Shown here in pieces: positions 1 through 64,000 of a stretch of 64,000 nucleotides of DNA; position 1 is the first letter of the stretch, and every line of letters starts with the position of its first letter. The stretch lies in assembly GCA_013343275.1 (NCBI GenBank), contig CP046106.1:416001-480000 (forward strand). The letters are read 5' to 3'. Both the position numbers and the translations under genes were made by a program. The notes beneath the pieces are model-generated. The model saw nothing but the letters and a program-made list of their open reading frames with translations. It ran no database searches and was not told where the DNA came from. The stretch comes from Candidatus Nanohaloarchaea archaeon. GTDB lineage: Archaea > Nanohalarchaeota > Nanosalinia > Nanosalinales > Nanosalinaceae.

Positions 1-2
1 GA

Positions 3-446
3 CTTTCAAGTCCAGCATTCGAGGACGGCGAACACATGCCAGAGAAATATGGCAACACTACCGAGAACGTAAACCCTCCTCTAGAGATTAGAGACGTGCC
101 TGAAGAGGCCGAGTCACTCGTCCTCATTATGGATGATCCTGACGCCAAAGAGCCAGCGGGAAAAATCTGGGAGCACTGGACGGTATGGAATATACCTACA
201 AACAAATCGGAAATTCCGGAAGACTGGAATCCCAAAAAGGCAGTAGAGGGAATGACAGACTTTCGAGATACTGGTTATGGCGGCCCTAACCCTCCAGATG
301 GAACCCACACATACAGGTTCCAGCTGTACGCAATCGATACAGAACTTGACCTTGATGAAGAAGCCGGCAAAGAAGAGGTGCTTGAGGCAGTAGAAGGTCA
401 TGTAGTGGAGAAGACCTTGCTGCAGGGCAAGTTCGACCCTCTCTAA
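3..446 (+). CDS. YbhB/YbcL (PEBP/Raf kinase inhibitor-like) protein, 5' end outside window
   Basis: Frame open from base 3 (LSSPAFEDGEHMP...); motifs LIMDDPDA, WEHW, GYGGPNPPDGTHTYRF. Confidence 0.9.
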   Translation, partial: LSSPAFEDGEHMPEKYGNTTENVNPPLEIRDVPEEAESLVLIMDDPDAKEPAGKIWEHWTVWNIPTNKSEIPEDWNPKKAVEGMTDFRDTGYGGPNPPDGTHTYRFQLYAIDTELDLDEEAGKEEVLEAVEGHVVEKTLLQGKFDPL

Positions 447-474
447 TCTCCCGATTTTTCGGAGGGCGTGAAGG

Positions 475-1134
475 ATGGATTCTGTAACCAAGGAGCAGAT
501 GCAGAGAATAGATGAGGAAGTACCGGAGAAATACAGTATAACAACTTCTCGGCTTATGGAGAACGCAGGCCTTCAGGTAGCAGAACTTGTTAGAGAGAAG
601 GCCGAAGACAGAAAAATTTCCATCTACGCTGGTAAAGGCGACAACGGCGGTGACGCACTGGTATCTGCCCGAAGACTGCATAACTGGGGCTTTAAAGTGG
701 AAGTTGTACTAGCGACCACGGAACTCGATGGGATCAGAGAAGAGGAACTGGAAATACTGGAGAACCTTGACATAGAGATAACGGCGAAAAGCTCCGACAG
801 GAACTATCCTGTAGCACTGGAAGGATTAATAGGCTACAATTTGAACGGAAATCCAAGGCCTCCGTTCGACAGCATGATTCAGGAAATCAACAGCAACTAC
901 GAGACGGTATTCAGTATCGACATTCCTACAGGCCTAGACGCAGAGACCGGGAAAAGTTTCGCCCCAGCTGTAAGGCCTGATCACACAGTTACACTGGCCG
1001 CAGCTTTCGACACCATGTCAGAGCAAAATTCAGGAGAGATCTGGGTTGCCGACATCGGAATACCTCCCGAGGCCTACAGAGAGTTTGACAAGGAAATAGT
1101 TTTCAAAGAGAAGTCGTTGATCAGGTTTAATTAG
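475..1134 (+). CDS. nnrE: NAD(P)H-hydrate epimerase (stand-alone YjeF N-terminal domain)
   Basis: LMENAG, GKGDNGGDA, SIDIPTG, ADIGIP motifs. Confidence 0.88.
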   Translation: MDSVTKEQMQRIDEEVPEKYSITTSRLMENAGLQVAELVREKAEDRKISIYAGKGDNGGDALVSARRLHNWGFKVEVVLATTELDGIREEELEILENLDIEITAKSSDRNYPVALEGLIGYNLNGNPRPPFDSMIQEINSNYETVFSIDIPTGLDAETGKSFAPAVRPDHTVTLAAAFDTMSEQNSGEIWVADIGIPPEAYREFDKEIVFKEKSLIRFN

Positions 1135-1242
1135 ATGAAAATTTCAATCCATGCATAGCATGGTTTCTTGCGTGTGAAACACGCGTAACCGGTTTGCGGC
1201 CGAATCACAGAGTGATTCTTTGAGCAAGTTATGAGAATAACT

Positions 1243-1259
1243 TGCGGCATCCGGGACTT
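1243..1259 (-). repeat. 17-bp direct repeat of the tRNA-Gly 3' end (att-like)
   Basis: TGCGGCATCCGGGACTT at 1243-1259 is identical to 1310-1326. Confidence 0.85.
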
Positions 1260-1309
1260 TCGAAAAAACAAGTTTTTCTTCTAAATCTCCGGAATCAGCA
1301 GCAAAGTGA

Positions 1310-1380
1310 TGCGGCATCCGGGACTTGAACCCGGGTCTCCACGTTGGCAACGTGACGTCGTACCACTGGACCAATGCCGC
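1310..1380 (-). tRNA. tRNA-Gly(GCC), CCA not encoded
   Basis: Reverse complement GCGGCATTGGTCCAGTGGTACGACGTCACGTTGCCAACGTGGAGACCCGGGTTCAAGTCCCGGATGCCGCA folds as a cloverleaf, anticodon GCC. Confidence 0.95.
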
Positions 1381-1508
1381 ATATCATAGATGTGCTGTGT
1401 ATGGGAATTTGTGGGCTGGAAGTTTTAAGTGTATTAGCCGGCCGAAATTTCTGGAATTTTTCTACCTTGACCTAGGTATTTTGAACCTTGAGGGCCAATT
1501 CATGAAAC

Positions 1509-2432
1509 ATGGTAGAGGACAAAATTTACGATGTTATAGTGGTTGGTGGAGCCTCAGCAGCTCAGTCGGCAGCAATCTATGCTAAAAGAGCTGGCAGAAG
1601 CGTTCTCGTCATTGCAGACGAGTACGGAGGGCAGATAAACAATACTGATGTAGTGGAGAACTATCTAGGTTTTAAACATATTTCAGGGCCTGAGCTCGCG
1701 GATAAATATCTTGAACATATGCGAGATTACGATATAGATGAGGAAACAGGTTATAGAGTTACTGATATTCGGAGGCCTGACGAAGTTTTCGAGGTTGAAC
1801 GTGAGGACGGCGAAGAGTACAGAGGCAGATCTGTAGTTATTGCCACTGGCGGTCACCGCAGGAAACTCGGTGTTCCCGGCGAAGAGGAGTTCGCCAACAA
1901 AGGGGTAGGCTACTGTGCTGTCTGTGACGGACCTCTCTACCAGGGAGAAGAAGTAGCGGTTATCGGAGGAGGTTACGCTGGTACAGAGGCCGCAGATTAT
2001 CTTTCCGACATTGCAGAAAAAGTTTACGTTCTCAGCCGTTCAGGAGTGCTGAAGGGCGAGCAGATTACAATCGACAAGGTAGAGCAGGAGGACAATGTAG
2101 AGATTATCCGCGAGGCAGAGGCAGCCAAGTTCTACGGAGAAAACCTTCTGGAAGGCCTGAAGTACGAACAGGACAGCGAAATCAAGGACCTTGAGGTTAC
2201 CGGAGCTTTCATTGAGATTGGTACCGTACCGAACTCGGATATTACCGATCTCGTGGAGAAAGACGATTCCGGGCGAATCAAAGTTGATGAGGAGATGGAG
2301 ACCGGTGTTGAGGGCCTTTACGCAGCGGGGGACGTTAACGATGTAGGTGTGCAGCAGTTGCAGGTTTCCGCTGGCCAAGGGTGTCAGGCAGGTCTGAACG
2401 CCGCAGACTATGTTAAGCAGATGAAGGAGTAG
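1509..2432 (+). CDS. trxB: Thioredoxin reductase
   Basis: FAD-binding N-terminus, CAVCDG active site, GGGYAG NADPH motif, YAAGDV. Confidence 0.93.
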   Translation: MVEDKIYDVIVVGGASAAQSAAIYAKRAGRSVLVIADEYGGQINNTDVVENYLGFKHISGPELADKYLEHMRDYDIDEETGYRVTDIRRPDEVFEVEREDGEEYRGRSVVIATGGHRRKLGVPGEEEFANKGVGYCAVCDGPLYQGEEVAVIGGGYAGTEAADYLSDIAEKVYVLSRSGVLKGEQITIDKVEQEDNVEIIREAEAAKFYGENLLEGLKYEQDSEIKDLEVTGAFIEIGTVPNSDITDLVEKDDSGRIKVDEEMETGVEGLYAAGDVNDVGVQQLQVSAGQGCQAGLNAADYVKQMKE

Positions 2433-2468
2433 ATTCAAGTTATAATTTTAACCAGGTAAGAATTTGGT

Positions 2469-2720
2469 ATGCCACAGGAAACAGCAATGACAAAATGCGT
2501 GTTCTGCGGGAACAGCGCGACCACGAAGAATTCTGCAGGACAGCCTGTATGCAAGAATCACAAGGAGAAAGATCCTCGAGATGTGGCCTGTCCGGAATGC
2601 GGTATGCCTATGAAGATCAAGGAAGGCCGTTACGGGTACTTTTGGGGCTGTGAAGGCTACCCTCAGTGTCAGAAGACCTACCAGATAGAGGCCCTTGTAG
2701 ATGATGAGGAAGAGGAGTAA
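2469..2720 (+). CDS. Small double zinc-binding protein with topoisomerase-type C4 zinc ribbon
   Basis: CVFC..CKNH, then CPECGMPM..GRYGYFWGCEGYPQC. Confidence 0.8.
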   Translation: MPQETAMTKCVFCGNSATTKNSAGQPVCKNHKEKDPRDVACPECGMPMKIKEGRYGYFWGCEGYPQCQKTYQIEALVDDEEEE

Positions 2721-2723
2721 AAA

Positions 2724-3164
2724 TTATTCTATAGTGAGATCGTTAGGCTCGTAAGTTCCTATCCTGATGTTCTGGTACTTCTCATCAAGCCTGTTTGCGA
2801 TCTCAATATCAAGATCTCTTTGAGGTTCATCTCTAGGCCCTTCTCTGTTCTCAACCATGATCCTCTGTACATGATCCAGAGGAAGTTCATCCCTCATAAT
2901 TACATCGTAACACGAATCTGAATCCTCAACTACCTTGACATTCGCAGGATCAATCTCTAGGTAACCTCCTCCCCACGCATAGGCCTTAGCGCACTCTCTG
3001 CTGTCAGTCGCCCAGATTGCCTGATCTTTATCATAGACTTCTCTTTCAACATCCATCTCGGTGAAGACATCTTCCTCATCAATCGGATGGCCCTGTATAA
3101 AACCAGTCTCAGCAATATCCAGCAGACCTTCCTCGCCTCTTCCATGATAAAGTTTGTGAGTCAT
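2724..3164 (-). CDS. Hypothetical acidic protein, possible ADP-ribosyltransferase-like fold
   Basis: KLYHG..I..G, IWATDS..A.AYA, LEID pattern. Confidence 0.55.
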   Translation of the reverse strand: MTHKLYHGRGEEGLLDIAETGFIQGHPIDEEDVFTEMDVEREVYDKDQAIWATDSRECAKAYAWGGGYLEIDPANVKVVEDSDSCYDVIMRDELPLDHVQRIMVENREGPRDEPQRDLDIEIANRLDEKYQNIRIGTYEPNDLTIE

Positions 3165-3250
3165 GAAAAACCTTCACGTGTAGAAATCTTTTATTGTTTT
3201 TCAGTGACAAAAACACAATTAGATATGTTTATCTCCCAAAAATAACTTAA

Positions 3251-3383
3251 GAGCCTGTAGCTCAGCGGGACAGAGCATTCGGTTCCTAGGAACTTCTGTA
3301 AGTTCCATCAACAGGAACCATGCAATGCATGGATCTAGTTCGGAAATACCGAGAGGTCGAGGGTTCAAATCCCTCCAGGCCTG
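3251..3383 (+). tRNA. tRNA-Arg(CCT) with 59-nt intron (3289-3347) at canonical 37/38 position
   Basis: D arm GCTC/GAGC, anticodon stem TTCGG/CCGAG, T arm GAGGG-TTCAAAT-CCCTC; BHB with central helix TTCC/GGAA and bulges TAG/ATA. Confidence 0.9.
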
Positions 3384-3405
3384 TAAAATAAAGTGATATA
3401 GGAAA

Positions 3406-3993
3406 ATGATGGGAGTTACACATGCATTGATGGGAGGCCTTCTTGGGGCCTCCAGCGCAGTTTTCACGCTAGAGTACTTTCTGGCAGCAGTAATTGCAGG
3501 TTATCTTGGAGGCCTCTTCCCTGATCTCGATCTGGCGTTCAATCACCGCCAGACACTGCACTTCCCGGTAGGATACACAGTACTATCTGTTGCAGCAGTT
3601 GCCACAGCAGTTTTCACAGCGGAGAAAGGTCTTATTATTCTCTCGTACTTTATCCTGTCAGCTGCAGTGCATTCCTGGATTGATATACTGGGTGGAGGGC
3701 TGGAGGAAAAGCCGTGGGAAGGTACTACGGATAAAGGAGTTTACTCTCACAGCTTGGATCGGTGGTTCCCTCCTCTCCAGGTAATCCGGTATGATGGGGC
3801 GCCTGAGGACTTTCTACTTACTCTAGGCCTAGGTACTGCACTATTCCCTCTACTGGCTGGTTACCCTGTAGCTCAGAAAATTGTTGTAGCCAGCATCGCA
3901 GTCGGAGGCCTGTATTCACTGGTCAGGAAGAAGCTCCTCGATGTCAGGGACTTTCTTCTCAAGGCGTTCAACAGCCTGATCGACGAGTCCTGA
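3406..3993 (+). CDS. Membrane-bound metal-dependent hydrolase (YdjM/DUF457-like)
   Basis: TH, PDLD..HR.TLH, HSWID motifs with TM segments. Confidence 0.85.
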   Translation: MMGVTHALMGGLLGASSAVFTLEYFLAAVIAGYLGGLFPDLDLAFNHRQTLHFPVGYTVLSVAAVATAVFTAEKGLIILSYFILSAAVHSWIDILGGGLEEKPWEGTTDKGVYSHSLDRWFPPLQVIRYDGAPEDFLLTLGLGTALFPLLAGYPVAQKIVVASIAVGGLYSLVRKKLLDVRDFLLKAFNSLIDES

Positions 3994-4578
3994 GAGATAC
4001 GCCTCTCCAAAGAAAGCAACTAGCAGTGCTCCTGCCGAGTCAAAAAGCAGGTCCTTCATTGTATCTTCCAGGCCGTACTGTGTCAGAATCTTCGTACCTG
4101 TAACCTGTCCAAGTAGGCCAGTCATGAACTCGATAACCTCCCATACAACACCGAAGGCCATGACAAAGGCCACGAGGAACACCGGCATAAGTTTTGAAGG
4201 GAAGTGAATCTCCTCTGAGTGCTGGTCGAGCGCTCTCACAGCGATGTATCCTGAGGCCGCTACAATCGATGAGGAAAGTGCATGCGTCATATGATCCCAC
4301 CACCAGATATTCCTGTAGGGGCCTAATGCTCCGAAACTGTGAAGGAATACTGCAAGAGTAATCCACAGCGCCAGCGCTGGGTCAAGAACAATATCGAGGT
4401 CTCTCTCCAGGTAAGACGGTGCGAAAGTTACAGCCAGCGAAATCAATGCATTGATGGTTATACTGAAAACTCCTTCAACAATCCCTATACCTGCAATTGC
4501 CACCAGCAAGGCCTGTAGTACTCTGGTTAACTGCGACTGCTTCCTGGAGTTAAGACCTAATCTCCTGAGTATCCTCAC
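3916..4578 (-). CDS. Membrane protein (DUF2238/VanZ-like) with putative metal ligands
   Basis: Multiple TM segments; WWDHMTH, WEVIE, DTMKD motifs. Confidence 0.7.
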   Translation of the reverse strand: MRILRRLGLNSRKQSQLTRVLQALLVAIAGIGIVEGVFSITINALISLAVTFAPSYLERDLDIVLDPALALWITLAVFLHSFGALGPYRNIWWWDHMTHALSSSIVAASGYIAVRALDQHSEEIHFPSKLMPVFLVAFVMAFGVVWEVIEFMTGLLGQVTGTKILTQYGLEDTMKDLLFDSAGALLVAFFGEAYLSGLVDQAVERLEKKVPDIEELLPDQ

Positions 4579-5155
4579 TGTATTTCACCTCTCTTATATC
4601 ATCCGCTCTCCTCTTGAAGTAGTAGTGGAAAAGCAGGCCGAAAACCGCTCCAATCGCTGTGGCTGCCGTGAATTCCCACATAAGGTGCTCTTCCGAGGTT
4701 ATCAGGGTAGTTCCAAGATAGATGTCCGAAAGCCAGCGAACCAAAGCCCAGAAACCCGCCATCGCCACAGTTACTATAGCGGTCAGAAAGACTGCGAAGA
4801 ATGAGCTAGTCCTGAGAGACGTGAATTCATCCATCTCTACAACTACAAGCAACGAGGTAACGGCGACCGAAGCATAGCTGACAGCCATACCGCTGAAAAG
4901 CGAAAAACCAAACGACTTATGGACGAAAGGAAGTGATACCAGGAAAAGCAGCTCCCATGGCGCAGCAACAGTATCTCTGTATACCAACGATGGAACTACC
5001 GACATAAAGAATACGAAAGCCGATAATATCAGCCATGCAAAGGCCTCTGACAGGAAAGCGTCAACAGCAGTTCCGAGAAATACGAGAGACAGGAGCATTG
5101 AAAACAGGAAGTTCCTCTTTTTCCTCTCGTAGACAAAATCAGAGCCGAGGCCCAT
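4550..5155 (-). CDS. Membrane protein, divergent paralog of the downstream gene
   Basis: About 6 TM segments, same layout as 3916-4578, overlapping and co-oriented. Confidence 0.7.
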   Translation of the reverse strand: MGLGSDFVYERKKRNFLFSMLLSLVFLGTAVDAFLSEAFAWLILSAFVFFMSVVPSLVYRDTVAAPWELLFLVSLPFVHKSFGFSLFSGMAVSYASVAVTSLLVVVEMDEFTSLRTSSFFAVFLTAIVTVAMAGFWALVRWLSDIYLGTTLITSEEHLMWEFTAATAIGAVFGLLFHYYFKRRADDIREVKYSEDTQEIRS

Positions 5156-5215
5156 ACTCTTCGTTGGTCGAAGAGCTTATTTAAGAATTCTACAAGAATC
5201 AGGTTATACACGGAA

Positions 5216-5290
5216 GGGCCCGTAGCTCAGCTTGGACAGAGCGAGCGGCTTCGGACCGCTAGGTCTAGGGTTCAAATCCCTACGGGCTCG
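5216..5290 (+). tRNA. tRNA-Arg(TCG)
   Basis: GGGCCCG...AGCGG-CTTCGGA-CCGCT...TAGGG-TTCAAAT-CCCTA-CGGGCTC-G cloverleaf. Confidence 0.95.
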
Positions 5291-5371
5291 AACTCATTAC
5301 GCTGAGATTCGCACGCAATAAGCCATAAAGTATGGCTTCCAAAAGAACTTTCTCTTAGTCATCTACTATGT

Positions 5372-5509
5372 GCGGAGGTTGCCGAGTGGTCAAAGGCGCA
5401 GCGTTCAGGACACCGTCTCGTTCAACGTGACGGTTTGAGAAGGCTTCTGCCTTCGACGGGAAATGCGCTGTCCCTTAGGGGTTCGCAAGTTCGAATCTTG
5501 CCCTCCGCA
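5372..5509 (+). tRNA. tRNA-Leu(CAG) with ~55-nt intron (5410-5464)
   Basis: Acceptor GCGGAGG/CCTCCGC, anticodon stem CAGCG/CGCTG, long variable arm, T arm GCAAG-TTCGAAT-CTTGC; relaxed BHB. Confidence 0.9.
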
Positions 5510-5518
5510 AAATCCTGC

Positions 5519-5911
5519 TTATACAATTTTGTCTGAGAATTCGAAGTGGGCTATAAAGTAGCCTAGAAGAAGTGTGGCGGCTCCTAATGTCGATTGGATG
5601 AAGTTCTGATTGCTTACTCCTTGAGCTCCATATATCATTCCAACTGAGAAAAGGGCTGCTGAGAGAGCCAGATACAGCCAGTTCCTCTCATCTTCGGGCA
5701 GAACCTTATTATCTTGACGTGGGTCGATGAAGACTCCTGCTTCCACACGATGGATAACTAGATAAGAACTCCAGGCCAGCCCGGACAACATTATAGACTC
5801 CAGCAAGGCAGCCTCCTGTGCTTTAAGGAAAAGCCGGGCAAGACTCCCTGACAGAACAGCAAAGCCTGCAGATATAACCAATAACCGTCTCCAATCATAA
5901 CGTAGATTCAT
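5519..5911 (-). CDS. Hypothetical 4-TM membrane protein
   Basis: Hydrophobic segments; GY.I.H-type motif in each half. Confidence 0.65.
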   Translation of the reverse strand: MNLRYDWRRLLVISAGFAVLSGSLARLFLKAQEAALLESIMLSGLAWSSYLVIHRVEAGVFIDPRQDNKVLPEDERNWLYLALSAALFSVGMIYGAQGVSNQNFIQSTLGAATLLLGYFIAHFEFSDKIV

Positions 5912-5914
5912 TTT

Positions 5915-6325
5915 TCACACCAGTGTATTATTTACCGCCCAGTGACCTATCATGTATCCTGCACCCATTGAGACTGCCGATGTGGCGGCTAGTAAGGGAT
6001 TCATCTGAAGTATCGATTCGGTCAAGGTCAAGAAGCCTAGAGCCATTAAAGCACTGCCTCCAGCAAAGGAGACCAGATCTATCCTGCTATAATTTTTGAT
6101 ACGGAAGAAATACTCTTTGAATATATTTTTCGAGGCCCTACCATTGTGAAGTCCTATCTGCGCAATTTTATAGCCCGAAACAAACCCTACTAGTGAAATA
6201 TATACCTGGAAAAAGCCTCCGTTAAAACCTGATACAAGGCCATACCCGGAACTCACAACTATCAACCCAGAGCCTATAAGCATCCAGTACAGCTTGTAAA
6301 AGTCCTTCTTAGACCATACCCTCAT
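5915..6325 (-). CDS. Hypothetical 4-TM membrane protein, likely paralog of neighbour
   Basis: SGYKIAQ and AGYMIGH motifs; similar size and topology. Confidence 0.65.
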   Translation of the reverse strand: MRVWSKKDFYKLYWMLIGSGLIVVSSGYGLVSGFNGGFFQVYISLVGFVSGYKIAQIGLHNGRASKNIFKEYFFRIKNYSRIDLVSFAGGSALMALGFLTLTESILQMNPLLAATSAVSMGAGYMIGHWAVNNTLV

Positions 6326-6397
6326 CTACAGAATAGAACTCCAGTTAATCGCTTAAAAATCTATCTAGAAGAAATAGACGAAGATCCCAGAGAGGAT

Positions 6398-7804
6398 TTA
6401 TTCCTCCAGGATGCTGTCAACCGTCCTGATCTGCATCATGTTGGTGGTACCTGTTACGTTAGTAGGTATTCCAGCGCTGAGAACAAGCTCATCATCCCCC
6501 TCCGCAAGGCCTAGAGTCTTCATTCTCCGGGCCGATGCCTGCAGCATTCCTTCAACGTCTTCCGGGAACTCCTCGTAGTAAGGCTGGACTCCCCAGGCCA
6601 GCTGGAGCTGTCGCTCAACTATTTCCGAGTCGGTGAATGCGATGATCGGGTTTTCGGGACGGTACTTCGAGATATTTCTGGCTGTCGATCCGGAAGATGT
6701 GTGGGCCACGATGTACTCTGCATTGGAGTCTCTGCCAGCCTGCCATACGTTCTTGCAGATAATTTCTCTGGTTGTTTCAGGAGGCTGTTTAACGGTGTGA
6801 TGAGTTATATCGTTGAGAGAGCTTTCTGCCTGCTCCACTACGTCAGCCATGAACTCTACAGTCTTGACAGGATACTCCCCGATAGCTGTCTCTCCTGAAA
6901 GCATTACAGCATCAGTACCGTCAAGAACTGCGTTTGCAACATCTGATATTTCTGCACGGGTAGCAGTAGGATTCTCTGTCATCGATTCCAGCATCTGTGT
7001 AGCAGTGATAACAGGTTTACCTGCCTTGTTGCATTTCTCGATCATCTCCTTCTGCATCATAGGGAGCTCTGCTGCTGGGAGTTCGACACCTAGATCTCCT
7101 CTGGCAACCATTATCGCATCCGAGGCCTCCAGTATCTCATCGAAGTTCTCAACCGCTTTCTTGTGCTCGATCTTCGAGATAATATGCATTTCAGAGCCAT
7201 GTTCATCAAGAATTTCTCTGACCTCCTCTACATCGGAGGCCTGTTTCACGAAGCTGAGGGAGACAAAGTCGTATCCTTTCTCCGCAGCAAACTCTATATC
7301 TTCAACATCTTTCTGTGTAGGGGCTTGAAGGCCTATATCCTTTCCTGGAACATTTACTGCTTTACGAGATGATACTTCGCCACCATAGACTACTGTACAT
7401 TCCGCTGTGTCATCTACTTTCTCAACTTCCAGCTCGATCTTCCCATCGTCAATCCTTACCTCGTCGCCGGCCTCAATATGGTTGATGAACTCACTGTAGT
7501 TAACCGAAATTTCCTCCTTATCGCCTCTTACATCTTCAGTTGTGAGTTTTACTTCGTGTCCAGTCTCAAGCTCTGTACCTTCTTCTACCTCGCCAAGCCT
7601 GATCTCAGGGCCCTTAGTATCTATCATTACAGCTGTCTTCTCCGATACATCGCGGATTCTGTCGTATATTTTTCCATGCTGTTCGTGGTCGACATGAGAG
7701 AAGTTCTGGCGTACAACATCAACCCCAGAATCTATTATTTCTTCAAGTTTCTGTTTTGTATCGGTTGCTGGTCCGATCGTTGATACAATTTTAGTATTCT
7801 TCAT
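6398..7804 (-). CDS. pyk: Pyruvate kinase
   Basis: TKIVSTIGPA, DTKGPEIR, MVARGDLGVE, ATQMLESM, MLSGETA. Confidence 0.97.
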   Translation of the reverse strand: MKNTKIVSTIGPATDTKQKLEEIIDSGVDVVRQNFSHVDHEQHGKIYDRIRDVSEKTAVMIDTKGPEIRLGEVEEGTELETGHEVKLTTEDVRGDKEEISVNYSEFINHIEAGDEVRIDDGKIELEVEKVDDTAECTVVYGGEVSSRKAVNVPGKDIGLQAPTQKDVEDIEFAAEKGYDFVSLSFVKQASDVEEVREILDEHGSEMHIISKIEHKKAVENFDEILEASDAIMVARGDLGVELPAAELPMMQKEMIEKCNKAGKPVITATQMLESMTENPTATRAEISDVANAVLDGTDAVMLSGETAIGEYPVKTVEFMADVVEQAESSLNDITHHTVKQPPETTREIICKNVWQAGRDSNAEYIVAHTSSGSTARNISKYRPENPIIAFTDSEIVERQLQLAWGVQPYYEEFPEDVEGMLQASARRMKTLGLAEGDDELVLSAGIPTNVTGTTNMMQIRTVDSILEE

Positions 7805-7994
7805 AACCTTATCCAGTTGTGAACCGAAGAGTTAAAAGGAGAACGCTGTAGCGAGGCTTTCACAAGGTTTTTCTATTCTCCGGACTCAGCTAATTTGATT
7901 TATAAAGATAAGACTGTTATTCTTGGGTGTGCGAATGCGGCCTGTGAAAATTCTCAAGGATTTTCTGGCCCGGGTTCGCGGTTGGGTGATATCT

Positions 7995-9185
7995 ATGAGC
8001 GATAAAGATGTAAATAAAGAGAATGACGACGAAGGAAAAGAGCAAGAAGCTGGCAAGGAGCAGAAGGTTCAGTTCCCTCAGTACTTCCAGCAGAAGAAAA
8101 ATGATAATCCGAACTCAACCAGTCTGAAAACTCCTGTTATGAGAGGAGTTGTTGTCTCCGAGTTCGACGGAGACCGTATCTGGGTAGAGGCCTCAGGAAA
8201 CATGAAAGGCCGATACGGAGTAGAGGTACCTAACGGGTACAACCCAGAGGACTTCACACCCGGAACAGAAGTAGCCCTTGACCCAAACACGTTCAAGGTA
8301 ACAGATATTGTAGAAAAAGGAAAAGACGCAGAGTTCGAAGCAATCGATACCGATGTAACCTTCCAGGATATCGGAGGACTTGACCACGTAGTCAAGTCGC
8401 TGAAGTCGAACGTAGGCGCACAGCTTAACGAGGACAAGAGCAAAAAGATGCAGGAATGGGGCATCGAGATGGACAAATCAATGCTACTCGTAGGAAAGCC
8501 AGGAACAGGAAAGACACATCTGGTCAAAGCACTCAGCAACGAGTACGACGCCGACATGTTCATGATTAACGGCCCACAGATGGTCGAGAAGTTCATTGGA
8601 GAAGGAGCCAAGAAAGTCAAGAGACTCTACGATCAGGCCCGTGCATCCGACAAGCCTGCAATCGTGTTCATCGATGAAATTGATGCCATTGCAAAGAAAC
8701 GTCTCGATGATAGAAGGCACGGAGGAGAAGAAGTTGAACGTACAATGTCACAGCTTCTCTCCGAGCTTGACGGCCTTGACACCGAGAAGGACTCCGGAGT
8801 AATCAGCATCTTCGCTACCAACACTCCAGACATAATGGATCCCGCCCTACTGAACAGATGTAGTGCGATTGAGGTACCCGTACCAGATACAGAATCAAAG
8901 GAGGAAATCCTCAGAATCCACACCCGCAGGATGAACATTGGCGACGATGTCAACTACACTGCAATCGCAGAACAGTTCGAGGAAGGATTCACAGGCCGTG
9001 ATATCAAACAGATCGCGAAACAGGCCGCAGTCAATGCCCTTGAGAGACATGAAGATGTCTCCAAGACACAGATCGAGATGGAGGACTTTGAATCAGCCAT
9101 CAAGGATCTGAAAGAAGGTAACATGGGCGTCGAGAAGGACTTCCTTTCAGACGGCCAGGTTCATCCAAACGAGATGTTTGCCTGA
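7995..9185 (+). CDS. AAA+ ATPase, divergent PAN (proteasome-activating nucleotidase)-like
   Basis: FQDIGGL, Walker A GKPGTGKT, pore loop KFIGEG, Walker B FIDEID, C-terminal MFA; ATG 7995 follows SD-like GGGTGA. Confidence 0.8.
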   Translation: MSDKDVNKENDDEGKEQEAGKEQKVQFPQYFQQKKNDNPNSTSLKTPVMRGVVVSEFDGDRIWVEASGNMKGRYGVEVPNGYNPEDFTPGTEVALDPNTFKVTDIVEKGKDAEFEAIDTDVTFQDIGGLDHVVKSLKSNVGAQLNEDKSKKMQEWGIEMDKSMLLVGKPGTGKTHLVKALSNEYDADMFMINGPQMVEKFIGEGAKKVKRLYDQARASDKPAIVFIDEIDAIAKKRLDDRRHGGEEVERTMSQLLSELDGLDTEKDSGVISIFATNTPDIMDPALLNRCSAIEVPVPDTESKEEILRIHTRRMNIGDDVNYTAIAEQFEEGFTGRDIKQIAKQAAVNALERHEDVSKTQIEMEDFESAIKDLKEGNMGVEKDFLSDGQVHPNEMFA

Positions 9186-9282
9186 GTGCAGCCAACGGAG
9201 TTTGGCTGTGCCATCTAGAAGATCTCTGATCTTCGGCCTCCTATTTTAACTTTTCTACTTTCTATTAATTCTCTGTGATAAC

Positions 9283-9522
9283 ATGAGTGTTGACAAACAG
9301 TTTGTACTTGACAAGGATGGTGCAGCAGATTTTCTGCAGGACATAATTGATGCTATAGAGAACAAGGACGCAGTAAGGCTTGAAGGACAGAACTGGAAGG
9401 TCTCTCAGCCTACCGACGACAAAGTACCGGTGAGGATTTTCTCAGATGAGGAAGGCCTTGAAGTCATGTTCAAGGTACAGGGAGAAGCGGCAGAAAAGGA
9501 AGAAGAAAAAGAAGAGGAGTAA
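9283..9522 (+). CDS. Small acidic protein, possibly amphi-Trp-domain-like
   Basis: Helix AADFLQDIIDAI followed by beta strands; no terminal Trp. Confidence 0.55.
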   Translation: MSVDKQFVLDKDGAADFLQDIIDAIENKDAVRLEGQNWKVSQPTDDKVPVRIFSDEEGLEVMFKVQGEAAEKEEEKEEE

Positions 9523-9530
9523 GAAGTATA

Positions 9531-10868
9531 TCAGCCTTCTGCTCTTGAAGTTGTGACATACACGCTTTTCTTATCGAAGATAAATTCCTCTATAAACGCT
9601 GTCAGGTGTACAAGAGCCTGGAAGAAGAAGTAGGCCCACAGAGTTATCGCTGCAATATATTCAACCCTGTAGTGACGTTCTCCCTGCATAAAGTCTTGGA
9701 AGAACACAACGTAGGAAAGTGTGAAAGGTGCTATTCCTGCCAGTGTCCAGAGAAGGCCTGAGTGAGGAATATATGTTGCGGTATTAACTCCTAGATATGA
9801 TAGAACCATCATCGGCATCAGCAGGATCAGAAATGTTGGTACTACTGCATAAAGCAGTGTATAAGCTCCATCTATCCTCTTCGTCAGCGAGAGATCGGAG
9901 TCTCCTGTAAGGCCTTTAGTATGCTTTACAGCTACCTGCATCCAGCCTCGTGCCCATCTCTTTCTCTGGCTCCACCAGGCCTGAAGTGTATCCGGGTTCT
10001 CTTCGTAGGTGATAACCTTAGGATCTACGATAATTTTCTTTCCGGCGTGATGGATTTTCGTCGACATGTCAATGTCTTCTACAAGTATATCCTCATCAAA
10101 ATCTCCTAGCTCATCGAACACCTTACTACGGAAGAAAGCCTGTCCACCTCCAAAGAACGTGAATCCTCCGAAGATCTGACGTGCATAAATATCAATCTTC
10201 TCGGCAATATGGCGCTCAACAGTAGCGTGGAGAGAAAGCAGAGAATCAGTAGGATTGTAACCGAAGCAACGACCTTTAATACACCAAACATCCTCGTCTT
10301 CAAACCATCTAACTGCCCTTCTAACAGCGTTCGGCTTGAAACAGTGATCTGCATCAATACTTGCAATAATATCATTTTCCGCGTACTCAAGAGCATAGTT
10401 AGTGGCCTTGGCCTTTCCACCTCCTTCCTCATCTCTCCTGACTGCTTTCAGAAAGTCATATTCTTCTGCAGCTTTCTCTGCAATCTCCTCTGTACCATCT
10501 GTCGATGCAGCTTCATAACAGAGAACTACTTCATATTTATCTTCAGGATAGTCTAACTCTGCGCAGGCCTCAATAGTTTCTTCAAGCACTTGTGCTTCAT
10601 TGTATGCAGGTATAACTACACTCACAGAAGGTAGCTTTCCTTTTAGCTCTGGTGGTTCTATGTCCTTGAATGAGAAGATTGCTGATACATAGGTTCTGCC
10701 GATAAGCCCCATTAGCGCTATCAGTAGAACCGTATTCAGTGTTCTAATGTATGTGTTTGTAATGAAGCTTGGGCTCAAAACTAGCGTAATCAGTAGTACC
10801 GAGATTGCGGAGTATTTCATAAACTTAGACAGGGAGAAACCCATGTCTTCCGCTGGCTTGACTTCCAT
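9531..10868 (-). CDS. Processive GT2 glycosyltransferase (cellulose-synthase-like)
   Basis: IPAYNE, DAD, EDID, QRKRW motifs with flanking TM segments. Confidence 0.9.
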   Translation of the reverse strand: MEVKPAEDMGFSLSKFMKYSAISVLLITLVLSPSFITNTYIRTLNTVLLIALMGLIGRTYVSAIFSFKDIEPPELKGKLPSVSVVIPAYNEAQVLEETIEACAELDYPEDKYEVVLCYEAASTDGTEEIAEKAAEEYDFLKAVRRDEEGGGKAKATNYALEYAENDIIASIDADHCFKPNAVRRAVRWFEDEDVWCIKGRCFGYNPTDSLLSLHATVERHIAEKIDIYARQIFGGFTFFGGGQAFFRSKVFDELGDFDEDILVEDIDMSTKIHHAGKKIIVDPKVITYEENPDTLQAWWSQRKRWARGWMQVAVKHTKGLTGDSDLSLTKRIDGAYTLLYAVVPTFLILLMPMMVLSYLGVNTATYIPHSGLLWTLAGIAPFTLSYVVFFQDFMQGERHYRVEYIAAITLWAYFFFQALVHLTAFIEEFIFDKKSVYVTTSRAEG

Positions 10869-10927
10869 ATCACATTTTTTCAGCAAAGAAGTTTAATAAC
10901 CAAACGGAGGAACTCAAGAATTTATCC

Positions 10928-11233
10928 TTAAAGCTTAGATCTGAAATGATCAACAATTTTCTCCAGCTTCCTCTCCTTCTCCAGAGTGCTGCTCGAGTTA
11001 AGGAAGTCCTGAACCAGTTTATACATGTAACCGTTCACATCTCTCAGCTCCTCTATACGGGAACCAGTGTCAGGAACCTCAAGGCCTTCCACCTCGTACT
11101 GCTTCTCAACCGCGAACCGGAGGACTTCATACATCTGAAACCTTTTCTGGCCTACATCATCTCCTCCAACAGCACCCATCATTTCATCCAGCTGCTCCGA
11201 GATATCTTCAGAATCAGAGGACATTTTAACCAC
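10928..11233 (-). CDS. Hypothetical helical protein, last gene of gatB-linked run
   Basis: Acidic ORF overlapping the stop of the upstream gene. Confidence 0.65.
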   Translation of the reverse strand: MVKMSSDSEDISEQLDEMMGAVGGDDVGQKRFQMYEVLRFAVEKQYEVEGLEVPDTGSRIEELRDVNGYMYKLVQDFLNSSSTLEKERKLEKIVDHFRSKL

Positions 11234-12125
11234 CTATCTTCTCCTCGATAGCCTGTCGGGCCTCACCGCCATCAGCCTGGCCATTGGTCTCCTGCATTAC
11301 CTGGCCCAGAAGATAGTTGAGGGCCGAATCCTTCCCGTTCCTGTAGTCCTCAACAGCTTCTGGATTCCCCTCAAGCACCTGGTCAACAGCTTCTTCAAGC
11401 GAGAAGTCCTTCTCATCCGGCAGCTCACCATCTCTTTCATAGGCCTGCACCAGTTTCTGCATGTGAGTCTCTCTTTCAGCTCTTCCCAGAACTTCCTCAG
11501 CAACTCCTTCTTCAAACTCAAGTCCATGTCTCCTGAATTCCTCCAGGAGACCAATCACAAGGCCAGTATCAAAACCAGTATTTAACTCACGGAACTGCTC
11601 CTCAATACCAGCGGAGAGAACAAATCTGGCCTCCTCTTCGTCGAGACCTTCATCTTCAAGTTCGCTGATGTCCTCCTCAGTGAACTCCACAATATCTGAT
11701 ACCTCAAAATCGAAGTCTGATTTTTCAAGGCCTTCCCTGAAGTTTTCTGTGTCAATTATTACTCCTTTCTGGCTGTCGCCTGTAGTAAATGAAATTCTAT
11801 TTTCTTCAAGAAGCCTTTGATCGACAAAGTGTTTCAGTTCTGATGAGAAAGGATGTACAGTTCCTGATTCCTGGCCTGTGATCTCCAGCGATTCCTCCGG
11901 ATCCACCAGCCTGTGTTCCCCGAATTTTCCTGCTGAAAGTATTCTGTCCCCGGGGAGAACGCAGTGAAACTTTTCTCCATCCCGTTCAACGATCAGGCTT
12001 TTTGCGATCTGAGAGGTCTCTACTCCTCTCTCCCTTGCCGCGTCGTCGCAGTCAAGCGTTGGATTGTCCTGATGGACGATCTCGTATTCCAGGCCTTTTT
12101 CATCAAGAAAATCGTCGGCCTTCAT
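11226..12125 (-). CDS. YbaK/ProX-family aminoacyl-tRNA deacylase fused to GatB/YqeY C-terminal domain
   Basis: N-term QIAKSLIV and TGQESGTVHPF (YbaK); C-term NPEAVEDYRNGKDSALNYLLGQVMQETNGQAD matches adjacent GatB tail. Confidence 0.85.
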   Translation of the reverse strand: MKADDFLDEKGLEYEIVHQDNPTLDCDDAARERGVETSQIAKSLIVERDGEKFHCVLPGDRILSAGKFGEHRLVDPEESLEITGQESGTVHPFSSELKHFVDQRLLEENRISFTTGDSQKGVIIDTENFREGLEKSDFDFEVSDIVEFTEEDISELEDEGLDEEEARFVLSAGIEEQFRELNTGFDTGLVIGLLEEFRRHGLEFEEGVAEEVLGRAERETHMQKLVQAYERDGELPDEKDFSLEEAVDQVLEGNPEAVEDYRNGKDSALNYLLGQVMQETNGQADGGEARQAIEEKIGG

Positions 12126-12126
12126 T

Positions 12127-13536
12127 TCAGTCCAGCTGTTCCTTCAGCTTTTCGCGGGCGGTTTTTGGATCGGCCTTTCCCTGTGATTTCTGCATTACCT
12201 GTCCTACAAGGAAGTTGAGTGCCTCTTCTTCACCTGCGTGGTAGTCGTCGACTGCATCAGGGTTTTCCTCTACGACTTCTTCCACGAAGCTGTCGATCTC
12301 TGATTCCTCAGCCTTGAGGAGATCTTTTTCCTCGATTATGTCATCAGGTTCTCTAGGGTTTTCAACCAGTTCTCTGAGAAGCTGTTCTGCGTTTCTATCG
12401 GAGATCTGATCTTCGTCGAGAAGGCCGATGATTGTGTTCAGCCAGTGGATCTTCAGCGGAGATTCGGAGTACGTCATGTCGTTGTAGTTCAGGACTTTCT
12501 TCAGGTCTCCCGTCATCCATGAGGCCACCAGCTGTGCATCGTACTGCTGGGCTAGCTCCTCGAAGTGCTCTGCAATTTCAGGATCCGATATCAGCGATTC
12601 AACTATTTTCTCTTTCAGGCCGTACTCTTCCTTGAACCTCTCGAATTTCTCGTGCGGAAGCTCGGGGATCGTCTCTCTCAAGGCCTTTCTGTAGTTTTCG
12701 GATAGCTCCTGTCTTGTAAGATCGGGGTCGAAGATGTATCCGTAGTCTTCCTCCGTTTCCTTCTCTCTGAGTTTCTCTGTGATCTCCTGGTTGGCATCGT
12801 AGTTCCGTGTTTCCTGTTCTACTTCACGGCCTCTCTTCTTCAGCTGTTTCTGTCTTGAGATCTCGTAGCTGAGGGCCTGTTCAATTCCCTTGGTTCCTGT
12901 GATATTCTTGACTTCTACTCTCTGCCCCCCTTCAATCGAGATATTTGCGTCGGACTTTATTGCGAAGTCTGACTCCGGAAAGTATACCTCCAGGTACTCA
13001 AGCATCTGTGCGAGCTGCTGCAGGTAGGCACGGGCCTCCTCCGGAGATTTAAAGTCTGGATCTGTTACGATCTCCAGTAGCGGTGTTCCGGCCCTGTTGT
13101 AGTCTACTTTAGTATAGTTTGATTTTCCGATCTGGCCTCCTTCGTGGACGAGCTTGGCCGGGTCCTCCTCTATGTGCAACCGTGTGATTCCAATGTCTTT
13201 TTTCTCGTCGCCGACCTTGACCTCGAAGCTGCCTTCCTCTCCTACCGGTACCTCGTACTGTGTGATCTGGTAGTTCTTGCTCATGTCCGGGTAGAAATAG
13301 GTCTTTCGTGAGAAAAAGATATCTTCATTGATGTCGCATTGAAGGGCCTGTGCTGTCTTCACTCCTCGGGCCAGTGCCTCGTCGTTGAGTCGTGGCTTGC
13401 TTCCTGGGTGGCCTAGGCATGTTTCACATACATGTGTGTTCGGTTCGTCGGCCTCCCTGTTTGGGCAGCCGCAGAAAAGTTTTGTATCTGTGTCAAGCTG
13501 TACGTGTGTCTCTAGGCCTATTTTTACATCGGTCAT
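12127..13536 (-). CDS. gatB: Asp/Glu-tRNA amidotransferase subunit B
   Basis: IGLETHVQL, RKTYFYPD, HIEED, DYNRAGTPLLEIVT, VEVKN. Confidence 0.97.
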   Translation of the reverse strand: MTDVKIGLETHVQLDTDTKLFCGCPNREADEPNTHVCETCLGHPGSKPRLNDEALARGVKTAQALQCDINEDIFFSRKTYFYPDMSKNYQITQYEVPVGEEGSFEVKVGDEKKDIGITRLHIEEDPAKLVHEGGQIGKSNYTKVDYNRAGTPLLEIVTDPDFKSPEEARAYLQQLAQMLEYLEVYFPESDFAIKSDANISIEGGQRVEVKNITGTKGIEQALSYEISRQKQLKKRGREVEQETRNYDANQEITEKLREKETEEDYGYIFDPDLTRQELSENYRKALRETIPELPHEKFERFKEEYGLKEKIVESLISDPEIAEHFEELAQQYDAQLVASWMTGDLKKVLNYNDMTYSESPLKIHWLNTIIGLLDEDQISDRNAEQLLRELVENPREPDDIIEEKDLLKAEESEIDSFVEEVVEENPDAVDDYHAGEEEALNFLVGQVMQKSQGKADPKTAREKLKEQLD

Positions 13537-13563
13537 AACAAGAAATCAAGCTGCAAGTCTTTT

Positions 13564-14718
13564 TTACTTTTCTCTTCCGTAGCCCATCATCTCGGTCATG
13601 AACTGGATTTTCTCCTTCGCGTCTTCCTTCTCCCAGTCGACTTCTTCTAGGTATTCGTTGGCTTCTTCCGTCAGGTATCTCGACAGGTTCTCCGAGGCCT
13701 CCATTGCAGGGGTGTCCTCAACTATGATGTCGTAGGCCTCTTCGAGTTCGTAGTCTCCTGGATCTTCTTTCTGTATTATCTCTGTCAGGTACTCTCCTTT
13801 CTGGTTGAGTTCTTCATCCGGGTGAGTGTGGAGGAATCTCTCTGCCACATAGATAGGTACTGTGTAGTTGCCGTCTCTGATGTCGGAGAATCTTTCCTGT
13901 CTGAAGTCAAGTACATCGTCAGCTATCTGGAAGGCCTGTCCTGCGTTCTCTCCCCACTCGCGTATTTCTTCTCCTTCGTACTCTGTAGATATTTCTGCGA
14001 GAGATCCTATCAGGCCGAAAAGTTTGGCAGTCTTGCCTTTATCAGCGGTAACCATTCTATCCATTACATCGAGATCTCCACCTAGATAGTTAGGTTTCAA
14101 TCCTAGTTCATCGTCACCGATCTGCGTTCCTGTCAGGTCGAGATTCTGGCCGTGAACCAGGCCGTTCTCAGCGTCTCCAAGAGCGTCCCGGATCTGCTCC
14201 CTGTCTTCCGCAGAAAAGTATTCGCTTGAAAGCTCTGAAACTATATCCCTGTTCCGGGTCTTGATATCGATGAAGTAGTTATTGGCCAGGCTTTCAGCAA
14301 GATCTTCATCGCCAAGAAGATCAGCCATGTGGGCATGAAGCGTTTTCTCACCGTTCCTGACCTCGTCGCCGTCCTGGATATCGTCGAGGCCCTTGGTGTA
14401 GAAATGTATCGTTTCGATCAATGTAGCGACCTTCCCAAGCTCTTCTTCAGGAACATTGGAGTCCAGAGAGTCCACTATCTCCTTGTAAACGCCAGGCCTT
14501 ACTCTTTTCTGGTCGGGAGACAGCATCAGTTTTGCGCCCTGCTTCTCCATCTCGTTCAGCAGATCGTCCTGCTGCTCTACCACTAGGCTGTCCGCCATGT
14601 TGTGAGATATCTCGGCCCAGAAGTCCTCATCGATCATAGGTAGCGGAGGGCCTTCTGTCTCTGCAACTTCATCTACTTCCTCAAGCAGAGTGTTAACGTA
14701 TTCTGTAGAAGCACTCAA
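13564..14718 (-). CDS. Trans-isoprenyl diphosphate (polyprenyl) synthase family protein
   Basis: FARM DDIQD, GQNLD, KTAKLF, SARM FQIADDVLD; TTG start with SD AGGAGGGGAG. Confidence 0.8.
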   Translation of the reverse strand: MSASTEYVNTLLEEVDEVAETEGPPLPMIDEDFWAEISHNMADSLVVEQQDDLLNEMEKQGAKLMLSPDQKRVRPGVYKEIVDSLDSNVPEEELGKVATLIETIHFYTKGLDDIQDGDEVRNGEKTLHAHMADLLGDEDLAESLANNYFIDIKTRNRDIVSELSSEYFSAEDREQIRDALGDAENGLVHGQNLDLTGTQIGDDELGLKPNYLGGDLDVMDRMVTADKGKTAKLFGLIGSLAEISTEYEGEEIREWGENAGQAFQIADDVLDFRQERFSDIRDGNYTVPIYVAERFLHTHPDEELNQKGEYLTEIIQKEDPGDYELEEAYDIIVEDTPAMEASENLSRYLTEEANEYLEEVDWEKEDAKEKIQFMTEMMGYGREK

Positions 14719-14781
14719 AAAGTATTCTCCCCTCCTGAAAAGATTTCAGGCCTGCAAACTTTTTATTTATAGAGCAACCTG

Positions 14782-16143
14782 CTAACCTGAATAGGTATAG
14801 GCCAGATCCAGGATCTTCTGCTCCTCGAAGTGATCACCAACGATGTGAAGGCCTGTTGGCATACCCTGGCTTTCTCCGTTAGGTATAGATATCATCGGCA
14901 TGCCAGCAAGGTTAGGCCCTACTGTCAGAGTATCCATCGCGTAGATTTCTTCAGGAGCCATTGATTCGGCCTCTTCGATCTTGGGGGCGATGTTCGGCAT
15001 TGAAGGAGAGATAACAGCATCGTACTCCTCAAACACTTCCTTGTACTGGTCGATTATCTTCTGTCGGACCTTCGCGGCCTTGATATAGTATTCATCCCTG
15101 TAGCCTGCCTGACGGGTATAGGTTCCTAGAAGAATCCTTCTCTTAGCCTCCTCTCCAAACCCTTCTGATCTAACCTCTGAGAAGTATTCATTGAAGTCAT
15201 CGAAATCTTCAGGATCCATCTCCATGCCGTAACGCATGCCGGACATCTTTGCCAGGTTAGTCGAGGCCTCGCTCATCGCAAGAACATAGTAAGCTGGTAC
15301 TGCAACGTCTGCCGAGAGAAGCGGCATATCAACTTCCTCAACAGTAAAGCCTTTCTCCTCCAGCTCCTGGATAGAGGCCCTGAAGTTCTCCATTACTCCT
15401 TCCTCAACTCCTTCAAGTTCAAGGTACTGTTCTGGCACTGCAATTTTGCCTTCTGCTTCGGAAAGGTTCTCGGAGTACTCAGGTACTTCCTTGCTTGACA
15501 TTGTCTGGTCGTTCTCATCTTCACCGGCGATTACCTCCAGACCTTTTGCAACTCCAAAGACTGATTTGGCAAGGACTCCAATCTTGTCAAGAGAGTTAGC
15601 GTAATCTACAAGGCCATAGCGAGAGACTCTTCCATAGGTCGGTGTGATACCGACTACACCATTGTATGCTGCAGGATTGGTGATCGAGCCTCCGGTTGAT
15701 TCTCCCAGAGAGATCAATGGCTGATCCATTGCTGCGACAACTGCTCCAGCTCCTCCAGAAGAACCTCCAACAACTCTTTCTTCATCGTGAGGATTTCTCG
15801 GCGTGTCGAACGCACAGTTAGTGGAGAAAGTTCCAAAGCCGAATTCGTCCTGATTGGTTTTTCCGTAGAAACGGGCGCCGGCCTCCTTCAATCTTTCAAC
15901 TACTGTAGCATCGAATACCGGCCTGTAGTCCTCCAAGATCTTGCTGCCTGCAGAAGTAGTAACTCCTTCAGTACAGATAGCATCCTTCACCACGAAAGGG
16001 ATATTCTGCAGAGAGCCTTCTTTCGTCTCTCCCTGCTTGATCTCTCTCATGAAGCTCAGTTCTTCGTTTCTATCCTGGAGCTCCTGGTAGAATTTTTCGT
16101 GATCTATTTCTTTCTCGCCTTTCAGAACTTTTTCCACAGTCAT
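14782..16143 (-). CDS. gatA: Asp/Glu-tRNA amidotransferase subunit A
   Basis: Amidase signature GGSSGG, ESTGGSI, GFGEEAKRRILLGTY. Confidence 0.96.
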   Translation of the reverse strand: MTVEKVLKGEKEIDHEKFYQELQDRNEELSFMREIKQGETKEGSLQNIPFVVKDAICTEGVTTSAGSKILEDYRPVFDATVVERLKEAGARFYGKTNQDEFGFGTFSTNCAFDTPRNPHDEERVVGGSSGGAGAVVAAMDQPLISLGESTGGSITNPAAYNGVVGITPTYGRVSRYGLVDYANSLDKIGVLAKSVFGVAKGLEVIAGEDENDQTMSSKEVPEYSENLSEAEGKIAVPEQYLELEGVEEGVMENFRASIQELEEKGFTVEEVDMPLLSADVAVPAYYVLAMSEASTNLAKMSGMRYGMEMDPEDFDDFNEYFSEVRSEGFGEEAKRRILLGTYTRQAGYRDEYYIKAAKVRQKIIDQYKEVFEEYDAVISPSMPNIAPKIEEAESMAPEEIYAMDTLTVGPNLAGMPMISIPNGESQGMPTGLHIVGDHFEEQKILDLAYTYSG

Positions 16144-16194
16144 AGCCAGAGGTTAGGTGAAGAATCTTAAAAATTCAATCTTCAGCACGCCGCA

Positions 16195-16320
16195 CTAATC
16201 TCTCCTAACACAGTCATCGACATGGAAGTTTTTCCCACATGAAGTACATTTCGGAAATAGAGGCCTGTAACCCTGGAAACTCATTTCTCCTCCGCACTCA
16301 GGACATTCCAGATTCATCAT
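16195..16320 (-). CDS. 41-aa CPxCG zinc-finger microprotein (not in ORF track)
   Basis: Hand translation MMNLECPECGGEMSFQGYRPLFPKCTSCGKNFHVDDCVRRD; ATG overlaps upstream TAA (TAATG). Confidence 0.8.
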   Translation of the reverse strand: MMNLECPECGGEMSFQGYRPLFPKCTSCGKNFHVDDCVRRD

Positions 16321-16808
16321 TAATCCTCCAGAAGATGGAACTCTATCTCCTCTTCCTTGGTATCAAGTACGGCTACGGAGAAGCCTTCTTCCTGGCCCGG
16401 CAGCCTGATACCACCAGGATTTAACTCCACAGTCTGGCCATCCTCATCGAGCTTTCTCTCGTGGGTGTGGCCCCGGAAAACATAGTCGTAGTTCTTCTCG
16501 ACGAGGCCTTCCACTATCCCCTCTTCGGTTCCATGGTATACTGCTATCTCAAGGTCTTCGATTTCCAGCTCTATTATATTATTGTGGAACTCTCCGAACT
16601 GCTGAACCGTAGATTTCAGGTTCCATTCGCCGTCGTTGTTCCCTCTTACGGCGTAGAAATCAAAACCCCGATCGAAAAGCTCTGCCGTGAACGGCGCGAT
16701 CATATCGCCGCAGTGAACCACTTTTTCCACACGATCATCGAAGAAATCAGCAGCCTTGTCGGCAAGTTCAATACTGTCGTGGGTGTCGGATACTATGCCT
16801 ATTTTCAT
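16320..16808 (-). CDS. Metallophosphoesterase (YfcE/MJ0936 family)
   Basis: SDTH, HCGD, GNND, HG, GHTH, NPG motifs. Confidence 0.92.
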   Translation of the reverse strand: MKIGIVSDTHDSIELADKAADFFDDRVEKVVHCGDMIAPFTAELFDRGFDFYAVRGNNDGEWNLKSTVQQFGEFHNNIIELEIEDLEIAVYHGTEEGIVEGLVEKNYDYVFRGHTHERKLDEDGQTVELNPGGIRLPGQEEGFSVAVLDTKEEEIEFHLLED

Positions 16809-16817
16809 CAGTACAGT

Positions 16818-17096
16818 TTAAGCGCTTGGGCCTTTGAAATGGCCTTCTTCCTCGTTTTCCGTGTTGCGGAATACTTCCTCTCTGTCAAGAGTCTCCTCTT
16901 CCTCGTCTTTACGAGTCTTCGAGTCGACATCTACAGGATGGAAGGCAGGTTCTACATCCTCTGTATCTACCTCATCAAGTGATGAGAACTTCTCAAGGAT
17001 GTTATCGAAATCCTCCTTGAACTCCTCGGCCTCACCATCTTCAAGTTTGATCCTTGCATTGTCGGCCACCTTCTTTACTGTTTCAATATCTACCAT
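16818..17096 (-). CDS. gatC: Asp/Glu-tRNA amidotransferase subunit C
   Basis: VKKVADNARIKL, LDEVDTEDVEP, GHFKGP; near gatA. Confidence 0.92.
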   Translation of the reverse strand: MVDIETVKKVADNARIKLEDGEAEEFKEDFDNILEKFSSLDEVDTEDVEPAFHPVDVDSKTRKDEEEETLDREEVFRNTENEEEGHFKGPSA

Positions 17097-17287
17097 AGGT
17101 ATTTATTCCGGTTGAAACTTTTAGAAGAATATCGATGAAACACAGCCACAACCTCTATTTCATGTGGAGGGCTGATTATTGAGAGATTTCAGAACCTGTA
17201 AGGCTATTTTAGAGATAATATGAACGGTCGTGAACAATCAGTGTTAACTGCGAGCGAACATCGATTGTATGGCTAAATGGCCGAAGA

Positions 17288-17295
17288 TTTATAAA
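17288..17295 (+). promoter_or_regulatory. Putative TATA box upstream of structured ftsZ leader
   Basis: TTTATAAA preceded by purine-rich BRE-like CGAAGA. Confidence 0.5.
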
Positions 17296-17324
17296 CAAGC
17301 TTAGAAAATGTTAGAGTATAAGAC

Positions 17325-17482
17325 TTGATCGTTGTTCGTGGTGGGACACGAACTGGGATCGATCGTTTCAAACTCATTGGGAAGTGAGTTTGAGTCAGAC
17401 TTGAATTGGGAAGTTCAAGTCGGGAATCGTATTATCGAAACATGTTGGGAATTTGGTTCAATTAGTTCTATCGTAGAATTAG
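17325..17482 (+). ncRNA. Putative structured RNA (leader or sRNA) with repeated GGGA-loop hairpins
   Basis: Hairpins 17334-17353, 17368-17393, 17398-17421; six YGGGA motifs. Confidence 0.55.
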
Positions 17483-17535
17483 CTTTGCCGCTTTAAAAAG
17501 GTTAGGTTAAGCCTTGCCGGGGGCGGGTCAACACA

Positions 17536-18615
17536 ATGGAATCTATAATCGACAACACGCCAGACTCTCAGAATGAAGGCCAGAATGCCACAGAAAATCT
17601 TGATGATGTAAAAGATGCTAGAATCCTAGTAGTAGGAATAGGAGGAGCTGGCAACAACCAGGTAACCAGAATCCAGAACAAAGAAGTAGAAGGAGCTGAT
17701 ACTGTCGCTATCAACACAGACAAGCAGCACCTAGAGATGTCCTCCGCCGACAGAAAAATACTTGTAGGAAAAGACCTGACACGAGGTCTCGGAGCAGGAG
17801 GAAAACCTGAGAAAGGCGCTCGCTCCGCTGAAGAAAACAGGGCCGAACTAAGAAATCTATTCAAAGAAGCCGACATGGTCTTCCTCACCGCAGGAATGGG
17901 AGGAGGAACAGGTACAGGCGCAGCCCCAGTACTTGCAGAGATCGCAAAGAAAGAGGACTGCATCGTAATCGGAACAGTCACAATGCCATTCAGTATTGAA
18001 GGCGCACGAATGAGCAAGGCAGAAGACGGCCTCTACAAACTAAGACAACATGTCGACACAGCAATCGTAATTGAAAACGACAAACTACTTGATATCGCAG
18101 GCGACATGCCTCTCGACCAGGCATTCGGAGTAGCTGACGAACTGATCACAACAATGATCAAGGGAATCACAGAGACAATCTCCAAGCCTTCACTCGTCAA
18201 CCTGGACTATGCAGATGTCCAGGCAGTAATGAACGAGGGCGGAGTCGCAGTAGTCGGATACGGAGAGTCAGATACAAACAATAAAGGAAAAGAAGCGATC
18301 CATGAGGCCCTCTCCAATCCATTGCTCGATGTAGAGTTCGACGGAGCAAACGGAGCACTACTCCATGTTGCAGGAGGCGAGGACCTGACACTCAACGAGA
18401 TCAACGACGTCGGCCAGCTGGTAACGGACAAGCTCGACAATCAGGCCCAGGTAATCTGGGGCGCACGAATCCGCGACGACCTGCAAGGAAAACTACAGGT
18501 AATCTCAATTATCACAGGCGTGAAATCACCTTACGTCCTGGGAGAACTTGAGGAAGACGAAGAGACCGAGGTAAAAGGAGACGTAAACGACCTCGGACTT
18601 GAAGTCATGAAATAA
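17536..18615 (+). CDS. ftsZ: Cell division GTPase FtsZ (FtsZ2-like)
   Basis: GIGGAGNN, AINTD, GGGTGTG, NLDYAD. Confidence 0.97.
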   Translation: MESIIDNTPDSQNEGQNATENLDDVKDARILVVGIGGAGNNQVTRIQNKEVEGADTVAINTDKQHLEMSSADRKILVGKDLTRGLGAGGKPEKGARSAEENRAELRNLFKEADMVFLTAGMGGGTGTGAAPVLAEIAKKEDCIVIGTVTMPFSIEGARMSKAEDGLYKLRQHVDTAIVIENDKLLDIAGDMPLDQAFGVADELITTMIKGITETISKPSLVNLDYADVQAVMNEGGVAVVGYGESDTNNKGKEAIHEALSNPLLDVEFDGANGALLHVAGGEDLTLNEINDVGQLVTDKLDNQAQVIWGARIRDDLQGKLQVISIITGVKSPYVLGELEEDEETEVKGDVNDLGLEVMK

Positions 18616-18619
18616 ACTC

Positions 18620-18737
18620 GAAAGCCGGAGGCTTTCTGGGTTACCAGAAATTCTCCAAATTTCGAAAAGGCTGGAGATCGGAGATCTTCTGCTTCACAGA
18701 AAATCTCTGATTTTCGGCAAGGAGGCCACCCGGCCTC
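18620..18737. repeat. Cluster of short triloop palindromes (REP-like)
   Basis: GAAAGCC-GGA-GGCTTTC, GGAGATC-GGA-GATCTTC, GAAAATC-TCT-GATTTTC. Confidence 0.6.
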
Positions 18738-18740
18738 ATT

Positions 18741-18910
18741 AAACCTATATTACGGAGGAAGGCCTCTACTCGAAAACCCCTCCCCCCCCCTTCGACAGGC
18801 TTTCCTCCCTAAAAACCTATATTTCAACAGGCGAAGGCTACCAAGACCTCCACGCCACCGACAAAAACCCCTCCCCCCCTTTGTTTTGGCGTGGAGGCCA
18901 GCCTTTCGCC
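18741..18910 (+). ncRNA. Putative structured RNA: two units of AAACCTATATT plus long hairpin with AACCCCTCCCCCCC loop
   Basis: Hairpins 18754-18808 and 18830-18910 have different stems but the same C-rich loop and the same 11-nt leader. Confidence 0.55.
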
Positions 18911-18982
18911 ACTTATTCTCAATTATTTCTTTTCGATCGCTAAACCAAAAAGTTCTTTACAGTTAACAAACAAAACAGAGCT

Positions 18983-19486
18983 ATGAAAGCTGAGAACGAG
19001 GCTATTCTTGGTCTTTCAGGCCTTCTAGCCTTGCTGGTTCCGGTAACTTTCTACACTACTGAAACACCGCTACTGGCAGGACTTTTCTCACTGGCCTCAC
19101 TTGGCATATACAGGTACTGTGACAGAAAGATGGCTATGTCCAGCCTAACCGACCTGGACGAGCTGAAAAGCCTTTATGTTCAGAAAGGTATAGAGGCCAT
19201 TATACTTCTGACTGCTGTTGCATCGCCGGTAGTTGATAAAAATGTCGCGGTATCCGTGCTCCTACTGGTTTTTGTAAGCGAAACCATTCGTGAAGAGGCA
19301 GAAGCTGTCTCGAAGACCGTACTGACATCTTACGCAGGGTTCGAGATCAGGGCAGCAGTCCTAGGTATAGGCATGGTCTTCCAGTCAGTGGCAAGTTACA
19401 GCCTGTTCTATGCGCTTGTTCTGGTAGGAGTCCTGACTGTCTACGAGCTGGGAAGAACTACTCATATCAGCCTGGAAAATATCTGA
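18983..19486 (+). CDS. Membrane protein, possibly degenerate CDP-alcohol phosphatidyltransferase
   Basis: TM pattern; SETIREEAE and GFEIR resemble SYVRARAE and GRxER; catalytic DxxDG..AR absent. Confidence 0.6.
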   Translation: MKAENEAILGLSGLLALLVPVTFYTTETPLLAGLFSLASLGIYRYCDRKMAMSSLTDLDELKSLYVQKGIEAIILLTAVASPVVDKNVAVSVLLLVFVSETIREEAEAVSKTVLTSYAGFEIRAAVLGIGMVFQSVASYSLFYALVLVGVLTVYELGRTTHISLENI

Positions 19487-19562
19487 AGTAGATGGCTTTT
19501 GAGGCGGCTAAATTTTCCTGGCAGCCTCAGGTATTTAATTTTTCACTGCTCCTTCATTAATT

Positions 19563-20066
19563 ATGAAGGCACCAATATGTAACGTCTGCTTGAAGAGCGA
19601 TGTGCTCTGCAGCAGTTGCAAGGAGAAGTACGAGAACGGTGAAATATCCGATCTGGAAATCGAAATCTCAAGGACACTACAGGATTTAAGCAACGAATAC
19701 GGCTCGCTTAGAGACTCAGAAATCAAACACGCATACGACACAGAAAACGTCGTAGTAATCGTCACAGCAGAGGGAGACGGAGCCAAAGTAGTTGGAAGAA
19801 GCGGAGACATCGTCAAGAAACTCGCAGACGAAATCGGCAAATCAATCAGAGTAGTTGAAAAAAGCGAAGACGACAAAGAAGTCATCAAAGGCCTGCTCAG
19901 CCCTGCTGAAATAGAATCAATCAACACAGTTTTCAGCCCTGACGGCCAGTACAAGAAGATCGTCGTCGACGAAGACTACGAAGGAAAGATCAACCTCTCC
20001 AACGAAGAGTTCGAAGAACTAATCGAACAGATCACAGGGGAGAAGTACGAGCTCTCCTTCGAATAA
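19563..20066 (+). CDS. NusA-like KH-domain protein with N-terminal zinc finger
   Basis: CNVC..LCSSC; KH loop VVGRSG; IGKSIRVVE. Confidence 0.85.
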   Translation: MKAPICNVCLKSDVLCSSCKEKYENGEISDLEIEISRTLQDLSNEYGSLRDSEIKHAYDTENVVVIVTAEGDGAKVVGRSGDIVKKLADEIGKSIRVVEKSEDDKEVIKGLLSPAEIESINTVFSPDGQYKKIVVDEDYEGKINLSNEEFEELIEQITGEKYELSFE

Positions 20067-20087
20067 AAAACCTCTTTCTTTTCCCTT

Positions 20088-20621
20088 TCACTTTCTCATA
20101 ATTAGACTGGATCTCTCCCTGGAAAGAATATCGATATCTTCAGGGCCAAGAACACTTTCTCCAGCAGTCTCAAATCCGAGGCTGCGGTAGAAATTGACAG
20201 CATTTTCATTGTCCTCAAATACTTCCACCACAAAGCTGGAGAAACCTTCCGGAATCCGGGCAAAGGCCTCCTCCGCCAATGCAGTACCAACTCCCTGCCG
20301 CCAGTAATCAGGGTGAACAAACATCGAACGTAGCTGGACCTCGTCTTCATCTACAAAAGAGTCTGCCTCGCCGTTCCAGGCCATACGTATCCTGCCAACC
20401 ACTTTACCGTCTTTCTCAGCTACAAGAACAAACGTCCCATCTTTCTCAGTTCTTTTCCTTATATCTTCCTCGGATTTATGGAACTCAGAACTCTGTCGAG
20501 CCACCTCCACCTCTTCAGAGGTCAGAAAGCTTTCCTGGCCCTGAATCCATGATTTCCTGCCCAGCTCCTCCAGGTCCTCAGTGTCGGAAGGCCTGACCTC
20601 TCTGATTTTCAACTCCATCAT
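20088..20621 (-). CDS. GNAT N-acetyltransferase
   Basis: FVHPDYWRQGVGT, NENAVNFYRSLGF. Confidence 0.92.
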   Translation of the reverse strand: MMELKIREVRPSDTEDLEELGRKSWIQGQESFLTSEEVEVARQSSEFHKSEEDIRKRTEKDGTFVLVAEKDGKVVGRIRMAWNGEADSFVDEDEVQLRSMFVHPDYWRQGVGTALAEEAFARIPEGFSSFVVEVFEDNENAVNFYRSLGFETAGESVLGPEDIDILSRERSSLIMRK

Positions 20622-20658
20622 GATTGTTTTAATTAATCTCACGGTTTAAATCAACTCT

Positions 20659-22467
20659 ATGAGCACAGAGAAAAACGCAAAGAACTTCATCGTTGTAATC
20701 GACCAGGAGAAGATAGAACCTGACCTGGCGAAGGAGACCGTCATAAAGTACGATCCATTGAACAGGTCAGGAAAAGAAGGCGGATTCCGCCTCGATGACG
20801 AAGGCCACCTCCACATCGACAACGAAAACGTCATGGAGGCCCACAAGATGGCGATCAACAAGTACCCATACGACGGAGCCATCCAGCTAATCCGACTGGA
20901 CAGAGAGTTCGGAGAAAAAATCCACCAGTACGGGGAAAACGCATTCAGACTCTACGGCCTACCAGAACCAAAAGAAGGCCGGGTAACAGGAATCCTCGGA
21001 AGAAACGGGATCGGAAAATCCACGGCCCTGAGAATACTTGCAGGCGACATAAAGCCAAACCTGGGCCAGTTCGAAGAAGAACCCGACTGGAGCGAAATAA
21101 AGAAAGAATACCGTGGAACAGGCCTCCAAACCCATTTCAACAAACTCGCAGAAGGAGAAGTTACCTCGGCATTCAAGCCTCAGCAGGTCGATAAGATCCC
21201 TGAGTACCACGAAGGGACTGTAGAGGATCTTCTGGAGATAGAGGATGAACGAGATGTTATCGGGGAAGTTGCAGAGAAGACCGATATCTCACATCTTATG
21301 GACAGAGAGCTCGACGAGCTTTCCGGCGGAGAGCTGCAGAGAGTAGCTATTGCATCGACAATGGTGAAAGACGCAGATCTCTACATGTTCGACGAGCCAT
21401 CCTCATTCCTGGACGTAAAACAGCGCTTGAATATTGGAGAGGCCATCCACGCACTTTCGGAGGATGCAGCTGTACTGGTCGTAGAGCACGATCTGGCGAC
21501 GCTCGATCTCGTATCTGACGCAGTACATGTCTTTCATGGAGAGGCCGGAGCCTACGGAATGGTATCGAACGCTTTCTCGACAAGAGAAGGGATAAACCAG
21601 TACCTCGACGGCTACCTCAAAACACATAATTTACAGATCAGAAGCGAATCCATCGACTTCAAACGGACCAAAAGAAGCCAGGTGGAGAAGAAGGCCTCCG
21701 TCTTCGAGTACCCAGAGCTAGCGAAAAGCTTTGGACAAGGAAAGTTCTCACTGGAAGTTGACTCAGGAGTGCTCCACGAGGAGGAGGTTCTCGGAATATT
21801 CGGAGAGAACGGCCTCGGAAAAACTACCTTTGCAAAAATGCTGGCCGGCGCACTGGAGCCAGATCAGGGCCAGTCCCCTGAAGTCGATCTCTCATTCAAA
21901 CCGCAGTACTTGGAATCTCAGGATGCAAACGTTGAGGCCGTAATTTCTCAGCATGTCAACCCTGAGAACAAGAAGTTCAAGAACCGTATTGCAGAACCCC
22001 TCGGGATCGAAGATCTCTACGAGCAGAACATCAACGACCTATCCGGCGGAGAGTTACAGAAAGTGGGCGTCGCGATCTGTCTGTCCAGAAACGCAGACGT
22101 ATACGTACTGGACGAGCCATCGGCCTACCTCGATGTAGAATCAAGAGTGGAACTAGGGAGAGTGATAAAGAGGTTCGCACGGAAAACCGAGAAACCTGTC
22201 ATGGTAATCGATCACGACCTCATACTCCTAGACTATATCTCCGACAGAGGCCTTGTATTCGAGGGAGAGCCAGGAGTTGAAGGCTATGCAGATAATCCTT
22301 CGAAGATCGGAGAGGCTATGAACAAGTTCCTGAAACTCGTGGATCTGACATTCAGGAAGGATCCGGAAACCGGGAGACCTCGAGCCAACAAACCCGGCAG
22401 CCAGAAAGACAAGCAGCAGAGGAAAAAAGACGAGTTCTACGAGCAGAAAGCGGTGAAGAAAGAATGA
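20659..22467 (+). CDS. rli: Ribosome recycling ATPase ABCE1/Rli1, N-terminal domain lacking Fe-S cysteines
   Basis: HQYGENAFRLYGLP, two NBDs (GRNGIGKST, LSGGELQ, GENGLGKTT), TFRKD..GRPRANK..S.KD. Confidence 0.95.
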   Translation: MSTEKNAKNFIVVIDQEKIEPDLAKETVIKYDPLNRSGKEGGFRLDDEGHLHIDNENVMEAHKMAINKYPYDGAIQLIRLDREFGEKIHQYGENAFRLYGLPEPKEGRVTGILGRNGIGKSTALRILAGDIKPNLGQFEEEPDWSEIKKEYRGTGLQTHFNKLAEGEVTSAFKPQQVDKIPEYHEGTVEDLLEIEDERDVIGEVAEKTDISHLMDRELDELSGGELQRVAIASTMVKDADLYMFDEPSSFLDVKQRLNIGEAIHALSEDAAVLVVEHDLATLDLVSDAVHVFHGEAGAYGMVSNAFSTREGINQYLDGYLKTHNLQIRSESIDFKRTKRSQVEKKASVFEYPELAKSFGQGKFSLEVDSGVLHEEEVLGIFGENGLGKTTFAKMLAGALEPDQGQSPEVDLSFKPQYLESQDANVEAVISQHVNPENKKFKNRIAEPLGIEDLYEQNINDLSGGELQKVGVAICLSRNADVYVLDEPSAYLDVESRVELGRVIKRFARKTEKPVMVIDHDLILLDYISDRGLVFEGEPGVEGYADNPSKIGEAMNKFLKLVDLTFRKDPETGRPRANKPGSQKDKQQRKKDEFYEQKAVKKE

Positions 22468-22712
22468 AGAAAGAGGACATAATCTTTGACCGTGGTGACA
22501 ATGAGATAGTATTCGTCAAGACAGAAATCGATACTGAAGACCTGGCAGAGGTCGAAAAGCCGGAAGAACTCAAGGAGAGAATGAAGAAAGAGGAAGGCCT
22601 TGTACTTGAGAACGCAACCATCACAGCAATCTTCAGCGACGAATTCGCAGTACATCTTCATGAAGACTCGAAGATCACGCTTGATGGAGAACAGATCTAC
22701 CCTACAGATTAA
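22464..22712 (+). CDS. Hypothetical acidic protein coupled to rli
   Basis: ATGA overlap with rli stop; acidic composition. Confidence 0.7.
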   Translation: MKKEDIIFDRGDNEIVFVKTEIDTEDLAEVEKPEELKERMKKEEGLVLENATITAIFSDEFAVHLHEDSKITLDGEQIYPTD

Positions 22713-22736
22713 ACATTTCTATAAGAAACATTCTAC

Positions 22737-23663
22737 ATGAGTAACTGGACAGCAGAAGAAATGCCTAACCTGGAAGGAAAAACAGCTCTAGTCACAGGAG
22801 CAAACTCAGGCATAGGATTTGAAGCCACGAAAAAACTCGCACGGAAAAACGCAGAAGTAGTAATGGCCTGCAGAAAAAAGGAGAAAGGCCTTGAGGCGAA
22901 AGAAGAAATAGAGGCAGAGATTGAAGGCCCCGACCTGAGAGTAATGCAGGTAGACCTGGCCTCACTTGACTCAATCCACGAAACGGCAGAAAAATTCAAA
23001 TCAGAATACGAGAAACTTGATCTACTGTTCAACAATGCCGGAGTAATGGCTATCCCAAGAAGAGAAACAGAAGACGGATTCGAATACCAGATAGGCGTAA
23101 ACCATCTAGGCCACTACGCACTCACAGGCCTGCTACTGGAAAAACTGGAAAACGCCGATGACGAGGCCCGAATAATTTCTCAAAGCTCTATTGCTCACGA
23201 AAACGGCGATATCAACTTCGAAGACATCAACCACGAAAAAAGCTATGACCGCATGCAGGCTTACTCAGATTCCAAGCTTGCAAACATTCTTTTCGCCAAA
23301 GAACTGGATAGAAAACTGAAAGAGGATGACCTAGATATCAAGGCCATAGCTTCACATCCCGGCGTCTCCCACACCAACCTTTTCAACGCTGAGGAAAGCC
23401 AACACAACATAATAGTCACTAAACTAATGGGTCTAGGCCTGAAACTGTTCGGCCAGAGCCCAGAAAAAGGCTGTCTCCCAATGCTTTACGCAGCAACCTC
23501 TGAAGAAATTGAAGGCGGAGAATTCATCGGGCCGGACGGATTCAAAGCAATCCGTGGCAGTCCTGAGAGACAGATACCTTCAGAGAAGGCCCAGGATGAA
23601 AAACTGGCAGAAAGACTCTGGGAGAAATCAGGGGAAATGACCGGCGTGGAGTATAACCTGTAG
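22737..23663 (+). CDS. Short-chain dehydrogenase/reductase (retinol-DH/WWOX-like)
   Basis: TGANSGIG, NNAG, YSDSK, HPG. Confidence 0.93.
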   Translation: MSNWTAEEMPNLEGKTALVTGANSGIGFEATKKLARKNAEVVMACRKKEKGLEAKEEIEAEIEGPDLRVMQVDLASLDSIHETAEKFKSEYEKLDLLFNNAGVMAIPRRETEDGFEYQIGVNHLGHYALTGLLLEKLENADDEARIISQSSIAHENGDINFEDINHEKSYDRMQAYSDSKLANILFAKELDRKLKEDDLDIKAIASHPGVSHTNLFNAEESQHNIIVTKLMGLGLKLFGQSPEKGCLPMLYAATSEEIEGGEFIGPDGFKAIRGSPERQIPSEKAQDEKLAERLWEKSGEMTGVEYNL

Positions 23664-23721
23664 AGTTCCCTGCCGGCGAAAGTAGAGTAATTTAACAGTA
23701 AACCTCCAGACTTGTTACTGA

Positions 23722-24456
23722 ATGCAGGCAGAAAAGGAGTTAAGATTTTCAGTACCGGAGATATCCGAGGCCCTGGGCTTTCGCAGAGAACAGTTCCATC
23801 CTGACGAACTTCTTTCAGATGAGGAGTTCCCTCTTGACTACCCTGAGACAAGGCCTGAGGACAAGTACGAGGAATGGAACAGGCCTGACCTGAGAGCTTT
23901 TACCGATAATATTGGTGCTGCCTGGGAGGACAAACTAGCGGAGAGATATGACATGGATACTGTAAGAATCGGGCCAGTAGATCTGAAGGTTACGGAAGGA
24001 AAATTCGAGGATTCTCCGGTTCAGGCCAAGACAGCCTGCATAATAAACAGTAAAGGTCAGAGAGACGACGGTAGCTGGAAAACACAGCCAGGCCTTCTAT
24101 ACGTCAAAAGGCCAGAGATGGAGAGTCTAGCAGAGATGAATTTTGAAGATACATGTCTTGACCCGGATGAGTACAGCCCTCCAGCGCTTCTGCACGGCTC
24201 CGTACATTATCCACGCGAAGACATGCCTAAACTACCGGACAGCGTTCCAACAGCTACTATAGAATCACCTGATGACCGCAACTACAGTTTTGAGACAGCT
24301 TATGTAGGAGAGATAGTAACTCCTGTAGGCCCGTTATACAAAGACAACCAGGACGCGTTTAACAGCGGATCCAGACAGGCCTGGCCTCTTAACTGGAGAA
24401 AGGCCTTTGGGAGAAATATAGAAGATGAAAGTATTATGAGGTACTGGAGAGACTGA
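23722..24456 (+). CDS. Hypothetical protein, possible PD-(D/E)XK nuclease fold
   Basis: GAAWE...PVD...VQAK spacing. Confidence 0.55.
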   Translation: MQAEKELRFSVPEISEALGFRREQFHPDELLSDEEFPLDYPETRPEDKYEEWNRPDLRAFTDNIGAAWEDKLAERYDMDTVRIGPVDLKVTEGKFEDSPVQAKTACIINSKGQRDDGSWKTQPGLLYVKRPEMESLAEMNFEDTCLDPDEYSPPALLHGSVHYPREDMPKLPDSVPTATIESPDDRNYSFETAYVGEIVTPVGPLYKDNQDAFNSGSRQAWPLNWRKAFGRNIEDESIMRYWRD

Positions 24457-25176
24457 TTACTCCTCTAGCTCGAACTCCAGTCTTTCCACGTTCTCCCCTT
24501 TGGAAACCCTGTTAACTATGTTTATACGGCCGATCTCATTGATGTTGTCGACGTGAGTTCCTCCACAGGGACAGATATCGTCTTCACCGATAACCACCAC
24601 CCTCAGCGGATCCACGCTTTCAGGAATCAAGTCAAGGTTGGTACGGCCTTCGGTCATCTGCTCTTCTACCAGTTCACGCGCCATCTCTTTCTTCCGGACT
24701 TCCAGGCCTTTCTGGATCAATGCATTGGCCTCTTTCTCTATTTTCTCGACGTCTTCCTCGCTGAAATCTACAGGTTTGAAGTCTATCCGGGACTGGTCTT
24801 CGTGTATCTGGTTGCCGGCTGTCGTTGCATCGTACTCCTGCAGTGCAACCCATGAGAGAATATGCTGGGCAGTATGCATCCTCATATGTTTGTAGCGTCG
24901 CTCCCAGTCGATCTCGCCATGTACTTCCTGCCCTGGCTCCGGGAAATCGCCTTCAATGTAGTGACGGACTTCTCCATGCTCTTTCTGCACATCGACTACT
25001 TCTGCCTCGCTACCATCCCACGAAATCTTTCCCTGGTCCGCCGGCTGTCCGCCACCCTCCTTGTAGAACAGGGTTTCCTTCAGGCAGATATAGTTATCCA
25101 TCTCCTTTACCTTGCTTACCTCGGATTCAAACTCCTTCTGGTACTCATTGTCCGGATAGTACAGAAGCTCTGTCAT
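24457..25176 (-). CDS. alaX: Alanyl-tRNA editing protein AlaX-M
   Basis: FYKEGGGQPAD, HTAQH, CGGTH. Confidence 0.93.
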   Translation of the reverse strand: MTELLYYPDNEYQKEFESEVSKVKEMDNYICLKETLFYKEGGGQPADQGKISWDGSEAEVVDVQKEHGEVRHYIEGDFPEPGQEVHGEIDWERRYKHMRMHTAQHILSWVALQEYDATTAGNQIHEDQSRIDFKPVDFSEEDVEKIEKEANALIQKGLEVRKKEMARELVEEQMTEGRTNLDLIPESVDPLRVVVIGEDDICPCGGTHVDNINEIGRINIVNRVSKGENVERLEFELEE

Positions 25177-25225
25177 ATCACAGGTTACGGCCTCCAGCTT
25201 TAATGCAGTTACTGTATTCAGACTG

Positions 25226-25795
25226 TCAACCAGGCAGCACCAAGTTCAGTAAAGTGACTACTATACCTGCAGCACCCATCCTTGCAGCCGCTACATACAG
25301 TTTCTGACCTGAGATATTCCCCATGTAAACACCGAACGCGGAAAGAAGGGCTACACCGATGGCTACTGAGGCAACTGTAGAGTACAGCATCCCGATCGCA
25401 GGTTCAAAAAGGAAGGGAATCAGCGGCAATAGTATACCAATCACCGGGCCTAAACCGCTGCTCAACGCATTGATGACGCGGCCCTGCTTCTTCTGCCTGT
25501 GGATCTCGGTACCTTCCAGACCTGTCATCATAGGTTCTTCAAGCTCGTGAACTTCAGCCAGTTTCTCTGCTCTCTCAATCTCCCATACACTCCAGATACC
25601 GGAGGTCGCAAGACCTATACCAGCGCCGACTCCGACCTTGAACACGGTAAGGCCTGTAGGCACTCCTGATAGAAAGCTTCCGACCGCTACTCCTGTAGAA
25701 GTCAGTGTTCCGTCGAATCCATTGGAGATGAAGTAGCGTCTGGATATCTTCCGGACATCCTCTTTCTGCCAGGCCTGTTTCAGGTCTTCAAACAT
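25226..25795 (-). CDS. VIT1/CCC1 transporter family protein
   Basis: RRYFISNGFDG, E.AE motif, TM segments. Confidence 0.85.
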   Translation of the reverse strand: MFEDLKQAWQKEDVRKISRRYFISNGFDGTLTSTGVAVGSFLSGVPTGLTVFKVGVGAGIGLATSGIWSVWEIERAEKLAEVHELEEPMMTGLEGTEIHRQKKQGRVINALSSGLGPVIGILLPLIPFLFEPAIGMLYSTVASVAIGVALLSAFGVYMGNISGQKLYVAAARMGAAGIVVTLLNLVLPG

Positions 25796-25798
25796 TGT

Positions 25799-26089
25799 TT
25801 ACTTGTCCTGCGGTGTCTTGCTTTCCTCAACCATTTTATCGCCGTAAACGATTTCATCGATCGAGTGAATACTGCCACCCAGATCCTCTATGGCCTCTCT
25901 GACTTCGTCATCGTCAATTTCCTGGCCTTCGATTGTTACTTTGAGATTTCTTACTTCTTCATCTATCTCATAAATTGTCGCGTTGACACCTTCTACTCCT
26001 GATGCTTTTTCCACTTCTTCTGCGAACTTTACCATACTCGGACTGTGAGGTTTGAGGACGTCCAGTACTAGCCTTCTTATCTTCGACAT
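25799..26089 (-). CDS. DUF211 family protein
   Basis: IRRLVLDVLKPH, GGSIHSIDE; typical partner of the VIT gene. Confidence 0.88.
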   Translation of the reverse strand: MSKIRRLVLDVLKPHSPSMVKFAEEVEKASGVEGVNATIYEIDEEVRNLKVTIEGQEIDDDEVREAIEDLGGSIHSIDEIVYGDKMVEESKTPQDK

Positions 26090-26161
26090 GTTTACTATAT
26101 CGGAGAAACTCAGGTTTAAAGTAGAGGGTTTAAGAAGTTTGTCTTCCAGTGTTTTCCTTGT

Positions 26162-26353
26162 ATGGGACGTGTAAGACAAACATATGTTAAGAGACTTGCC
26201 AAGGACCTGGTAAGTGCTGACGAAGAAAGATTTTCCGAAGACTTCGATGAAAACAAGGAAGAACTCAAGGACATGGACGAGTTCAAGTCAAAGAAGCTGA
26301 GAAACAGAGTTGCCGGCTACATTGTAAGAGTAATCGACAACAAGGAAGATTAA
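26162..26353 (+). CDS. rps17e: 30S ribosomal protein S17e
   Basis: MGRVR, DFDENK, SKKLRNRVAGYI. Confidence 0.96.
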   Translation: MGRVRQTYVKRLAKDLVSADEERFSEDFDENKEELKDMDEFKSKKLRNRVAGYIVRVIDNKED

Positions 26354-28695
26354 AGGCCTCTGAAGAATACTGCAGCTGACGAAGCCAGTAAAGCTACCAG
26401 CTGGAGAACGCCAAGGCCTGGCACATCGAAACTCCTCTTCGCATCCTTTCTAACGTACACAGGTATCTTATCCGTATTATTTATACCAAGATTATGGTTA
26501 ATTGTAGTTATAGTCAGGTACTGCTGGCCTGTCGTGGATTCATCAGGAGAAACTATTATGTTAAACGTCTTGGAGCTATCGCTCGGCAGAGAGTAGCTTT
26601 TGGAGGCAGACCCATCAGGGAAGTGAGCATTCACACCTGAAAGCTTCGTCTCCATCCCGGTCTTGTCAAAGTCCAGAGGATTTCTCACAGTGTACCTGAA
26701 GTTTCCAGGACTTCCCGAAGAGGTAATAACTCCCGAATAACTGTACTCGCTCTGTGTCTGAGTCCTGTAACTGTTACGGGTAGCTCTCCTGAACCGGAAA
26801 ACCTCCGAAATAGTATGCCATCTATCCGAAACCGTAACATTCCACCTGTATATTTTACCTGCCTTATCAGCATTAGCCCAGTCATAGGTAACACTTGTCC
26901 TAGGAGAGACACCAGTTTCCTCCTTCAGCAACTGGCCTGTATCCTGATTATAGATTTTGACAGTCAGATCATTCAAGTTCTCGACATTGTTCTCGTCATC
27001 CACGTAAGCCCTCAACTGCACAGGATCACCGTACGCAGGGTTCAAGTTCTTCGGCTCAGAAGCATAAATCTCAGGCCTCGGATTCCTAACATAGTAGCTA
27101 TGCCGGTAGACAGAGTGTGCTCCGTAAGGCCCAACTATCTCGCTGGTAATATTGTACCATATCCGAGAATCATTGTTATCTATCCAATTAGTTCTCAAAA
27201 CGCCCTCAGAAGGCTTATTGTAGGAAACATCATCTCTGATCAACGTTCCATTTTTGTATAGATCATAGGTTCCCTGAACAGTATCAGGGTAGTAATGTGA
27301 GAAATCCAGCGTGAACCTAAAAGTGTCATTCCACTCCACCTTATCCGGCGAGGTAGATTCCAAGGCCACAGGATAACCTAGGGACTTCTTATTGTTCTGT
27401 TCATCAGGCTCCAGTATCTGACCCTCTCCTACAGGCAAGCTGTCAAATACTCCCCGGAAATCGAAGTGAGCCGATATCCTGTCAGCATCCTGAAAGACAT
27501 TGTGATTCGCCCCAACGCTAAAATTCTCTAAGTAACTTCCACCAGCAGAGATTGGAGGAATAGTACGGTTAATCAAATATCCATCTTCATCGTATATCTT
27601 CAGGTAACGTTCTTTCGATACAATATTGCCTTTGTTTCTCAGAGTTACATTGATATAGACCGTATCCTCAACTCTACTGACATTCGTCTCCGAGACATTG
27701 AGATCTACATACTTGACATCCTCAGTCCTCTTATCATCAAAATAATACGTTTTAGTTGATCCCTCTACATCCAGTGTTAGGTAGGACTCACCTGTTTTAA
27801 CGTCTGTAGAACCTTCCTCCCCAGGATACCATCTAAAGATCTCCGAGTGATATCCAGCAGAGGAATTAACGTTGTTCCTAGTATATCTAGTATAAGGCCC
27901 GCTGAGATCGGTAGAGGAATCATAGCTGCTTATAGGGATTGCATGGTCAGGTAGGACCATATGTAGATCTGCACTGGTTTCAGCCGTCACCTCTTCCTGA
28001 ATAGCACTGTAAACCTGATTCACAGTATCATCGGAAGCAGCATACCAGCACTTGTCACCATCATCATTCTCGGAAGTATCCATTTTACATTGAGACGCTT
28101 CGGTCATAGACTCGAAGAAAGAAGTTTTTGCTCCCGGATACATAATCCCGTGAACTTCAATACCTGCAGCTCTTGCCGCGTCAGCTTCATCCCCTGGGTC
28201 ATCGCTGCTCTGAGCATCTGCCAATACAACCATCACCTGGATAGGGTTACTACCGCTATCCAGGAGCTCCTTTGCTCTAGTTACACCACATGCAATACAA
28301 GAACTCTGACTATTCTCCCAGTAGTAATCAGCAGCATTTTTGGCGGCAGACTTATCACTAGTTAATGTCTGCAACTTATCTCCCAACTCTGCCACCGCAA
28401 TCTTATCCCCCTTATCAGTATTTGCATTATCAATATAGTTCTTAGTAGCTGAGGCTACATCATTTCGATTACTGCCCATACTGCCCGAACCATCCAGAGC
28501 AAACGCCGTATCGATAGGCTGATAGGGATTATTTATCTTATACGTAAAGTTGCTCTTTATCTCTCTACCCATTACGAACTCCCCATCACCATCAACATCA
28601 TCTACATCCTCACTTAGATCGCTGGCCGAGGCTGTCTGGCCTGAAGCAGCGCCTAGAAGAAGGAGTAAGAGCAGAGCTACGACAGATTTTTGCAT
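26350..28695 (-). CDS. Secreted/cell-surface vWA-domain protein with CARDB/Ig-like modules and PGF-CTERM-like anchor
   Basis: Signal peptide; MIDAS DGSGS; VTLRNKG...EPDEQNN; C-term VPGLG plus TM. Confidence 0.8.
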   Translation of the reverse strand: MQKSVVALLLLLLLGAASGQTASASDLSEDVDDVDGDGEFVMGREIKSNFTYKINNPYQPIDTAFALDGSGSMGSNRNDVASATKNYIDNANTDKGDKIAVAELGDKLQTLTSDKSAAKNAADYYWENSQSSCIACGVTRAKELLDSGSNPIQVMVVLADAQSSDDPGDEADAARAAGIEVHGIMYPGAKTSFFESMTEASQCKMDTSENDDGDKCWYAASDDTVNQVYSAIQEEVTAETSADLHMVLPDHAIPISSYDSSTDLSGPYTRYTRNNVNSSAGYHSEIFRWYPGEEGSTDVKTGESYLTLDVEGSTKTYYFDDKRTEDVKYVDLNVSETNVSRVEDTVYINVTLRNKGNIVSKERYLKIYDEDGYLINRTIPPISAGGSYLENFSVGANHNVFQDADRISAHFDFRGVFDSLPVGEGQILEPDEQNNKKSLGYPVALESTSPDKVEWNDTFRFTLDFSHYYPDTVQGTYDLYKNGTLIRDDVSYNKPSEGVLRTNWIDNNDSRIWYNITSEIVGPYGAHSVYRHSYYVRNPRPEIYASEPKNLNPAYGDPVQLRAYVDDENNVENLNDLTVKIYNQDTGQLLKEETGVSPRTSVTYDWANADKAGKIYRWNVTVSDRWHTISEVFRFRRATRNSYRTQTQSEYSYSGVITSSGSPGNFRYTVRNPLDFDKTGMETKLSGVNAHFPDGSASKSYSLPSDSSKTFNIIVSPDESTTGQQYLTITTINHNLGINNTDKIPVYVRKDAKRSFDVPGLGVLQLVALLASSAAVFFRGL

Positions 28696-28791
28696 CTCAT
28701 ATAGTTATGGGCTAGGCTAGAATTAAAGATTGTTGGAGCAGTTAAACACCAAAAACTCAGAATTATCAATCTTTACCTACGAAAGTGGCCT

Positions 28792-29562
28792 ATGGAAGAG
28801 ATAACTGAGAAAAATACCTTTTTCTTTGATATTGAGAGAACATTGCTGAGATGGGATGAGACTCTTATCGGGGCCGAAGAACTGGTTTCCAGGCTGAGAG
28901 ATGCTGGCAAAAGAGTAAGATTTCACACGGATAATTCCTTGATTTCAAGGAAGGCCTATGCCCGCAGACTTACCGATAATGGAATCTCTGCCGAGGAAAG
29001 CGATATTCTCAGCTCCACATATGTTGCCACAGAACATCTCTACAAAAACGATGTTAGCTCCGTTTATACTGTTGGAGAGTCGGGCCTTATAGAGGAGCTG
29101 GAGAGGAGAGACATCAAGGTTTCCAGAGATGCCGAGAATACTGTTGTAGGCCTGGATAGGAAGCTTACCTACGATAAAATTTCGGAAATCATGGATAGAA
29201 GCAGTAAAGGCCGGATTTTTACGTTGAGCAATCAGAGATTTTTCGAGAAGAGTTCAGGCATGCAACCTAACCAGGGTGTGATTAATGCTGCGATCAGAGA
29301 GTTTTCAGAAACCAAGAACCTTGGTAAGCCATCTGAGGAGTTTCAAGATATTTTCCGCAACTACTTCTCCTATTACCCGGGTAACTCTGTGATGATTGGC
29401 GACAGGAAAGAGGATATTATCCTTGGGAACGAGCTAGGGATGACGACTGTAGCAGTTATGTCGGGAGAACTCGATGAAGAACAGCTACGTAAAGCAGAAG
29501 GCCTTGAGGAGCCAGACTTTGGTCTTTCAAGCCTTCACCGTTTGAGCAAGAAGATTATTTAG
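28792..29562 (+). CDS. HAD-superfamily IIA (NagD-like) hydrolase, atypical motif I
   Basis: FFFDIERTL, TDNS, GKPS, MIGDR..DI. Confidence 0.8.
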   Translation: MEEITEKNTFFFDIERTLLRWDETLIGAEELVSRLRDAGKRVRFHTDNSLISRKAYARRLTDNGISAEESDILSSTYVATEHLYKNDVSSVYTVGESGLIEELERRDIKVSRDAENTVVGLDRKLTYDKISEIMDRSSKGRIFTLSNQRFFEKSSGMQPNQGVINAAIREFSETKNLGKPSEEFQDIFRNYFSYYPGNSVMIGDRKEDIILGNELGMTTVAVMSGELDEEQLRKAEGLEEPDFGLSSLHRLSKKII

Positions 29563-29604
29563 AACTGGGAAGAAAGCAGTTTAAAGAATTGCACTGAAAT
29601 AACT

Positions 29605-31704
29605 GTGTTAGGTGAACCAGCTATCGCAGACGAAGACAGAGTTACGATCACATCCGCACTACCGTACATTCACGGAGTACCACATCTTGGAAACATGGCA
29701 GGAAGCGTATTGCCAGCGGAACTGATGCATAGATACTATGATGTAATAGGAAAGGAGAATATCTTCATCTGCGGCGGCGACGTACACGGAACACCGCTCG
29801 AACTCGAGGCTCTGGAACGCGGAGAAGACCCACGAGATATCAAAGACAAGCAGAACAGGAAAGTTAAAGAGGCCTACGATAGCCTGAACGTAGACTTCAC
29901 TATATTCAGCGATACTCACAGCGAATACAACAGGAAACAGACGCACGACATGTTCGAGGAGCTTTACTGCAGCGGCCTGATCAACGAGAAGACTCAGAAC
30001 ATGGCCTACTGCCAGGACGACGAAAGATTCCTTCCTGACAGATACATTGAAGGAGAATGTCCTCACTGTGGAGGCCTTGCACGTGGAGATCAGTGCGATG
30101 ACTGCGGAAAACTGGTTGAGCCAACCGAGATAGAGAATCCGGAGTGCCAGATCTGTGGAGGCCACAACATAGAGTTCAGAGATACCGATCACCTTTTCCT
30201 CGATCTTACAGAGTACAAGGACCGGATCAGAGAATGGATCAAAGAGGAAAATCCTGTACCTGAGAACATGGAGAAGCAGATCCTGCACGACCTGGAAGAG
30301 GCCGAGGACCGATCGATCACGCGTGACCAGGACTGGGGATTCGAGATTCCTGTAGAAAGAGTAAATGAAAGAATTGAGGACCAAGGCTTTGACGTGGAAA
30401 AGCTTGATCCCGAGGTTTACGATGATAAGGTCCTGTATGTATGGTTTGACGCACCGATTGGCTATATCGGGTTTACCAGAGAGCTCTTCAACGATTCAGA
30501 GGAATGGAAGAAACACTGGAATCAGGATGCAGACATATACTATTCTATCGGGAAGGATAACGCTATTTTCCATACCGTAATATGGCCTACAATGCTACTT
30601 GGTGCCTCCAGCGAGGATATAGAGTATGGATTGCCGAAGTATGAGTTTATCCAGCAGTACCTAATGTGGGAGGATGGCGCCTTCTCCAAGTCCCGTGACA
30701 GAGGAATCTTCATCGATGAGGCCGTAGAGTACTATCCTGCGGATTACTGGCGGTTCTACCTTGCGAAAATGCTTCCGACAGACCACGACACCAACTTCTC
30801 GTGGGACGACTTCGAGGCAGAGATCAACAACGTCTTGAACGATACAGTCGGGAACTTCGTCAACAGAACCCTCAGCCTCGCCGAGCAATGGTTCGACAAC
30901 GAAGTACCGGAAGCAGATCTAACGGCGAAGGACGAGGAAATACTAGAGGAAGCCGAAGAACTAGTCGAGGAGTACAGAAACGAGTTTGAGAGCCATGAAC
31001 CTAAAGAGGCTCTTGACTCATCTCTGGATCTGGCAAGACTGGGAGACCGGTATCTCTCAGAGGAAGAGCCATGGAACAATGAAGGCCGTAGAGAAGAAAC
31101 AATCTATGTAGCCATCCAGATTATCCACAAGTTAGCCTCGACACTCTACCCATTCATTCCGGAAAGTAGTGAAAAAATGATGGAGATGCTTGGAGAGGAT
31201 ACGGAGATTGACAGCGAGGAAGACTTGCTATCAGAAGGCTCTATCGAAACCGTGGGAAGTGGCAGAGAGCTTGGAGATAGAGAGATTCTCTTCGAGAAGA
31301 TCGATGTCTCAGAGTACAAGGAGGAAGATACTATGGATGAAGAATCAGAAGGTACAGAAGATCACGTCTTGAATGTCGAAACCGTTAGCTTCGATGAGTT
31401 CAGAGAGATGGATCTACGTATAGGTCGGATCGAAACTGTTGAAGAGCATCAGAATGCCGACAAGCTGTACAAGGTAAAAGTGAATGTGGGCGATACAGCA
31501 CTTCAGACCTGTGCAGGCCTCAGAAACCATTACGCAAAAGAAGAGCTCGAAGGCCGTAAAGTAGTAGTTTTAGCGAACCTTGAGCCAGCAGAGCTGAGAG
31601 GCGAGAAGAGTGAATGCATGATGCTCGCTGCCGAAGATGATTCTGGTAACGTTTCATTGTTGACCGCCGATCAGGAAATGAAAGTAGGGAGTGAAGTAAA
31701 GTAG
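29605..31704 (+). CDS. metG: Methionine--tRNA ligase with C-terminal tRNA-binding domain
   Basis: ITSALPY, HLGN, Zn knuckles, YVWFDA, FSKS, C-terminal OB fold. Confidence 0.97.
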   Translation: MLGEPAIADEDRVTITSALPYIHGVPHLGNMAGSVLPAELMHRYYDVIGKENIFICGGDVHGTPLELEALERGEDPRDIKDKQNRKVKEAYDSLNVDFTIFSDTHSEYNRKQTHDMFEELYCSGLINEKTQNMAYCQDDERFLPDRYIEGECPHCGGLARGDQCDDCGKLVEPTEIENPECQICGGHNIEFRDTDHLFLDLTEYKDRIREWIKEENPVPENMEKQILHDLEEAEDRSITRDQDWGFEIPVERVNERIEDQGFDVEKLDPEVYDDKVLYVWFDAPIGYIGFTRELFNDSEEWKKHWNQDADIYYSIGKDNAIFHTVIWPTMLLGASSEDIEYGLPKYEFIQQYLMWEDGAFSKSRDRGIFIDEAVEYYPADYWRFYLAKMLPTDHDTNFSWDDFEAEINNVLNDTVGNFVNRTLSLAEQWFDNEVPEADLTAKDEEILEEAEELVEEYRNEFESHEPKEALDSSLDLARLGDRYLSEEEPWNNEGRREETIYVAIQIIHKLASTLYPFIPESSEKMMEMLGEDTEIDSEEDLLSEGSIETVGSGRELGDREILFEKIDVSEYKEEDTMDEESEGTEDHVLNVETVSFDEFREMDLRIGRIETVEEHQNADKLYKVKVNVGDTALQTCAGLRNHYAKEELEGRKVVVLANLEPAELRGEKSECMMLAAEDDSGNVSLLTADQEMKVGSEVK

Positions 31705-31723
31705 AAATAAAGAGAAGGAGAGT

Positions 31724-32137
31724 TTACTCAGCCTGAACTTTGCTGAGGCCGTAACGCAGGTTTGTGGAGCCTGTACCTGCTTCTGGCTCTTCGCCAGGAG
31801 TTCTTTCTTCTTCAGGTTCTAGGCCAGCATTAACTGCTTCTTCTACAGTCATTCCTCTCGACATGTCTTCCGCGAGGATATTTCCGCTTTCGGAGCCTCT
31901 TTCTTCTCTACCACCATAGACTTCTGCTCCAGCTTCCCGTAGCTGGGCCTCTGCTTTGGCCTGTTCTTTTTCAAATACTGCTCCGTATCTATCGCCGTCG
32001 ATCTCTACAATTGCATCGTAGTCGGAGACGTTATTATCTGCAGGGCCTTCCTCCACAGTATCAGCTTTATCTCTTAGGGTTCTATATGCTTCTCTGTTGT
32101 CCTCGAAAGTATGTAGATCATCCATTGAGTTGTTCAC
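31724..32137 (-). CDS. Hypothetical acidic protein
   Basis: ORF with own promoter-like region; acidic composition. Confidence 0.65.
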   Translation of the reverse strand: MNNSMDDLHTFEDNREAYRTLRDKADTVEEGPADNNVSDYDAIVEIDGDRYGAVFEKEQAKAEAQLREAGAEVYGGREERGSESGNILAEDMSRGMTVEEAVNAGLEPEEERTPGEEPEAGTGSTNLRYGLSKVQAE

Positions 32138-32146
32138 CTTATAGTT

Positions 32147-32165
32147 GTTACTTACTCATAGTAAC
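32147..32165. promoter_or_regulatory. Inverted-repeat operator GTTACT-N7-AGTAAC
   Basis: Perfect 6-bp arms between TATA-like box and start of 31724-32137; second copy at 33440. Confidence 0.55.
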
Positions 32166-32194
32166 TATATAAACCTTTTGATTTTTGCAGAAAT

Positions 32195-32920
32195 CTACAG
32201 CAGTTCTACTCCCTCATCGTCTTCAGAGGATTGCGGTTCAAAAACCGGGCCTCCAGCAGTTTCATCTAGGCTTCGGGCAGTTTCAATATTGCTCTCTATA
32301 TCGTTGTAGACATCCCAAGATACTCCTCTACTGCGGGCAGATTCAGCAAGCGATTCAAGGTCTAAGTTTTCTGCCATCTCAACTGCTCTCTCCCCTACAG
32401 CATCAAAATCACCAATATACTGGACGAGATCGTGTTCCTCTGCAGCACTCTCGGCCTCGCTCTTCACAGCTGAGTAGACTCCATTGATACTGCCTCCAGC
32501 GTTCTCGAAGTCGAAGGCATAGAATCCTTCGGAGTCAGTAGAAGTATTATCAAGAATATCGCCCTGCCCCATCAAGGCCTCGAAGGCATAGGTATCTACC
32601 AGTGATTCTGCAGCGTGCTCAGAGGCCTCTAGTTCTCCCTCACCTCCAAGTTCCGAGGTGATTAAAACACCTTCTTCAGAGTCGAAAGATGCGTCTGGAA
32701 CCCTGATATCGTAGTCTAGCTCATCTGCCAGAACCTCTGCCATTAAATCATAAGAGGCAGATTCTTCATCCTGAGGCCTGACAAAAACATTACTGCCATT
32801 GTATTCGGCGACCTCCATCTCTTCCGCGTTTTCTCCCGGAGAGTAGCCTCTCTCATCAGCAACCTCCATGAAAGGCCTTACATCCTCAAGATCTTGGTAA
32901 GTAGGGCTCCAGTTATCCAT
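32195..32920 (-). CDS. Hypothetical highly acidic protein, HipA/PI3K-like kinase fold candidate
   Basis: LADELDYDIRVP...FEALMGQGDILDN...YAFDFENA. Confidence 0.55.
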   Translation of the reverse strand: MDNWSPTYQDLEDVRPFMEVADERGYSPGENAEEMEVAEYNGSNVFVRPQDEESASYDLMAEVLADELDYDIRVPDASFDSEEGVLITSELGGEGELEASEHAAESLVDTYAFEALMGQGDILDNTSTDSEGFYAFDFENAGGSINGVYSAVKSEAESAAEEHDLVQYIGDFDAVGERAVEMAENLDLESLAESARSRGVSWDVYNDIESNIETARSLDETAGGPVFEPQSSEDDEGVELL

Positions 32921-32956
32921 GTTTTTATCAACTCCATTTTGCTACGATCAGCATTC

Positions 32957-33313
32957 CTATCTTTGGTAGGTCTCGGCAGTTTCAGAACCTTCCAGCTCAA
33001 GACCTAGATCCATCTCCGTTCCATCGCTGTTCAGGTGGTTGTACATCTCACGGAACTCTTCGAGCTCCATTTCTTCACCAGATCCTCTCTCGTAGATCTC
33101 TACCTCAGAGTCGTCTCTCTGAGAGAGCATCTGGAAATCCTCATCGAAGTTATCTGCAATATACTCTAGTCCTGCTACTAGGCCCTCTTCATCGAATATA
33201 CTGATCTTCTCATAGGCCTCGTCTCCAGTGTCAATTCTTTCTCTGGATACCCTGTACTCCTTGCCGGAGAAAGTTCTATCCATATCCTGTCTTCCCTCTC
33301 CAAATCCGTTCAT
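32957..33313 (-). CDS. Hypothetical acidic protein
   Basis: ORF preceded by SD-like GGGTGA. Confidence 0.65.
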   Translation of the reverse strand: MNGFGEGRQDMDRTFSGKEYRVSRERIDTGDEAYEKISIFDEEGLVAGLEYIADNFDEDFQMLSQRDDSEVEIYERGSGEEMELEEFREMYNHLNSDGTEMDLGLELEGSETAETYQR

Positions 33314-33317
33314 GGTA

Positions 33318-33437
33318 TCACCCAGTCTGTACTGTGATCTTTTTATGTTCGATTTTGGAGCCGCCTATCTCAGCCCTCAACTCATCAAGGGTCTCATTTG
33401 CAATAGTTTCGTATTCAGTTTCAGTCATAGCAATCAT
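33318..33437 (-). CDS. 39-aa small protein (not in ORF track)
   Basis: Hand translation MIAMTETEYETIANETLDELRAEIGGSKIEHKKITVQTG; its stop lies in the SD of the next gene. Confidence 0.55.
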   Translation of the reverse strand: MIAMTETEYETIANETLDELRAEIGGSKIEHKKITVQTG

Positions 33438-33439
33438 AT

Positions 33440-33458
33440 GTTACTATTTAGTAGTCAC
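33440..33458. promoter_or_regulatory. Inverted-repeat operator GTTACT-N7-AGTCAC
   Basis: Matches 32147-32165; both followed by AAACCTTTTG. Confidence 0.5.
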
Positions 33459-33533
33459 AAAATAAAAACCTTTTGGTCGGAGGTCTAGTATCCTGGAAAA
33501 GTATTTGAAGCTGAGGCCATCTTCACCAGATAG

Positions 33534-34667
33534 ATGGCAAAGCCTGCTGGAAAAGAAAAACAGCTCCCGAGAAACATAAACTCTGCCGACTCAGTCCCTG
33601 TCGACGATATAGATTTCAGATCAGGTGAAAAAGATAAATCAGTTGAAGAGCTTCTGGACGAACACAAAAGACTGGGAGTCAGGCCTTTTACCGCAGAAGT
33701 ACAGGAATTTGAAAGATTGGATGAGGGTCGACGCTCCGATATCCTCAACAGTATAGACCAGTCCGTAGATCTGGAGACAGATGAATGGATGGAACCAGAC
33801 TATGAAAACGCAGATATTGAAGTAGACTGGGAGAAACTGAAAGAAGCCTCCGATGAGGAGAGAAGGTTTGAGAAACTTGAGGAAAAATACACTGGGCCTG
33901 CAGGCCTTTTCCAGTTGTCTGTACAGCCGGATGATGATATAGAGTGGCAGCCAGGCGATTTCTTCTCCATAAAACTTCCCGAAACACCAGGCCTTGATCT
34001 TCAAGGCCATCAGGTACCCGAAGTTCGCAGGGAAACAGCAGAGGACGAGACTGTTTTCCGGGCCTATTCTATCGGTTCCTCACCGAACGATGATGCCATT
34101 GATTTCTACATCAAAAGGATTCCGGATGAAGCAGTTACAGAACAGTCTCTAACCCCTGTACTGGATGCGAAGATGAAGGAGGCCGATGAGATAACCTTGA
34201 GAGGGCCTTACAGCGATGAGCTTTCGATAAAGGAAACTTCCGAGAAGGACATGGTTTATGTCTCGACCGGTACCGGCATGGCCCCACTGAAAAGCATGAT
34301 AGATTTCAGCCTGGAGGAAGGCCTTGACAGCTTTGAAGGAGAGGAAAGGGATATGTATATCTTGCTCGGCGCATCCTATGAGGATGAATTACCGGCCCAC
34401 CAGCATTTCCAGGAACTGGATGAGGAAAACGAAAACATACATTATATCCCTACAGTCAGTAGAGAGAGTCTTGTCTCGGACTGGGATGGTGAAACCGATT
34501 ACGTACAGAACGTGCTCTCAGACTATGCCGGAGACGAGATCGATATGGAAAATGCCGAAGTATACGTCTGCGGAATGAGCACGATGGCACAAGGAGTCAG
34601 ACAGACAGTAGAAGAACTAGGCCTGGACACCGAAAACGGGAGCTACCACGAAGAAGTATTCGACTAG
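33534..34667 (+). CDS. Ferredoxin--NADP reductase-like FAD/NAD(P) oxidoreductase with acidic N-terminal extension
   Basis: WQPGDF, RAYSIGS, GPY, TGTGMAP, YVCG, terminal EVFD. Confidence 0.85.
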   Translation: MAKPAGKEKQLPRNINSADSVPVDDIDFRSGEKDKSVEELLDEHKRLGVRPFTAEVQEFERLDEGRRSDILNSIDQSVDLETDEWMEPDYENADIEVDWEKLKEASDEERRFEKLEEKYTGPAGLFQLSVQPDDDIEWQPGDFFSIKLPETPGLDLQGHQVPEVRRETAEDETVFRAYSIGSSPNDDAIDFYIKRIPDEAVTEQSLTPVLDAKMKEADEITLRGPYSDELSIKETSEKDMVYVSTGTGMAPLKSMIDFSLEEGLDSFEGEERDMYILLGASYEDELPAHQHFQELDEENENIHYIPTVSRESLVSDWDGETDYVQNVLSDYAGDEIDMENAEVYVCGMSTMAQGVRQTVEELGLDTENGSYHEEVFD

Positions 34668-34721
34668 AAAAACTGCGTTAGAAGTCTAGTTTATTTGAAA
34701 TTTCAGGCCTCACACTTCTTT

Positions 34722-35501
34722 ATGAAACTCAAATTCCTTGGAACAGGTGGAGGCCGTTACGTCACCGGTGAGCAAAAAAGGAGAACTGCAGGAATAATAG
34801 TTGAGACAGAGGAGACAAAGTTACATGTTGATCCTGGGCCGGGTGCACTGGTGTACGCCAACAAGGAACTTGAGAACCCGGAAGAAGTTGAAGGCCTGAT
34901 AGTTTCACACGCGCACCTCGACCACGCCAGCGATGCAGAACCAATCATTGAAATGATTACCGAGGCCTACAGCAACCAGGCCGCGCTTTTCGCCAATGAA
35001 ACCGCTCTCAACGGCTACGGCGACATCGAGAAATCAGTCTCGAACTACCATGAAGGTCTCTGCTCCAGAGTTGAGAAACTGGAAGAAGGATCGGAATACG
35101 AGTACAAGGACGTAAAGATAGCGTCTCAGGAGATGTTCCACGGCGATCCAAGGACACAGGGCTTCACCTTGGAGACCGAGGAAAAGAAGATCGGTTTCTG
35201 GACCGACACACAGTACTCGGAAGAACTTCTAGGCCTCTACAAAGACTGTGACGTAATAGTTATCTACTGCACTCGGCCTGAAGGAAACTCTGTGAAGAGT
35301 CATACCGCGATCGGTGAAGTACCGGAAATAATGGAGAGTACTGAGGCCTCGACATGCATCATCACACATTTCGGCTACTCTCTTTTGGACTCTGATCTCG
35401 ACGAACAGAAAGAATACATAGAAGAGAGAATAGATGGAAAAGTTATCTTTGCCGATGACGGCATGGAGTTCCCGGGAAACAAGAACCTGGCCAGCTTCTA
35501 G
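34722..35501 (+). CDS. Metallo-beta-lactamase-fold hydrolase
   Basis: FLGTGG, DPGPG, SHAHLDH, DT, THF. Confidence 0.9.
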   Translation: MKLKFLGTGGGRYVTGEQKRRTAGIIVETEETKLHVDPGPGALVYANKELENPEEVEGLIVSHAHLDHASDAEPIIEMITEAYSNQAALFANETALNGYGDIEKSVSNYHEGLCSRVEKLEEGSEYEYKDVKIASQEMFHGDPRTQGFTLETEEKKIGFWTDTQYSEELLGLYKDCDVIVIYCTRPEGNSVKSHTAIGEVPEIMESTEASTCIITHFGYSLLDSDLDEQKEYIEERIDGKVIFADDGMEFPGNKNLASF

Positions 35502-35756
35502 AAAAATTTTAAAACATTTCAAGGCCCTTTCTTCTGTATGAGAGCTGCTGGCTTACTGCGGAAAGGTGGATGCTTTGTACCTCCAGCAGCTGCTATCGAA
35601 TAATCTGAACTCTTTAACTAATGAATTAACCGATTTCTACAGATTTTTGTCTAAAATTTATGCTATGAGTTTCTACCTGAATTCAACGGTTTCACGCTTT
35701 GAAAGTTTAAAATCATTTAAGAATCATTTCAGCTTATCTAACCGAGGCCTCTAAAA

Positions 35757-38384
35757 ATGGAAGGAGACTACAATCCGGAGAAAATTGAAGAGAAATGGCA
35801 GCAAAAATGGGAAGAACAAAATACTTACAGGTATAAAGGAGGGGAAGGAGAAGTATTCTCCATCGACACACCACCTCCAACAGTTTCAGGAAACCTGCAC
35901 TTCGGCCACACCTACGGCAACACGCTAACCGATTTCCAGGCCCGCTTCCAGCGCATGCAGGGCAAAGACGTTTTCTTCCCGTTCGGATACGACAACAACG
36001 GTATTGCAAGCGAGAGGCTGACAGAGAAAGAGCTTGGAATCAAGCATCAGGACTTTGAACGCAGAGAGTTCCAGAAAAAGGTTCGCGAAGTCTGTACCGA
36101 GTACGAACAGAAGTTCGAGGACATTATGAAGGAGTTTGCTTTCTCCATGGACTGGTCGAATACTTACAAGACTATCGATCCGGAAGTTCAGAAAGTTTCC
36201 CAGCTGTCCTTCATCGATCTATACGAACAGGGCCGAGAGTACCGTGAGAAAGGCCCGGCAATCTGGTGTCCGGAATGCGAGACAGCAATCAGCCAGGTCG
36301 AGACGGAGGACGCGGAGCGGCACTCACACTTCAACGATATCGAGTTCCCTCTGGCCACAGGCAACGGCTCAGTTATAATCTCTACTACAAGACCTGAGCT
36401 TCTGCCAGCGTGCGTCGCGATCTTCGTCCATCCCGAAGACGAGAGCAACGAGCACCTGGTCGGAGAAAAGGCCGAAGTCCCGCTTTTTGACTACGAAGTC
36501 CCTATAATTGAAGACGAGAGAGTCGACAGAGAGACTGGTACAGGCGTCGTCATGTGCTGTACGTTCGGAGATCAGAACGACATCGAATGGTACCAGGCCC
36601 ACGACCTCGATCTCAGAGTAGCAATCGACAGAGACGGCACAATGACTGATCTGGCGGAAGACTACAAAGGCCTTGATACGAAAGAGGCTCGTGAAGAGAT
36701 TGTAGAGGATCTAGACAGCGAAGGATATCTAATTGATCGCAGAGAGATCACTCACACAGTCCAGGTCCACGAAAGATGCGATGAAGACATCGAATTCATG
36801 GTTACAGAGCAGTGGTACGTTGAACTGCTGGATCACAAGGACGAGTACCTTGAGGCCGGCGAAGAGATGGACTGGTTCCCTGAGAAAATGTTTACACGGT
36901 ACAAGAACTGGATTGAAGGCCTTCAGTGGGACTGGTGTATCTCCCGACAGAGAGACTCCGGAATTCCGTTCCCTGTCTGGTACTGCGAGGAATGTGGAGA
37001 AGAGATCATAGCTGACAAGGAGGACTTGCCTGTCGATCCTATCCAGGATACTCCTGTAGGAGAATGCCCGGAATGTGGCCACGACGAGTTCAGGCCTGAG
37101 AAAGACGTATTCGATACATGGGCCACCTCATCGCTAACTCCGCTGATCAACGCTGGATGGCACTGGAACGCAGAGGAAGAGGAATACGAGATGGAGAGGC
37201 CTGAGCTTTACAAGTTCGATTTGCGGCCTGAAGGCCACGACATCATCAGTTTCTGGCTTTTCCATACAGTTGTCAAGTGCTACGAGCACACAGGAGAAAC
37301 ACCTTTCGAAGGCACTATGAATCACGGGCATGTTCTCGACGAGAACAGGGAGAAAATGTCGAAGTCACGAGGCAATGTTACAACACCTCAGGAGATCCTC
37401 GAGGATTATCCTGTCGACGCGGCCCGTTACTGGGCAGGCGCAGTCAAGCCAGGCGACGATCTGCCGTTGAAGGAGAAAGATCTGGTTTCAGGGGAGAAGT
37501 TGCTGAGAAAGCTGTGGAACGCATCCAAGCTAGTTGACGACTTGACACCTGCAGAGAGACTGGATCTTGAAGAAGATAAACTGGATGAAGTTGATAGATG
37601 GATCTTCGCAGAACTGGACGATACATTGGAAGAAGTTACAGAACACATGGAGGCCTACGAGTTCTCCAAGGCCCGTGATAAGCTGCGGTACTTCTTCTGG
37701 CACACATTCTGCGACGACTACCTGGAGATCACAAAGCAGAGGCTCTCAGACGAAGATAAGAGCTCTGCACAGTATGCACTGCAGGAAGTTCACCGCTCAA
37801 TCGTCAAGATGTTCGCACCGTTCATTCCTCACATCACCGAGGAGATCTGGAACCAGATGCATGACTCGGGATCCGGAACGGTTTCCGATCAAGAAGACCT
37901 GTCTTCGCAAAGTATTCACCGCAGCAGCTGGCCTGAAGACTCGGGAATTGAGGCTGACCTGGAGGCCGGAGAGACAGCGATGGAAGTTATCTCCGCACTC
38001 CGGAAGTACAAGTCCAGCAACCAGATGGCGTTGAACGAGGAACTCGAACACGTCACAGTCTACGGCAACATCTCAGGGATGGAAGACCCTATCAAGGAGG
38101 CTATGCATATCGAAGAGCTCGAGTCAAAGGATGGAGAACCGGAGACCGAGAAGAAGATCATCGATATCAGCCTTGATTACTCTAACGCCGGCCCTAAGTA
38201 CGGCGACAAAGTCTCCGAGATAGAAGAGGCCCTGGAGAACAACGAATGGATGATCGACGACGGCCGATTAGAGGTTGCCGATGAGCACCTGAAGCCGGAG
38301 ATGTTCGAAGTCCACGAGGAACGGACTTACACAGGAGAAGGGGAGATGCTGGAAACAGAGAATGCTCTCGTTGTAATCAGGTAA
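35757..38384 (+). CDS. valS: Valine--tRNA ligase
   Basis: DTPPPTVSG.LHFGH, WDWCISRQR, DTWATSS, KMSKS. Confidence 0.97.
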   Translation: MEGDYNPEKIEEKWQQKWEEQNTYRYKGGEGEVFSIDTPPPTVSGNLHFGHTYGNTLTDFQARFQRMQGKDVFFPFGYDNNGIASERLTEKELGIKHQDFERREFQKKVREVCTEYEQKFEDIMKEFAFSMDWSNTYKTIDPEVQKVSQLSFIDLYEQGREYREKGPAIWCPECETAISQVETEDAERHSHFNDIEFPLATGNGSVIISTTRPELLPACVAIFVHPEDESNEHLVGEKAEVPLFDYEVPIIEDERVDRETGTGVVMCCTFGDQNDIEWYQAHDLDLRVAIDRDGTMTDLAEDYKGLDTKEAREEIVEDLDSEGYLIDRREITHTVQVHERCDEDIEFMVTEQWYVELLDHKDEYLEAGEEMDWFPEKMFTRYKNWIEGLQWDWCISRQRDSGIPFPVWYCEECGEEIIADKEDLPVDPIQDTPVGECPECGHDEFRPEKDVFDTWATSSLTPLINAGWHWNAEEEEYEMERPELYKFDLRPEGHDIISFWLFHTVVKCYEHTGETPFEGTMNHGHVLDENREKMSKSRGNVTTPQEILEDYPVDAARYWAGAVKPGDDLPLKEKDLVSGEKLLRKLWNASKLVDDLTPAERLDLEEDKLDEVDRWIFAELDDTLEEVTEHMEAYEFSKARDKLRYFFWHTFCDDYLEITKQRLSDEDKSSAQYALQEVHRSIVKMFAPFIPHITEEIWNQMHDSGSGTVSDQEDLSSQSIHRSSWPEDSGIEADLEAGETAMEVISALRKYKSSNQMALNEELEHVTVYGNISGMEDPIKEAMHIEELESKDGEPETEKKIIDISLDYSNAGPKYGDKVSEIEEALENNEWMIDDGRLEVADEHLKPEMFEVHEERTYTGEGEMLETENALVVIR

Positions 38385-38465
38385 TCTTCCTCTAACCTCT
38401 CTTCTTTCTTACCTCTTCTTTGCTTTCTGAAGTAGTTAAAAGAATTCAGGCCTCTTATCTTCTAC

Positions 38466-39707
38466 ATGAGCCAGAATCAAAACCACGATGAAATGAGCAA
38501 GTACCAGTTGAAGAAGCTGGTCAACAAGCTGGAGGACATCAGAGGCCGGAACACTGAGCTTGTATCGCTGTACATTCCTGCAGGATACGACATGTCGAAG
38601 ATCTCCGAGTTTATTACATCCGAATCTTCAGAGGCCGAAAACATCAAGTCGAAGCACACCAGGAAGAACGTGAAGGCCGCCCTTGACAAGATTTCCAGGA
38701 GGGTGAAGGAGGAGCCTGTTACCCCGGAAAACGGTGTTGCTTTCTTCGCAGGAAATGTCTCCGAACGCGAGGGACGGCCTGATATCCAGCTGTGGGAGGT
38801 TATCCCTCCTCAACCGATCGAATCACGCAGATACCGCTGTGACAAGGAGTTTGTTCTACAGCCTCTGAAAGATATGATCGTCGACGACCGAGTTTACGGA
38901 CTGATCGTTGCCGACAAGAACGAGGCTGCGATAGGATACCTTCAGGGCTCCTCAGTGAAGACCGCATATACACTATCATCTAATGTGCCTGGAAAGACCA
39001 GGGCCGGAGGACAGTCGGCACAGAGGTTCGCCCGTTTGAGAAAGGAGATGCTGAAATCCTTCCTCCAGGAGATAGCGGAGAAATCGAAGAACGCATTCAT
39101 GAGTAAGGCCCGCGAGGATAAGCTGCTGGGCATCATTATCGGAGGCCCTGGATTTGTGAAGGACAAGCTTGTCAGCGATGACTACCTTCATCAGGAACTT
39201 CAGGACAAGGTTATTGCGAACAAGTCGCTGGGCCACTCCGGGGAAGGCGCACTGAAGGAGCTTGTTAACAAGGCGGAGGACGATATCGAGGACTCTGCTG
39301 TTGTGCGTGAAAAGCAGTTAGTGAACGATTTCCTTGAGAACCTGAAGGAGGAGAACGGGAAATCCGAGTACGGCCTGGAACCTGTAATAAAGGCCCTGAA
39401 AATGGGTGCTGTAGATACCATTCTCATCTCGGAGGACTACGAATCTTTCAAGGCCGACTACGAATGTCCCAACGGCCACGAAGATACAGTCTTCGAAGAG
39501 GAGGCTGAGATAGAGGATTCAAAGGAGTGTCCTGAGTGCAATGAGGAGATGAAACTCGAGGAGATGCAGGACATAGTCGATTACATGGCAGGTAAGGCCG
39601 AGGAGATGAGTTCGGATCTTGAGATTATCTCCACTGATCACGAGGAAGGTCAGAGATTGATGAATATGGGAGGCGTTGCCGCCATCCTGCGGTACAGAAT
39701 CCGTTAA
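38466..39707 (+). CDS. prf1: Peptide chain release factor aRF1
   Basis: TELVSLYIP, NIKS, YRCD, GGQS, GGVAAILRY. Confidence 0.97.
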   Translation: MSQNQNHDEMSKYQLKKLVNKLEDIRGRNTELVSLYIPAGYDMSKISEFITSESSEAENIKSKHTRKNVKAALDKISRRVKEEPVTPENGVAFFAGNVSEREGRPDIQLWEVIPPQPIESRRYRCDKEFVLQPLKDMIVDDRVYGLIVADKNEAAIGYLQGSSVKTAYTLSSNVPGKTRAGGQSAQRFARLRKEMLKSFLQEIAEKSKNAFMSKAREDKLLGIIIGGPGFVKDKLVSDDYLHQELQDKVIANKSLGHSGEGALKELVNKAEDDIEDSAVVREKQLVNDFLENLKEENGKSEYGLEPVIKALKMGAVDTILISEDYESFKADYECPNGHEDTVFEEEAEIEDSKECPECNEEMKLEEMQDIVDYMAGKAEEMSSDLEIISTDHEEGQRLMNMGGVAAILRYRIR

Positions 39708-40366
39708 GCAGATTTTTCTATAAGTATAATGTAGAGATCGCGGGCCTTTCTGTATGCGATAACCGAGCCAACTGCTAGGATAACTGTTACTATTATCAGC
39801 GTGGAGAGGCTGTCGATCAGGCCTGCTATTCTCTCAAGGTATTTTTCGCTGCCTACCCACCAGCCAATCATCCCGAGAATGAAGTTACGGGGCATCATTC
39901 CGATGAAAGACCATATACCGTACTCTCTCCAGTCCATCTGGAAGAGGCCAGCGCTCCCGGAGATGAGTGAGAGAGGCACGATAGGTACCGCACGGAAGAG
40001 CGCTACATAGTATTTTTCCCGACCTGAGTCGAAATGGCTTTCCAGGTGCTGGACTTCCTCCCATTTTACGTCCAGATATTTACCGTACTTCTTGATGATC
40101 GGAGGGCCGCCGTAGTAAGCTGCGCCAAAGACGAAGTAGGAGCTGAGTACCGATGCGATAGATGCAGGTATCGCGATTATAAACAGAACCTTTACTACTG
40201 CCGCCGGCACTGTTGCGGCCTCTATCAGCAGGAATCCGGCAGCCATCGGTATGATAGGGGATGGAATAGGGACGAAAACTTCTTCGATCACCATTCCAAG
40301 CATTACTGCGAGAACTCCATGCTGCTGGATAAGCTCGAAAAGCAGCTGTACAAAACCATCTAACAT
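39704..40366 (-). CDS. DedA/VTT family membrane protein
   Basis: E..FVPIPS, YGKYL, RAVPIVP..IS..AG. Confidence 0.88.
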   Translation of the reverse strand: MLDGFVQLLFELIQQHGVLAVMLGMVIEEVFVPIPSPIIPMAAGFLLIEAATVPAAVVKVLFIIAIPASIASVLSSYFVFGAAYYGGPPIIKKYGKYLDVKWEEVQHLESHFDSGREKYYVALFRAVPIVPLSLISGSAGLFQMDWREYGIWSFIGMMPRNFILGMIGWWVGSEKYLERIAGLIDSLSTLIIVTVILAVGSVIAYRKARDLYIILIEKSA

Positions 40367-40414
40367 AGATTTCAGTTACTCAGGGAGACTTATGAAAAGG
40401 AAGGAGGGCCTCCC

Positions 40415-41863
40415 TCAGAGAAGGTTTTGCAGCAGTTTCCGGAGGTATGAGACTAGGCCCTGCAGGTCGTACTTCAGGCTATCCACCAGATCCGTACCCT
40501 GTCTGAAACTGTTTTCAGGTATATCCAGCTTCCTGATAGTCAGATTTTCTGCTTCACGGGAAGGCTCTGCCGAGTACACAGGGTAGTCGTAGCTGTTTAT
40601 CCTGTCGAGACAGTTACTAAACTTTTCTCTACTGTCGTACTTGCAGGGAGTCATATCCAGGTACTGGGAGAATATCTCCCACTTCCGTTCAGGACTGTCG
40701 ACCTTGCCGCTTACATTAAATTTCTCGTAGAGCCGGGATAGACGGCCTCCTCTCGACACGTAGTTCTTGATTATCAGCTCGGAGTAGGCATAGCCAAACT
40801 CTCGGTGCTCAGAATCGAAGCTGGACCAAGTCTTCATGAAATTCAGGTCATTCTGATAGTAGTTCCAGAGAACCTCAGGATCTCCTCTGGAAGGAACAAG
40901 GCTGTAGGTATTGTCGGAGGGATCAGGATCCCAGCGAATATCATCGCCAAAAACCTCTCCAGGAGGCCTCACATCCCTGTCCTCGCTGCTTAACTTCTTC
41001 CTCACAAGAAACTCAACGTATTCAGCAGTTCCCTCATCGAAGTAGGCCGAAGAGGTCCTGTCCCAGTTAAACTCACGGTCATTCAATCCGTGAACTGTCT
41101 CATGCGCCAGCACAGGTATATAGTCAGAACCTATATTCTGCCGGACCATCATCGAACCTCCGATATACTCACCGGCACTCCAGCTGTTCGCCACCCTCCT
41201 GTACACATCCTCAGGCATTGAAGCAACCGGGAACCGCTGGAATTCCTGCACAACACCTGTAGTACCTATCGAAATTTCATAGGCCATCGATGTATTCCCC
41301 CGATAATCTCCGAAGAAAGAGTAGTAACGGGTCTCATTCCCTTCTCCGAACTTTACACGGAGTGATACCGGGCCTTCTCCTCTGAACTTCAAGGTATTAT
41401 TTGAGTAAGATGTTTCAAAACCGTAGCTTTTCCAGCCTGAAATTAAATTATCGACGTGAAGCACTCCACGGCTCTCCTCTCCGCTAAAACCTGGCAGAGA
41501 TAGTTCTCTCTTGTAAAGGCCCCTGTATATCTCCTCGGCGTCTGCCGTGACATTCATCACAATTTTAACCGTCTCATTCATCCGTCTAGGACCAGAATTA
41601 GTCGTAATATGGATCTGCTGGCCTTCCACACGGTAGTCTTCTATCCTGCCTATAGAGTCTCTAACTGAGATTATCCCGGCCGATTTCGGTATCTGCCATG
41701 TAAGACTCCATTTATTCACCGGACAGTTACTCTCACAGTTCAGCTCTATCGAAGTGTTGAGCTGCATCCCGCTCTTAGATATACTGGCTTCGTGGTACAC
41801 ATCGGCAGATGCTGCTGATACAAGAGCAGCCGCCAGAAAAACGAGAAAAAGCAGTTTCCTCAT
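40415..41863 (-). CDS. Secreted gluzincin-type zinc metallopeptidase
   Basis: Signal peptide; LAHETVH plus downstream FDEGTAEY. Confidence 0.75.
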   Translation of the reverse strand: MRKLLFLVFLAAALVSAASADVYHEASISKSGMQLNTSIELNCESNCPVNKWSLTWQIPKSAGIISVRDSIGRIEDYRVEGQQIHITTNSGPRRMNETVKIVMNVTADAEEIYRGLYKRELSLPGFSGEESRGVLHVDNLISGWKSYGFETSYSNNTLKFRGEGPVSLRVKFGEGNETRYYSFFGDYRGNTSMAYEISIGTTGVVQEFQRFPVASMPEDVYRRVANSWSAGEYIGGSMMVRQNIGSDYIPVLAHETVHGLNDREFNWDRTSSAYFDEGTAEYVEFLVRKKLSSEDRDVRPPGEVFGDDIRWDPDPSDNTYSLVPSRGDPEVLWNYYQNDLNFMKTWSSFDSEHREFGYAYSELIIKNYVSRGGRLSRLYEKFNVSGKVDSPERKWEIFSQYLDMTPCKYDSREKFSNCLDRINSYDYPVYSAEPSREAENLTIRKLDIPENSFRQGTDLVDSLKYDLQGLVSYLRKLLQNLL

Positions 41864-41917
41864 GGAACAGTTATAGGGCGTGAAGGCATAAAAAGTTCCT
41901 ACAGCTGAAGAACAAGT

Positions 41918-42502
41918 ATGGCCATACTCTCCGACAAGGACATCAAAAAACTGATCAAAGAGGAAAACGCTGTATACGTGAAAAAAGGGCCTGAACTCGA
42001 CAACGAACTTCAGGTAGGGCCTTCTTCAATCGATCTCCGGCTCGGATACGACTTCACCTTCCCCGAGACACGGAAAATGAAAGCTCTAGATACTAAAGAC
42101 ATGGATAGCTTTTCACGCAAACAGAAGGAGATGAAGGCCTCTGCGGAAGAAGGGGTTGTAATTCATCCCGGAGAGTTTGTTCTTGGAACAACACTGGAAA
42201 CTGTTAATATACCTGATAACATGGTTGCAAGGATTGAAGGCCGTTCCTCGTACGCTCGTCTAGGCCTTATTCCTCACGCGGCGGGAGGTTTCGTTGACGC
42301 AGGTTTTGAGGGCCAGATCACGCTGGAGATTCAGAACCTTGGTAACGTGCCGATAACGATCTACCCCGAGGACCGTATCTGCCAGATGGCGATTGAGACT
42401 ATGACTTCTGAGGCCGAGAAACCTTACGGTGAGAAAAAGGATTCGAAGTACATGAATCAGGAAGGTGCTACCGAGGCCCGACTTGATAAGGAGAAAAGGT
42501 AG
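41918..42502 (+). CDS. dcd: dCTP deaminase
   Basis: ILSDKDI, SIDLRLG, GRSSYARLG, VDAGFEGQITLE. Confidence 0.95.
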   Translation: MAILSDKDIKKLIKEENAVYVKKGPELDNELQVGPSSIDLRLGYDFTFPETRKMKALDTKDMDSFSRKQKEMKASAEEGVVIHPGEFVLGTTLETVNIPDNMVARIEGRSSYARLGLIPHAAGGFVDAGFEGQITLEIQNLGNVPITIYPEDRICQMAIETMTSEAEKPYGEKKDSKYMNQEGATEARLDKEKR

Positions 42503-42543
42503 ATTTTAAGAAGAAAAAGTTGGGATGTGTCTGTGGTGGAACG

Positions 42544-42657
42544 TCAGAGGCATTCCTCATGGCATACGCCGTTTTCCTGCCTCTCCATGTCCTGATCGCT
42601 GTGTACAGCGTTACCACAGACTAGGCAAAAGCCTATCTGTTTTACAAGTTCTGGCAA
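42544..42657 (-). CDS. 37-aa zinc-binding microprotein (not in ORF track)
   Basis: TTG start after SD GGGGGAGGG; MPELVKQIGFCLVCGNAVHSDQDMERQENGVCHEECL (CxxC...HxxC). Confidence 0.7.
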   Translation of the reverse strand: MPELVKQIGFCLVCGNAVHSDQDMERQENGVCHEECL

Positions 42658-42775
42658 AAATTCCCTCCCCCGATGTAAAAATCATGTAGGAAGAATTATA
42701 ATTTCGATTGTAGCTGACACCAAACGTTCAGGAGATCAACCAGAGTTAAAAATTTCTCAAGGCCTTCTTACCTGT

Positions 42776-43522
42776 ATGAAACCTGTTGATGCACACTGCC
42801 ACATAGATTTCGACCAGTACAGCGAGGACCGTGAAGAAGTAATCCAGAGATCGAGAGAAAGACTGGAGTTTATCGTTAACGCTGGTAGCTGCCTGGAAAA
42901 CAACAGGAAGGCCTTACAGCTTCAGGAAGAATATCCAGACTTTGTGATAGCTAATCTAGGTCTGCATCCCACCTACACCGACAAGTTCGACCAGCTTGAG
43001 GAGGTAAAAGAGCAGATTAGAGAGGAAGATCCTGCTGCAGTCGGTGAGATAGGTCTAGACCATCATCATGTAGACAGCCCGGAGATGCGAGATCGGCAGG
43101 AAGAGGTTTTCAGACAGATGCTCTCCCTGGCCGAAGAGCTAGATAAGCCTGTTGTAGTCCATTCAAGGGATGCAGAGGAGAAGTGCGTGGATATACTGTC
43201 AGAGTACGATCTTGAGGGCGTTATGCTCCACTGCTTTAACGGCAGTCCTGAACTTGCCGGGAAAGCAGCTGACAGAGGATACTTTATCGGAGTTACCACA
43301 CAGGTTCTCTACTCGAACCGTGTTAAAGAAATTGTAGAGTCTTTAAGCATTGAGGACATGTTGTTAGAGACTGATTCTCCTTTCCTCTACCGTGGAGAAA
43401 GGAACGAGCCGTTAAACGTTATAGAGAGCGCCGAGAAGATTGGAGAGTTGAAAGAAGCGGATAAGGCACAGGTTGTGGAAAAGACTTCTGCCAACGCTGT
43501 CGAGTTATTCAGAGATGGCTAA
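42776..43522 (+). CDS. tatD: TatD family nuclease
   Basis: DAHCH, GLHP, GEIGLD, HSR, HCF, ETDSP. Confidence 0.95.
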   Translation: MKPVDAHCHIDFDQYSEDREEVIQRSRERLEFIVNAGSCLENNRKALQLQEEYPDFVIANLGLHPTYTDKFDQLEEVKEQIREEDPAAVGEIGLDHHHVDSPEMRDRQEEVFRQMLSLAEELDKPVVVHSRDAEEKCVDILSEYDLEGVMLHCFNGSPELAGKAADRGYFIGVTTQVLYSNRVKEIVESLSIEDMLLETDSPFLYRGERNEPLNVIESAEKIGELKEADKAQVVEKTSANAVELFRDG

Positions 43523-43567
43523 GCCATTAAATGTTTCCTAAATAATCCTTAATCAAGTGAATTCAAA

Positions 43568-44032
43568 ATGGTTTTCAACAAGATCAAAGACACTGTCAGC
43601 AGAGGAGAAAACATTGCAGTTTTCGTGGACGGCCCTAACGTCGTCAGAAAGGAATTTGACCTGGATCTTGACGAACTGAGAGAGGAAATAGAGGAAGAAG
43701 GCAACATAAAGATCGCGAAAGTATTCTTGAACCAGTATGCATCCGACAAACTTATCGAAGCTATTGTTTCACAGGGTTTCGAAGCTGCACTTGGCCTTGG
43801 AGGAGAAAAGGCCAAGGAGAGCGACGTAGATGTATACATGGCAGTCAACGCGATGGAATCAGTGTTTGATGATAATATAGACAAGATTGTGCTTGTTACA
43901 AGGGATACAGACTTCCTTCCTGTTATACAGAAGGCCAAAGAGCATGGTAAGGAGACGATACTGATCGGAATGGAGCCAGGGTTCTCAACTGCACTGAAGA
44001 ATGCCGCAGACAAAGTAATAGAACTTGACTAG
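43568..44032 (+). CDS. NYN-domain protein (TIGR00288-like)
   Basis: FVDGPN, DVDV, TRDTDFLP, ALKNAAD. Confidence 0.9.
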   Translation: MVFNKIKDTVSRGENIAVFVDGPNVVRKEFDLDLDELREEIEEEGNIKIAKVFLNQYASDKLIEAIVSQGFEAALGLGGEKAKESDVDVYMAVNAMESVFDDNIDKIVLVTRDTDFLPVIQKAKEHGKETILIGMEPGFSTALKNAADKVIELD

Positions 44033-44035
44033 AAA

Positions 44036-44362
44036 ATGGCGCCTATCCGCTTCGACATAATGGGGGCGCTGGATTTCATTTCCGGCATACTCCTTCTCTA
44101 CACAGTATCTCCTGTACCAGAAAGCGTGGCAATGATACACGCAGGATTCCTTATATTCAAAGGTGCTGGAAGCATGATTAACTCCGTAAGATTCCCCTTC
44201 TTCATATTCATACTCGGAGGTTTCGCAGACCTGATATCGGCATCAATACTTTTCTACGGAAAACCTCCCATCCTGATGGACCACAAGATCTGGATTTCAG
44301 GCCTCCTCTTCCTGAAAGGAGTCTGGAGCATGCTGGGCCTGATGTCAATTCAGTCCTCGTAA
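44036..44362 (+). CDS. Small membrane protein with internal duplication
   Basis: Two repeats G..D.IS..LL...L..KG..S. Confidence 0.75.
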   Translation: MAPIRFDIMGALDFISGILLLYTVSPVPESVAMIHAGFLIFKGAGSMINSVRFPFFIFILGGFADLISASILFYGKPPILMDHKIWISGLLFLKGVWSMLGLMSIQSS

Positions 44363-44508
44363 GTTCTCTTCAACTCTTCAATCATCCTGACCTTGACAGG
44401 GCTCTGCTCTTCCTCCTCAAAACGGTTCTTCAGCTCTTCCAAGGCCTCAACTTTTTTCTCATCAGAAAACTCGTCAAACTCGTCGGGGAGCTCGGACTCT
44501 ATATCCAT
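44350..44508 (-). CDS. 52-aa acidic helical protein (not in ORF track)
   Basis: Hand translation MDIESELPDEFDEFSDEKKVEALEELKNRFEEEEQSPVKVRMIEELKRTYED. Confidence 0.7.
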   Translation of the reverse strand: MDIESELPDEFDEFSDEKKVEALEELKNRFEEEEQSPVKVRMIEELKRTYED

Positions 44509-44540
44509 GAAAAGTACATTTTCTCCTAAAACTATTCAAT

Positions 44541-45293
44541 TTAACTGTTCAGAGAGTTGTTAATCCTCTTAAGCAGCTCGATAATCTGCTCGTTCTGAGA
44601 CTTCAACTCCTCGAAATCCCCCTGCGAATCAGCAACTGACTGAGAACTATCATCCGAGTGAAGGCCTGCATTCTCCATCTTTCTACGGGTATTGCTGCTT
44701 ACCTGAGGCTGGGAGCTACCACTCTGAGGCCTACCTGCCTGAGCATTCGGATTACCTCTCGACCTATTTCCCTGAGAACCTGAACCAGAACTATTTCCTG
44801 AAAGCGATCGGCCTCCAGAGTTACCTCTGCTATCCCCTCCCGAAAGGCTTCTACCAGAGCTACCTTGATTTCCAGTCCTTCCGCTCTGACCTCCGGACGG
44901 AGAGTCAAGTGAACGACCTGACTGACCTGAACCGGATGGCTGCTGTGATGGAGGGCCTTGCTGGCCGCCTCTACTGTTTCCCTGATTCTGGCCACTGTTC
45001 TGACCAAGGTTACCCTGCTGAGGGCCTGATTGAGGAGGGTTAGATGGTGAAGAACCATTGTTGCCGGGATTCTGCTGCGGGGAATTCCCTGGAGCAGCGT
45101 TTCCATTATTATTGTTATTTCCTGTTCTACCGCCGGAGGAGAATCCATCGCCTCCACCGTCTAGAGAACTATCTCCTGAATCTCCGAAACCGCCACCGAG
45201 GTCGGAATCATCGAAAGAAGATCCGCTGTTATCGTTGCTGCTGTCGGAGCTGTCCCCTCCAACTGCGTTCTTCACGTCGTCAAAAACTCCCAT
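44541..45293 (-). CDS. Low-complexity G/S/N/Q-rich disordered protein with C-terminal coiled coil
   Basis: Repeated GRSL(S/D) units; terminal ELKSQNEQIIELLKRI. Confidence 0.7.
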   Translation of the reverse strand: MGVFDDVKNAVGGDSSDSSNDNSGSSFDDSDLGGGFGDSGDSSLDGGGDGFSSGGRTGNNNNNGNAAPGNSPQQNPGNNGSSPSNPPQSGPQQGNLGQNSGQNQGNSRGGQQGPPSQQPSGSGQSGRSLDSPSGGQSGRTGNQGSSGRSLSGGDSRGNSGGRSLSGNSSGSGSQGNRSRGNPNAQAGRPQSGSSQPQVSSNTRRKMENAGLHSDDSSQSVADSQGDFEELKSQNEQIIELLKRINNSLNS

Positions 45294-45344
45294 ACAACTT
45301 ATTGCGGTAATCCGGTTAAATAAACTTTTGAAAAAGAGGCCTAA

Positions 45345-47624
45345 CTATCTCCTTCCCTTGAACTTCCTGAAGCCGACCTCGCCAAGGAACACAACCAAGG
45401 CCAGTACCAGCAGGTAAGGCGTCAGAGAAGTCTTCCTGACAACTTTCTCGCTACTGAAACTTCTGAGATCACTCACAATCTTATCCTTCTTCCCTACAGA
45501 ATACACTTCTCCACCAGTCTTCCTGGCGATGCTATCAATCCTGCTATCATAACCTACTTCCTGCAGCTCAGGATTGTAATTATAGCTGTAAGGAACACCA
45601 TGGAAACTATGGAACCCAAGGCCTTCAGGATCAAGCCTGTCAGAGTAAGTACCACCCGCATCACGAGTCAAACCTTCAATACTGTACGAAGCCTCAACCT
45701 CAGGCCTCGACTCGCCTCTACGCGCCGAAGAAACAGAAACCCAGCGGCCTTCACGGCTTACATCGCCGACAGCCCAACTGAAGGTACGGATAACAGCAGA
45801 TGGGTCTTCTCTCATCAGCCCTGCCAGGTTCTTATTATCAGCTGAGAAGGCTGCAACCCTGCCAAGTCCGTAACGCCAGGTTGTCAAAACAGGATCGCCG
45901 TCCTGCGTAGCAAGCAGCAGATTACCGGAGGGCCTTACCTTTACAGAGTCCGTTCCAGTGACTCGGGAATTGGTATTAAGGCCTTCAGTAATGAAGTGCT
46001 GGTTGTTGATGCTCTGGACTGTTCCAACGCCGGAGTTTCCGCCTCCAGCCATTATGCTGAATCTGCCTCCTGATTTCAGGTATTCAAAAGATCTTATGTG
46101 TGTTCTGGAGGTTAGTTCGCTGAGGAAGGAAGTATCTGCCGCATCTCCTATCGTTACGAAGTAGAGAGGATGTTTGCTAGAGTCTAGACTTTCAGCAACT
46201 TCTTTCATCTTTGCTTTATCCTGTTCTGCGGTTATCTTGATGTTACTGTTTGTTGCCTTGGTGATGTCCTCGAACTTGCCGTCTGTTATCATTACGATAG
46301 CGGTTTCCCCTTCCTTTCTCTGAGCAAGTTCTTTGGCTCCCCTCAAACCGTAGGACTGTATGGCTCCTGCAGTACCTTCAAGAGATGCTATACGGGACAT
46401 CAATCTTTGACGGTCATTTTGGTACGTCAGGCCCAGGAAAGCAGGCTGACCAGGGTTACGGACTATCCTTGGATCATAACCTTCATTTCCAAGACCATAA
46501 TTCAGTATTGCAACCTTGGAGCTAGGATTATTTCTGCCAAGTATCTTGACGAAAGAACCAGCTACCGTCTCCGCAGTCTGTTCCCTGTCACTGAAGAGAC
46601 TGTAAGATGTATCTACAGCCAGAATTATTCGAGCACCCTTATTCTCATTGTCAGCTCCCGGAACTTTCCTCACTGGAAGAATGCTGTAAGGCATGTTGTA
46701 TTCTCCCGTGTAGACCAGGCCTTTACCTTTTGTTATGTACGGTATAAGCTCTTTTTCATTAAACTCTTGCTTGGCGAATACGGCATCGTAGCTGGAGAGA
46801 TCTTCTGGTACTTCGCTGACATGCTCTAGCTTGAAGTACTGCTGTAGATCGGATTGGAGGGGCGAGCTCTCTCCTATTACTAGTATCTTCGGTTTCTCAG
46901 TTACTTCTACTGTTTTGTAGTATGCATTGTTGGCGTTTTCCCTGTCGTTAGCCTTCAGCACTGCTTTTATCTTGTGATAGCCTTTTGATTCAAACTGTCT
47001 TGTAAAGCTCCAGTTTCCGCTAATCTCGCCTTCCTTGACTGTCTCCCCATCAACCATAACTTCTACAGAGACCGGGCTTTCTGCCGTGGAGCTGACCTTC
47101 ACAGTAAACCTGTTGTTTGCTCCTGGAACTGTTCTTGATGGGCCTCTTATAGTTACTGCGTGTTCTTCCTGCATTTCTGGTTTGATGAAGCTGACTGTTG
47201 CGTTCTTTTTCTGGGCCTCTTTTACTACCTGTGTGAGGTCTTCGTTGGTCTGGAGGTCGGACATTACGAGGTAGGCCTTGTTGGGCTCCAGGTTCCGGAG
47301 AATGTTGTTTTTGATCTCTGAGCTATTTCCGGATGCTATTATCTCGGTTTCTGTCTGTATATCTGAGAACTGTATGTTTTCCTGTTTCATGAACTGTGTG
47401 GAGCGCGAGTTATCTTTCAGCAGGTTGAGATGAGGGTTCTCCATTCTCTGCTGCGACATCTGTATCTGTGGGCCTGCAACTGCCAGAGCCAGCAAAAGTA
47501 TTACCGCAAAGCGGGTTGCTCCGAGGATCTTTGGATACTTGTCTGAGGCAGTATAGATTGTATAGAGGCCTGTAATGCTCAGCGCCACCAGTACTAGGGC
47601 CAGAGGTTGCTCGAATCCTATCAT
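45345..47624 (-). CDS. Membrane-anchored vWA-domain protein with glutamine-amidotransferase-like domain
   Basis: N-term F..P.AL TM; DNSRS, DTSYS, ITDG; WRYGLGRVAAF; C-term TM plus basic tail. Confidence 0.8.
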   Translation of the reverse strand: MIGFEQPLALVLVALSITGLYTIYTASDKYPKILGATRFAVILLLALAVAGPQIQMSQQRMENPHLNLLKDNSRSTQFMKQENIQFSDIQTETEIIASGNSSEIKNNILRNLEPNKAYLVMSDLQTNEDLTQVVKEAQKKNATVSFIKPEMQEEHAVTIRGPSRTVPGANNRFTVKVSSTAESPVSVEVMVDGETVKEGEISGNWSFTRQFESKGYHKIKAVLKANDRENANNAYYKTVEVTEKPKILVIGESSPLQSDLQQYFKLEHVSEVPEDLSSYDAVFAKQEFNEKELIPYITKGKGLVYTGEYNMPYSILPVRKVPGADNENKGARIILAVDTSYSLFSDREQTAETVAGSFVKILGRNNPSSKVAILNYGLGNEGYDPRIVRNPGQPAFLGLTYQNDRQRLMSRIASLEGTAGAIQSYGLRGAKELAQRKEGETAIVMITDGKFEDITKATNSNIKITAEQDKAKMKEVAESLDSSKHPLYFVTIGDAADTSFLSELTSRTHIRSFEYLKSGGRFSIMAGGGNSGVGTVQSINNQHFITEGLNTNSRVTGTDSVKVRPSGNLLLATQDGDPVLTTWRYGLGRVAAFSADNKNLAGLMREDPSAVIRTFSWAVGDVSREGRWVSVSSARRGESRPEVEASYSIEGLTRDAGGTYSDRLDPEGLGFHSFHGVPYSYNYNPELQEVGYDSRIDSIARKTGGEVYSVGKKDKIVSDLRSFSSEKVVRKTSLTPYLLVLALVVFLGEVGFRKFKGRR

Positions 47625-49315
47625 TCTATATCACCTATGTAGTAGAGGTATCCTGTCTCGATGAGCGCCAGCAGTAAAACTGCGAGGGCTGAAAGGTTCT
47701 GCACGCTTTTAGGCACGGTAGCAGTACCAGAGCTCTCCGAGATCGATTCTTTCTGTTCTGGCGAGGATTCGTCCTCGTTTAACAGGTTGGCTGCATATGT
47801 TTTTCCGTTTCTGTCGTAGAATCCTGTCTGGTTGAACTCTACGAGCTGTCCTGAAACTAGCTCTGTGCTTCCTGTCTGTACGTTCAGGTCTTCCGCAGTC
47901 TTGACTTCTGTGTACTTTTTCACGAGGTCTTTCCAGAATATAGGGTAGAGGAAGTTAGTGCGGAAGTCCTCATCCCGGATATTGTAGAATATGACGTCTC
48001 CCTGCCCATACTTGGTGTGAACGAGAGCCTCCGAAGGATCCGACAGCGAGTTACCGGTTGCTGTTGCATTGTAGACCTGTGTGCTGCCGATATTGATCTT
48101 TCTGGGCTTGTTGAATTCCACATCCATAGATTTCCGCTCCCCGATATCCTTGACAGGTAGAGATTCGAAGTACTGAGGCTGGAGGCCTGGAGAGGCAAAT
48201 ACCACTGCGGTAGCTCCGTCCTGCACATTCTGCTCTATTTTGTTTATACTTGTAGAAAGTGGGTTATCGGAAGTATCCTGATCGAAGCCTCCTATCACAT
48301 AGACATCGGAGTTCGGAACTGTGTCCAGATGAGGCGAGTAATACTCAGGATCTGTCGAGTTAATAATATCCAGAGCTGTAAACAGGTAGTTATTCTTTTC
48401 ATCGGAGATAAGCGCTGTTTGTAAGCTGTAATCTTCAGGCAGATAGATAAAGGCCTTGTTATCTGCCTTCATGCCATCAGTAGGTAGTTTGACAGTATTT
48501 TTACCTTTTTCCAGTTCAAGGTTTACTCTGCGGGCCTCTCCAGACTGTAGCTTCACAGTTTCTGAGGTTTCGTCAAGAGTTACCTGGATCTCCTGTGTTG
48601 TTTCTCTGTAGTTCTTGACTTCTATCCATCCCTTCTTCGGGCTTAGATCGACTATACCCCAGGAGTTAGAGCTGGCAAGATCCATAGCTTCTATATCCCT
48701 GTTTGCCGACATGCTCTGAATCAGCGAGTTAGTTTCTGAAGAGCTGAGTGTGTGGTCGGTATCTGTAGCAAGAACAAGCTGCCCTGTAAAGGTTTGAGCT
48801 GTTCGAAGACCCTGTATCATATCTGTTCCTGTCTGTTCCTGCTCTACACTTTTTATAGCATTTTTAGCAGCACTGGTCGAGCCCTGCTGTAGCAGTACCT
48901 CTACATCGTCGTTGACAAGTATAACAGTATTTTCTTTTCCAAGGTGATCGATAGCAAACTGTTTGGCCTCCTCTAGATTGCCCTGCATGCTTGCCGAGTT
49001 ATCTATAACTATGACAGCGCTGTCTGCAGTGGCCGGTGCGTTGATGAAAGGGTTTGCTGCGGCTGCCGCGATAGCTGCTACGAATAGTATGTGGAATATC
49101 AGCATTAGATTCCTGAGTACTGCGGACAATGCCTGCTGGACCTTGCCGTCTTTCCTGTCCTTCATGAAGAAGCGGATTGACGGCATCATTTTCTCGTCAG
49201 GTTTCGGCCGTACAAGGTAGAAAATTATCAATGGTACAAGCGCTGCAAGAGCCAGAGACCATGTCGGGTCCAGAAAGTAGTTACTGAGTGCCGAGTTACT
49301 TAGGGCGGAAAGCAT
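47621..49315 (-). CDS. BatA N-terminal domain / vWA protein
   Basis: PLIIFYLVRPKP...PSIRF, IDNSASM, C-terminal TM. Confidence 0.85.
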   Translation of the reverse strand: MLSALSNSALSNYFLDPTWSLALAALVPLIIFYLVRPKPDEKMMPSIRFFMKDRKDGKVQQALSAVLRNLMLIFHILFVAAIAAAAANPFINAPATADSAVIVIDNSASMQGNLEEAKQFAIDHLGKENTVILVNDDVEVLLQQGSTSAAKNAIKSVEQEQTGTDMIQGLRTAQTFTGQLVLATDTDHTLSSSETNSLIQSMSANRDIEAMDLASSNSWGIVDLSPKKGWIEVKNYRETTQEIQVTLDETSETVKLQSGEARRVNLELEKGKNTVKLPTDGMKADNKAFIYLPEDYSLQTALISDEKNNYLFTALDIINSTDPEYYSPHLDTVPNSDVYVIGGFDQDTSDNPLSTSINKIEQNVQDGATAVVFASPGLQPQYFESLPVKDIGERKSMDVEFNKPRKINIGSTQVYNATATGNSLSDPSEALVHTKYGQGDVIFYNIRDEDFRTNFLYPIFWKDLVKKYTEVKTAEDLNVQTGSTELVSGQLVEFNQTGFYDRNGKTYAANLLNEDESSPEQKESISESSGTATVPKSVQNLSALAVLLLALIETGYLYYIGDIE

Positions 49316-49350
49316 CTCTGTATTATTCTTCTATCTGAACATTTATACAA

Positions 49351-52038
49351 TCAGTCTTCAATCCTGTCCATCACTTGCTGGTGCATCTGCTGAAGCCTCT
49401 CCTTCCTGTCCTCCATCTTGATAACGTCGGTACTACCCTGCAACAGCAGGTTATGGCTGAAAGGAGAAGGCACGTCAGCCTCACGCAGACCATAAGTTAT
49501 TTCTCCCGAACCAAGGCCTTCAATAACCTCTTTCGCATGCTTGATATCCATTGCATCCTCCATTATCTCTCTATAGGTCTCCTTCACCATCGGGAAGTCC
49601 TCACCATACTCGTTTCGAATAGTTGAGAGCAGGAAATGGCCTTTCATCTGCTGCTGGCCCACAGTCTTCGAGTTGCCGGCGTAGTTCCTGAGAATCATCA
49701 GCGATCTGCCTGCGACGTGTCGGAACCTTCTCTTCATCAGCTCTGTCTTCTTCACGGCCTCCTTCAGTTCCTCCTCAGGATTGCATTCTGCGAGGTCTTC
49801 AAGCAGTTGATCGATATCTACAGGCCTTCTCGGCGTGACAAGTATGAATCCGTTGTCATCGATCACCATGCCGATGTTGGAGCCGAACTTCTTCTGCAGC
49901 ATGTTCGCCAGAATCCTCGCGATCGCATCATGCGCTCTCCGGCCGTAGATAGTCTGGAAGATCAGGTTCTGCCGGTTATCATCGTCAATATATTTCTCAA
50001 CAGTTATCTCTTCGTGGCTTGATACTTCTCCTGTGAACTGGTACTGTTCCTTGATGTAGCCGAAGATTGCGCGTGCCGTGTTCTCATCAAGGTAATAGTT
50101 GTGCATTATCCATTCAACGATATCATCGTCGCCTGCACCCATCTCCAGCTGCTGTGCTACCTGCTGACGGAACTTGCCAATTTTAAGGCCTAGATCATAG
50201 CTTAACGGCAGTCTCTCAGAGTACCAGGAAGGTACCGTCGGCGAACGGTTCGGCTTCGGATCGACGAATACCTTCATTCCCTTGGCATAGCTGAACTGAT
50301 ATGTTTTCCCGCCCAGAGTAAAAATATCGCCTTTCGTCAATCTATCAAGGAACTCCTCATCCAGCGAACCAACAAACTTACCTTCTCCACGAGTCTTTAC
50401 GTCGTACCCCGTCTCATCCGGTATCGTGCCGATGTTTGTCATGTAGATGACGCGTGTCATTTTTCCGGACCGGCCGAACCTGTTCTCCTCTCTGTCAACC
50501 CAGATCTTCCTGTAAACATTCTGATCCTCAAGCTCCTCGTACTCTCCGCCGAGATACTTCATAACAGCCTCAAAGTCCTCCCTGTCGAGGCCCTTGTAGC
50601 AGTAACTTTTTCTTATGACATTATATGCGTGATCGATGTCCCAGCGGTGATTGCAGGCCATTCCTACCATGTGCTGGCTGAGTACATCGAGGGCCTGTGT
50701 CGGTATCTGTATCTTATCGAGTTCGTCTTCCTTTGCGCACTTGGTAAGGACCGAACACTCCATTGCGTCGTCCCTGTCTGTTACTATCATTTTTCCTTTA
50801 GCCTTTTCCCCTATTTTGTGGCCTGATCGGCCTATTCTCTGGATACCTCGTGCTACTCCTTTCGGTGATCCAAGCTGGAGTACGAGATCGACTGTTCCGA
50901 TATCGACACCGAGTTCGAGACTGGTCGAGGTTACTGCGACCTTCATCTCCCCTTTCTTCAACTTCTCCTCTACATCCAGACGTACTTCTCGGGACATACT
51001 GGAGTGGTGGGCTCCGATGTTCTCGTCGTAGTGATCTTCAAACCGGCCTTTGAGCCCGTTGACTATGCGTTCCGTTGCGGATCGAGTATTGGTGAATATT
51101 ATAGTTGTTTCGTGGTCCTGGATCAGGTTATGGAGTTTATCGTACAGCGCTTCCTGTATCTCGTCCGGCGGTGTATGGATAAGGTCCTCTACTGGGGAGA
51201 CTGTTTCCAGATCGATCTCCTTGGAGGCCGCTACATCCACAATCGTACATCCTCTCGACTCGTACTCCTCATCCGAGACCGCTTCAGCAGTCTCGATGTC
51301 TTCGTACTCGGTCTCCTCTACTTCGATATCTTCCTCGGCCTCGTATCCTACAAGGAACTTCGCGATCTCATCAATAGGGGCCTGTGTCGCTGAAAGGCCT
51401 ATCCTAGTCGGAGAAGTGTTCGCCATGTCTTCCAGTCTCTCCATCGACATAGATAGGTGTACTCCTCGCTTGTTCTCGCTCAGAGAGTGGATTTCATCAG
51501 TAATCATGTACTCTACATCGCGCAGGTGCTCCTTGAACTTCGGAGAGTTAATCAGTATACCCAGGCTTTCCGGAGTAGTAATCAGGATATGTGGCGGAGT
51601 ATCCAGCATCTTGGATTTCTCTGCATCAGTTGTATCGCCAGTCCTTACCGCGGATCGTACCTCCGGAACTTCACGGCCATTTTCCTCCGCTGTCTTCTTG
51701 ATCTCAGCCAGCGGATCCTGAAGATTCCTCTGTATATCATTGTTCAGGGCCTTCAACGGAGAGACATAGATCGCATAGACCTTGTCCTCCAGTTCTCCTT
51801 CATCCCCTTTCCTGTACAGATCGTTAAGTATAGATAGAAAAGCGGAGAGAGTCTTTCCTGATCCCGTTGGCGCACAGATCAGAGAGTTCTCATGGCTATT
51901 GATCAGGTCGAAAGAATAGCGCTGCGGTGCTGAGAGACCTGGAAACTTGTCGTTGAACCATTCCTTGACGTACGGCTCGAAGTCATCAGGGAGTGTTTCC
52001 GAGGCCTGTTCTTCATCTGCGAATTTTATCTTGCTCAT
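49351..52038 (-). CDS. lhr: ATP-dependent Lhr-core helicase
   Basis: APTGSGKT, SPLKALNND, TTPESL, DEIH, SAT, LELGVDIG, QRIGRSGH. Confidence 0.95.
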   Translation of the reverse strand: MSKIKFADEEQASETLPDDFEPYVKEWFNDKFPGLSAPQRYSFDLINSHENSLICAPTGSGKTLSAFLSILNDLYRKGDEGELEDKVYAIYVSPLKALNNDIQRNLQDPLAEIKKTAEENGREVPEVRSAVRTGDTTDAEKSKMLDTPPHILITTPESLGILINSPKFKEHLRDVEYMITDEIHSLSENKRGVHLSMSMERLEDMANTSPTRIGLSATQAPIDEIAKFLVGYEAEEDIEVEETEYEDIETAEAVSDEEYESRGCTIVDVAASKEIDLETVSPVEDLIHTPPDEIQEALYDKLHNLIQDHETTIIFTNTRSATERIVNGLKGRFEDHYDENIGAHHSSMSREVRLDVEEKLKKGEMKVAVTSTSLELGVDIGTVDLVLQLGSPKGVARGIQRIGRSGHKIGEKAKGKMIVTDRDDAMECSVLTKCAKEDELDKIQIPTQALDVLSQHMVGMACNHRWDIDHAYNVIRKSYCYKGLDREDFEAVMKYLGGEYEELEDQNVYRKIWVDREENRFGRSGKMTRVIYMTNIGTIPDETGYDVKTRGEGKFVGSLDEEFLDRLTKGDIFTLGGKTYQFSYAKGMKVFVDPKPNRSPTVPSWYSERLPLSYDLGLKIGKFRQQVAQQLEMGAGDDDIVEWIMHNYYLDENTARAIFGYIKEQYQFTGEVSSHEEITVEKYIDDDNRQNLIFQTIYGRRAHDAIARILANMLQKKFGSNIGMVIDDNGFILVTPRRPVDIDQLLEDLAECNPEEELKEAVKKTELMKRRFRHVAGRSLMILRNYAGNSKTVGQQQMKGHFLLSTIRNEYGEDFPMVKETYREIMEDAMDIKHAKEVIEGLGSGEITYGLREADVPSPFSHNLLLQGSTDVIKMEDRKERLQQMHQQVMDRIED

Positions 52039-52061
52039 GGCCCTGAAGTAAAGTGCAAGAT

Positions 52062-52913
52062 TTAAGAGGATGAAATTGAGAAGTTCTCCTCGGCGTAATC
52101 AAAGCCTTTGGCAAATATAGCTGTTGCAAGGCCTACCAGAGGCTGAAGAGCTATCATCAAGGAGACCAGGACAGGAATAAATATTGCAAAATGCTTGCCC
52201 TGCAGTTGAGCTCTCACCGCATCACTTATCCTGGCCGAGATATCTATCTGACTTCCTCCAGCAGATATCTGACTTGTTAGTTGCTGTGGAACTTCCGAGC
52301 GGGCCTCTATAAATGCAGAGTTGAGTGTCTGGAGCTCCTGCCTGCTGAAATCGTCTTTTGTCTCATTTATTACAAAGCTGCTGGTGTAGAGGATGGTTGC
52401 GTTGGCTGTCTGCCTTACAGTCGCCATCTGTTTGTTTTTCTGTGATGAGACCAGGTTGCTCTGGTTAACTATTCTCTCTCCTGACTGGCCCAGAAACTCT
52501 GCTGTCTGGTTCTGAAGCTGATTCTCGATCTGTGGATTGCTCATGGCGACATAGATCATTGATGCTCCGAGTATAAGGCCGAGGAAGAGAAGAGGCAGGT
52601 GTGTTGAGCCGTAGTACTCTCTAAACCTGTCTCCACCGGCAAACACCGATACGAGAACTGTTCCTATGGCTGCTATAACCGAGCCTACAGCCACAGGGCC
52701 TCCCATAAACACAAATCCTAGTACTGGTAGCGCGGCTAGAGAGGCCTTGTTGAATCCTTCTTTGGATATGTAGGCTGTGAAGCCGAATACCAGTGTAATC
52801 GGGAGCAGAGCTACAAGAGTTACCGGCCTAGAAATATCGATGAAATACGTCATTGAAGCTGCAAGGGCCGATAATGCGAAAACCGTCGCGGCCTCAAGGT
52901 AGGCTCTGTCCAT
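52062..52913 (-). CDS. Hypothetical membrane protein
   Basis: About 5 N-terminal TM segments, helical extracytoplasmic region, C-terminal TM. Confidence 0.7.
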   Translation of the reverse strand: MDRAYLEAATVFALSALAASMTYFIDISRPVTLVALLPITLVFGFTAYISKEGFNKASLAALPVLGFVFMGGPVAVGSVIAAIGTVLVSVFAGGDRFREYYGSTHLPLLFLGLILGASMIYVAMSNPQIENQLQNQTAEFLGQSGERIVNQSNLVSSQKNKQMATVRQTANATILYTSSFVINETKDDFSRQELQTLNSAFIEARSEVPQQLTSQISAGGSQIDISARISDAVRAQLQGKHFAIFIPVLVSLMIALQPLVGLATAIFAKGFDYAEENFSISSS

Positions 52914-52942
52914 GAACAGTAGAAAATTCTACAGGACGATTT

Positions 52943-53881
52943 TTATAGCCCCAGTATTTCCGATACCAGGGCCTCAGCATGGCCTCTGTCGCGGGCGTTC
53001 AGTATAACTCTTCCATCTTCGAAGACCGTTACTTCTCTTCCATCGATTTCGGCCCGTGTCAAGTATTCATTGTCGGCGATTATATCGCCGAGCTTCTCCA
53101 GTTTTCCTGCATCTGTTTCTGAATCTAAATGTACCTGGTACTTGTTTTCTCCACATACAGCTGTGGTTTTACTCTGGCCGTTGAGTCGTGGAAGACTTTC
53201 CTGGTGGCATACCTTGCATCCATCGCTTTCCACATCCAGACTTTCTCCCTTATGGACAACATCCAGTTTCTCTTCTGTTTCCATGCCTGCAAGGAGTTTG
53301 ACAGCTTTTTCAGCAGATTTAAGACCGGTCTGGCCCGATATCTCTCTCAATACACCGGCTGTTTCACACGTCTCCAGTTTACCCGGGCTTACCTTCTCAA
53401 ATATACAGTTAAAGCATTTTTTGTCGAAGAGCATGGAGTATCCCTGTTCTGCTATTGCTGCAGTGTAGATCCACGGCAAGCCTTCTTTTTGAGAGAACTC
53501 GGAGATCAGCAGTCGTGTCTCCAGGTTGTCGGTTCCGTCAACAATCAGATCGACGTCCTGCAGGATACCTTCTATATTATCTGGTGACAGGCTCTCGACC
53601 CTGGTCTCTACATCTGTAAACCTGGAAAGGTATTCCCGGGCAGCTTCAGCCTTGGGAAGACTCTCCTCACACTGTTCCGGAGTATAGATATTGGAGGAGT
53701 ATACATCATTTGATTCCAGGTAGTCTCTATCAATTATCTTCAGATCTACGCCATGGCGGGCTAGATTCTCTGCTATTACAGATCCTGTTGCTCCTAGACC
53801 TATCACAGCGACAGTAGATTGCTGGAGTACCTTCTTCTCTTCTTCTCCGTAGTTTTGAAGTGCTTCAAATCTTGAGTACAC
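52943..53881 (-). CDS. ThiF/MoeB E1-like adenylyltransferase
   Basis: GLGATG, DRD, DGTDN, CFNC, TCETAG, CKVC. Confidence 0.9.
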   Translation of the reverse strand: MYSRFEALQNYGEEEKKVLQQSTVAVIGLGATGSVIAENLARHGVDLKIIDRDYLESNDVYSSNIYTPEQCEESLPKAEAAREYLSRFTDVETRVESLSPDNIEGILQDVDLIVDGTDNLETRLLISEFSQKEGLPWIYTAAIAEQGYSMLFDKKCFNCIFEKVSPGKLETCETAGVLREISGQTGLKSAEKAVKLLAGMETEEKLDVVHKGESLDVESDGCKVCHQESLPRLNGQSKTTAVCGENKYQVHLDSETDAGKLEKLGDIIADNEYLTRAEIDGREVTVFEDGRVILNARDRGHAEALVSEILGL

Positions 53882-53932
53882 AGTTCTAGAGTTGCAAAAG
53901 AATTTTTATTAATTCCAGATGCATACCTGAAT

Positions 53933-54763
53933 ATGATTAATACTGGAACTTTAACGCCAAGTCTTTCGGATCTGGGCCTGCCTGCTGTAAGTGTAGGGCC
54001 AGAAGTTGTGATCGCGGCCGCTGCAGTCGTAGTAGCTGGCTGGGCAGTCAACAAGTTTTCCGACTACCTTATCGCAAAGTCTATCAAACGCAGACACGGG
54101 GATAAACATGTTATCAAGACATCTCAGAGGATATCTGCATACGCAATCTACTCGCTGACAGCAGTAGCTCTGCTGGGAGTTTTCGGCGTACCACTAGCCG
54201 CTCTCGGCACAATGGTTGGACTGATTGGTCTTGGACTATCCTTCGCTTTGAAGGACATGATCGCGAACTTTATCTCAGGCCTTCTGATCATGATTAACAG
54301 GCCTTTCAAGATTGGAGATCAGATCGAAGTATCCGGCGAATCCGGCACTGTTAGAGATATCAAGATCCGGGCCTCTGAGATCAAGACATACGACGGCAGG
54401 AAAGTTATCGTACCTAACTCTGTGCTGTACAGCAACACAGTTATCAACAATACGGCCTATGATGAACGCCGTTTCGAAGTTGTTGTAGGTGTAGGTTACG
54501 ACGACGATGTAGAAAGCGCCAAGGAACTCGCAATGGGGACACTGGAAGAAGCCGAAATGACCGAGGACAATCCTGAACCAGAAGTCCTTGTCGATGAGCT
54601 TGGAGGTTCCTCTGTAAACCTCAAGCTTCGTGGCTGGACCAAGCCTTCAAAGGCGAACATGGTGAAGGCCTCTTCAGAGGTTACCCAGCTTGTCAAGGAC
54701 AAGTACGACGATGCAGGAATTGATATCCCTTACCCGATCAGAACTATTTACATGGAGGAATAA
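53933..54763 (+). CDS. mscS: Small-conductance mechanosensitive channel
   Basis: GLSFALKD..ANFISG, RPFKIGD, VPNS, GIDIPYP. Confidence 0.93.
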   Translation: MINTGTLTPSLSDLGLPAVSVGPEVVIAAAAVVVAGWAVNKFSDYLIAKSIKRRHGDKHVIKTSQRISAYAIYSLTAVALLGVFGVPLAALGTMVGLIGLGLSFALKDMIANFISGLLIMINRPFKIGDQIEVSGESGTVRDIKIRASEIKTYDGRKVIVPNSVLYSNTVINNTAYDERRFEVVVGVGYDDDVESAKELAMGTLEEAEMTEDNPEPEVLVDELGGSSVNLKLRGWTKPSKANMVKASSEVTQLVKDKYDDAGIDIPYPIRTIYMEE

Positions 54764-54843
54764 GGGCCTCCCTTTTTCCCTTTCCTTTTCTCGCTTTTTT
54801 CTTCACCGTTTTCTTCTTAAGAATGGAACTCGCTGTTTGTGGT

Positions 54844-55155
54844 ATGCCAACAGATATCGACCCTGAAAAGATGGAAGATATTAAAAACAGCGAAGAGACC
54901 TGGATAATCGACTTCTGGGCCGACTGGTGCCAGCCGTGCAAAATGCTAGCTCCTCACTTTGAAGAGGCCTCTGAAGAACTTGACGATGTTAAATTCGGGA
55001 AAGTTGACATGGAAGAGCATCAGGATATTGGTACCGAGATGGGTGTCCGGGCCCTGCCTACACTGATCATCATGAAAGACGACGAGGAGATCGCAAGAAA
55101 GTCCGGTGCAATGAACAAGGCCGACCTGATGGACTGGATCAACTCGAACCTATAA
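54844..55155 (+). CDS. trxA: Thioredoxin
   Basis: DFWADWCQPCK, VRALPT. Confidence 0.95.
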   Translation: MPTDIDPEKMEDIKNSEETWIIDFWADWCQPCKMLAPHFEEASEELDDVKFGKVDMEEHQDIGTEMGVRALPTLIIMKDDEEIARKSGAMNKADLMDWINSNL

Positions 55156-55650
55156 CCAGCTGCTCCAGTCAACCTGGCCGTACTCACTTTCCAGTTCAGG
55201 CCATTCATCAATTTTCTCTTCTATTTCATCTACCACTTCCTCCACCGAAAGATCTGTTGTATCTATTTCCACAACTATATCCTGATTTTCTACGGCCTGC
55301 GACAGTACTATATCTAGGGCCTCGGATTCAAGGTTCTCCCTGACTTTTGTCTCAGAGTACTCTCTTTCCTCGAGTCTCTCGTCAAGGACCTCCGGGTCAC
55401 AGCGCAGTACGAAACAGATGTCTGCCGGATAGTAGTGTGAGAGATGGCCCTCAATCACGACTTCGTCGTATTTCTCTACTTCTTCCTCCAAGGCCTGTAT
55501 CATTGCATCTATATCTACCTCGAACTCTTCTTTCTGCTCGCCGAGGCCTCTTTCTTTGACGAATTCTGTCAGATGTATTACCGGGAGATCCAGGGCCTCT
55601 GAAATGGTTGTTTTGCCTGTTCCAGGGGTTCCTGTAACTGTTATTATCAC
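55150..55650 (-). CDS. Adenylate kinase, AK6/Fap7 type
   Basis: TGTPGTGKTT, EGHLSH, LRC.P..L..RL..R.Y...KV.EN. Confidence 0.9.
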   Translation of the reverse strand: MIITVTGTPGTGKTTISEALDLPVIHLTEFVKERGLGEQKEEFEVDIDAMIQALEEEVEKYDEVVIEGHLSHYYPADICFVLRCDPEVLDERLEEREYSETKVRENLESEALDIVLSQAVENQDIVVEIDTTDLSVEEVVDEIEEKIDEWPELESEYGQVDWSSWL

Positions 55651-55719
55651 ATCGAATTCTTTCTCGGCGTAGACATAAAAGTTTGAATTACTCCTGTGTA
55701 CTCAAGGAGGAGTTTATTT

Positions 55720-56670
55720 TTGATAAGCATCTGGACGGAAAAGTACAGGCCTGACAGCCTTGACGAGGTTGTTGGACAGGAAGATATAGTTGACAGACTG
55801 AGCGCTTTCGTAGAGGAAGACTCAGTACCACACATCCTGTTCGCAGGGCCTGCAGGAACAGGCAAAACCACTTCCGCAATCGCCATGGCCAAAGATCTGT
55901 ACGGCGACGAATGGAAGCAAAACTTTATGGAAACCAACGCCTCCGACGAGAGAGGAATCGATGTAGTAAGAGAGAAGATCAAGGACTTCGCCCGAACCAA
56001 GCCTATTAATGCAGAATACAAGATAATTTTCCTTGACGAGGCTGACGCACTTACTTCAGATGCACAACAGGCCTTGAGACGTACAATGGAGCAGTTCTCC
56101 GATAACTGCCGGTTCATCCTCTCATGCAACTACTCATCCAAGATCATCGATCCAATCCAGTCCCGATGCGCAGTTTTCCGATTTAACCGTCTGGAGCAGG
56201 AGAAAGTTGAGGACTACATCGAGAGGCTGGGTAAAGAGGAAGGATTCAAGATCTCCCAGGATGCAATCGATGCAATAATGCGTGTATCGGACGGCGATCT
56301 ACGGCGTGTAACCAATATACTACAGACAGCCTCAATTCAAAACGATGAGATCGAGGAGGAAGATATCTACGCAGTAGCCGCATCTTTAAGGCCTGACGAA
56401 ATCAGAGAGATACTTGACAAGGCCCTGGACGGTGACTTTATCGATGCCCGTGAGGATCTGGCTGAGATCATGATCAACAGAGGCCTTGACGGCCAGGACG
56501 TGATCAACTCGATTCACAGAGAGGTTTTCGACCTGGATATCAGTGATGACGCAAAACTGGAGATCGTCGAACAGCTCGGTGAGTTCGAGTTCAGAATTGC
56601 CGAAGGAGGAAGTAGCGACATCCAGATAGAGTCCCTACTGGCCAAGATCGGAAACCTGGAGAACAACTAG
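55720..56670 (+). CDS. rfcS: Replication factor C small subunit
   Basis: WTEKYRP, GPAGTGKT, NASDERG, DEAD, SRC; probable TTG start after SD AGGAGG. Confidence 0.96.
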   Translation: MISIWTEKYRPDSLDEVVGQEDIVDRLSAFVEEDSVPHILFAGPAGTGKTTSAIAMAKDLYGDEWKQNFMETNASDERGIDVVREKIKDFARTKPINAEYKIIFLDEADALTSDAQQALRRTMEQFSDNCRFILSCNYSSKIIDPIQSRCAVFRFNRLEQEKVEDYIERLGKEEGFKISQDAIDAIMRVSDGDLRRVTNILQTASIQNDEIEEEDIYAVAASLRPDEIREILDKALDGDFIDAREDLAEIMINRGLDGQDVINSIHREVFDLDISDDAKLEIVEQLGEFEFRIAEGGSSDIQIESLLAKIGNLENN

Positions 56671-56754
56671 AAAATGATTTATTTTACTCAAAACCTGGAA
56701 GGCCTTCGAAAGCTATTCTCTGAATAGCTTCTTGGGCTATCGTACCGTAACACG

Positions 56755-57939
56755 ATGTGGGTAGAAAAATACAGGCCTGAAAGTCTTTCGGAATACCGTG
56801 GAGCATCCAGTCAGAAGGAGGAGCTCCAGGAATGGATCAAAGACTGGGAGAGGGGCGATAAACCTGTTCTCCTGCATGGTCAGGCCGGTACCGGGAAGAC
56901 CTCTCTCGTCGAGGCCCTTGCAAATGATATCGGATACGAGCTTGTTGAGACTAATGCTTCCGACGTAAGAACTAAATCAAAGCTGAAGGAGGAGTTAAAG
57001 GAGGCAACCAGACAGGCCTCGTTTTTCGGCGGTAAGAAGCTGATTCTGGTCGATGAAGTAGATGGCATGGGTACCGGTGATAGAGGTGGTACTGCCGAGC
57101 TGAAGAGAATAGTAGAGGAATCGCGTTTCCCCGTAGTTATGACTGCTAACGATGCCTATGACAACAGTATCCGCAGTCTGCGGAACATGGCCAAGACTGT
57201 AAAACTGGACTCCGTCCATACTAACTCTATCGCAGCACATCTGAAAGAGATACTTGAAGAGGAAGGTATAGAGTATGAAGACGGTGTTCCGAAAAGGATC
57301 GCTCGTCAGGCCGGCGGTCAGATGCGTTCAGCGATCAATGATCTGGAAGCAGTGGCTATGGGCAAGAAAAAGATTACTGCAGATGATCTGGATGTTATTG
57401 CCAGTCGTGATAACCGTCAGGAGATCTTCGATTCTTTGAAGATTATTTTCAAGACTATGAACCCGGATAATGCCCGTCAGGCTACGGAGAACCTGGATGA
57501 GGACGCTGAAACGTTTATGCAGTGGATCCGGGAGAATATTCCACGTGAGTACAAAAGGCCTGCGGATATTGCAGAGGCCTACGATAATATTTCGAAGGCT
57601 GATGTGTTCAATGGCCGTATTATGCGAGATCAGAACTGGAAGCTGCTGAAGTATGTGTACAGTTTCTCGACTGTTGGTGTCGCATTGAGTAAGGAGGAGA
57701 AGTACAGTGGATGGACGAAGTACCAGTATCCTTCGAAGATCAAGAAAATGGGTCAGTCACGGGCCTCACGTAACAAGCTGGAGAGTATTTCATCCAAGCT
57801 AGGGGAGAAACTACATATCTCAGGTAACGACGCTGTCCGTGAGATGCCTTTTATCTCTCAGATGATTGATGCAAGGCCTGAAGTTATTGAAGAACTGGAG
57901 CTGGAAGAAGATGAAGTTGAGTTTATAGAGGAGTTCTAG
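56755..57939 (+). CDS. rfcL: Replication factor C large subunit
   Basis: WVEKYRP, GTGKT, NASDVR, DEVDG, W.RENIP. Confidence 0.95.
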   Translation: MWVEKYRPESLSEYRGASSQKEELQEWIKDWERGDKPVLLHGQAGTGKTSLVEALANDIGYELVETNASDVRTKSKLKEELKEATRQASFFGGKKLILVDEVDGMGTGDRGGTAELKRIVEESRFPVVMTANDAYDNSIRSLRNMAKTVKLDSVHTNSIAAHLKEILEEEGIEYEDGVPKRIARQAGGQMRSAINDLEAVAMGKKKITADDLDVIASRDNRQEIFDSLKIIFKTMNPDNARQATENLDEDAETFMQWIRENIPREYKRPADIAEAYDNISKADVFNGRIMRDQNWKLLKYVYSFSTVGVALSKEEKYSGWTKYQYPSKIKKMGQSRASRNKLESISSKLGEKLHISGNDAVREMPFISQMIDARPEVIEELELEEDEVEFIEEF

Positions 57940-58268
57940 TTGACAGGCACACAGGTCAGTCTTATCTCAGCGCGTGGATTGCGCAGTGTTACGTTGAAGC
58001 AGTCAGTGCTGCTATCTCTGTTCCAGTAAACTGATGAGGCACTGTACCTACTTATGCTGTTCACCATCTTATTGAAGTTCCGTATATCCTTTGGACTTCC
58101 CTGATCTACCTGTAGTGCCTCGTCTTGAATCATGTTTACGTAGTAGGCTTCTGTATCGGGACTGTATCTCTGGTTCTGTACCTGAGTCATGGCGGCTGCG
58201 GTCGCCATCACAATCAAACTGATTATTACTGCAGAGATTATCATAAACTGTCCTTTGCTTCTACTCAT
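57936..58268 (-). CDS. Type IV pilin-like protein (class III signal peptide)
   Basis: SKG|QFMIISAVII followed by hydrophobic helix. Confidence 0.75.
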   Translation of the reverse strand: MSRSKGQFMIISAVIISLIVMATAAAMTQVQNQRYSPDTEAYYVNMIQDEALQVDQGSPKDIRNFNKMVNSISRYSASSVYWNRDSSTDCFNVTLRNPRAEIRLTCVPVN

Positions 58269-60786
58269 TTGACCACCTCAGATCAAGCCGGTAAGGCATA
58301 AACACTTCCTCACTAACACTTCCCACGATCTCGGTTGAGAACCGCGGCTGGTTCTGCTGCTCGAAAGAAAGCTGATCTCCTCTCAACCAGTACAGCGTAG
58401 AGGCCAGCACCTTTACATCTGACTGCTCGTAACTCTGCTCGTACGCCGCTCTTGCCAGTCTCTGACCTTCAAAACCTTCAAAATTGGTTCTGTAATTGAT
58501 CAGTTCTATCTCGTCCGATCCTGCAAAGACAAACTCCGCACATAGCCTGCCGTCGTCACAACCTGTTTCATTGTTGAAGGCAACCCTGTAACGCCGGTTA
58601 GCTATAATAACTCTTTCTCCCTGCAGGAACGGGCCTTCACCCTCATCGCCGTAATTACCGTTGTCATTGAAGTCGACATTCAGGGCCCGTATATCAGTTC
58701 CATCGCTTGAACCTAGATAAGTGTTAAGCACGCTATATGTTGCACCATTCGGGAATGTGAAAGTATCCATCGTATACTCTGACCCTGAAGGCGCACCGGG
58801 CGGCGGCGATGTAGGTGACATACTCCAGGAGGAGGCATTCCAGTCATCCGAGTTGTACCTGTGGTTGATGGCATAGAAAAAGTTGTTATCCGAGGTCACA
58901 GTCTCAGCGCCTCCAGACTTCACCCAACCTCCAGGAACCAGAGAGACATCACGCTGATCTCCGTTAAGCCCCTGGAAGTATGAGTCAGCCTCATCAGAAA
59001 CCGTAGTGGTGAAACCTCCAACCAGGTTAGCGAGATCCACAAGGCCTGCCGTTACCTGAATCGAGCCAGACGAGGCCGTACCGCTACCGCTTCCACCACT
59101 GATCTGTATATTGAAGTTAGTATTACCTGATCCACTTCTCACGAATATACGGCCTCCTGCACCACCACCGGCAGAGGAACTTGCATCCCCTCCATTCGCC
59201 GATAAAGTGCCAGATCCGGAGACCTGATGGGACTCTACTCTAATGCTGCCTCCTGAGCCGCCACCGCTGTCCGCAGTTCCATCCTCACCGTCCATAACTA
59301 TAGAGCCTGAGAGCGCGAATTCTTCGCTCTGTATCCATACAGAACCTCCACCAGATCCGCCAGCAGCATTGTCATCTGTATCGTATCCTCCAGCAGATCC
59401 AGGGCGTTTGGCCTCGAAGGAAGAACCGTATTCGCTGCCTCCTGCAGCGGCTCCAGAACCTCCAGGCCCACCGTATCCTCCGCCACCGGCTGCAGTTGCA
59501 GATCCACCTGCTCCTGGGCCGTAAGCAGTAGAGCCACTGCTTCCATATCCTGCCCCCGTTCCTACGAGAGATCCGTCAATATTGACCTCTCCTTCTACCA
59601 CAATCTTTGGTGCATACTTGCTGTAAAGTACGTTTTCACATGTGCCACTAGGAGAGTTCTTGCATACTGAAAGATTGTTCTCGACATAGGCCGTGGCCCC
59701 TGATTCAATTGTCAGGCTGTTCAGGAAATGCCTGCCCGGGCCGAATGTGCAACCGGAGTTGGATGAGTCTATGATCACATCTCCGGTATGGGGACAGGTG
59801 GTGGATTTGCTTCCCTGGCTCATACCTACCCATTCCAGGCCAAGGTCCTGAATGAAGTCATTACTGTTGGTAGTGGATTTATCCAAATTCATCAAGAGAA
59901 GAACTGAGCCTGTTTTCATGAAGTCCTCCACCTTCTGCCGGTTGGCCTGAATACTGGAAAGAGCTGCCTCATCTCTGAAAACCAGTATCTCGTACTTTGA
60001 CAGGTTTGCACGTCCAAGATCAAATGTGCTTACAGAGGTCCTGGTGTTTATGCCATTGACCTCTCTGGAAAGCATTTTCTTCATTTTAACAGGTTGATCA
60101 GCTTTGAAGAGCGATACACTGCTCGAATCTATCTCCTTGATATCATAGTAAGTATCAGGGTTGTCATCTGTCATATTACCCCAGAGGAAAAAGTTATCGA
60201 TATAGTAAGGGCCTTCACTGTTAGTGAACTGGCACTGAGTCTTGTTATCTACCCAGACGGTATCATAATCAGTCTCGGAATTGAAACCTCCAGAAACTCT
60301 TGGATCGGTATCCCCCACATAGAGCACCACGTTGTGCCGTGATTGACGGGAGGCAGCAGGATCTGTCTGCCGGAGCGGTACTCCTGGCTGCACTTCCTCT
60401 TCTAACTCTGTCAGATCACCGCTGCAGTCTGTGATTCCCTGGAGGCCCTGATTCGGGTACTGTCTCTTCGGCAGAACATTGTATCCTACAGAGGTCTCAA
60501 GTATAGGCAGATTTGAAACCGTCCCCGATACATGCATATTACGGCCTGATATCGTTGTTATAGCGGTTTTAAGAGACCCTATTTCGGCGTTCTTCATGAA
60601 GTGAGTTATGTGGCCGGTTTTCTTGAGCGTATAGCTGATATCCTGGGCTGCGACCTCCTGCTGGAAATTGCTCCAGTTCTGATTGTCAGGGATATCAAAG
60701 CTTCCGGCTGCAAATGCAAGAAGTATGAATATAGATACCATTAGTTCTATTGCGTATCCTGCGCCTTTCCTGTTCACCAGGCCCAC
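58261..60786 (-). CDS. Large pilin-like adhesin with glycine-rich insert
   Basis: RKG|AGYAIE signal; GGGGYGG, GGSGGGS, GGGAGG repeats. Confidence 0.75.
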   Translation of the reverse strand: MGLVNRKGAGYAIELMVSIFILLAFAAGSFDIPDNQNWSNFQQEVAAQDISYTLKKTGHITHFMKNAEIGSLKTAITTISGRNMHVSGTVSNLPILETSVGYNVLPKRQYPNQGLQGITDCSGDLTELEEEVQPGVPLRQTDPAASRQSRHNVVLYVGDTDPRVSGGFNSETDYDTVWVDNKTQCQFTNSEGPYYIDNFFLWGNMTDDNPDTYYDIKEIDSSSVSLFKADQPVKMKKMLSREVNGINTRTSVSTFDLGRANLSKYEILVFRDEAALSSIQANRQKVEDFMKTGSVLLLMNLDKSTTNSNDFIQDLGLEWVGMSQGSKSTTCPHTGDVIIDSSNSGCTFGPGRHFLNSLTIESGATAYVENNLSVCKNSPSGTCENVLYSKYAPKIVVEGEVNIDGSLVGTGAGYGSSGSTAYGPGAGGSATAAGGGGYGGPGGSGAAAGGSEYGSSFEAKRPGSAGGYDTDDNAAGGSGGGSVWIQSEEFALSGSIVMDGEDGTADSGGGSGGSIRVESHQVSGSGTLSANGGDASSSAGGGAGGRIFVRSGSGNTNFNIQISGGSGSGTASSGSIQVTAGLVDLANLVGGFTTTVSDEADSYFQGLNGDQRDVSLVPGGWVKSGGAETVTSDNNFFYAINHRYNSDDWNASSWSMSPTSPPPGAPSGSEYTMDTFTFPNGATYSVLNTYLGSSDGTDIRALNVDFNDNGNYGDEGEGPFLQGERVIIANRRYRVAFNNETGCDDGRLCAEFVFAGSDEIELINYRTNFEGFEGQRLARAAYEQSYEQSDVKVLASTLYWLRGDQLSFEQQNQPRFSTEIVGSVSEEVFMPYRLDLRWSNE

Positions 60787-61640
60787 ACCTCCATTTTCAC
60801 AGGGTGGACAGTGCTACCTACTTCCATCGCTGCGTACCGATTCAGCTTGATAACTCGAGAATCCTGATCGAAAGCCGCACCAAAGGTAGTCATGGTTCTC
60901 TTGAGTACAAACATTGCTCCAGGCTCCTCTTTCCTGTTCTGTACTGTATGAAGCTGGAAAGGGTAGCCTGCAAGGGTTAAAGTGCCTCCTACCGCGTGAC
61001 GCGTGTACTTATACTGTGTTCCAAAGTCACAGGGATAGTATGCCGAGGCGTTGTACTCTGTCTTGTACACAGTATCGTAGACACCGTTATGCGATACAGT
61101 AAGGAAGCAGTACCGTGTCGATACAAAGTCCTCAACAGTGTAATGGACTTCGTTATCTGCACTCCAGTAGTTATCTATATCGCTGTCCGGTTCATCGATA
61201 AAGCTCGGTGAGTTAGAGCGGGTAAAACTTTTCGAGGTAGTAATTACGGGCATCCAGGTAAAACGGAACCTGTAATCGTGGCTTAGATGTAGGGCCTCTG
61301 TAAATATAGAATAGTTTAGCTTGTCGGATCCGACAGTTGAAAGCCTGTCTATCTTGTCTTTCTGCAGGAGTTTGTAGTCAGAGGCCAGACCTACATCTTC
61401 AGTGCTGCGGAGAGTAGAGAGGTTCTTCTCCCAGTTAGTGGTTCCCTGACCATGACCGGAGTAGCCTGGCTGCGTCATTAGGCGTGTTGAGAGGCTGTAG
61501 GCCTCCAGGTTAAGCGATGCCTGATGTACATCGTTCCTGAACTCCGGTACCTTTCCAGCGCCGATCGATGCTATTCCAAGCACCGCTATGAGGAATAGAA
61601 CCATTGAACCGAAGTACTCGATGCTGAACTGCGCTTTCAT
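60774..61640 (-). CDS. Type IV pilin-like protein
   Basis: MKA|QFSIEY signal; start overlaps the upstream stop. Confidence 0.75.
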   Translation of the reverse strand: MKAQFSIEYFGSMVLFLIAVLGIASIGAGKVPEFRNDVHQASLNLEAYSLSTRLMTQPGYSGHGQGTTNWEKNLSTLRSTEDVGLASDYKLLQKDKIDRLSTVGSDKLNYSIFTEALHLSHDYRFRFTWMPVITTSKSFTRSNSPSFIDEPDSDIDNYWSADNEVHYTVEDFVSTRYCFLTVSHNGVYDTVYKTEYNASAYYPCDFGTQYKYTRHAVGGTLTLAGYPFQLHTVQNRKEEPGAMFVLKRTMTTFGAAFDQDSRVIKLNRYAAMEVGSTVHPVKMEVWAW

Positions 61641-62692
61641 TATGGCAACCCCGCAGGAGCAACTATCATCATGAATGCGACGAAGGCCAGTGGCAGCATG
61701 ATTAAAGCGTGTTTTACACCTGCGCTCGGGCTTCCCTCTGATACCTGACCCGCAACTGCTGCGGTACATGCTCCCTGTATCATCAGCATTGTGAAGAGCA
61801 GCGACTTGTAGTAAGCCATTCTGCCGTAACTGTACTTGTTAGCGTACTGGCTGGTCAAATCATTAGTTACGTTAGCCGGGATAAATCCAAAGATCTTTGC
61901 TGTAGAGCAGAAAGGTCTTGCCGATGCGATAGCTCCACTACAGTAGTTGGTCGGGCCGCTGCCTCCGCCTCCGCCACTACCCTGACTACTCAACACCTCT
62001 TTTACTCCAGAGAGCGCTCCCGGATCAGGGCTTCCAAGGCCGAGGAGCTGCGCCAGCATAGTGTATATTCCTATCGTTATGCCTATGAACAGGAAGTAGA
62101 TAACGTACATGATGACAAGTTGCTGTCTCAGTTTTGCGTCTTTCTCCTGTATAACCTCCTTGAGTTTGGTTGCGTCCTCTCCTACAGATTCGATGGTCTG
62201 CGTGATTCCACCCCCGCTCTCAAAGCTCTGAATTATGATAGATGTCGACTCCTGTATGACTGCAGAGTCGCTCATACGTTTGTTGAAGCGCTCCATAACC
62301 TCTGGGAACGGGATTCCCCATGTAAGCTCGTAGTGGATCTTCTCGATCTCGCTGTTAAGCCTTCCGTAATCCGTTTCCTTGGCTGATTCAAAGGCTCTCA
62401 TAATTGTCATGCCTCCTCTCTTCGACTCAGCCAAGTCCTTCAGGAAGGAAGGGAATTGATCCTCCATCTGTCGAACCGCCCTATTACGGAGGAAAGATAA
62501 AATACCATAAGGTACAACGCCTATAAGCAGGCCCAGTATGAATGCGATTCCTCCTATTCTGTCAGCGCCCTGAAGGTAGAGGAAGAGGCCTATAAGCAGT
62601 ATAAATCCACCTACAGCTAGAGCTCCATAAATTATCTTCTTTGTAAGCGAGTAACCTGGTTCAAAGTCTTCCTCCTGGAAAAAATCTAGCAT
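61640..62692 (-). CDS. Type II/IV secretion F-family (TadC/PilC-like) membrane platform protein
   Basis: FPSFLKDLAES..GG, DYG.L..E, WGIPF, SGG. Confidence 0.88.
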   Translation of the reverse strand: MLDFFQEEDFEPGYSLTKKIIYGALAVGGFILLIGLFLYLQGADRIGGIAFILGLLIGVVPYGILSFLRNRAVRQMEDQFPSFLKDLAESKRGGMTIMRAFESAKETDYGRLNSEIEKIHYELTWGIPFPEVMERFNKRMSDSAVIQESTSIIIQSFESGGGITQTIESVGEDATKLKEVIQEKDAKLRQQLVIMYVIYFLFIGITIGIYTMLAQLLGLGSPDPGALSGVKEVLSSQGSGGGGGSGPTNYCSGAIASARPFCSTAKIFGFIPANVTNDLTSQYANKYSYGRMAYYKSLLFTMLMIQGACTAAVAGQVSEGSPSAGVKHALIMLPLAFVAFMMIVAPAGLP

Positions 62693-62696
62693 TTTA

Positions 62697-63569
62697 TCAC
62701 CTTATTCCTCCAGGAGCTATCCCTCTTACAAAGATTATGAACATACCAGAAATTAAAGGAAGGCCTACGAAGATCGCTATTACCTGAACTGTTACAACCA
62801 GCTGGGGCGACATTGATGCAAATGAGCTCATAACTGCGCTCATAGATGTAAAAATTATAGAACCAACAATGACGATTGTAATATACATCTCCACCAGCAG
62901 AGATAGCTGATCAGCAAACTCCTCAACTCTCCTCTCGTAATCATTCATTAAAGTCTCTGCCCTCTGTCTTAAAAACTCTCTAAGAGACCCTCCCGTAGTT
63001 ATAGAGTGGTTAATACCCCAGACAAGCTCTTCAAAATCATCACTAGGAGTCCTCTCGGCTGCACGCTTCAAGGCCTCACTTATATCCATACCTAGAGTGT
63101 TGACATCCCTACTGATCTTGGCAGCCTCCTTGGAAACCTCTCCATACTCCTCCACCTCTGAGAGATTCTGGAAGATTTCAGGTAGGGATGTACCGGTGCC
63201 TGCCAGAGTCGACAGATACATTGTGGCAAAGGGTAGAGTATCCCGAATCTTGGAGGCCCTGTTGCTTACCAGTATTCGCGGGTAGATGTAGAATCCTACA
63301 AATGTAAATATTGAGAAAAGTATTCCAAATATTATCCCTATCATAAGGCCTGCGATACCCATACTCAGAGCCATTAAGCCTCCGATAAACAGGAAGCTGG
63401 CGCCGAATACTGAGGCTGTTGAAACAAACATGGTGCTCAGGTATTCCGGCAATGAAATTTCCAGACCTGCCTTGGTAAGCTTGGGTCTCAAGCCTTCAAA
63501 GTACTCAAGATACTGCAGTGCGTATGCTCCGGCTAACTGGTAACAGAAATCGCTATACTTCTTGAGCAT
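62697..63569 (-). CDS. Type II/IV secretion F-family (TadB/FlaJ-like) membrane protein
   Basis: LPFATMYL, YGEVSKE, G.DI..AL, TPS, TGG.L..FL. Confidence 0.88.
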   Translation of the reverse strand: MLKKYSDFCYQLAGAYALQYLEYFEGLRPKLTKAGLEISLPEYLSTMFVSTASVFGASFLFIGGLMALSMGIAGLMIGIIFGILFSIFTFVGFYIYPRILVSNRASKIRDTLPFATMYLSTLAGTGTSLPEIFQNLSEVEEYGEVSKEAAKISRDVNTLGMDISEALKRAAERTPSDDFEELVWGINHSITTGGSLREFLRQRAETLMNDYERRVEEFADQLSLLVEMYITIVIVGSIIFTSMSAVMSSFASMSPQLVVTVQVIAIFVGLPLISGMFIIFVRGIAPGGIR

Positions 63570-63999
63570 TGTTAATGTCTACTTCTTCATTATCAGCATT
63601 AAATGTTTGCCCAATCTTCTCCATCACTCTCTGCGGGTTAGAGTAGTACCTAGAAATCATATCACCTACATCCCTGTAGTGCTTGATCTGCTGGTCCTGC
63701 ATGTAGTTCAGTACGTGCTGACGGTTCCGGACCTCGTTCTTCAGATCCTGATAGTCCATTCCACTCTGATCGGCAATATCCTTCAGGATCATCGACTTGT
63801 TCTCGACATAGTACTCATCCTCCTTCGGATCCCATCCAAACACCTTGTTCGCATCAATACCCGTCCTCTCCTCATATCCACGGACTTCAAAGATGCCGTT
63901 AATCCTTCTGATATAGCTGCCGTCACGGCGAATCCTGGAAATCAACATAACAGCATCCAGAGTCTCGATCAGGCTGCCAGACAGGTTAATCGGCTCAGT
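63553..63999 (-). CDS. Type IV pilus assembly ATPase (TadA/VirB11-like), C-terminal part only
   Basis: Frame open to window edge (TEPINL..LD...RRI..I.E, VFGWDP, YYSNP); directly upstream of TadB/C. Confidence 0.85.
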   Translation of the reverse strand, partial: TEPINLSGSLIETLDAVMLISRIRRDGSYIRRINGIFEVRGYEERTGIDANKVFGWDPKEDEYYVENKSMILKDIADQSGMDYQDLKNEVRNRQHVLNYMQDQQIKHYRDVGDMISRYYSNPQRVMEKIGQTFNADNEEVDINNAQEV

Positions 64000-64000
64000 C

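Follow-up and report, generated by a model that had tools for sequence, protein, structure and literature searches.

AGGCCT, an archaeal counterpart of the cyanobacterial HIP1 word, is hyper-abundant in a nanohaloarchaeal lineage in which a matching DNA methylase was not found

The window, by which we mean the whole analysed stretch of 64,000 nt, carries the palindrome AGGCCT from end to end, with the first copy starting at position 567 and the last at 63346. The sites lie in genes and in spacers, including those before the genes of valyl-tRNA synthetase (valS) and aRF1 (prf1). The features are as follows.

567..63351, no strand: 139 scattered AGGCCT sites, 2.2 per kb
567..3911, no strand: the 13 sites listed in an earlier note on this DNA, exact matches
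35745..35750, no strand: intergenic AGGCCT, 12 nt 5′ of the valS ORF (35757-38384)
38448..38453, no strand: intergenic AGGCCT, 18 nt 5′ of the aRF1 ORF (38466-39707)
38466..39707, plus strand: aRF1 gene, zero AGGCCT despite 2 synonymous opportunities
57556..57580, no strand: rare close pair of AGGCCT sites, 19 bp apart

Dinucleotide-preserving shuffles of the window predict 18.2 ± 4.0 copies, and none of 100 such shuffles reached the observed 139, the highest giving 34. The 13 positions counted by hand in the earlier note (567, 856, 930, 973, 1070, 1773, 2153, 2981, 3377, 3435, 3510, 3825 and 3906) are all exact. Its statement that the word stays frequent to the end of the window also holds, but the end position it gave, 63198, is not a site, the nearest being 63071 and 63346. 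The sites it placed upstream of valS and prf1 are present, but genome-wide there is no enrichment before starts: the 40 nt preceding start codons are site-poor (1.2-1.5 per kb vs about 2 per kb). The aRF1 gene is one of 15 site-free genes of at least 1200 nt, where 8.6 were expected.

The source genome, a single contig of 915,886 bp, contains 1803 copies of AGGCCT, which ranks first among the 4096 hexamers genome-wide. The observed/expected ratio is 9.2, 7.1 and 3.1 under models of order 0, 1 and 2. No sequence is conserved beyond the hexamer (at most 0.08 bit at any of 20 flanking positions genome-wide) and the spacing is near-exponential with a CV of 1.14; judged by flank information and spacing, the word does not belong to any longer repeat or to a mobile element. 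A literature search found no description of AGGCCT abundance.

Codon and dicodon usage, named earlier as the control on which the enrichment might vanish, did not remove it. Coding DNA holds 1593 sites, 4.4x the 354 ± 16 found in synonymous shuffles (n = 40, maximum 394), while codon-order shuffles gave 242 ± 16, so that the two shuffle types leave an excess of 4.4-6.6x. With a dicodon-Markov null the excess was 1.13x and 1.52x in the source genome and 1.6-1.7x in G008, a richer relative. Against the synonymous null, the top words of six, five and four letters are AGGCCT, AGGCC/GGCCT and GGCC. All three frames are used, as had been claimed (AGG-CCT 243, xAG-GCC-Txx 517, xxA-GGC-CTx 833), with equal excess ratios. 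The density is 1.98 per kb in non-coding and 1.95 per kb in coding DNA, and the non-coding enrichment amounts to 12x. These results confirm that the abundance is real and lies at the DNA level.

We expressed saturation as the fraction of synonymous opportunities, i.e. places where the protein permits AGGCCT, that actually carry it. It was 0.498 in the source genome, 0.738 in G008 and 0.085 in the non-rich relative G012, and was similar across the three frames. In the same order of genomes, glycine is encoded by GGC in 0.74, 0.91 and 0.20 of cases in the A_ _CT context, and in 0.28, 0.23 and 0.17 elsewhere. The coding odds ratios for AGGCCT (10.7 in the source genome, 30.3 in G008) predict non-coding densities of 2.6 and 7.3 per kb, and about 1.9 and 5.1 per kb were observed. 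The opportunities themselves number 11.7, 15.7 and 8.9 per 1000 codons in the source genome, G008 and G012. The dipeptides Gly-Leu (observed/expected 1.21, 1.45 and 1.02) and Arg-Pro (1.09, 1.49 and 0.84) follow, while the reversed dipeptides are unchanged. The pressure for AGGCCT is strong enough to alter protein sequences.

The recognition unit differs between the source genus and its relatives. In the source genome the flanks of GGCC are statistically independent, and the maximal-order Markov prediction (1805.4) equals the AGGCCT count of 1803, which places the excess in the pentamers; the independence of the flanks fits half-site recognition and not a strictly cooperative dimer. AGGCCT makes up 30 % of all GGCC there and 32 % in the congener G001, vs 59-72 % in G003, G008, L014, L020 and L419. 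The 4489 copies in G008 represent 65 % of its GGCC, with the remaining GGCC contexts at 0.14-0.71x. In G008 and other relatives the unit is the full hexamer; in the source genus it looks relaxed, with AGGCC half-sites acting independently on each strand. Half-site contexts are strongly preferred in the source genome (glycine as GGC 0.57-0.61), and the half-site skew (AGGCCV vs BGGCCT) tracks gene strand only.

Words that differ from AGGCCT by one letter do so mainly at its two ends, as in cyanobacterial HIPs. Flank variants reach 2.8-4.0x baseline in the source genome, and GGGCCT/AGGCCC stand at 2.8x in G008. Core one-mismatch variants stay at the baseline of the non-rich G012 (0.68-1.35; 0.74-1.24 in the source genome). 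A depletion of AGGTCT and AGACCT had been put forward as a check, and neither is depleted: both sit at the non-rich baseline, with 342 and 356 copies genome-wide (observed/expected 1.57 and 1.59). Relative to synonymous shuffles, depletion is weakest for the transition neighbours (AGGTC 0.91, AGACC 0.90, AGGCT 0.94).

Sites interfere with one another over a distance of about 30-45 bp. Spacings of at most 60 bp number 125 genome-wide, vs 201 expected. In G008, opportunities that lie 6-15 bp from the next one are realised in a fraction of 0.55, and those at a distance of at least 90 bp in 0.77-0.80; a second site is present with probability 0.43 if the first is realised, vs 0.70 if it is not, and site counts per 500 bp have a variance/mean of 0.78. 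The interference is less clean in the source genome, where occupancy at 6-15 bp is low (0.30) even beside an unoccupied neighbour.

AGGCCT-rich genomes make up 13 of the 70 of the phylum and all belong to one family. The three species of the source genus carry 2.0-2.5 sites per kb each, the source genome being the weakest of the rich group, and G008 reaches 19.4x enrichment, or one site per 249 bp. In the genus g2, two of six genomes are rich. The trait is lineage-specific and labile, gained or lost several times inside one family. At the other end, GGCC is avoided in L003 (observed/expected 0.11), and haloarchaeal host DNA has one AGGCCT per about 6 kb (observed/expected 0.48). Between genomes, 392 sites are shared vs 309.8 expected from amino-acid context (odds ratio 5.1), with G008 near saturation and general synonymous codon identity also raised (0.368 vs 0.265 expected); the correlation may reflect shared ancestry or local constraints.

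Among known systems the closest is HIP1 (GCGATCGC) of cyanobacteria, likewise a short GC-rich palindrome that is hyper-abundant across the genome, irrespective of reading frame and in spacers as well as genes. HIP1 is an octamer, unlike the hexamer described here, which occurs in Archaea with symbiont genomes of 0.9-1.1 Mb. HIP1 sites are reported to be shared between related genomes beyond expectation, to deviate at outer positions and to be lost or replaced in some lineages, and their function is debated (Elhai 2015; Xu 2018). The over-representation reported for HIP1, 15-300x (Xu 2018), exceeds the 9.2x of the source genome, and G008 stands at 19.4x. HIP1 is recognised by the methylases DmtA and DmtC (Rodriguez-Cruz 2026), whereas for AGGCCT neither a cognate nor an orphan methylase turned up. 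GGCGCC, the most over-represented 6-mer of Calothrix PCC 7103, is an alternate HIP and, like AGGCCT, a lineage-restricted, GC-rich hexameric palindrome; alternate HIPs each have a specific methylase (Elhai 2015), and none was found here. Current proposals treat HIP1 as an uptake signal or a Chi-like one. Chi-like hotspots show a strand orientation bias relative to replication, whereas a palindrome such as AGGCCT cannot be oriented.

Restriction-modification avoidance concerns the same word family, GGCC/AGGCCT being avoided in L003 and G018, but has the opposite sign to the enrichment seen here. The uptake words of Pasteurellaceae and Neisseriaceae (USS/DUS) are dense, occur in all frames, distort peptides and are lacking in foreign islands; they form lineage 'dialects', are spaced more evenly than chance and are explicable by molecular drive. 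At 9-12 nt they are longer than AGGCCT and, unlike it, not palindromic, and the competence genes ComEC (PF03772) and DprA (PF02481) were found in none of the 31 genomes searched here, which is weak evidence as archaeal uptake systems are poorly known. Repair by Dcm/Vsr in E. coli also raises a methylase target word (CCWGG), but only modestly and with depletion of the T-containing neighbour. For AGGCCT the effect is 9-19x, the transition neighbours are undepleted and the source genome has neither C5 methylase nor Vsr. The analogy with HIP1 drawn in the earlier note stands for the phenomenon, which is frame-independent and goes beyond codon usage; the methylation and repair cause is not supported. 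AGGCCT is an archaeal counterpart of the HIP1 word for which a matching DNA methylase was not found.

We prefer the other explanation offered in that note, a DNA-binding signal, and tentatively regard AGGCCT as a HIP-like word recognised by a putative sequence-specific DNA-binding factor, a reading with something under an even chance of being right. The factor would probably be dimeric, with AGGCCT as its preferred recognition sequence. A force on the DNA itself would write the word into all resident DNA of the lineage. As the data show, this force works per site: it multiplies the odds of AGGCCT by about 8-11 in the source genome and 21-30 in G008, to a similar degree inside and outside genes and in each of the three frames, and it is partly satisfied by an existing site within about 30-45 bp. 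The sites may be kept by weak selection or binding-dependent drive. This would resemble the arguments made for HIP1 (nucleoid-structure, recombination or uptake signal) but would be free of methylation. There is no mutational-donor signature: the core neighbours lie at the G012 baseline, and the excess is confined to flank variants. Seven candidate gene families, taken from a list of 44 genes, failed to track the trait across the 31 genomes.

A more specific and rather speculative version, to which we give a small chance, is that AGGCCT labels as 'self' the DNA of an obligate ectosymbiont living off host nucleic acids. Nuclease, recombination or import machinery would separate resident DNA, where a site occurs every 250-500 bp, from the DNA of the haloarchaeal host, where one occurs about every 6 kb, by means of a protein that binds AGGCCT independently of methylation and has a footprint of about 30-45 bp. 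If true, this would be the first archaeal methylation-free counterpart of self-recognition by Chi or uptake sequences.

The main alternative to a binding factor, which we consider unlikely, is molecular drive: methylation-free repair or gene conversion with a sequence-specific bias, in which a nicking or mismatch enzyme would resolve near-cognate heteroduplexes to AGGCCT and sites would pile up regardless of function. A single per-site multiplier fits coding and non-coding DNA within about 30 %, and such a uniform multiplier is equally predicted by repair or conversion drive. The equal effect in three frames and the lability inside one genus also agree with drive, as do two site-poor tracts that resemble recently acquired, unconverted DNA (G000 782-790 kb, with 0 of 9 opportunities realised, and the site-free operon L169:9770-16544 of G008); drive would moreover need no per-site benefit in a small-genome symbiont. 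However, no donor word is depleted, the transition neighbours least of all, and the core neighbours equal the non-rich baseline. The source genome has no Vsr, the candidate nucleases (ExoIII-like and metallophosphoesterase-like) fail the phyletic test, and interference at less than 30 bp is not an obvious outcome of patch repair.

Methylation-coupled creation or maintenance, one of the causes suggested in the earlier note and the mechanism of Elhai's HIP model, appears improbable. An AGGCCT/GGCC methylase would mark the sites and methyl-dependent mismatch repair would restore or create them. Cyanobacterial HIPs are each paired with a cognate methylase, and the excess of flank variants here parallels the outer-position deviations of HIPs (Elhai 2015). 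Within-genus lability would also suit a mobile methylase gene. The search for GGCC/AGGCCT methyltransferase and Vsr-like genes that the earlier note called for, made with Pfam profiles for four DNA methylase classes and Vsr, found none in the source genome, which is 96.5 % complete: it has no C5 methylase (PF00145), no D12 (PF02086) and no N4/N6-beta DNA methylase, and no match to Vsr (PF03852), while the control genomes do match PF00145 and PF03852. Its match to PF01555/PF02384 (N6_N4_Mtase/N6_Mtase) is a THUMP tRNA methylase and not a DNA methylase. No methylase class is common to the 11 rich genomes examined, with a C5 methylase in one (G043), a clear N4/N6-beta methylase in one (G001), HsdM-like N6 methylases only in G001 and G003, and D12 in none of five. 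C5 methylases sit instead in the AGGCCT-depleted G018 (73 copies vs 491 in the control) and G016 (196 vs 613), and AGGTCT and AGACCT are undepleted. Missing methylase genes are not proof of unmodified DNA; the enzyme could belong to an unrecognised family, lie on an unassembled extrachromosomal element or be supplied by the host, and cross-cell methylation between nanohaloarchaeon and host has been proposed (Reva 2024). GDGcHC is the sole motif published from a nanohaloarchaeal methylome, in a paper that does not mention AGGCCT (Reva 2024).

It is more doubtful still that AGGCCT in the source genus is a relic of an ancestral force now weak or absent there. The low share of AGGCCT among GGCC in this genus compared with five relatives, the saturation of 0.50 vs 0.74 in G008 and the favoured half-site contexts would agree with decay. 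Random decay, however, should raise core and flank variants alike and only the latter are raised, 2.0-2.5 sites per kb are kept in all three species, and the saturation of orphan genes (0.42) comes close to that of core genes (0.52), a sign that the action continues. A by-product of amino-acid, codon or dicodon usage, which the exact maximal-order Markov prediction might suggest, has practically no chance of being right, as it is refuted by the shuffles, the dicodon null, the non-coding density and the 8.5 % of opportunities realised in G012 despite similar codon usage.

For three decades HIPs have been a puzzle in cyanobacteria, and to our knowledge all current models depend on cognate methylases. 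A HIP-type phenomenon is seen here in a different domain of life and in genomes of 1 Mb without a recognisable DNA methylase, where the word fills up to three quarters of synonymous opportunities and reshapes dipeptide content. Small genomes with presence and absence inside a genus make the cause findable by comparative genomics and methylome sequencing and, once found, it could decide between selection, drive and methylation models for HIPs generally. AGGCCT also sharply marks off native DNA from recent acquisitions in these genomes, and it provides a strong signal for binning hypersaline metagenomes.

Two minor observations concern a pilin locus and chromosome-scale arrangement. A type-IV-pilin-like locus does not track the AGGCCT-rich trait. 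HIPs are periodically distributed along the chromosome, at 10-90 kb. The source genome shows no periodicity peak (its maximum is reached in 321 of 500 permutations), and G008 has a peak at 74.5 kb that 0 of 500 permutations reach, with opportunity density uncontrolled.

The window holds 139 copies of AGGCCT against 18.2 ± 4.0 expected from dinucleotide-preserving shuffles (139 was reached in 0 of 100), and all 13 positions listed for the palindrome in the earlier note are exact matches. The genome to which it belongs (G000) is a single contig of 915,886 bp with an estimated completeness of 96.5 %, of which the window covers 416001-480000. This genome carries 1803 sites, one per 508 bp, and AGGCCT ranks first in frequency among the 4096 hexamers, with observed/expected ratios (O/E) of 9.2, 7.1 and 3.1 under models of order 0, 1 and 2. 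The gene set consists of 948 ORF-based calls (minimum length 90 aa), which together take up 89 % of the genome. They contain 1593 of the sites, which are found in all three frames (AGG-CCT 243, xAG-GCC-Txx 517 and xxA-GGC-CTx 833). When codons were permuted within each gene, preserving both protein sequence and codon usage, 40 shuffles gave 354 ± 16 coding sites (maximum 394), and the ~4.5-fold deficit of these shuffles was the same in each frame. Against this synonymous null the top words are AGGCCT among 6-mers (4.4x), AGGCC and GGCCT among 5-mers (3.0x and 2.8x) and GGCC among 4-mers (1.95x). Shuffling of the codon order gave 242 ± 16 sites, and a dicodon-Markov null, applied to the two frames in which it avoids circularity, left an excess of 1.13x and 1.52x. 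All three nulls are exceeded, which rules out a codon or amino-acid artefact; the reading of the earlier note would have fallen had the excess vanished under codon and dicodon control, and at 4.4x and 1.13x/1.52x it persists. Sites are as dense in non-coding DNA (1.98/kb, O/E 11.9; 1.92/kb, O/E 12.5 with a stricter mask) as in coding DNA (1.95/kb). As the excess survives every codon null and is equally dense outside genes, the signal is a property of the DNA and not of the proteins.

The flanks of the hexamer carry at most 0.08 bit of information at each of 20 positions, which rules out a longer repeat or mobile element as the carrier. The spacing of sites is near-exponential (CV 1.14), with close pairs being scarce (125 spacings of up to 60 bp vs 201 expected). 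The metagene profile is flat over genes and spacers, with a lower density at start codons (1.2-1.5/kb) and a small bump directly after stop codons, present because the A of the stop codon provides the 5′ flank. Such a profile argues against a promoter or terminator role. A replication-oriented half-site similar to Chi or KOPS was also ruled out, as the half-site skew tracks gene orientation only.

The two flanks of GGCC are independent in G000, where the marginals predict 1805.4 AGGCCT for the 1803 observed. GGCC lacking an A/T flank is present at 0.32-1.01x, with one correct flank at 2.4-3.2x and with both at 9.2x. The enriched unit is therefore the pentamer AGGCC in either orientation, and for this reason a maximal-order Markov model seems to "explain" the hexamer count, moving the excess elsewhere without removing it. 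The congener G001 repeats this relaxed half-site pattern of genus g1: in 23 kb we counted 56 sites vs 59.2 under flank independence, amounting to 0.32 of GGCC. We compared G000 with the whole genome of G008, an AGGCCT-rich relative (1,118,574 bp), and with a non-rich baseline of one full and one partial genome, G012 (956,550 bp) and G016 (720,000 of 948,351 bp). With 4489 sites, or one per 249 bp (19.4x, 65 % of all GGCC), G008 exceeds the 4118.7 predicted by flank independence. Its half-sites are near background (0.9-2.0x) and other GGCC contexts are depleted (0.14-0.71x); the enriched unit of this genome is the full palindrome.

To express strength per site, we defined opportunities as places where the protein sequence permits the word: Arg-Pro; Glu/Lys/Gln-Ala-(Cys/Phe/Leu/Ser/Trp/Tyr); and X-Gly-Leu, X having a codon that ends in A.

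Table. Use of AGGCCT opportunities in two rich genomes (G008, G000) and one non-rich genome (G012).
Measure: G008; G000; G012
Fraction of opportunities realised (near-equal across the three frames): 0.738; 0.498; 0.085
Gly encoded by GGC in the A_ _CT context: 91 %; 74 %; 20 %
Gly encoded by GGC elsewhere: 23 %; 28 %; 17 %
Opportunities per 1000 codons: 15.7; 11.7; 8.9
Gly-Leu, O/E: 1.45; 1.21; 1.02
Arg-Pro, O/E: 1.49; 1.09; 0.84

The reversed dipeptides are unchanged across the three genomes; given the inflated number of opportunities and the excess of Gly-Leu and Arg-Pro, the force has thus changed protein sequences. With G012 as the reference, the odds ratios in coding DNA are 30.3 for G008 and 10.7 for G000, which predict 7.3 and 2.6 sites per kb of non-coding DNA, and 5.1 and 1.9 were observed. 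Coding and non-coding DNA are fitted by one per-site multiplier to within about 30 %.

The turnover of sites was followed in 515 reciprocal-best-hit pairs between G000 and G008, using codons aligned without gaps. The G000 sites are also AGGCCT in the orthologue in 503 of 987 cases in G008 and in 31 of 850 in G012. Of 797 opportunities that are orthologous and share their amino-acid context, both genomes carry the word in 392, only G008 in 238, only G000 in 41 and neither in 126 (odds ratio 5.1; 309.8 ± 12.8 shared if independent given the context). This correlation may stem from maintenance, from shared ancestry or from local constraints; synonymous codon identity in general likewise exceeds expectation (0.368 vs 0.265). 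The realised fraction in G008 rises with the distance to the next opportunity, from 0.55 at 6-15 bp through 0.61, 0.67 and 0.70 to 0.77-0.80 at 90 bp and more, and at 6-15 bp a realised neighbour cuts the probability from 0.70 to 0.43. G000 has the same gradient (0.29 to 0.52), with a weak conditional contrast. Counts per 500 bp are under-dispersed in G008 (variance/mean 0.78). Its site density also displays a spectral peak at ~74.5 kb, calculated with opportunity density uncontrolled (power 48 vs a permutation 95th percentile of 24, reached in 0 of 500), and a comparable peak is absent from G000.

Of 70 genomes sampled from the phylum, hyper-abundance of AGGCCT was found in 13, in which it is 4.3-17 times as frequent as the reversed control word; the ratio in the remaining 57 is at most 1.63. 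All 13, which are mutually related so that counts across them are non-independent, belong to four genera of one family (g1 3/3, g26 5/5, g7 3/3 and g2 2/6), and none of the 20 genomes from other families is rich. Within g2, G003 and G060 are rich, and G059, G061, G062 and G063 are not. Valyl-tRNA synthetase (ValRS) places G000 among Nanohaloarchaea, the best named match being Candidatus Nanosalina sp. VS9-1 (73 % identity). In the ValRS tree all nine rich rows fall within one 12-row clade (support 95/99), and the three non-rich rows inside it require at least two to three changes of state. One of them, a nanohaloarchaeal MAG locus of 22.6 kb (L003), has no AGGCCT and a GGCC O/E of 0.11. Other close relatives occupy the opposite extreme, with 73 (G018), 55 (G046) and 97 (G054) copies vs 344-491 of the control word. 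The potential hosts are not enriched either, as 67 haloarchaeal loci (1.27 Mb) have AGGCCT at 0.48x.

Among the matches listed from genome contigs (at least 80 loci), the dispersed signature occurred only in the nanohaloarchaeal MAG L419. The viral-contig matches listed (at least 80 loci) were mostly tandem repeats and included no recognisable nanohaloarchaeal virus with clustered AGGCCT. Three IMG/VR contigs (L322, L307 and L343) have dispersed sites at 2.3-3.3/kb and 44-53 % of opportunities realised. Their proteomes are non-acidic and lack similarity to nanohaloarchaeal proteins, and L322 and L307 had no match in a phage collection. Some unrelated host that is not halophilic may likewise have a hyper-abundant word of this type.

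The force on AGGCCT acts at the DNA level, is sequence-specific and works per site regardless of frame and compartment. It overrides some amino-acid constraints, is locally saturable and is evolutionarily labile. We tentatively favour, as an explanation with a reasonable though less than even prospect of being right, a dimeric DNA-binding factor, which we infer from the palindromic 6-bp unit with its separable half-sites and from the range of local saturation, about 30-45 bp. The benefit or drive of such a factor would be satisfied by one site per neighbourhood. By analogy with current work on HIP1, the highly iterated palindrome (HIP) of cyanobacteria (Xu 2018; Rodriguez-Cruz 2026; Kamoku and Nielsen 2024), it may be concerned with nucleoid structure, recombination or DNA exchange.

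Repair could also multiply a word by converting its neighbours. Relative to the synonymous null, the 15 one-mismatch variants of AGGCC are at 0.68-0.94, flank variants excepted, with transitions least depleted, and the core variants are at 0.68-1.35 of the G012 baseline in both rich genomes. As neither a donor-word signature nor a methylase was found, a binding factor fits better than repair of the very-short-patch (VSP) type, and we regard a repair or conversion drive that is free of methylation as rather unlikely. Methylation-coupled repair, proposed in the earlier note, is more improbable still. Profile searches of G000 recovered no C5 (PF00145) or D12-class (PF02086) DNA methylase and no Vsr (PF03852), although absence of genes does not prove absence of modification; the sole N6_N4_Mtase/N6_Mtase matches belong to a THUMP/UPF0020 protein whose other matches are TIGR01177 and the Trm14 tRNA methylases of archaea. 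No methylase class is common to the 11 rich genomes surveyed (all but G040 and G042): a C5 methylase is present in one (G043), a clear N4/N6-beta methylase in one (G001) and HsdM-like N6 methylases in two (G001 and G003), and D12-class enzymes were found in none of five. C5 methylases do occur where AGGCCT is depleted, in G018 (73 vs 491 control words) and G016 (196 vs 613). The neighbours AGGTCT and AGACCT, put forward in the earlier note for a depletion test, are not depleted in G000 (342 and 356 copies, O/E 1.57 and 1.59).

A candidate causal gene was sought in a phyletic screen of the 948 G000 ORFs (tblastn, at least 50 bits) against the complete genomes of G008 and G012 and 76 % of G016. 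The screen left 44 ORFs with a match in G008 but neither in G012 nor in the fetched part of G016, and scans of their G008 orthologues with Pfam, PADLOC and NCBIfam identified no restriction or modification component. Of the candidates, which also include two wHTH proteins and some 30 others, seven families were checked in 31 genomes or locally, and all were rejected because each is absent from a rich genome, found in non-rich ones, or both. Two of them are represented by the following loci:

G003:C1:596886-596999, ExoIII-like nuclease of the rich genome G003, reduced to a 37-aa remnant that contains an in-frame stop
L178:2317-9043, type-IV-pilin-like locus of G008, large acidic secreted proteins alongside several small ones with N-termini resembling class-III (type IV pilin-like) signal peptides

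The ExoIII-like nuclease is intact in G000, G001 and G008, is a mere remnant in G003 and is found in non-rich G007, G015 and G026. The pilin-like locus occurs in 13 of 18 other genomes of family f1 and was not found in G003. A conserved three-gene operon was not found in G003 and occurs in non-rich G007, and a basic 136-aa protein was not found in G003 and occurs in G005 and G015. A small SAM methylase with a PADLOC mad2-like fold has orthologues in non-rich G018, G005, G007 and others, and a metallophosphoesterase-like protein occurs in non-rich G005, G007 and G017. A G008 ORF of 829 aa, weakly similar to N6_Mtase, lacks a homologue in G000 but has one in non-rich G012. Searches of the 31 genomes for ComEC and DprA recovered neither.

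The likeness to HIP1 suggested in the earlier note holds for the phenomenon, as AGGCCT shares four of seven HIP features (abundance, independence of frame and compartment, location not within a repeat and deviations at the outer positions); it fails for the pairing with a methylase. The other two features considered are conservation of sites between relatives, where the correlated occupancy stands beside a generally raised codon identity, and periodicity, where the peak of G008 has no counterpart in G000. AGGCCT works like a HIP and differs in being archaeal and hexameric and in that no methylase was found, and on this balance we filed it as a variant of the HIP kind. Our literature search, supplements being outside its scope, recovered no account of AGGCCT enrichment in archaea, and the available portions of Reva 2024 (nanohaloarchaeal methylome) and of an archaeal R-M survey do not describe it.

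Other words are rare in G000. Under the synonymous null, the hexamers most strongly depleted from its coding sequence include CTTAAG (47 vs 188, 0.25x) and GAATTC (222 vs 455, 0.49x), and GGGCCC is below even its GGCC-context expectation (49 vs 108.6). The pattern resembles the avoidance of restriction sites; no DNA methylase was found in this genome.

Those G000 ORFs that lack homologues in three relatives are nearly as saturated with AGGCCT as core genes (0.42 vs 0.52). The genomes of G000 and G008 nevertheless include site-poor tracts, those of G000 lying outside the window:

G000:C1:781216-791057, 9.8 kb, three large genes, 0 of 9 opportunities realised
G000:C1:388172-400623, 12.4 kb, many small ORFs, one AGGCCT, GGCC 21 vs 82 expected
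G000:C1:134769-140455, 5.7 kb, GC 0.377, nearly without AGGCCT
L169:9770-16544 (G008:C1:889770-896544), compact operon, containing the one long stretch of G008 that is free of sites (5.5 kb)

The three tracts of G000 are probably recently acquired DNA. The operon of G008 encodes a PALP-rhodanese enzyme, a PLP decarboxylase, CobW and CbiA/ParA-like NTPases, a ParB_N-like protein and NikR, and looks like acquired metal-related cargo rather than a virus.

Follow-up and report, generated by a model that had tools for sequence, protein, structure and literature searches.

Hairpins with C-rich loops downstream of nanohaloarchaeal ftsZ, a candidate antisense RNA element

In the Firmicutes, RsaE/RoxS and RNAIII carry several hairpins with C-rich UCCC loops, which are able to pair with G-rich Shine-Dalgarno (SD) regions. 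In Staphylococcus aureus, a UCCCC motif in the 3' UTR of the icaR mRNA takes part in a 5'-3' UTR interaction, as described in the parts of PMC3868564 considered here. Among the Archaea, sRNA154 and sRNA41 of Methanosarcina mazei are presented as anti-RBS small RNAs in the portion of PMC5867862 on which we draw, and the sections used here of the haloarchaeal study of Brenneis and Soppa (2009; PMC2636863) indicate that the 3' UTR determines translational regulation and needs the cooperation of the 5' UTR. Our analysis concerns twin hairpins with C-rich loops that lie 3' of ftsZ in Candidatus Nanohaloarchaea archaeon, within a window (the whole stretch of DNA analysed) of 64,000 nt from contig CP046106.1. 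In the literature that we searched, we found neither a description of an ftsZ-trailing C-loop element nor one of a post-transcriptional regulator of archaeal ftsZ. We tentatively read the twin hairpins as one version of an RNA element that is conserved in the ftsZ mRNA 3' UTR of Nanohaloarchaeota and whose C-loops would serve as antisense seeds for G-rich translation-initiation regions, with the mRNA of a microprotein as the best candidate; we hold this reading to be a serious possibility, close to probable but short of it.

The initial annotation of the window had described two units at this place, each made of a repeated motif and a long stem of differing sequence that shows a C-rich loop, and this is borne out by both the sequence and the fold (Table 1). 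A 180-nt region folds into two hairpins with their C-runs unpaired at the apex and an MFE of -63.5 kcal/mol (z = -8.5), compared to -33.2 +/- 3.6 kcal/mol for shuffled sequences, 0 of 200 of which were equally stable. The loops of the two hairpins are identical over 16 nt (AAAACCCCTCCCCCCC, at 18773-18788 and 18864-18879), their C-runs being made up of C4-T-C9 in hairpin 1 and C4-T-C7 in hairpin 2. The sequence AACCCCTCCCCCCC, at 18775-18788 and 18866-18879, has 2 matches at up to 2 mismatches where 0.38 are expected (5 of 100 shuffles reach 2), and the AU-rich motif AAACCTATATT has 3 matches at up to 1 mismatch where 0.92 are expected (5 of 100 shuffles reach 3). Genome-wide (915,886 bp), two of the three + strand copies of CCCCTCCCC and two of the four C runs of at least 7 fall within the twin hairpins; the loop motif AAAACCCCTCCCCCCC was found nowhere else in the 916-kb genome, other gene ends included, and no comparable poly-C-loop hairpins were found elsewhere in it. 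The run CCCCUCCCCCCC, located 160-265 nt past the ftsZ stop, contains the anti-Shine-Dalgarno core CCUCC, matching the 16S 3' end (...GAUCACCUCCA). No relevant match over 18741-18910 came out of an Rfam 15 scan that covered 16000-21000 at E values up to 10, the sole overlap being a chance match to the Na+ riboswitch on the minus strand (E 3.3, 17.5 bits for a cut-off of 40.5 bits). Identity with SRP RNA or RNase P RNA was rejected, the corresponding Rfam models matching elsewhere in the genome (197313-197586 and 875212-875594).

Table 1. Features of the ftsZ locus and of the candidate target locus, in coordinates of the window.
Feature	Position	Strand	Remarks and basis
TTTATAAA box	17288-17295	+	Upstream of the G-loop array
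Hairpin array upstream of ftsZ, loops (U)UGGGA(A)	17335-17460	+	May pair with the C-loops as a second partner or act as a decoy
G-run GGGGGCGGG	17519-17527	+	At -17 to -9 relative to the ftsZ AUG; the cis site with which both C-loops pair best in this genome
ftsZ coding sequence, 359 aa	17536-18615	+	Pfam Tubulin and FtsZ_C domains
Putative ftsZ 3' UTR, proximal part	18616-18740	+	Small hairpins; no canonical TATA box
Small hairpins in the proximal 3' UTR	18618-18665; GAAAATC-TCT-GATTTTC 18699-18715; GAGGCC-ACCC-GGCCTC 18722-18737	+	Sequence, inverted repeats
AU-rich motif AAACCTATATT, copy 1	18741-18751	+	Foot of hairpin 1
Hairpin 1	18750-18812	+	About 20 bp; basal stem GGAGGAAGGCC / GGCTTTCCTCC; fold and inverted repeat
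C-tract 1 CCCCTCCCCCCCCC	18777-18790	+	Apical loop of hairpin 1, unpaired
AU-rich motif AAACCTATATT, copy 2	18813-18823	+	Linker between hairpins 1 and 2
Hairpin 2	18830-18909	+	Outer stem 18830-18839 / 18900-18909; inner stem 18845-18899; fold and inverted repeat
C-tract 2 CCCCTCCCCCCC	18868-18879	+	Apical loop of hairpin 2, unpaired
T-rich tract	18913-18934	+	Follows hairpin 2; may be an oligo-T terminator of the archaeal type
NusA-like KH gene	19563-20066		Domain search, annotation
Conserved 37-aa zinc-ribbon microprotein gene, TTG start	42544-42657	-	Candidate trans target; matches in relatives
G-tract GGGGGAGGG	42663-42671	-	5 nt before the microprotein start codon; complements CCCUCCCCC of both loops

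Conservation beside ftsZ, on which the initial annotation had let its proposal depend, was found throughout the phylum. At least one hairpin enclosing a C-run lies 3' of ftsZ in 33 of 34 nanohaloarchaeal ftsZ loci, with 1-2 per locus (49 hairpins after 4 nested duplicates were dropped), on stems that are unrelated and with a loop that is the same. Exact matches to CTCCCCTCCCCC in 70 genomes of the phylum fall at most 400 nt downstream of an ftsZ orthologue and on its strand in 30 of 33 cases, and, with orthologue and paralogue located in these 70 genomes, the C-loop element is always 3' of this ftsZ orthologue and never of the 50%-identical paralogue. Other families keep the C-run loops after ftsZ despite a different downstream gene, and 140 of 175 runs of at least four C are unpaired in unconstrained folds. 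In the congener G053, whose FtsZ is 98% identical, the inner stem of hairpin 2 has been rebuilt through paired changes, its loop is the same but for two extra C, and the linker between the hairpins is identical. Relatives, among them members of another family (L040, L041), have variants of the AU-rich motif (AAAAnnATATT...) ahead of the hairpins, and a GAAAATCTyyGATTTTCG hairpin is found again in several relatives. A MAFFT/RNAalifold alignment of 18 hairpins yielded zero consensus pairs because the stems cannot be aligned with one another, and counts were therefore made hairpin by hairpin.

Sequence inspection and a comparison of promoter hexamers revealed no canonical TATA box between the ftsZ stop and the C-loops. 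A promoter belonging to the hairpin RNA itself was considered and rejected: hexamers of the CTATATT type are enriched 0.6-2.5x at promoter positions, compared to 10-19x for the top TTTAAA/TAAAAA-type hexamers, and the spacing from the AU-rich motif to the C-run, which ranges from 17 to 55 nt among species, also speaks against it. Past the last hairpin there is an oligo-T stretch of the kind found in archaeal intrinsic terminators, and a T/C-rich tract is comparably placed in the loci of all the relatives that were viewed. As to the strand, G-T outnumbers A-C by 23 to 8 at stem positions that have two Watson-Crick pairs on either side; this strict version of the count was the only one that discriminated, G-T and A-C being equal (116 vs 110) when every stem pair was counted in RY-reduced folding. 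The + strand folded better in 30 hairpins and the minus strand in 18 (n = 48). Unconstrained minus-strand folds are confounded by the G-rich loop. Given the lack of a canonical promoter, the T-rich tract that follows and the excess of G-U over A-C at strict stem positions, we read the twin hairpins as RNA of the ftsZ 3' UTR, which would be co-transcribed with the gene. A conserved 266-nt intergenic sRNA of nanohaloarchaea, shown in Fig. S6A of PMC7002113, may have a bearing on the expression of the ftsZ 3' locus or of the upstream array.

Among the three roles that the initial annotation had suggested for the C-loops, pairing with the G-rich region ahead of the microprotein ORF at 42544-42657 is the best supported. 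The ORF, which is preceded by the G-rich tract GGGGGAGGGAATTTTT, is real and conserved, with a match in 43 of 50 genomes of the family, and a G-rich tract stands before the start codon in all 16 orthologues examined. The G-tract is predicted to form a duplex of -28.4 kcal/mol with the loop and A-rich flank of hairpin 2. Among 42 G-rich sites of the genome it takes fourth place for C-loop pairing, and first place among those that lie at a start codon. In 15 of 16 genomes, duplexes between cognate microprotein tracts and C-loops have energies between -22.8 and -35.4 kcal/mol. On average, the longest stretch of perfect complementarity is 9.1 nt in cognate and 7.8 nt in non-cognate pairs; with the kinship of the genomes ignored, none of 20,000 random re-pairings reached the observed sum of complement lengths, and the energy test gave p = 0.026. 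Ranked by energy, the cognate partner comes first for only 3 of the 11 genomes initially compared. Species-specific changes occur on both the C-loop and the G-tract side: the complement is 14 nt long in G057, where it extends into species-specific flanks, and in G033 GGGGGAAGGGG pairs with CCCCUUCCCCC. This co-variation amounts to few independent events, namely AA/UU in related genera and flank matches in G057, G040 and G035. The locus presents two traits of a trans-acting sRNA with a C-rich seed: several hairpin loops that expose one C-rich motif in unpaired form and, for the microprotein, conserved and co-varying G-rich target start regions.

The microprotein is unlikely to account for the whole history of the element. 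A search of 5 genomes of three other families with the 37-aa query, a very short protein, did not find it, and its absence from the matches in families that keep the C-loops suggests that it is not the only or the ancestral partner. The start codons of the orthologues are weak (UUG, CUG, AUU), and the G-rich tract could be a strong ribosome-binding site that offsets them, without C-loop pairing; GGGGGAGGTGG also occurs in a paralogue. A wide anti-SD regulon did not emerge from this genome: an ORF of 60 aa or more follows 3 of the 35 non-self sites on a stricter list of G-runs, few of the 42 non-self G-rich sites are at plausible starts, and among 766 long ORFs only 44 have GGAGG upstream. Most genes in this genome look leaderless, and SD motifs in Haloferax 5' UTRs are reported, in the part of PMC3986360 considered here, not to drive initiation; the anti-SD logic may therefore fail to transfer directly.

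Could the C-loops instead act on the ftsZ mRNA itself? The initial annotation had proposed a kissing switch between 5' and 3' elements, in which the C-loops pair with GGGA loops ahead of the gene, and these GGGA loops are indeed present in the array listed in Table 1. In a purely cis switch of the icaR type, the C-loops would fold onto the G-rich start of the ftsZ mRNA and/or onto the GGG-loop array, which would close the mRNA and modulate FtsZ translation or decay. Conservation extends across the phylum on either side of ftsZ, with the G-loop array 5' and the C-loops 3'; ftsZ leaders have 3-9 runs of at least three G where control means are 0.5-3.3, and unpaired G-runs are about as numerous as unpaired C-runs (142 and 140; rho 0.40, p 0.009, kinship ignored). 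The strongest cis pairing of both loops in this genome is with GGGGGCGGG, which is identical in the congener G053, at -17.8 kcal/mol through 8 G-C pairs and one C/U mismatch, and in the C-probe test the ftsZ leader ranks 1 of 60, 1 of 60 controls being as good. In those relatives whose FtsZ is 55-63% identical (Aenigmatarchaeota and MAGs), the start region complements a CCCCUCC element right after the stop in a species-specific manner over 11-16 bp (L113, L117); such complementarity occurs in 7 of 23 loci evaluated, each above all 100 controls, and likewise in 3 of 10 loci of other nanohaloarchaeal families. The sequence CCCCTCCT, present in 5 genomes of the Aenigmatarchaeota type, is a common 8-mer with counts like those of the reversed control and is telling only in G070, where 2 of 10 matches flank ftsZ. 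The cooperation that Haloferax 5' and 3' UTRs must establish in translational control, as reported in the sections used of PMC2636863, would also fit a cis switch. Against it, pairing of the ftsZ start with its own 3' UTR does not exceed pairing with control windows in this family (5/100 or better is reached in 2 of 31 loci; the ftsZ TIR of this window against its own 3' UTR, 29/100), the median rank of the leader for the C-probe is 28.5 of 60, and only 3-4 bp are possible per loop. Furthermore, the 5' loops alternate between GGGA and GGGC among clades and the C-loops do not change to match; compensatory changes between G-loops and C-loops were looked for across clades and none was seen. Of the kissing proposal, the phylum-wide array and its approximate match in number to the C-tracts are borne out, but for most of the family the duplex energies do not exceed those of controls. 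Judged on complementarity, the ribosome-binding region of ftsZ would be a plausible partner of the C-loops in this genus and a clear one in the sister-phylum relatives, and probably not one in most of the family; as a full account of the element, a purely cis switch appears rather doubtful to us.

The identity of the loops on unrelated stems is also what would be expected under selection by a sequence-specific single-strand binder. Domains of the KH type in hnRNP K/PCBP bind C-triplets, and CU-rich RNA is bound by an archaeal NusA. The C-rich single strands may be a platform for a poly(C)- or CU-binding protein, such as the NusA-like KH protein, governing how the ftsZ mRNA is terminated, how stable it is or where it is localised. 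The KH-domain gene to which the initial annotation had drawn attention is present, and lies at most about 1.2 kb downstream in 30 of 30 family loci with enough flank; moreover, species without hairpin 1 keep unstructured C-runs in its place (L019-L023, L027, L031). This synteny is nevertheless confined to one family (elsewhere aIF5A or other genes follow the C-loops), in L028 a KH gene is lacking within 4 kb, and the species-specific complementarity to the microprotein start region is left unexplained, so that we regard a protein platform as unlikely. A simpler possibility is that the hairpins and the T-tract only terminate the ftsZ transcript and protect its 3' end, the C-runs being a by-product. 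The T/C-rich tract after the last hairpin in every locus viewed, the very stable stems and the Aenigmatarchaeota CCCCUCC element abutting a T-run would all agree with this. Oligo-T alone, however, suffices for archaeal intrinsic termination, and a terminator explains neither an invariant loop on ever-changing stems across the phylum, nor the complementarity to conserved G-tracts, nor the occurrence of the motif at no other gene end in this genome; we consider it quite improbable that this is all the hairpins do. Finally, the G-rich strand might be an element at the DNA level: the G-string of an origin ORB, a recombination site or a G-quadruplex. The strand tests as a whole are only moderate, which would leave room for such an element, but variable stems with fixed loops are the pattern of RNA display, the strict G-T count favours the RNA, and the orientation relative to ftsZ is constant. 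The origin G-string, which the initial annotation had named among the findings that would undo its proposal, is refuted: ORB-like boxes (TCCACAYGAAATCAGGGGG, two copies and a third variant) sit at about 736.9-737.3 kb, 300 kb away, flanking an AT-rich stretch beside orc1/cdc6 (735.7 kb in the genome), and neither ORB boxes nor a GC-skew signal was found at ftsZ. A DNA-level role is hardly credible in our eyes.

Under the preferred reading, that of an antisense element in the ftsZ 3' UTR, each stem would hold its C-run CCCCUCCCCCCC single-stranded, and the C-loops would base-pair with the G-tract and start codon of the microprotein mRNA, whose coverage would block or alter ribosome access. The G-run ahead of the ftsZ start may be a second partner in this genus. 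In this way the translation of the partner would be tied to the level of the ftsZ mRNA, or of a stable 3' fragment that cleavage at the AU-rich motifs might release. A wider picture, which we offer as a speculation of low probability, is that in DPANN archaea the ftsZ mRNA also serves as a regulatory RNA, in which a 5' array of G-loops and a 3' array of C-loops would form a multivalent G:C network with the start regions of ftsZ and of the zinc-ribbon protein; the amount and folding of the transcript would then set the translation of its partners and of itself, in an RNA-level division circuit that would predate the split between Nanohaloarchaeota and Aenigmatarchaeota. Little work has so far been devoted to the RNA biology of DPANN symbionts, and the ftsZ element provides a concrete and testable case, with a C-loop seed, the microprotein start region as candidate target and the ftsZ start as a second, and with natural compensatory variants to guide mutagenesis. 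If the preferred reading is true, antisense regulation borne by a 3' UTR, known from a few bacteria, would be ancient and conserved in archaea, and an uncharacterised microprotein would be tied to cell division.

The ftsZ element resembles RsaE/RoxS and RNAIII in that several hairpins each show the same unpaired C-rich motif. It differs from them in its C-runs, which are much longer (10-14 nt), in having no promoter of its own and being carried on an mRNA 3' UTR, and in having no sequence or Rfam relationship to them, so that the likeness is one of mode of action and not of membership. The archaeal sRNA154 and sRNA41 are, as the portion of PMC5867862 used here presents them, a precedent for regulatory RNAs that mask ribosome-binding sites, but they are intergenic, have their own promoters and are tied to nitrogen metabolism in a methanogen. 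Haloarchaeal UTR control differs in that the sections used of PMC2636863 define no sequence element or pairing and deal with other genes and organisms. The icaR mRNA, as far as the parts of PMC3868564 considered here describe it, shares with the ftsZ element a C-rich anti-SD-like motif (UCCCCUG in icaR, CCCCUCCCC here) in a long 3' UTR, putative in the case of ftsZ, that is complementary to a G-rich ribosome-binding region, and the proposed outcome is likewise a block of initiation. Unlike icaR, the ftsZ element shows its motif in 1-5 hairpin loops, is archaeal (DPANN), attached to ftsZ and phylum-wide, and in this family finds its best complement in the start region of another gene, in trans, rather than in its own.

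Our comparative sequence analysis points to the twin hairpins downstream of ftsZ as a conserved and previously undescribed element, probably an RNA of the ftsZ 3' UTR; its invariant C-rich loops most likely work through pairing with G-rich start regions. The initial annotation gave the sequence correctly: AAACCTATATT occurs at 18741 and 18813, the 16-mer AAAACCCCTCCCCCCC is repeated identically at 18773 and 18864, and folding of the 180-nt stretch gives two hairpins with the C-runs exposed in their apical loops (-63.5 kcal/mol; z = -8.5, equalled by 0/200 shuffles). In the source genome (G000, a single contig of 915,886 bp with 47% G+C), two of the three + strand copies of CCCCTCCCC and two of the four runs of at least 7 C fall in this region. 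A genome scan for further poly-C-loop hairpins found nothing comparable to the ftsZ pair, an Rfam search returned no family for the C-loop element, and the SRP RNA and RNase P RNA genes are located elsewhere in the genome.

The element is conserved next to ftsZ. The window's FtsZ is 82-89% identical to that of named Nanohaloarchaeota (e.g. Nanosalina, Nanohalobium); 36 ftsZ loci of related species were retrieved, and 33 of these plus the window (34 sources) were analysed. At least one hairpin enclosing a C-run follows ftsZ in 33/34 sources, the sole miss (L030) having a flank of just 137 nt that ends within the motif. Sixteen sources have two hairpins and 17 have one, giving 49 after removal of four nested duplicates; their stems resemble one another in neither sequence nor length, and the loop reads (A)CACUCCCCUCCCCCC or a near variant, in every case on its 3' side. 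The congener G053 (FtsZ 98% identical) keeps the linker, outer stem and loop, the latter with two extra C, and its inner stem is rebuilt through paired changes (CCUCCACGCC/GGCGUGGAGG vs CCCUCGGACC/GGUCUGAGGG). The exact 12-mer CTCCCCTCCCCC has 33 matches in 29 of 70 phylum genomes, against 10 for the reversed control; 30 lie at most 400 nt downstream of an ftsZ orthologue on the same strand, the exceptions being G007:C1, G018:C4 and the second contig of G052 (7% contaminated), and a 50%-identical ftsZ paralogue is never followed by the element in these 70 genomes. Four other families of the phylum have 1-5 hairpins with UUCCCCC(C)ACA-type loops after ftsZ, and AAACCTATATTAGG is present in two loci of other families despite a different next gene (aIF5A in L043).

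Between the ftsZ stop and the C-loop hairpins, the window (18695-18715) and L002, L004, L008, L026, L033 and L052 share a small hairpin, CAGAAAATCTyyGATTTTCG, which is kept in several, not all, species. The 167-aa ORF downstream, whose product is probably a membrane protein, is missing from two loci (L027, L036), which have the KH gene directly next. Two contigs with an archaeal DPANN-type ftsZ (L062, L099) are titled bacterial MAGs (Colwellia polaris; Campylobacterales), probably through binning contamination.

Features of the ftsZ region, the microprotein genes and the orc1/cdc6 region (window coordinates unless G000 is given)
Feature	Position	Strand	Remarks
TTTATAAA box, then array of 4-6 hairpins with UUGGGA(A) loops	17288-17535		Upstream of ftsZ; box drives or precedes array
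Second TATA-like TTTAAAAA	17492-17499		In loop of conserved hairpin at array's 3' end
G-run GGGGGCGGG	17519-17527		ftsZ leader
ftsZ	17536-18615		
Twin hairpins	18750-18812, 18830-18909	+	3' of ftsZ
ORF, 167 aa	18983-19486	+	No Pfam family; between C-loop hairpins and KH gene
Microprotein ORF, 37 aa	42544-42657	-	CxxC...CxxxC, TTG start; weak match to DUF2175
Microprotein paralogue, ~37 aa, zinc-ribbon	G000 497,200-497,330	+	G-rich tract before start; non-AUG start
orc1/cdc6	G000 735.7-736.9 kb		Outside window
ORB-like boxes TCCACAYGAAATCAGGGGG, two and a third variant	G000 ~736,900-737,330		Flanking AT-rich stretch beside orc1/cdc6

The simplest reading of the sequence is that the hairpins are co-transcribed with ftsZ. 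An own promoter for the hairpin RNA is unlikely because CTATATT-type words are not enriched at the promoter position (~30 nt before starts), the spacing between the motif and the C-run differs among species (17-55 nt) and the AU-rich motif overlaps the ftsZ stop codon in several of them. Every locus viewed has a T-rich tract after the last hairpin. Tests of the strand were mixed and give moderate support for a + strand RNA: when the loop is kept open, 30 hairpins fold better as the + strand and 18 as the minus strand (p = 0.035), and in strand-neutral purine/pyrimidine folding G-T and A-C are equal when every stem pair is counted (116 vs 110), with 23 vs 8 at positions having two Watson-Crick pairs on either side. 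The suggested alternative of an origin 'G-string' acting at the DNA level is refuted, as ORB-like (replication-origin) boxes lie at orc1/cdc6 (736.9-737.3 kb), 300 kb from ftsZ, in what is likely the replication origin, and GC skew gives no signal at ftsZ.

The genome uses TTTAAA/TTTATAAA-type promoter boxes, centred ~30 nt ahead of the start codon, and most of its mRNAs are for this reason probably leaderless, as in haloarchaea; genome-wide, the A/T-rich TATA signal is strongest 30-31 nt ahead of start codons, and just 44/766 long ORFs have GGAGG upstream. Unlike most genes, ftsZ has a TTTAAAAA box at -47, and its short leader contains a G-run. Since the 16S rRNA 3' end is ...GAUCACCUCCA, the C-loops contain the anti-SD core.

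The C-loops had been described as near-complementary to the SD region of the 42544-42657 microprotein, which proves to be a 37-aa zinc-ribbon protein, and this is indeed the case: in the window, GGGGGAGGG + UUUUU faces CCCUCCCCC + AAAAA (-28.4 kcal/mol). The microprotein has matches in 43/50 family genomes and was not found in three other families; a G-rich tract directly precedes the start codon, often UUG, CUG or AUU, in 16/16 orthologues examined (e.g. GGGGGAGGG, GGGGGAAGGGG, GGGGGUAGGGGG). Start regions and cognate ftsZ 3' UTRs give -22.8 to -35.4 kcal/mol in 15 of the 16, the outlier being G056 (-16.3 kcal/mol; start uncertain). These duplexes map to the C-loops and reach into species-specific flanks, with 14 perfect pairs in G057 (CUGCAAAUCCCCCU), 12 in G033 (GGGGGAAGGGG vs a loop with CCCCUUCCCCC), and GUGAGGGGG pairing with CCCCCUCAC in G040. 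Cognate partners have a longest perfect complement of 9.1 nt on average, re-paired ones 7.8 nt; the observed complement sum is reached by 0/20,000 re-pairings and the energy test gives p = 0.026, values that reflect few independent events and ignore kinship. The cognate partner is the best by energy in only 3 of the first 11 rows, and the microprotein site ranks 4th of 42 non-self G-rich genome sites, the best at a start codon, the top one being an ORB box. Alternatively, the G-tract may be a strong ribosome-binding site offsetting weak start codons, in line with the paralogue, which carries a strong GGGGGAGGTGG with no in-frame ATG/GTG/TTG near it.

A switch in cis, in which the 3' C-loops pair with the start region or leader of their own mRNA, or kiss the GGGA loops of the upstream array as initially proposed, has evidence on both sides. 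The array matches no Rfam family and is kept in nearly all families of the phylum, its loops reading UUGGGC in most relatives, UGGGA in the window's clade and UUGGGGGA/C in Aenigmatarchaeota. Leaders of ftsZ contain 3-9 G3+ runs (control means 0.5-3.3); across 42 loci similar numbers of 5' G-runs (142/224) and 3' C4+ runs (140/175) are unpaired, and these numbers correlate (rho 0.40, p 0.009, kinship ignored). The best leader match of both loops is GGGGGCGGG, common to G053 (-17.8 kcal/mol, with one mismatch among eight G-C pairs; 1/60 control windows as good). However, in the window's family the ftsZ start shows no stronger pairing to its own 3' UTR than to control windows (2/31 loci at <=5/100; window 29/100), the median rank of the C-probe duplexes with leaders is 28.5 of 60, and the GGGA/GGGC clade difference is accompanied by no compensatory C-loop change. 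Binding of the C-runs by a poly-C-binding protein is another candidate, one that would agree with unstructured C-runs persisting after loss of hairpin 1. The nearness of the KH gene holds within the family, a NusA-like KH gene lying downstream in 30/30 loci with enough flank; other families retain the C-loops without it, and the adjacency is therefore weak evidence for the KH protein as binder.

Pairing in cis has more in its favour among relatives. From Aenigmatarchaeota and unnamed MAGs, 40 loci whose FtsZ is 55-63% identical were retrieved and 28 evaluated, 12 being excluded for short flanks or an N-terminal extension hiding the start; the start codon was not settable in five, leaving 23. 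In 7/23, the ftsZ start region (GGAGGGG(G) and flanks) is complementary to a CCCCUCC element a few nt past the stop over 11-16 bp (L113, L117), above all 100 control windows each, and the flanks of the paired regions vary by species on both sides; complementarity also exceeds all controls in 3/10 loci of other nanohaloarchaeal families. On these counts, 5'-3' pairing on the ftsZ transcript in the manner of icaR, a Staphylococcus aureus mRNA, seems genuine in relatives and is possibly ancestral. In one distant genome the 8-mer has only 10 copies, two of them flanking ftsZ; in four others it is frequent, at numbers similar to those of the reversed control.

In haloarchaea, 3' UTRs can direct translational control (PMC2636863) and SD motifs may not work classically (PMC3986360); a conserved nanohaloarchaeal sRNA is shown in PMC7002113. 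The literature searched on the topic yielded no paper on an ftsZ C-loop element. Firmicutes have sRNAs with C-rich seeds, which the ftsZ element resembles in mode without being a member. The same holds for the icaR 3' UTR (PMC3868564) and the anti-RBS sRNAs of Methanosarcina (PMC5867862), to which it is similar in mode, not by family.

Follow-up and report, generated by a model that had tools for sequence, protein, structure and literature searches.

A cysteine-free ABCE1 in the Nanohaloarchaeota, probably a ribosome recycler without Fe-S clusters

Introduction

The only ABCE1 (RLI) gene in the closed genome of Candidatus Nanohaloarchaea archaeon (GCA_013343275.1) encodes a protein that has kept none of the eight cysteines of canonical ABCE1, and this Cys-free form is a lineage-wide trait of the Nanohaloarchaeota. 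Since the gene is present in a single copy, codes for none of the cluster ligands and yet encodes a conserved N-terminal domain, a cofactor-independent ribosome recycler is the best reading: with a probability of about 70%, the protein carries out ordinary ABCE1 action, as the one working copy of the organism, with a wedge domain made of protein only.

In the available portions of two reviews, ABCE1 is described as universal in archaea and eukaryotes, with eight conserved cysteines and with clusters on which both folding and function depend as essential elements (PMC6088178, PMC13255074), and the accessible text of a further paper reports the clusters of yeast ABCE1 as a main target of oxidative damage (PMC3442406). 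For Haloferax volcanii, PMC3828320 reports ABCE1 to be essential, on the strength of unpublished results that it cites. No description of a Cys-free or one-cluster ABCE1, or of an archaeon devoid of ABCE1, was found in the full-text literature, a scope outside which subscription journals and supplementary files lie; the one paper that names both ABCE1 and Nanohaloarchaea or DPANN (PMC6514570) does so, in the excerpts available, in unrelated places only. As the sole ABCE1 of the organism lacks all eight cysteines and is nevertheless strongly conserved, our findings suggest that Fe-S clusters may be dispensable for the job of ABCE1. The Nanohaloarchaeota thus constitute a phylum-wide natural experiment on whether the clusters are a mechanical necessity or only a scaffold, and they provide a candidate oxygen-insensitive ABCE1 for biochemistry. 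Should the cluster-free protein still split ribosomes, Fe-S clusters would not be mechanistically required for recycling.

Identity, Copy Number and Genomic Context of the Gene

The ABCE1/RLI gene lies at positions 20659..22467 (+ strand; 602 codons plus the stop) of the window, i.e., the whole stretch of 64,000 nucleotides that was analyzed (CP046106.1:416001-480000). The first-pass annotation of the window had named its product ABCE1, an identification borne out by the NCBIfam equivalog NF009945 (723.6 bits for a cut-off of 469, with residues 11-596 matching positions 4-590 of the 592 of the model) and by the HMMER alignment of residues 8-594 to ABCE1 of P. abyssi (3bk7; E = 3e-161), in which the length of the N-terminal domain is intact and identity amounts to 44% from end to end, including the twin ATPase domains (NBDs), the hinge and the C-terminus. 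The landmarks that the annotation had quoted (IVVIDQEK, KYDPLNRSG, HIDNENV and NKYPYDGAIQLIRL) are all found in the 602-residue ORF, and its named relatives, Candidatus Nanohalobium, Nanohaloarchaea archaeon SG9 and Candidatus Nanosalina, mark the window as nanohaloarchaeal. With 37 Cys-free relatives as input, AF2 gave a full-length model (mean pLDDT 81.2) that can be superposed on ABCE1 in its ribosome-bound state over ~600 columns, with a TM score of 0.81 to 7o80. ABC-F ATPases (EttA and others) are likewise soluble, ribosome-binding, Fe-S-free twin-NBD proteins and match the ORF with E values of 1e-23 to 1e-26, but they form another family that has neither the N-terminal wedge nor the ABCE hinge, and their NCBIfam models score far below the cut-offs. 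Judged from its sequence, the protein is an ABCE1 orthologue by descent, and because none of the eight ligand cysteines is present it is filed as such and not as an Fe-S protein.

Pfam ABC_tran matches two stretches of the ORF. The NBD1 core (residues 105-248; 20971..21402, + strand), delimited by this Pfam match and by invariant columns, comprises Walker A (G111-K120), the signature (L221-R228) and Walker B (D245-E246), and the NBD2 core (21802..22218, + strand), delimited by invariant columns, comprises Walker A (G382-T389), the signature (L461-Q467), Walker B (D485-E486) and H519. Across 37 sequences, neither NBD shows any variation in Walker A, Walker B, the signature or the H-loop. Counting residues in the translation confirmed that the protein contains exactly one cysteine, Cys474 (22078-22080, + strand), which lies inside NBD2 and leaves the N-terminal domain Cys-free, as the annotation had stated.

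The genome is a single closed contig of 915,886 bp, 96.5% complete, and a search across all of it returned one full-length ABCE1, the runner-up ABC protein scoring 45.8 bits; the second, canonical ABCE1 that would have left the Cys-free protein without a job was not found there. Upstream of the gene lies its conserved neighbor, a NusA-like KH-domain gene (19563..20066, + strand; Pfam KH_5), which is found at this place in 25 of 29 relatives' loci. Downstream, the ATG of an acidic ORF of 82 codons (22464..22712, + strand, from the ORF call) overlaps the ABCE1 stop; this ORF is kept in 6/29 of the same loci and has no Pfam family. Both partners of ABCE1 are encoded in the genome: aRF1, its A-site partner, within the same window (38466..39707, + strand; TIGR03676, 452.8 bits, G000:C1:454499-455698), and Pelota (210.7 bits).

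What Replaces the Eight Cysteines

Canonical ABCE1/Rli1 (P. abyssi 3BK7, S. solfataricus 6TMF, yeast and human) and the window protein share their domain order, their length, the uS12-contacting loop and their occurrence as a single copy. They differ in that the canonical protein holds two [4Fe-4S] clusters through eight cysteines, whereas the window protein has 0/8, gives no PF04068 or PF00037 signal and shows changes at several rRNA contacts. The counterpart of the FeS domain is a Cys-free, ferredoxin-like N-terminal domain (residues 10-80; 20686..20898, + strand) aligned to 3bk7 and 6tmf; the N-terminal 110 residues alone match 3bk7 (7.5e-08) and S. solfataricus 6tmf_d (4.8e-06), and neither Fer4_RLI (PF04068) nor Fer4 (PF00037) is among the 23 Pfam families matched by the ORF at E≤1.

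Ligand positions were mapped on S. solfataricus 6tmf_d, whose C-x4-C-x3-C-x3-C motif has the same spacing, and on P. abyssi 3bk7. In the first former ligand motif (20713..20754, + strand; alignment to 6tmf_d), Cys1 to Cys4 are replaced by I19, A24, V28 and D32; in the second (20833..20865, + strand; both alignments), M59, H62, A65 and Y69 stand at Cys5 to Cys8. The alignments and a column census of 54 genomes agree that 0/8 ligand cysteines are kept. In human ABCE1, the clusters are held by C16-C21-C25-C65 and by C29-C55-C58-C61, as given in the accessible part of a 2026 review (PMC13255074); one cluster therefore corresponds to Cys1-3 plus Cys8 and the other to Cys4-7. In the window protein, the former set has become hydrophobic (I, A, V, Y) and the latter D/M/H/A.

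Constraint, Ribosome Contacts and Predicted Fold

The N-terminal domain is under strong purifying selection. Its dN/dS ranges from 0.009 to 0.077 (eight pairs with measurable dS among 13 close pairs examined) and is lower than that of the NBDs (0.023-0.125) in all six pairs for which both could be computed, and 21 columns are invariant across 51 Cys-free N-domains, including D32, P33, L34, R36, G38, M59 and H62. It is extremely improbable that the domain is a decaying remnant of a reduced genome, devoid of any function of its own: a small genome (0.9 Mb) from which ferredoxin-type domains have vanished would suit such decay, but the dN/dS values and the invariant columns argue against it, as do a length equal to that of 3bk7 and reading frames that are intact in all 54 genomes from which the domain was recovered.

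A rival explanation is that the domain still binds a cofactor, though a different one: D32, M59 and H62, perhaps together with E60, would form a putative mononuclear metal site (e.g., for Fe, Cu or Zn), either as a structural substitute for the second cluster or as a sensor. The trio stands exactly at the former Cys4, Cys5 and Cys6, does not vary among 51 sequences of two families that differ at the other four ligand positions, and recurs as D/M/H in 20/20 of the one-cluster proteins described below. However, three ligands of this type correspond to no recognized site in the fold, Cys7 (A in family f1, I/V in family f4) offers no evident fourth ligand that is conserved, and packing or hydrogen bonding explains the invariance equally well. 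We regard a different cofactor as decidedly unlikely.

In the high-resolution 30S-ABCE1 structure of S. solfataricus, according to the portion of the report available, uS12 contacts P25, R28 and S29 and the cantilever contact is E74 (PMC7196836). These residues align to P33, R36, S37 and E83 of the window protein, the first three lying in the loop P33-L-N-R36-S37-G38 (20755..20772, + strand; 6tmf_d alignment), and the uS12-contact residues P33 and R36 are invariant in the 51 sequences. Five rRNA contacts of the S. solfataricus protein are changed: R2 to F10, K15 to L23, N17 to K25, E19 to T27 and K59 to N67.

Both structural models predict the order β-α-β-β-α-β (strands 10-14, 43-45, 51-53 and 75-79; helices 21-31 and 55-68), with a model confidence that is moderate for the N-terminal domain (pLDDT 56-73; 59.6 for the domain modeled alone). 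Foldseek searches with the moderately confident domain-alone model gave 6tmf_d as the best match at E 0.02 and ferredoxins at a probability of 0.90-0.93, with no match at E≤0.001, and residues 1-100 had no usable match in the ESM Atlas. A (β-α-β)x2 fold of the Cys-free domain is thus plausible as a model.

Proposed Mechanism

We propose that the window protein, like other ABCE1 proteins, would work with aRF1 or aPelota as a twin-ATPase and split ribosomes that have terminated or stalled, with a wedge domain that would no longer be held by two [4Fe-4S] clusters. The residues I, A, V and Y at the former Cys1-3 and Cys8 may fill the cavity of the first cluster, and the invariant trio D32/M59/H62 may form a packing or hydrogen-bond network. 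ATP-driven closure of the NBDs could still swing the wedge domain into the subunit interface, because the length of the domain, the predicted (β-α-β)x2 order and the uS12 loop are all kept. Both folding of the domain without a cofactor and retention of splitting activity are what we infer from these features.

ABCE1 constructs from which the FeS domain has been deleted bind ribosomes but are not known to split them. Such constructs, engineered for crystallization (1YQT, 3OZX and 5YV5), resemble the window protein in having a twin-NBD body without clusters; they lack the whole domain, however, whereas in the window protein the domain is retained and conserved and only the clusters are gone. Counting against the cofactor-free reading, the accessible part of the 2026 review reports that both yeast and S. 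solfataricus ABCE1 have cysteines that are essential (PMC13255074).

Distribution among the Nanohaloarchaeota

The order-level set comprised 70 genomes, to which a phylum-level sample (52 genomes, at least 80% complete) added no new genome or family. ABCE1 was found in 46/49 genomes of family f1, 8/8 of f4 and the single genome of f5, and in neither the one genome of f2 (61% complete) nor any of the ten of f3 (80-93% complete). The N-terminal domain was recovered from 54 genomes, in 53 of them over at least 65 residues, and contains zero cysteines in 51 of these 53 (43 genomes of f1 and the eight of f4). The remaining two are an f1 genome (G005) that has five cysteines and keeps one ligand set, and the f5 genome (G028), which has the canonical set with nine cysteines; a partial N-domain of 59 residues (G059) is also free of cysteine.

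In a collection of 5.8 billion proteins, the N-domain query matched 143 proteins at E≤1e-3, and 120/120 of those listed, annotated as RLI, have zero cysteines before the FRLY motif. Chance is excluded as the source of the Cys-free state since this state recurs in the 51/53 genomes of the phylum and in the 120/120 database proteins listed. An exhaustive representative search returned 438 clusters at E≤1e-30; among the best 150 of these, the only full N-domains with 0-1 cysteine are P0096, P0121, P0133 and P0123, and the two of them that were included in the later tree fall within the nanohaloarchaeal clade.

In the ten draft genomes of f3, no ABCE1 was found, the best NF009945 match scoring 94 bits over a single NBD; a chance miss in all ten, draft assemblies of such completeness, is very unlikely. 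Bacterial RRF was considered as a substitute and was found in 0/10 f3 genomes. A true absence of the gene from f3 would mean that archaea have an undescribed, ABCE1-independent recycling route, and this family makes it testable whether archaeal ribosomes can be recycled without ABCE1. Since f3 has no ABCE1, the classical role of the protein may be dispensable in the phylum, and this bears on a further alternative, namely that the Cys-free ABCE1 is conserved but is not the main splitter, another route recycling ribosomes while ABCE1 fulfills a secondary role (anti-association, a link to initiation or ribosome biogenesis). The f3 genomes lack ABCE1 despite having aRF1 (9/10) and Pelota (9/10), and the wedge domain has changes at some of its rRNA contacts, both of which are in keeping with a shifted role. 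Nevertheless, constraint on the N-terminal domain is no weaker than on the ATPase domains, all ATPase motifs are retained along with the uS12 loop and the cantilever residue E83, and no alternative factor was found, RRF included; we therefore consider a shifted role unlikely and hold to ordinary recycling by a protein-only wedge domain.

Fe-S Biology of the Organism

The first-pass annotation had tied its proposal of a cofactor-independent recycler to an organism that perhaps lacks Fe-S assembly. The recycler itself stands, given the single copy, the absence of ligands and the conserved N-domain, but its supposed setting does not: the genome encodes SufB and SufD (295 and 202 bits), two cysteine desulfurases of the class-V aminotransferase type and three likely Fe-S clients (an Elp3-type radical-SAM enzyme, a TtuA-like PP-loop thiolase and an XPD-like DEAD_2 helicase), so that SUF accompanies the Cys-free ABCE1. 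The Fe-S proteome is much reduced, however, and its ferredoxin-type repertoire is gone. Genome-wide, PF00037 (Fer4) has no match at E≤0.1, the best PF04068 score is 12.3 bits and falls elsewhere than on the ABCE1 N-domain, and the motif CxxCxxCxxxC occurs in none of 975 crude ORFs; a ferredoxin acting in trans is thus not to be found, as there is neither a Fer4 domain in the genome nor such a motif in the 975 ORFs. Low cysteine content as a mere genome-wide trait was also considered and is ruled out by 0.62% cysteine overall and by 90 ORFs with CxxC pairs.

Across the families, Fer4 domains and SufBD were counted in genomes at least 80% complete, and the counts are descriptive as related genomes are not independent. 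Fer4 domains are found in 2/39 and SufBD in 38/39 genomes of f1, and in 0/1 and 1/1 of f4, both families having Cys-free ABCE1; the corresponding counts are 7/10 and 1/10 in f3, which has no ABCE1, and 1/1 and 0/1 in f5, which has canonical ABCE1. The cluster-free families thus combine SUF machinery with near-total loss of ferredoxin-type domains, and families with ferredoxins lack SUF. This split could reflect oxic-brine versus anoxic lifestyles, and on this lifestyle reading the loss of the ABCE1 clusters could be part of an adaptation to oxygen or to scarce iron. For the cluster-free proteins, life in oxic brine with a minimized Fe-S proteome is the likely driver, under which it would be advantageous for an essential translation factor to be rid of labile clusters.

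Haloarchaea and One-Cluster Relatives

Cys-less paralogs, the first-pass annotation had cautioned, may also exist in haloarchaea. A haloarchaeal survey covered 301 genomes of the phylum around a methanogen-related locus, and the N-domain query matched 287 of them. Among the best 30 of the 287 loci, 20 are high-GC, acidic and of haloarchaeal type, with nine cysteines, and seven have lower GC and 8-9 cysteines; another 20 haloarchaeal-type loci have nine cysteines after the start Met, which brings the total to 40/40. One haloarchaeal-type sequence is 100% identical to RLI of Halopenitus persicus, and this query matched 1,218 proteins at E≤1e-10. Among the 120 of these that were listed, PF04068 and exactly nine N-domain cysteines are present in 120/120; about half of them are named, from Halobacterium, Haloferax, Halorubrum, Halorussus and other haloarchaeal genera. 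Since the 40/40 loci and the 120/120 proteins listed carry nine cysteines, ordinary haloarchaea are canonical. One of the 301 genomes (G361; 2.8 Mb, GC 0.65), however, has a canonical copy and an extra, Cys-free, f4-like copy (L180), 57-60% identical to f4, along with only one Pelota; the extra copy may be a transfer or a binning error. The locus of L180, at 65% GC, is rich in spurious ORFs, which made comparison of its neighbor genes uninformative.

Two further genomes of about 2 Mb (G229 and G099) have a sole ABCE1 copy that keeps exactly Cys1-3 and Cys8, i.e., the ligands of one cluster. The same form is seen in 20/20 proteins (4-5 cysteines) of a small Halorutilales-like group, whose named members are a Halorutilales archaeon, Halobacteria MAGs and one Haladaptatus. 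These one-cluster proteins (P0390-P0409, L181/L182, and the nanohaloarchaeal L017 of G005) are the nearest to the window protein on the NBD tree described below, within the clade supported at 98. Like it, they have the PLNRS loop and carry D, M/T and H at Cys4-6, but they keep Cys1-3 and Cys8, with a PF04068 score of 34.3 bits, whereas the window protein has lost those as well. Tentatively, the Nanohaloarchaeota and their halophilic neighbors might be arranged as a natural series of ABCE1 states, from two clusters (f5 and ordinary haloarchaea) through one (the Halorutilales-like group and G005) and zero (f1 and f4) to no ABCE1 at all (f3), an ordering that we consider possible and to which we give rather less than even odds.

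Evolution of Cluster Loss

The one-cluster relatives reveal the sequence of cluster losses. Trees were based on NBD columns alone, with the columns of the trait itself excluded. A quick tree unites the reduced-Cys proteins in a single clade (SH-aLRT 98) whose sister is the canonical protein of f5 (87), and ordinary haloarchaea stand far from this clade, grouped with methanogen-type sequences (99). Because D, M and H stand at Cys4-6 in one-cluster and cluster-free proteins alike, the Cys4-7 cluster was most likely lost first, and once. In the quick tree, the one-cluster group adjoins f1 (96), a position under which f1 and f4 would each have lost the last cluster independently. The replacements of Cys1-3 and Cys8 differ between the two families (I, A, V, Y in f1 versus V, V, A, I/V in f4). 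In the AU test, a single Cys-free clade was not rejected (p-AU 0.628), and the constrained tree was 4.45 lnL better.

The one-cluster gene of G005, an f1 genome, looks mosaic when its parts are compared: its NBDs are 71-78% identical to those of f1, and its N-terminal domain, at only 42-48% identity to f1, is closer to the one-cluster protein P0217 (59%). The G005 locus, in which no endonuclease gene was seen, has its KH gene directly next to ABCE1.

Distribution of ABCE1, SufBD and Fer4 across Nanohaloarchaeota

A search with the NCBIfam equivalog profile NF009945 (cut-off 469 bits) found ABCE1 in none of the ten genomes of family f3 (G026, G029, G031, G033, G035, G037, G039, G041, G042, and G043; example loci L119-L128), which are 80-93% complete. 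The best score in these ten genomes was 94 bits, and the matches corresponded to single NBDs only. The release factor aRF1 and Pelota were each found in 9/10 of the f3 genomes, and bacterial RRF in 0/10.

Among genomes at least 80% complete, the occurrence of SufBD is inverse to that of Fer4 domains across families, throughout the phylum. SufBD is present in 38/39 genomes of f1 and in the one f4 genome of this completeness, the two families with Cys-free ABCE1, whereas Fer4 domains occur in only 2/39 and 0/1 of them, respectively. Conversely, Fer4 domains were found in 7/10 genomes of f3 and in the single genome of f5, the family with canonical ABCE1, and SufBD in 1/10 and 0/1.

One-cluster and other Cys-poor forms of ABCE1

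A Halorutilales archaeon, Halobacteria MAGs and one Haladaptatus are among the named members of a small group of haloarchaea in which the sole ABCE1 copy is a one-cluster form (loci L181 in genome G229 and L182 in G099; proteins P0390-P0409), which retains Cys1-3 and Cys8 and carries D, M, and H at the positions of Cys4-6. In a tree of the NBDs, these proteins cluster with nanohaloarchaeal ABCE1, apart from ordinary haloarchaea. The opposite single-cluster form, in which Cys4-7 alone are retained, is found in the ABCE1 representative P0146. From its sequence, the ABCE1 of genome G005 (L017, G005:C20:5128-6897) looks like a mosaic; its NBDs share 71-78% identity with those of f1, and its N-domain, which contains five Cys, shares 42-48% identity with f1 and 59% with the one-cluster type. 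Five eukaryote-like representatives (P0164, P0173, P0183, P0197, and P0209) have 5-6 Cys, and P0217, a protein of 344 aa, combines an N-domain of the one-cluster type with an apparently single, fused NBD.

Two ABCE1 copies (L180 and L210) are carried by G361, a haloarchaeal-type genome of 2.8 Mb with 65% GC and only one copy of Pelota. One is canonical with nine Cys; the other is Cys-free and f4-like, and may have originated from gene transfer or from contamination of the bin.

Genes flanking ABCE1

Directly upstream of ABCE1 in the window lies a gene (19563..20066, + strand) coding for a NusA-like protein of the KH_5 family whose N-terminus bears a CxxC...CxxC motif; this gene occupies the same position in 25/29 of the relatives' loci, in f1 and f4 alike. 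Downstream, the start of an acidic ORF of 82 codons (22464..22712, + strand) overlaps the ABCE1 stop codon; this ORF matched no Pfam family and is conserved 3′ of ABCE1 in 6/29 loci.

Possible in-frame insertions in aRF1 and SufB-type genes

Several aRF1 genes (on contigs G039:C10, G042:C5, G033:C3, G015:C5, G004:C84, G046:C7, G067:C23, G011:C5, G057:C75, and G007:C52) form open frames of 917-973 aa in which the family match is broken at ~174 into 2-174 and 174-402, as would be expected if a segment of ~500 aa, perhaps an intein, had been inserted in frame. Another in-frame insertion may be held by SufB-type open frames of 829-890 aa (G057:C54, G056:C58, G067:C15, and G004:C71), in some of which the SUFBD_core match is broken near position ~170.
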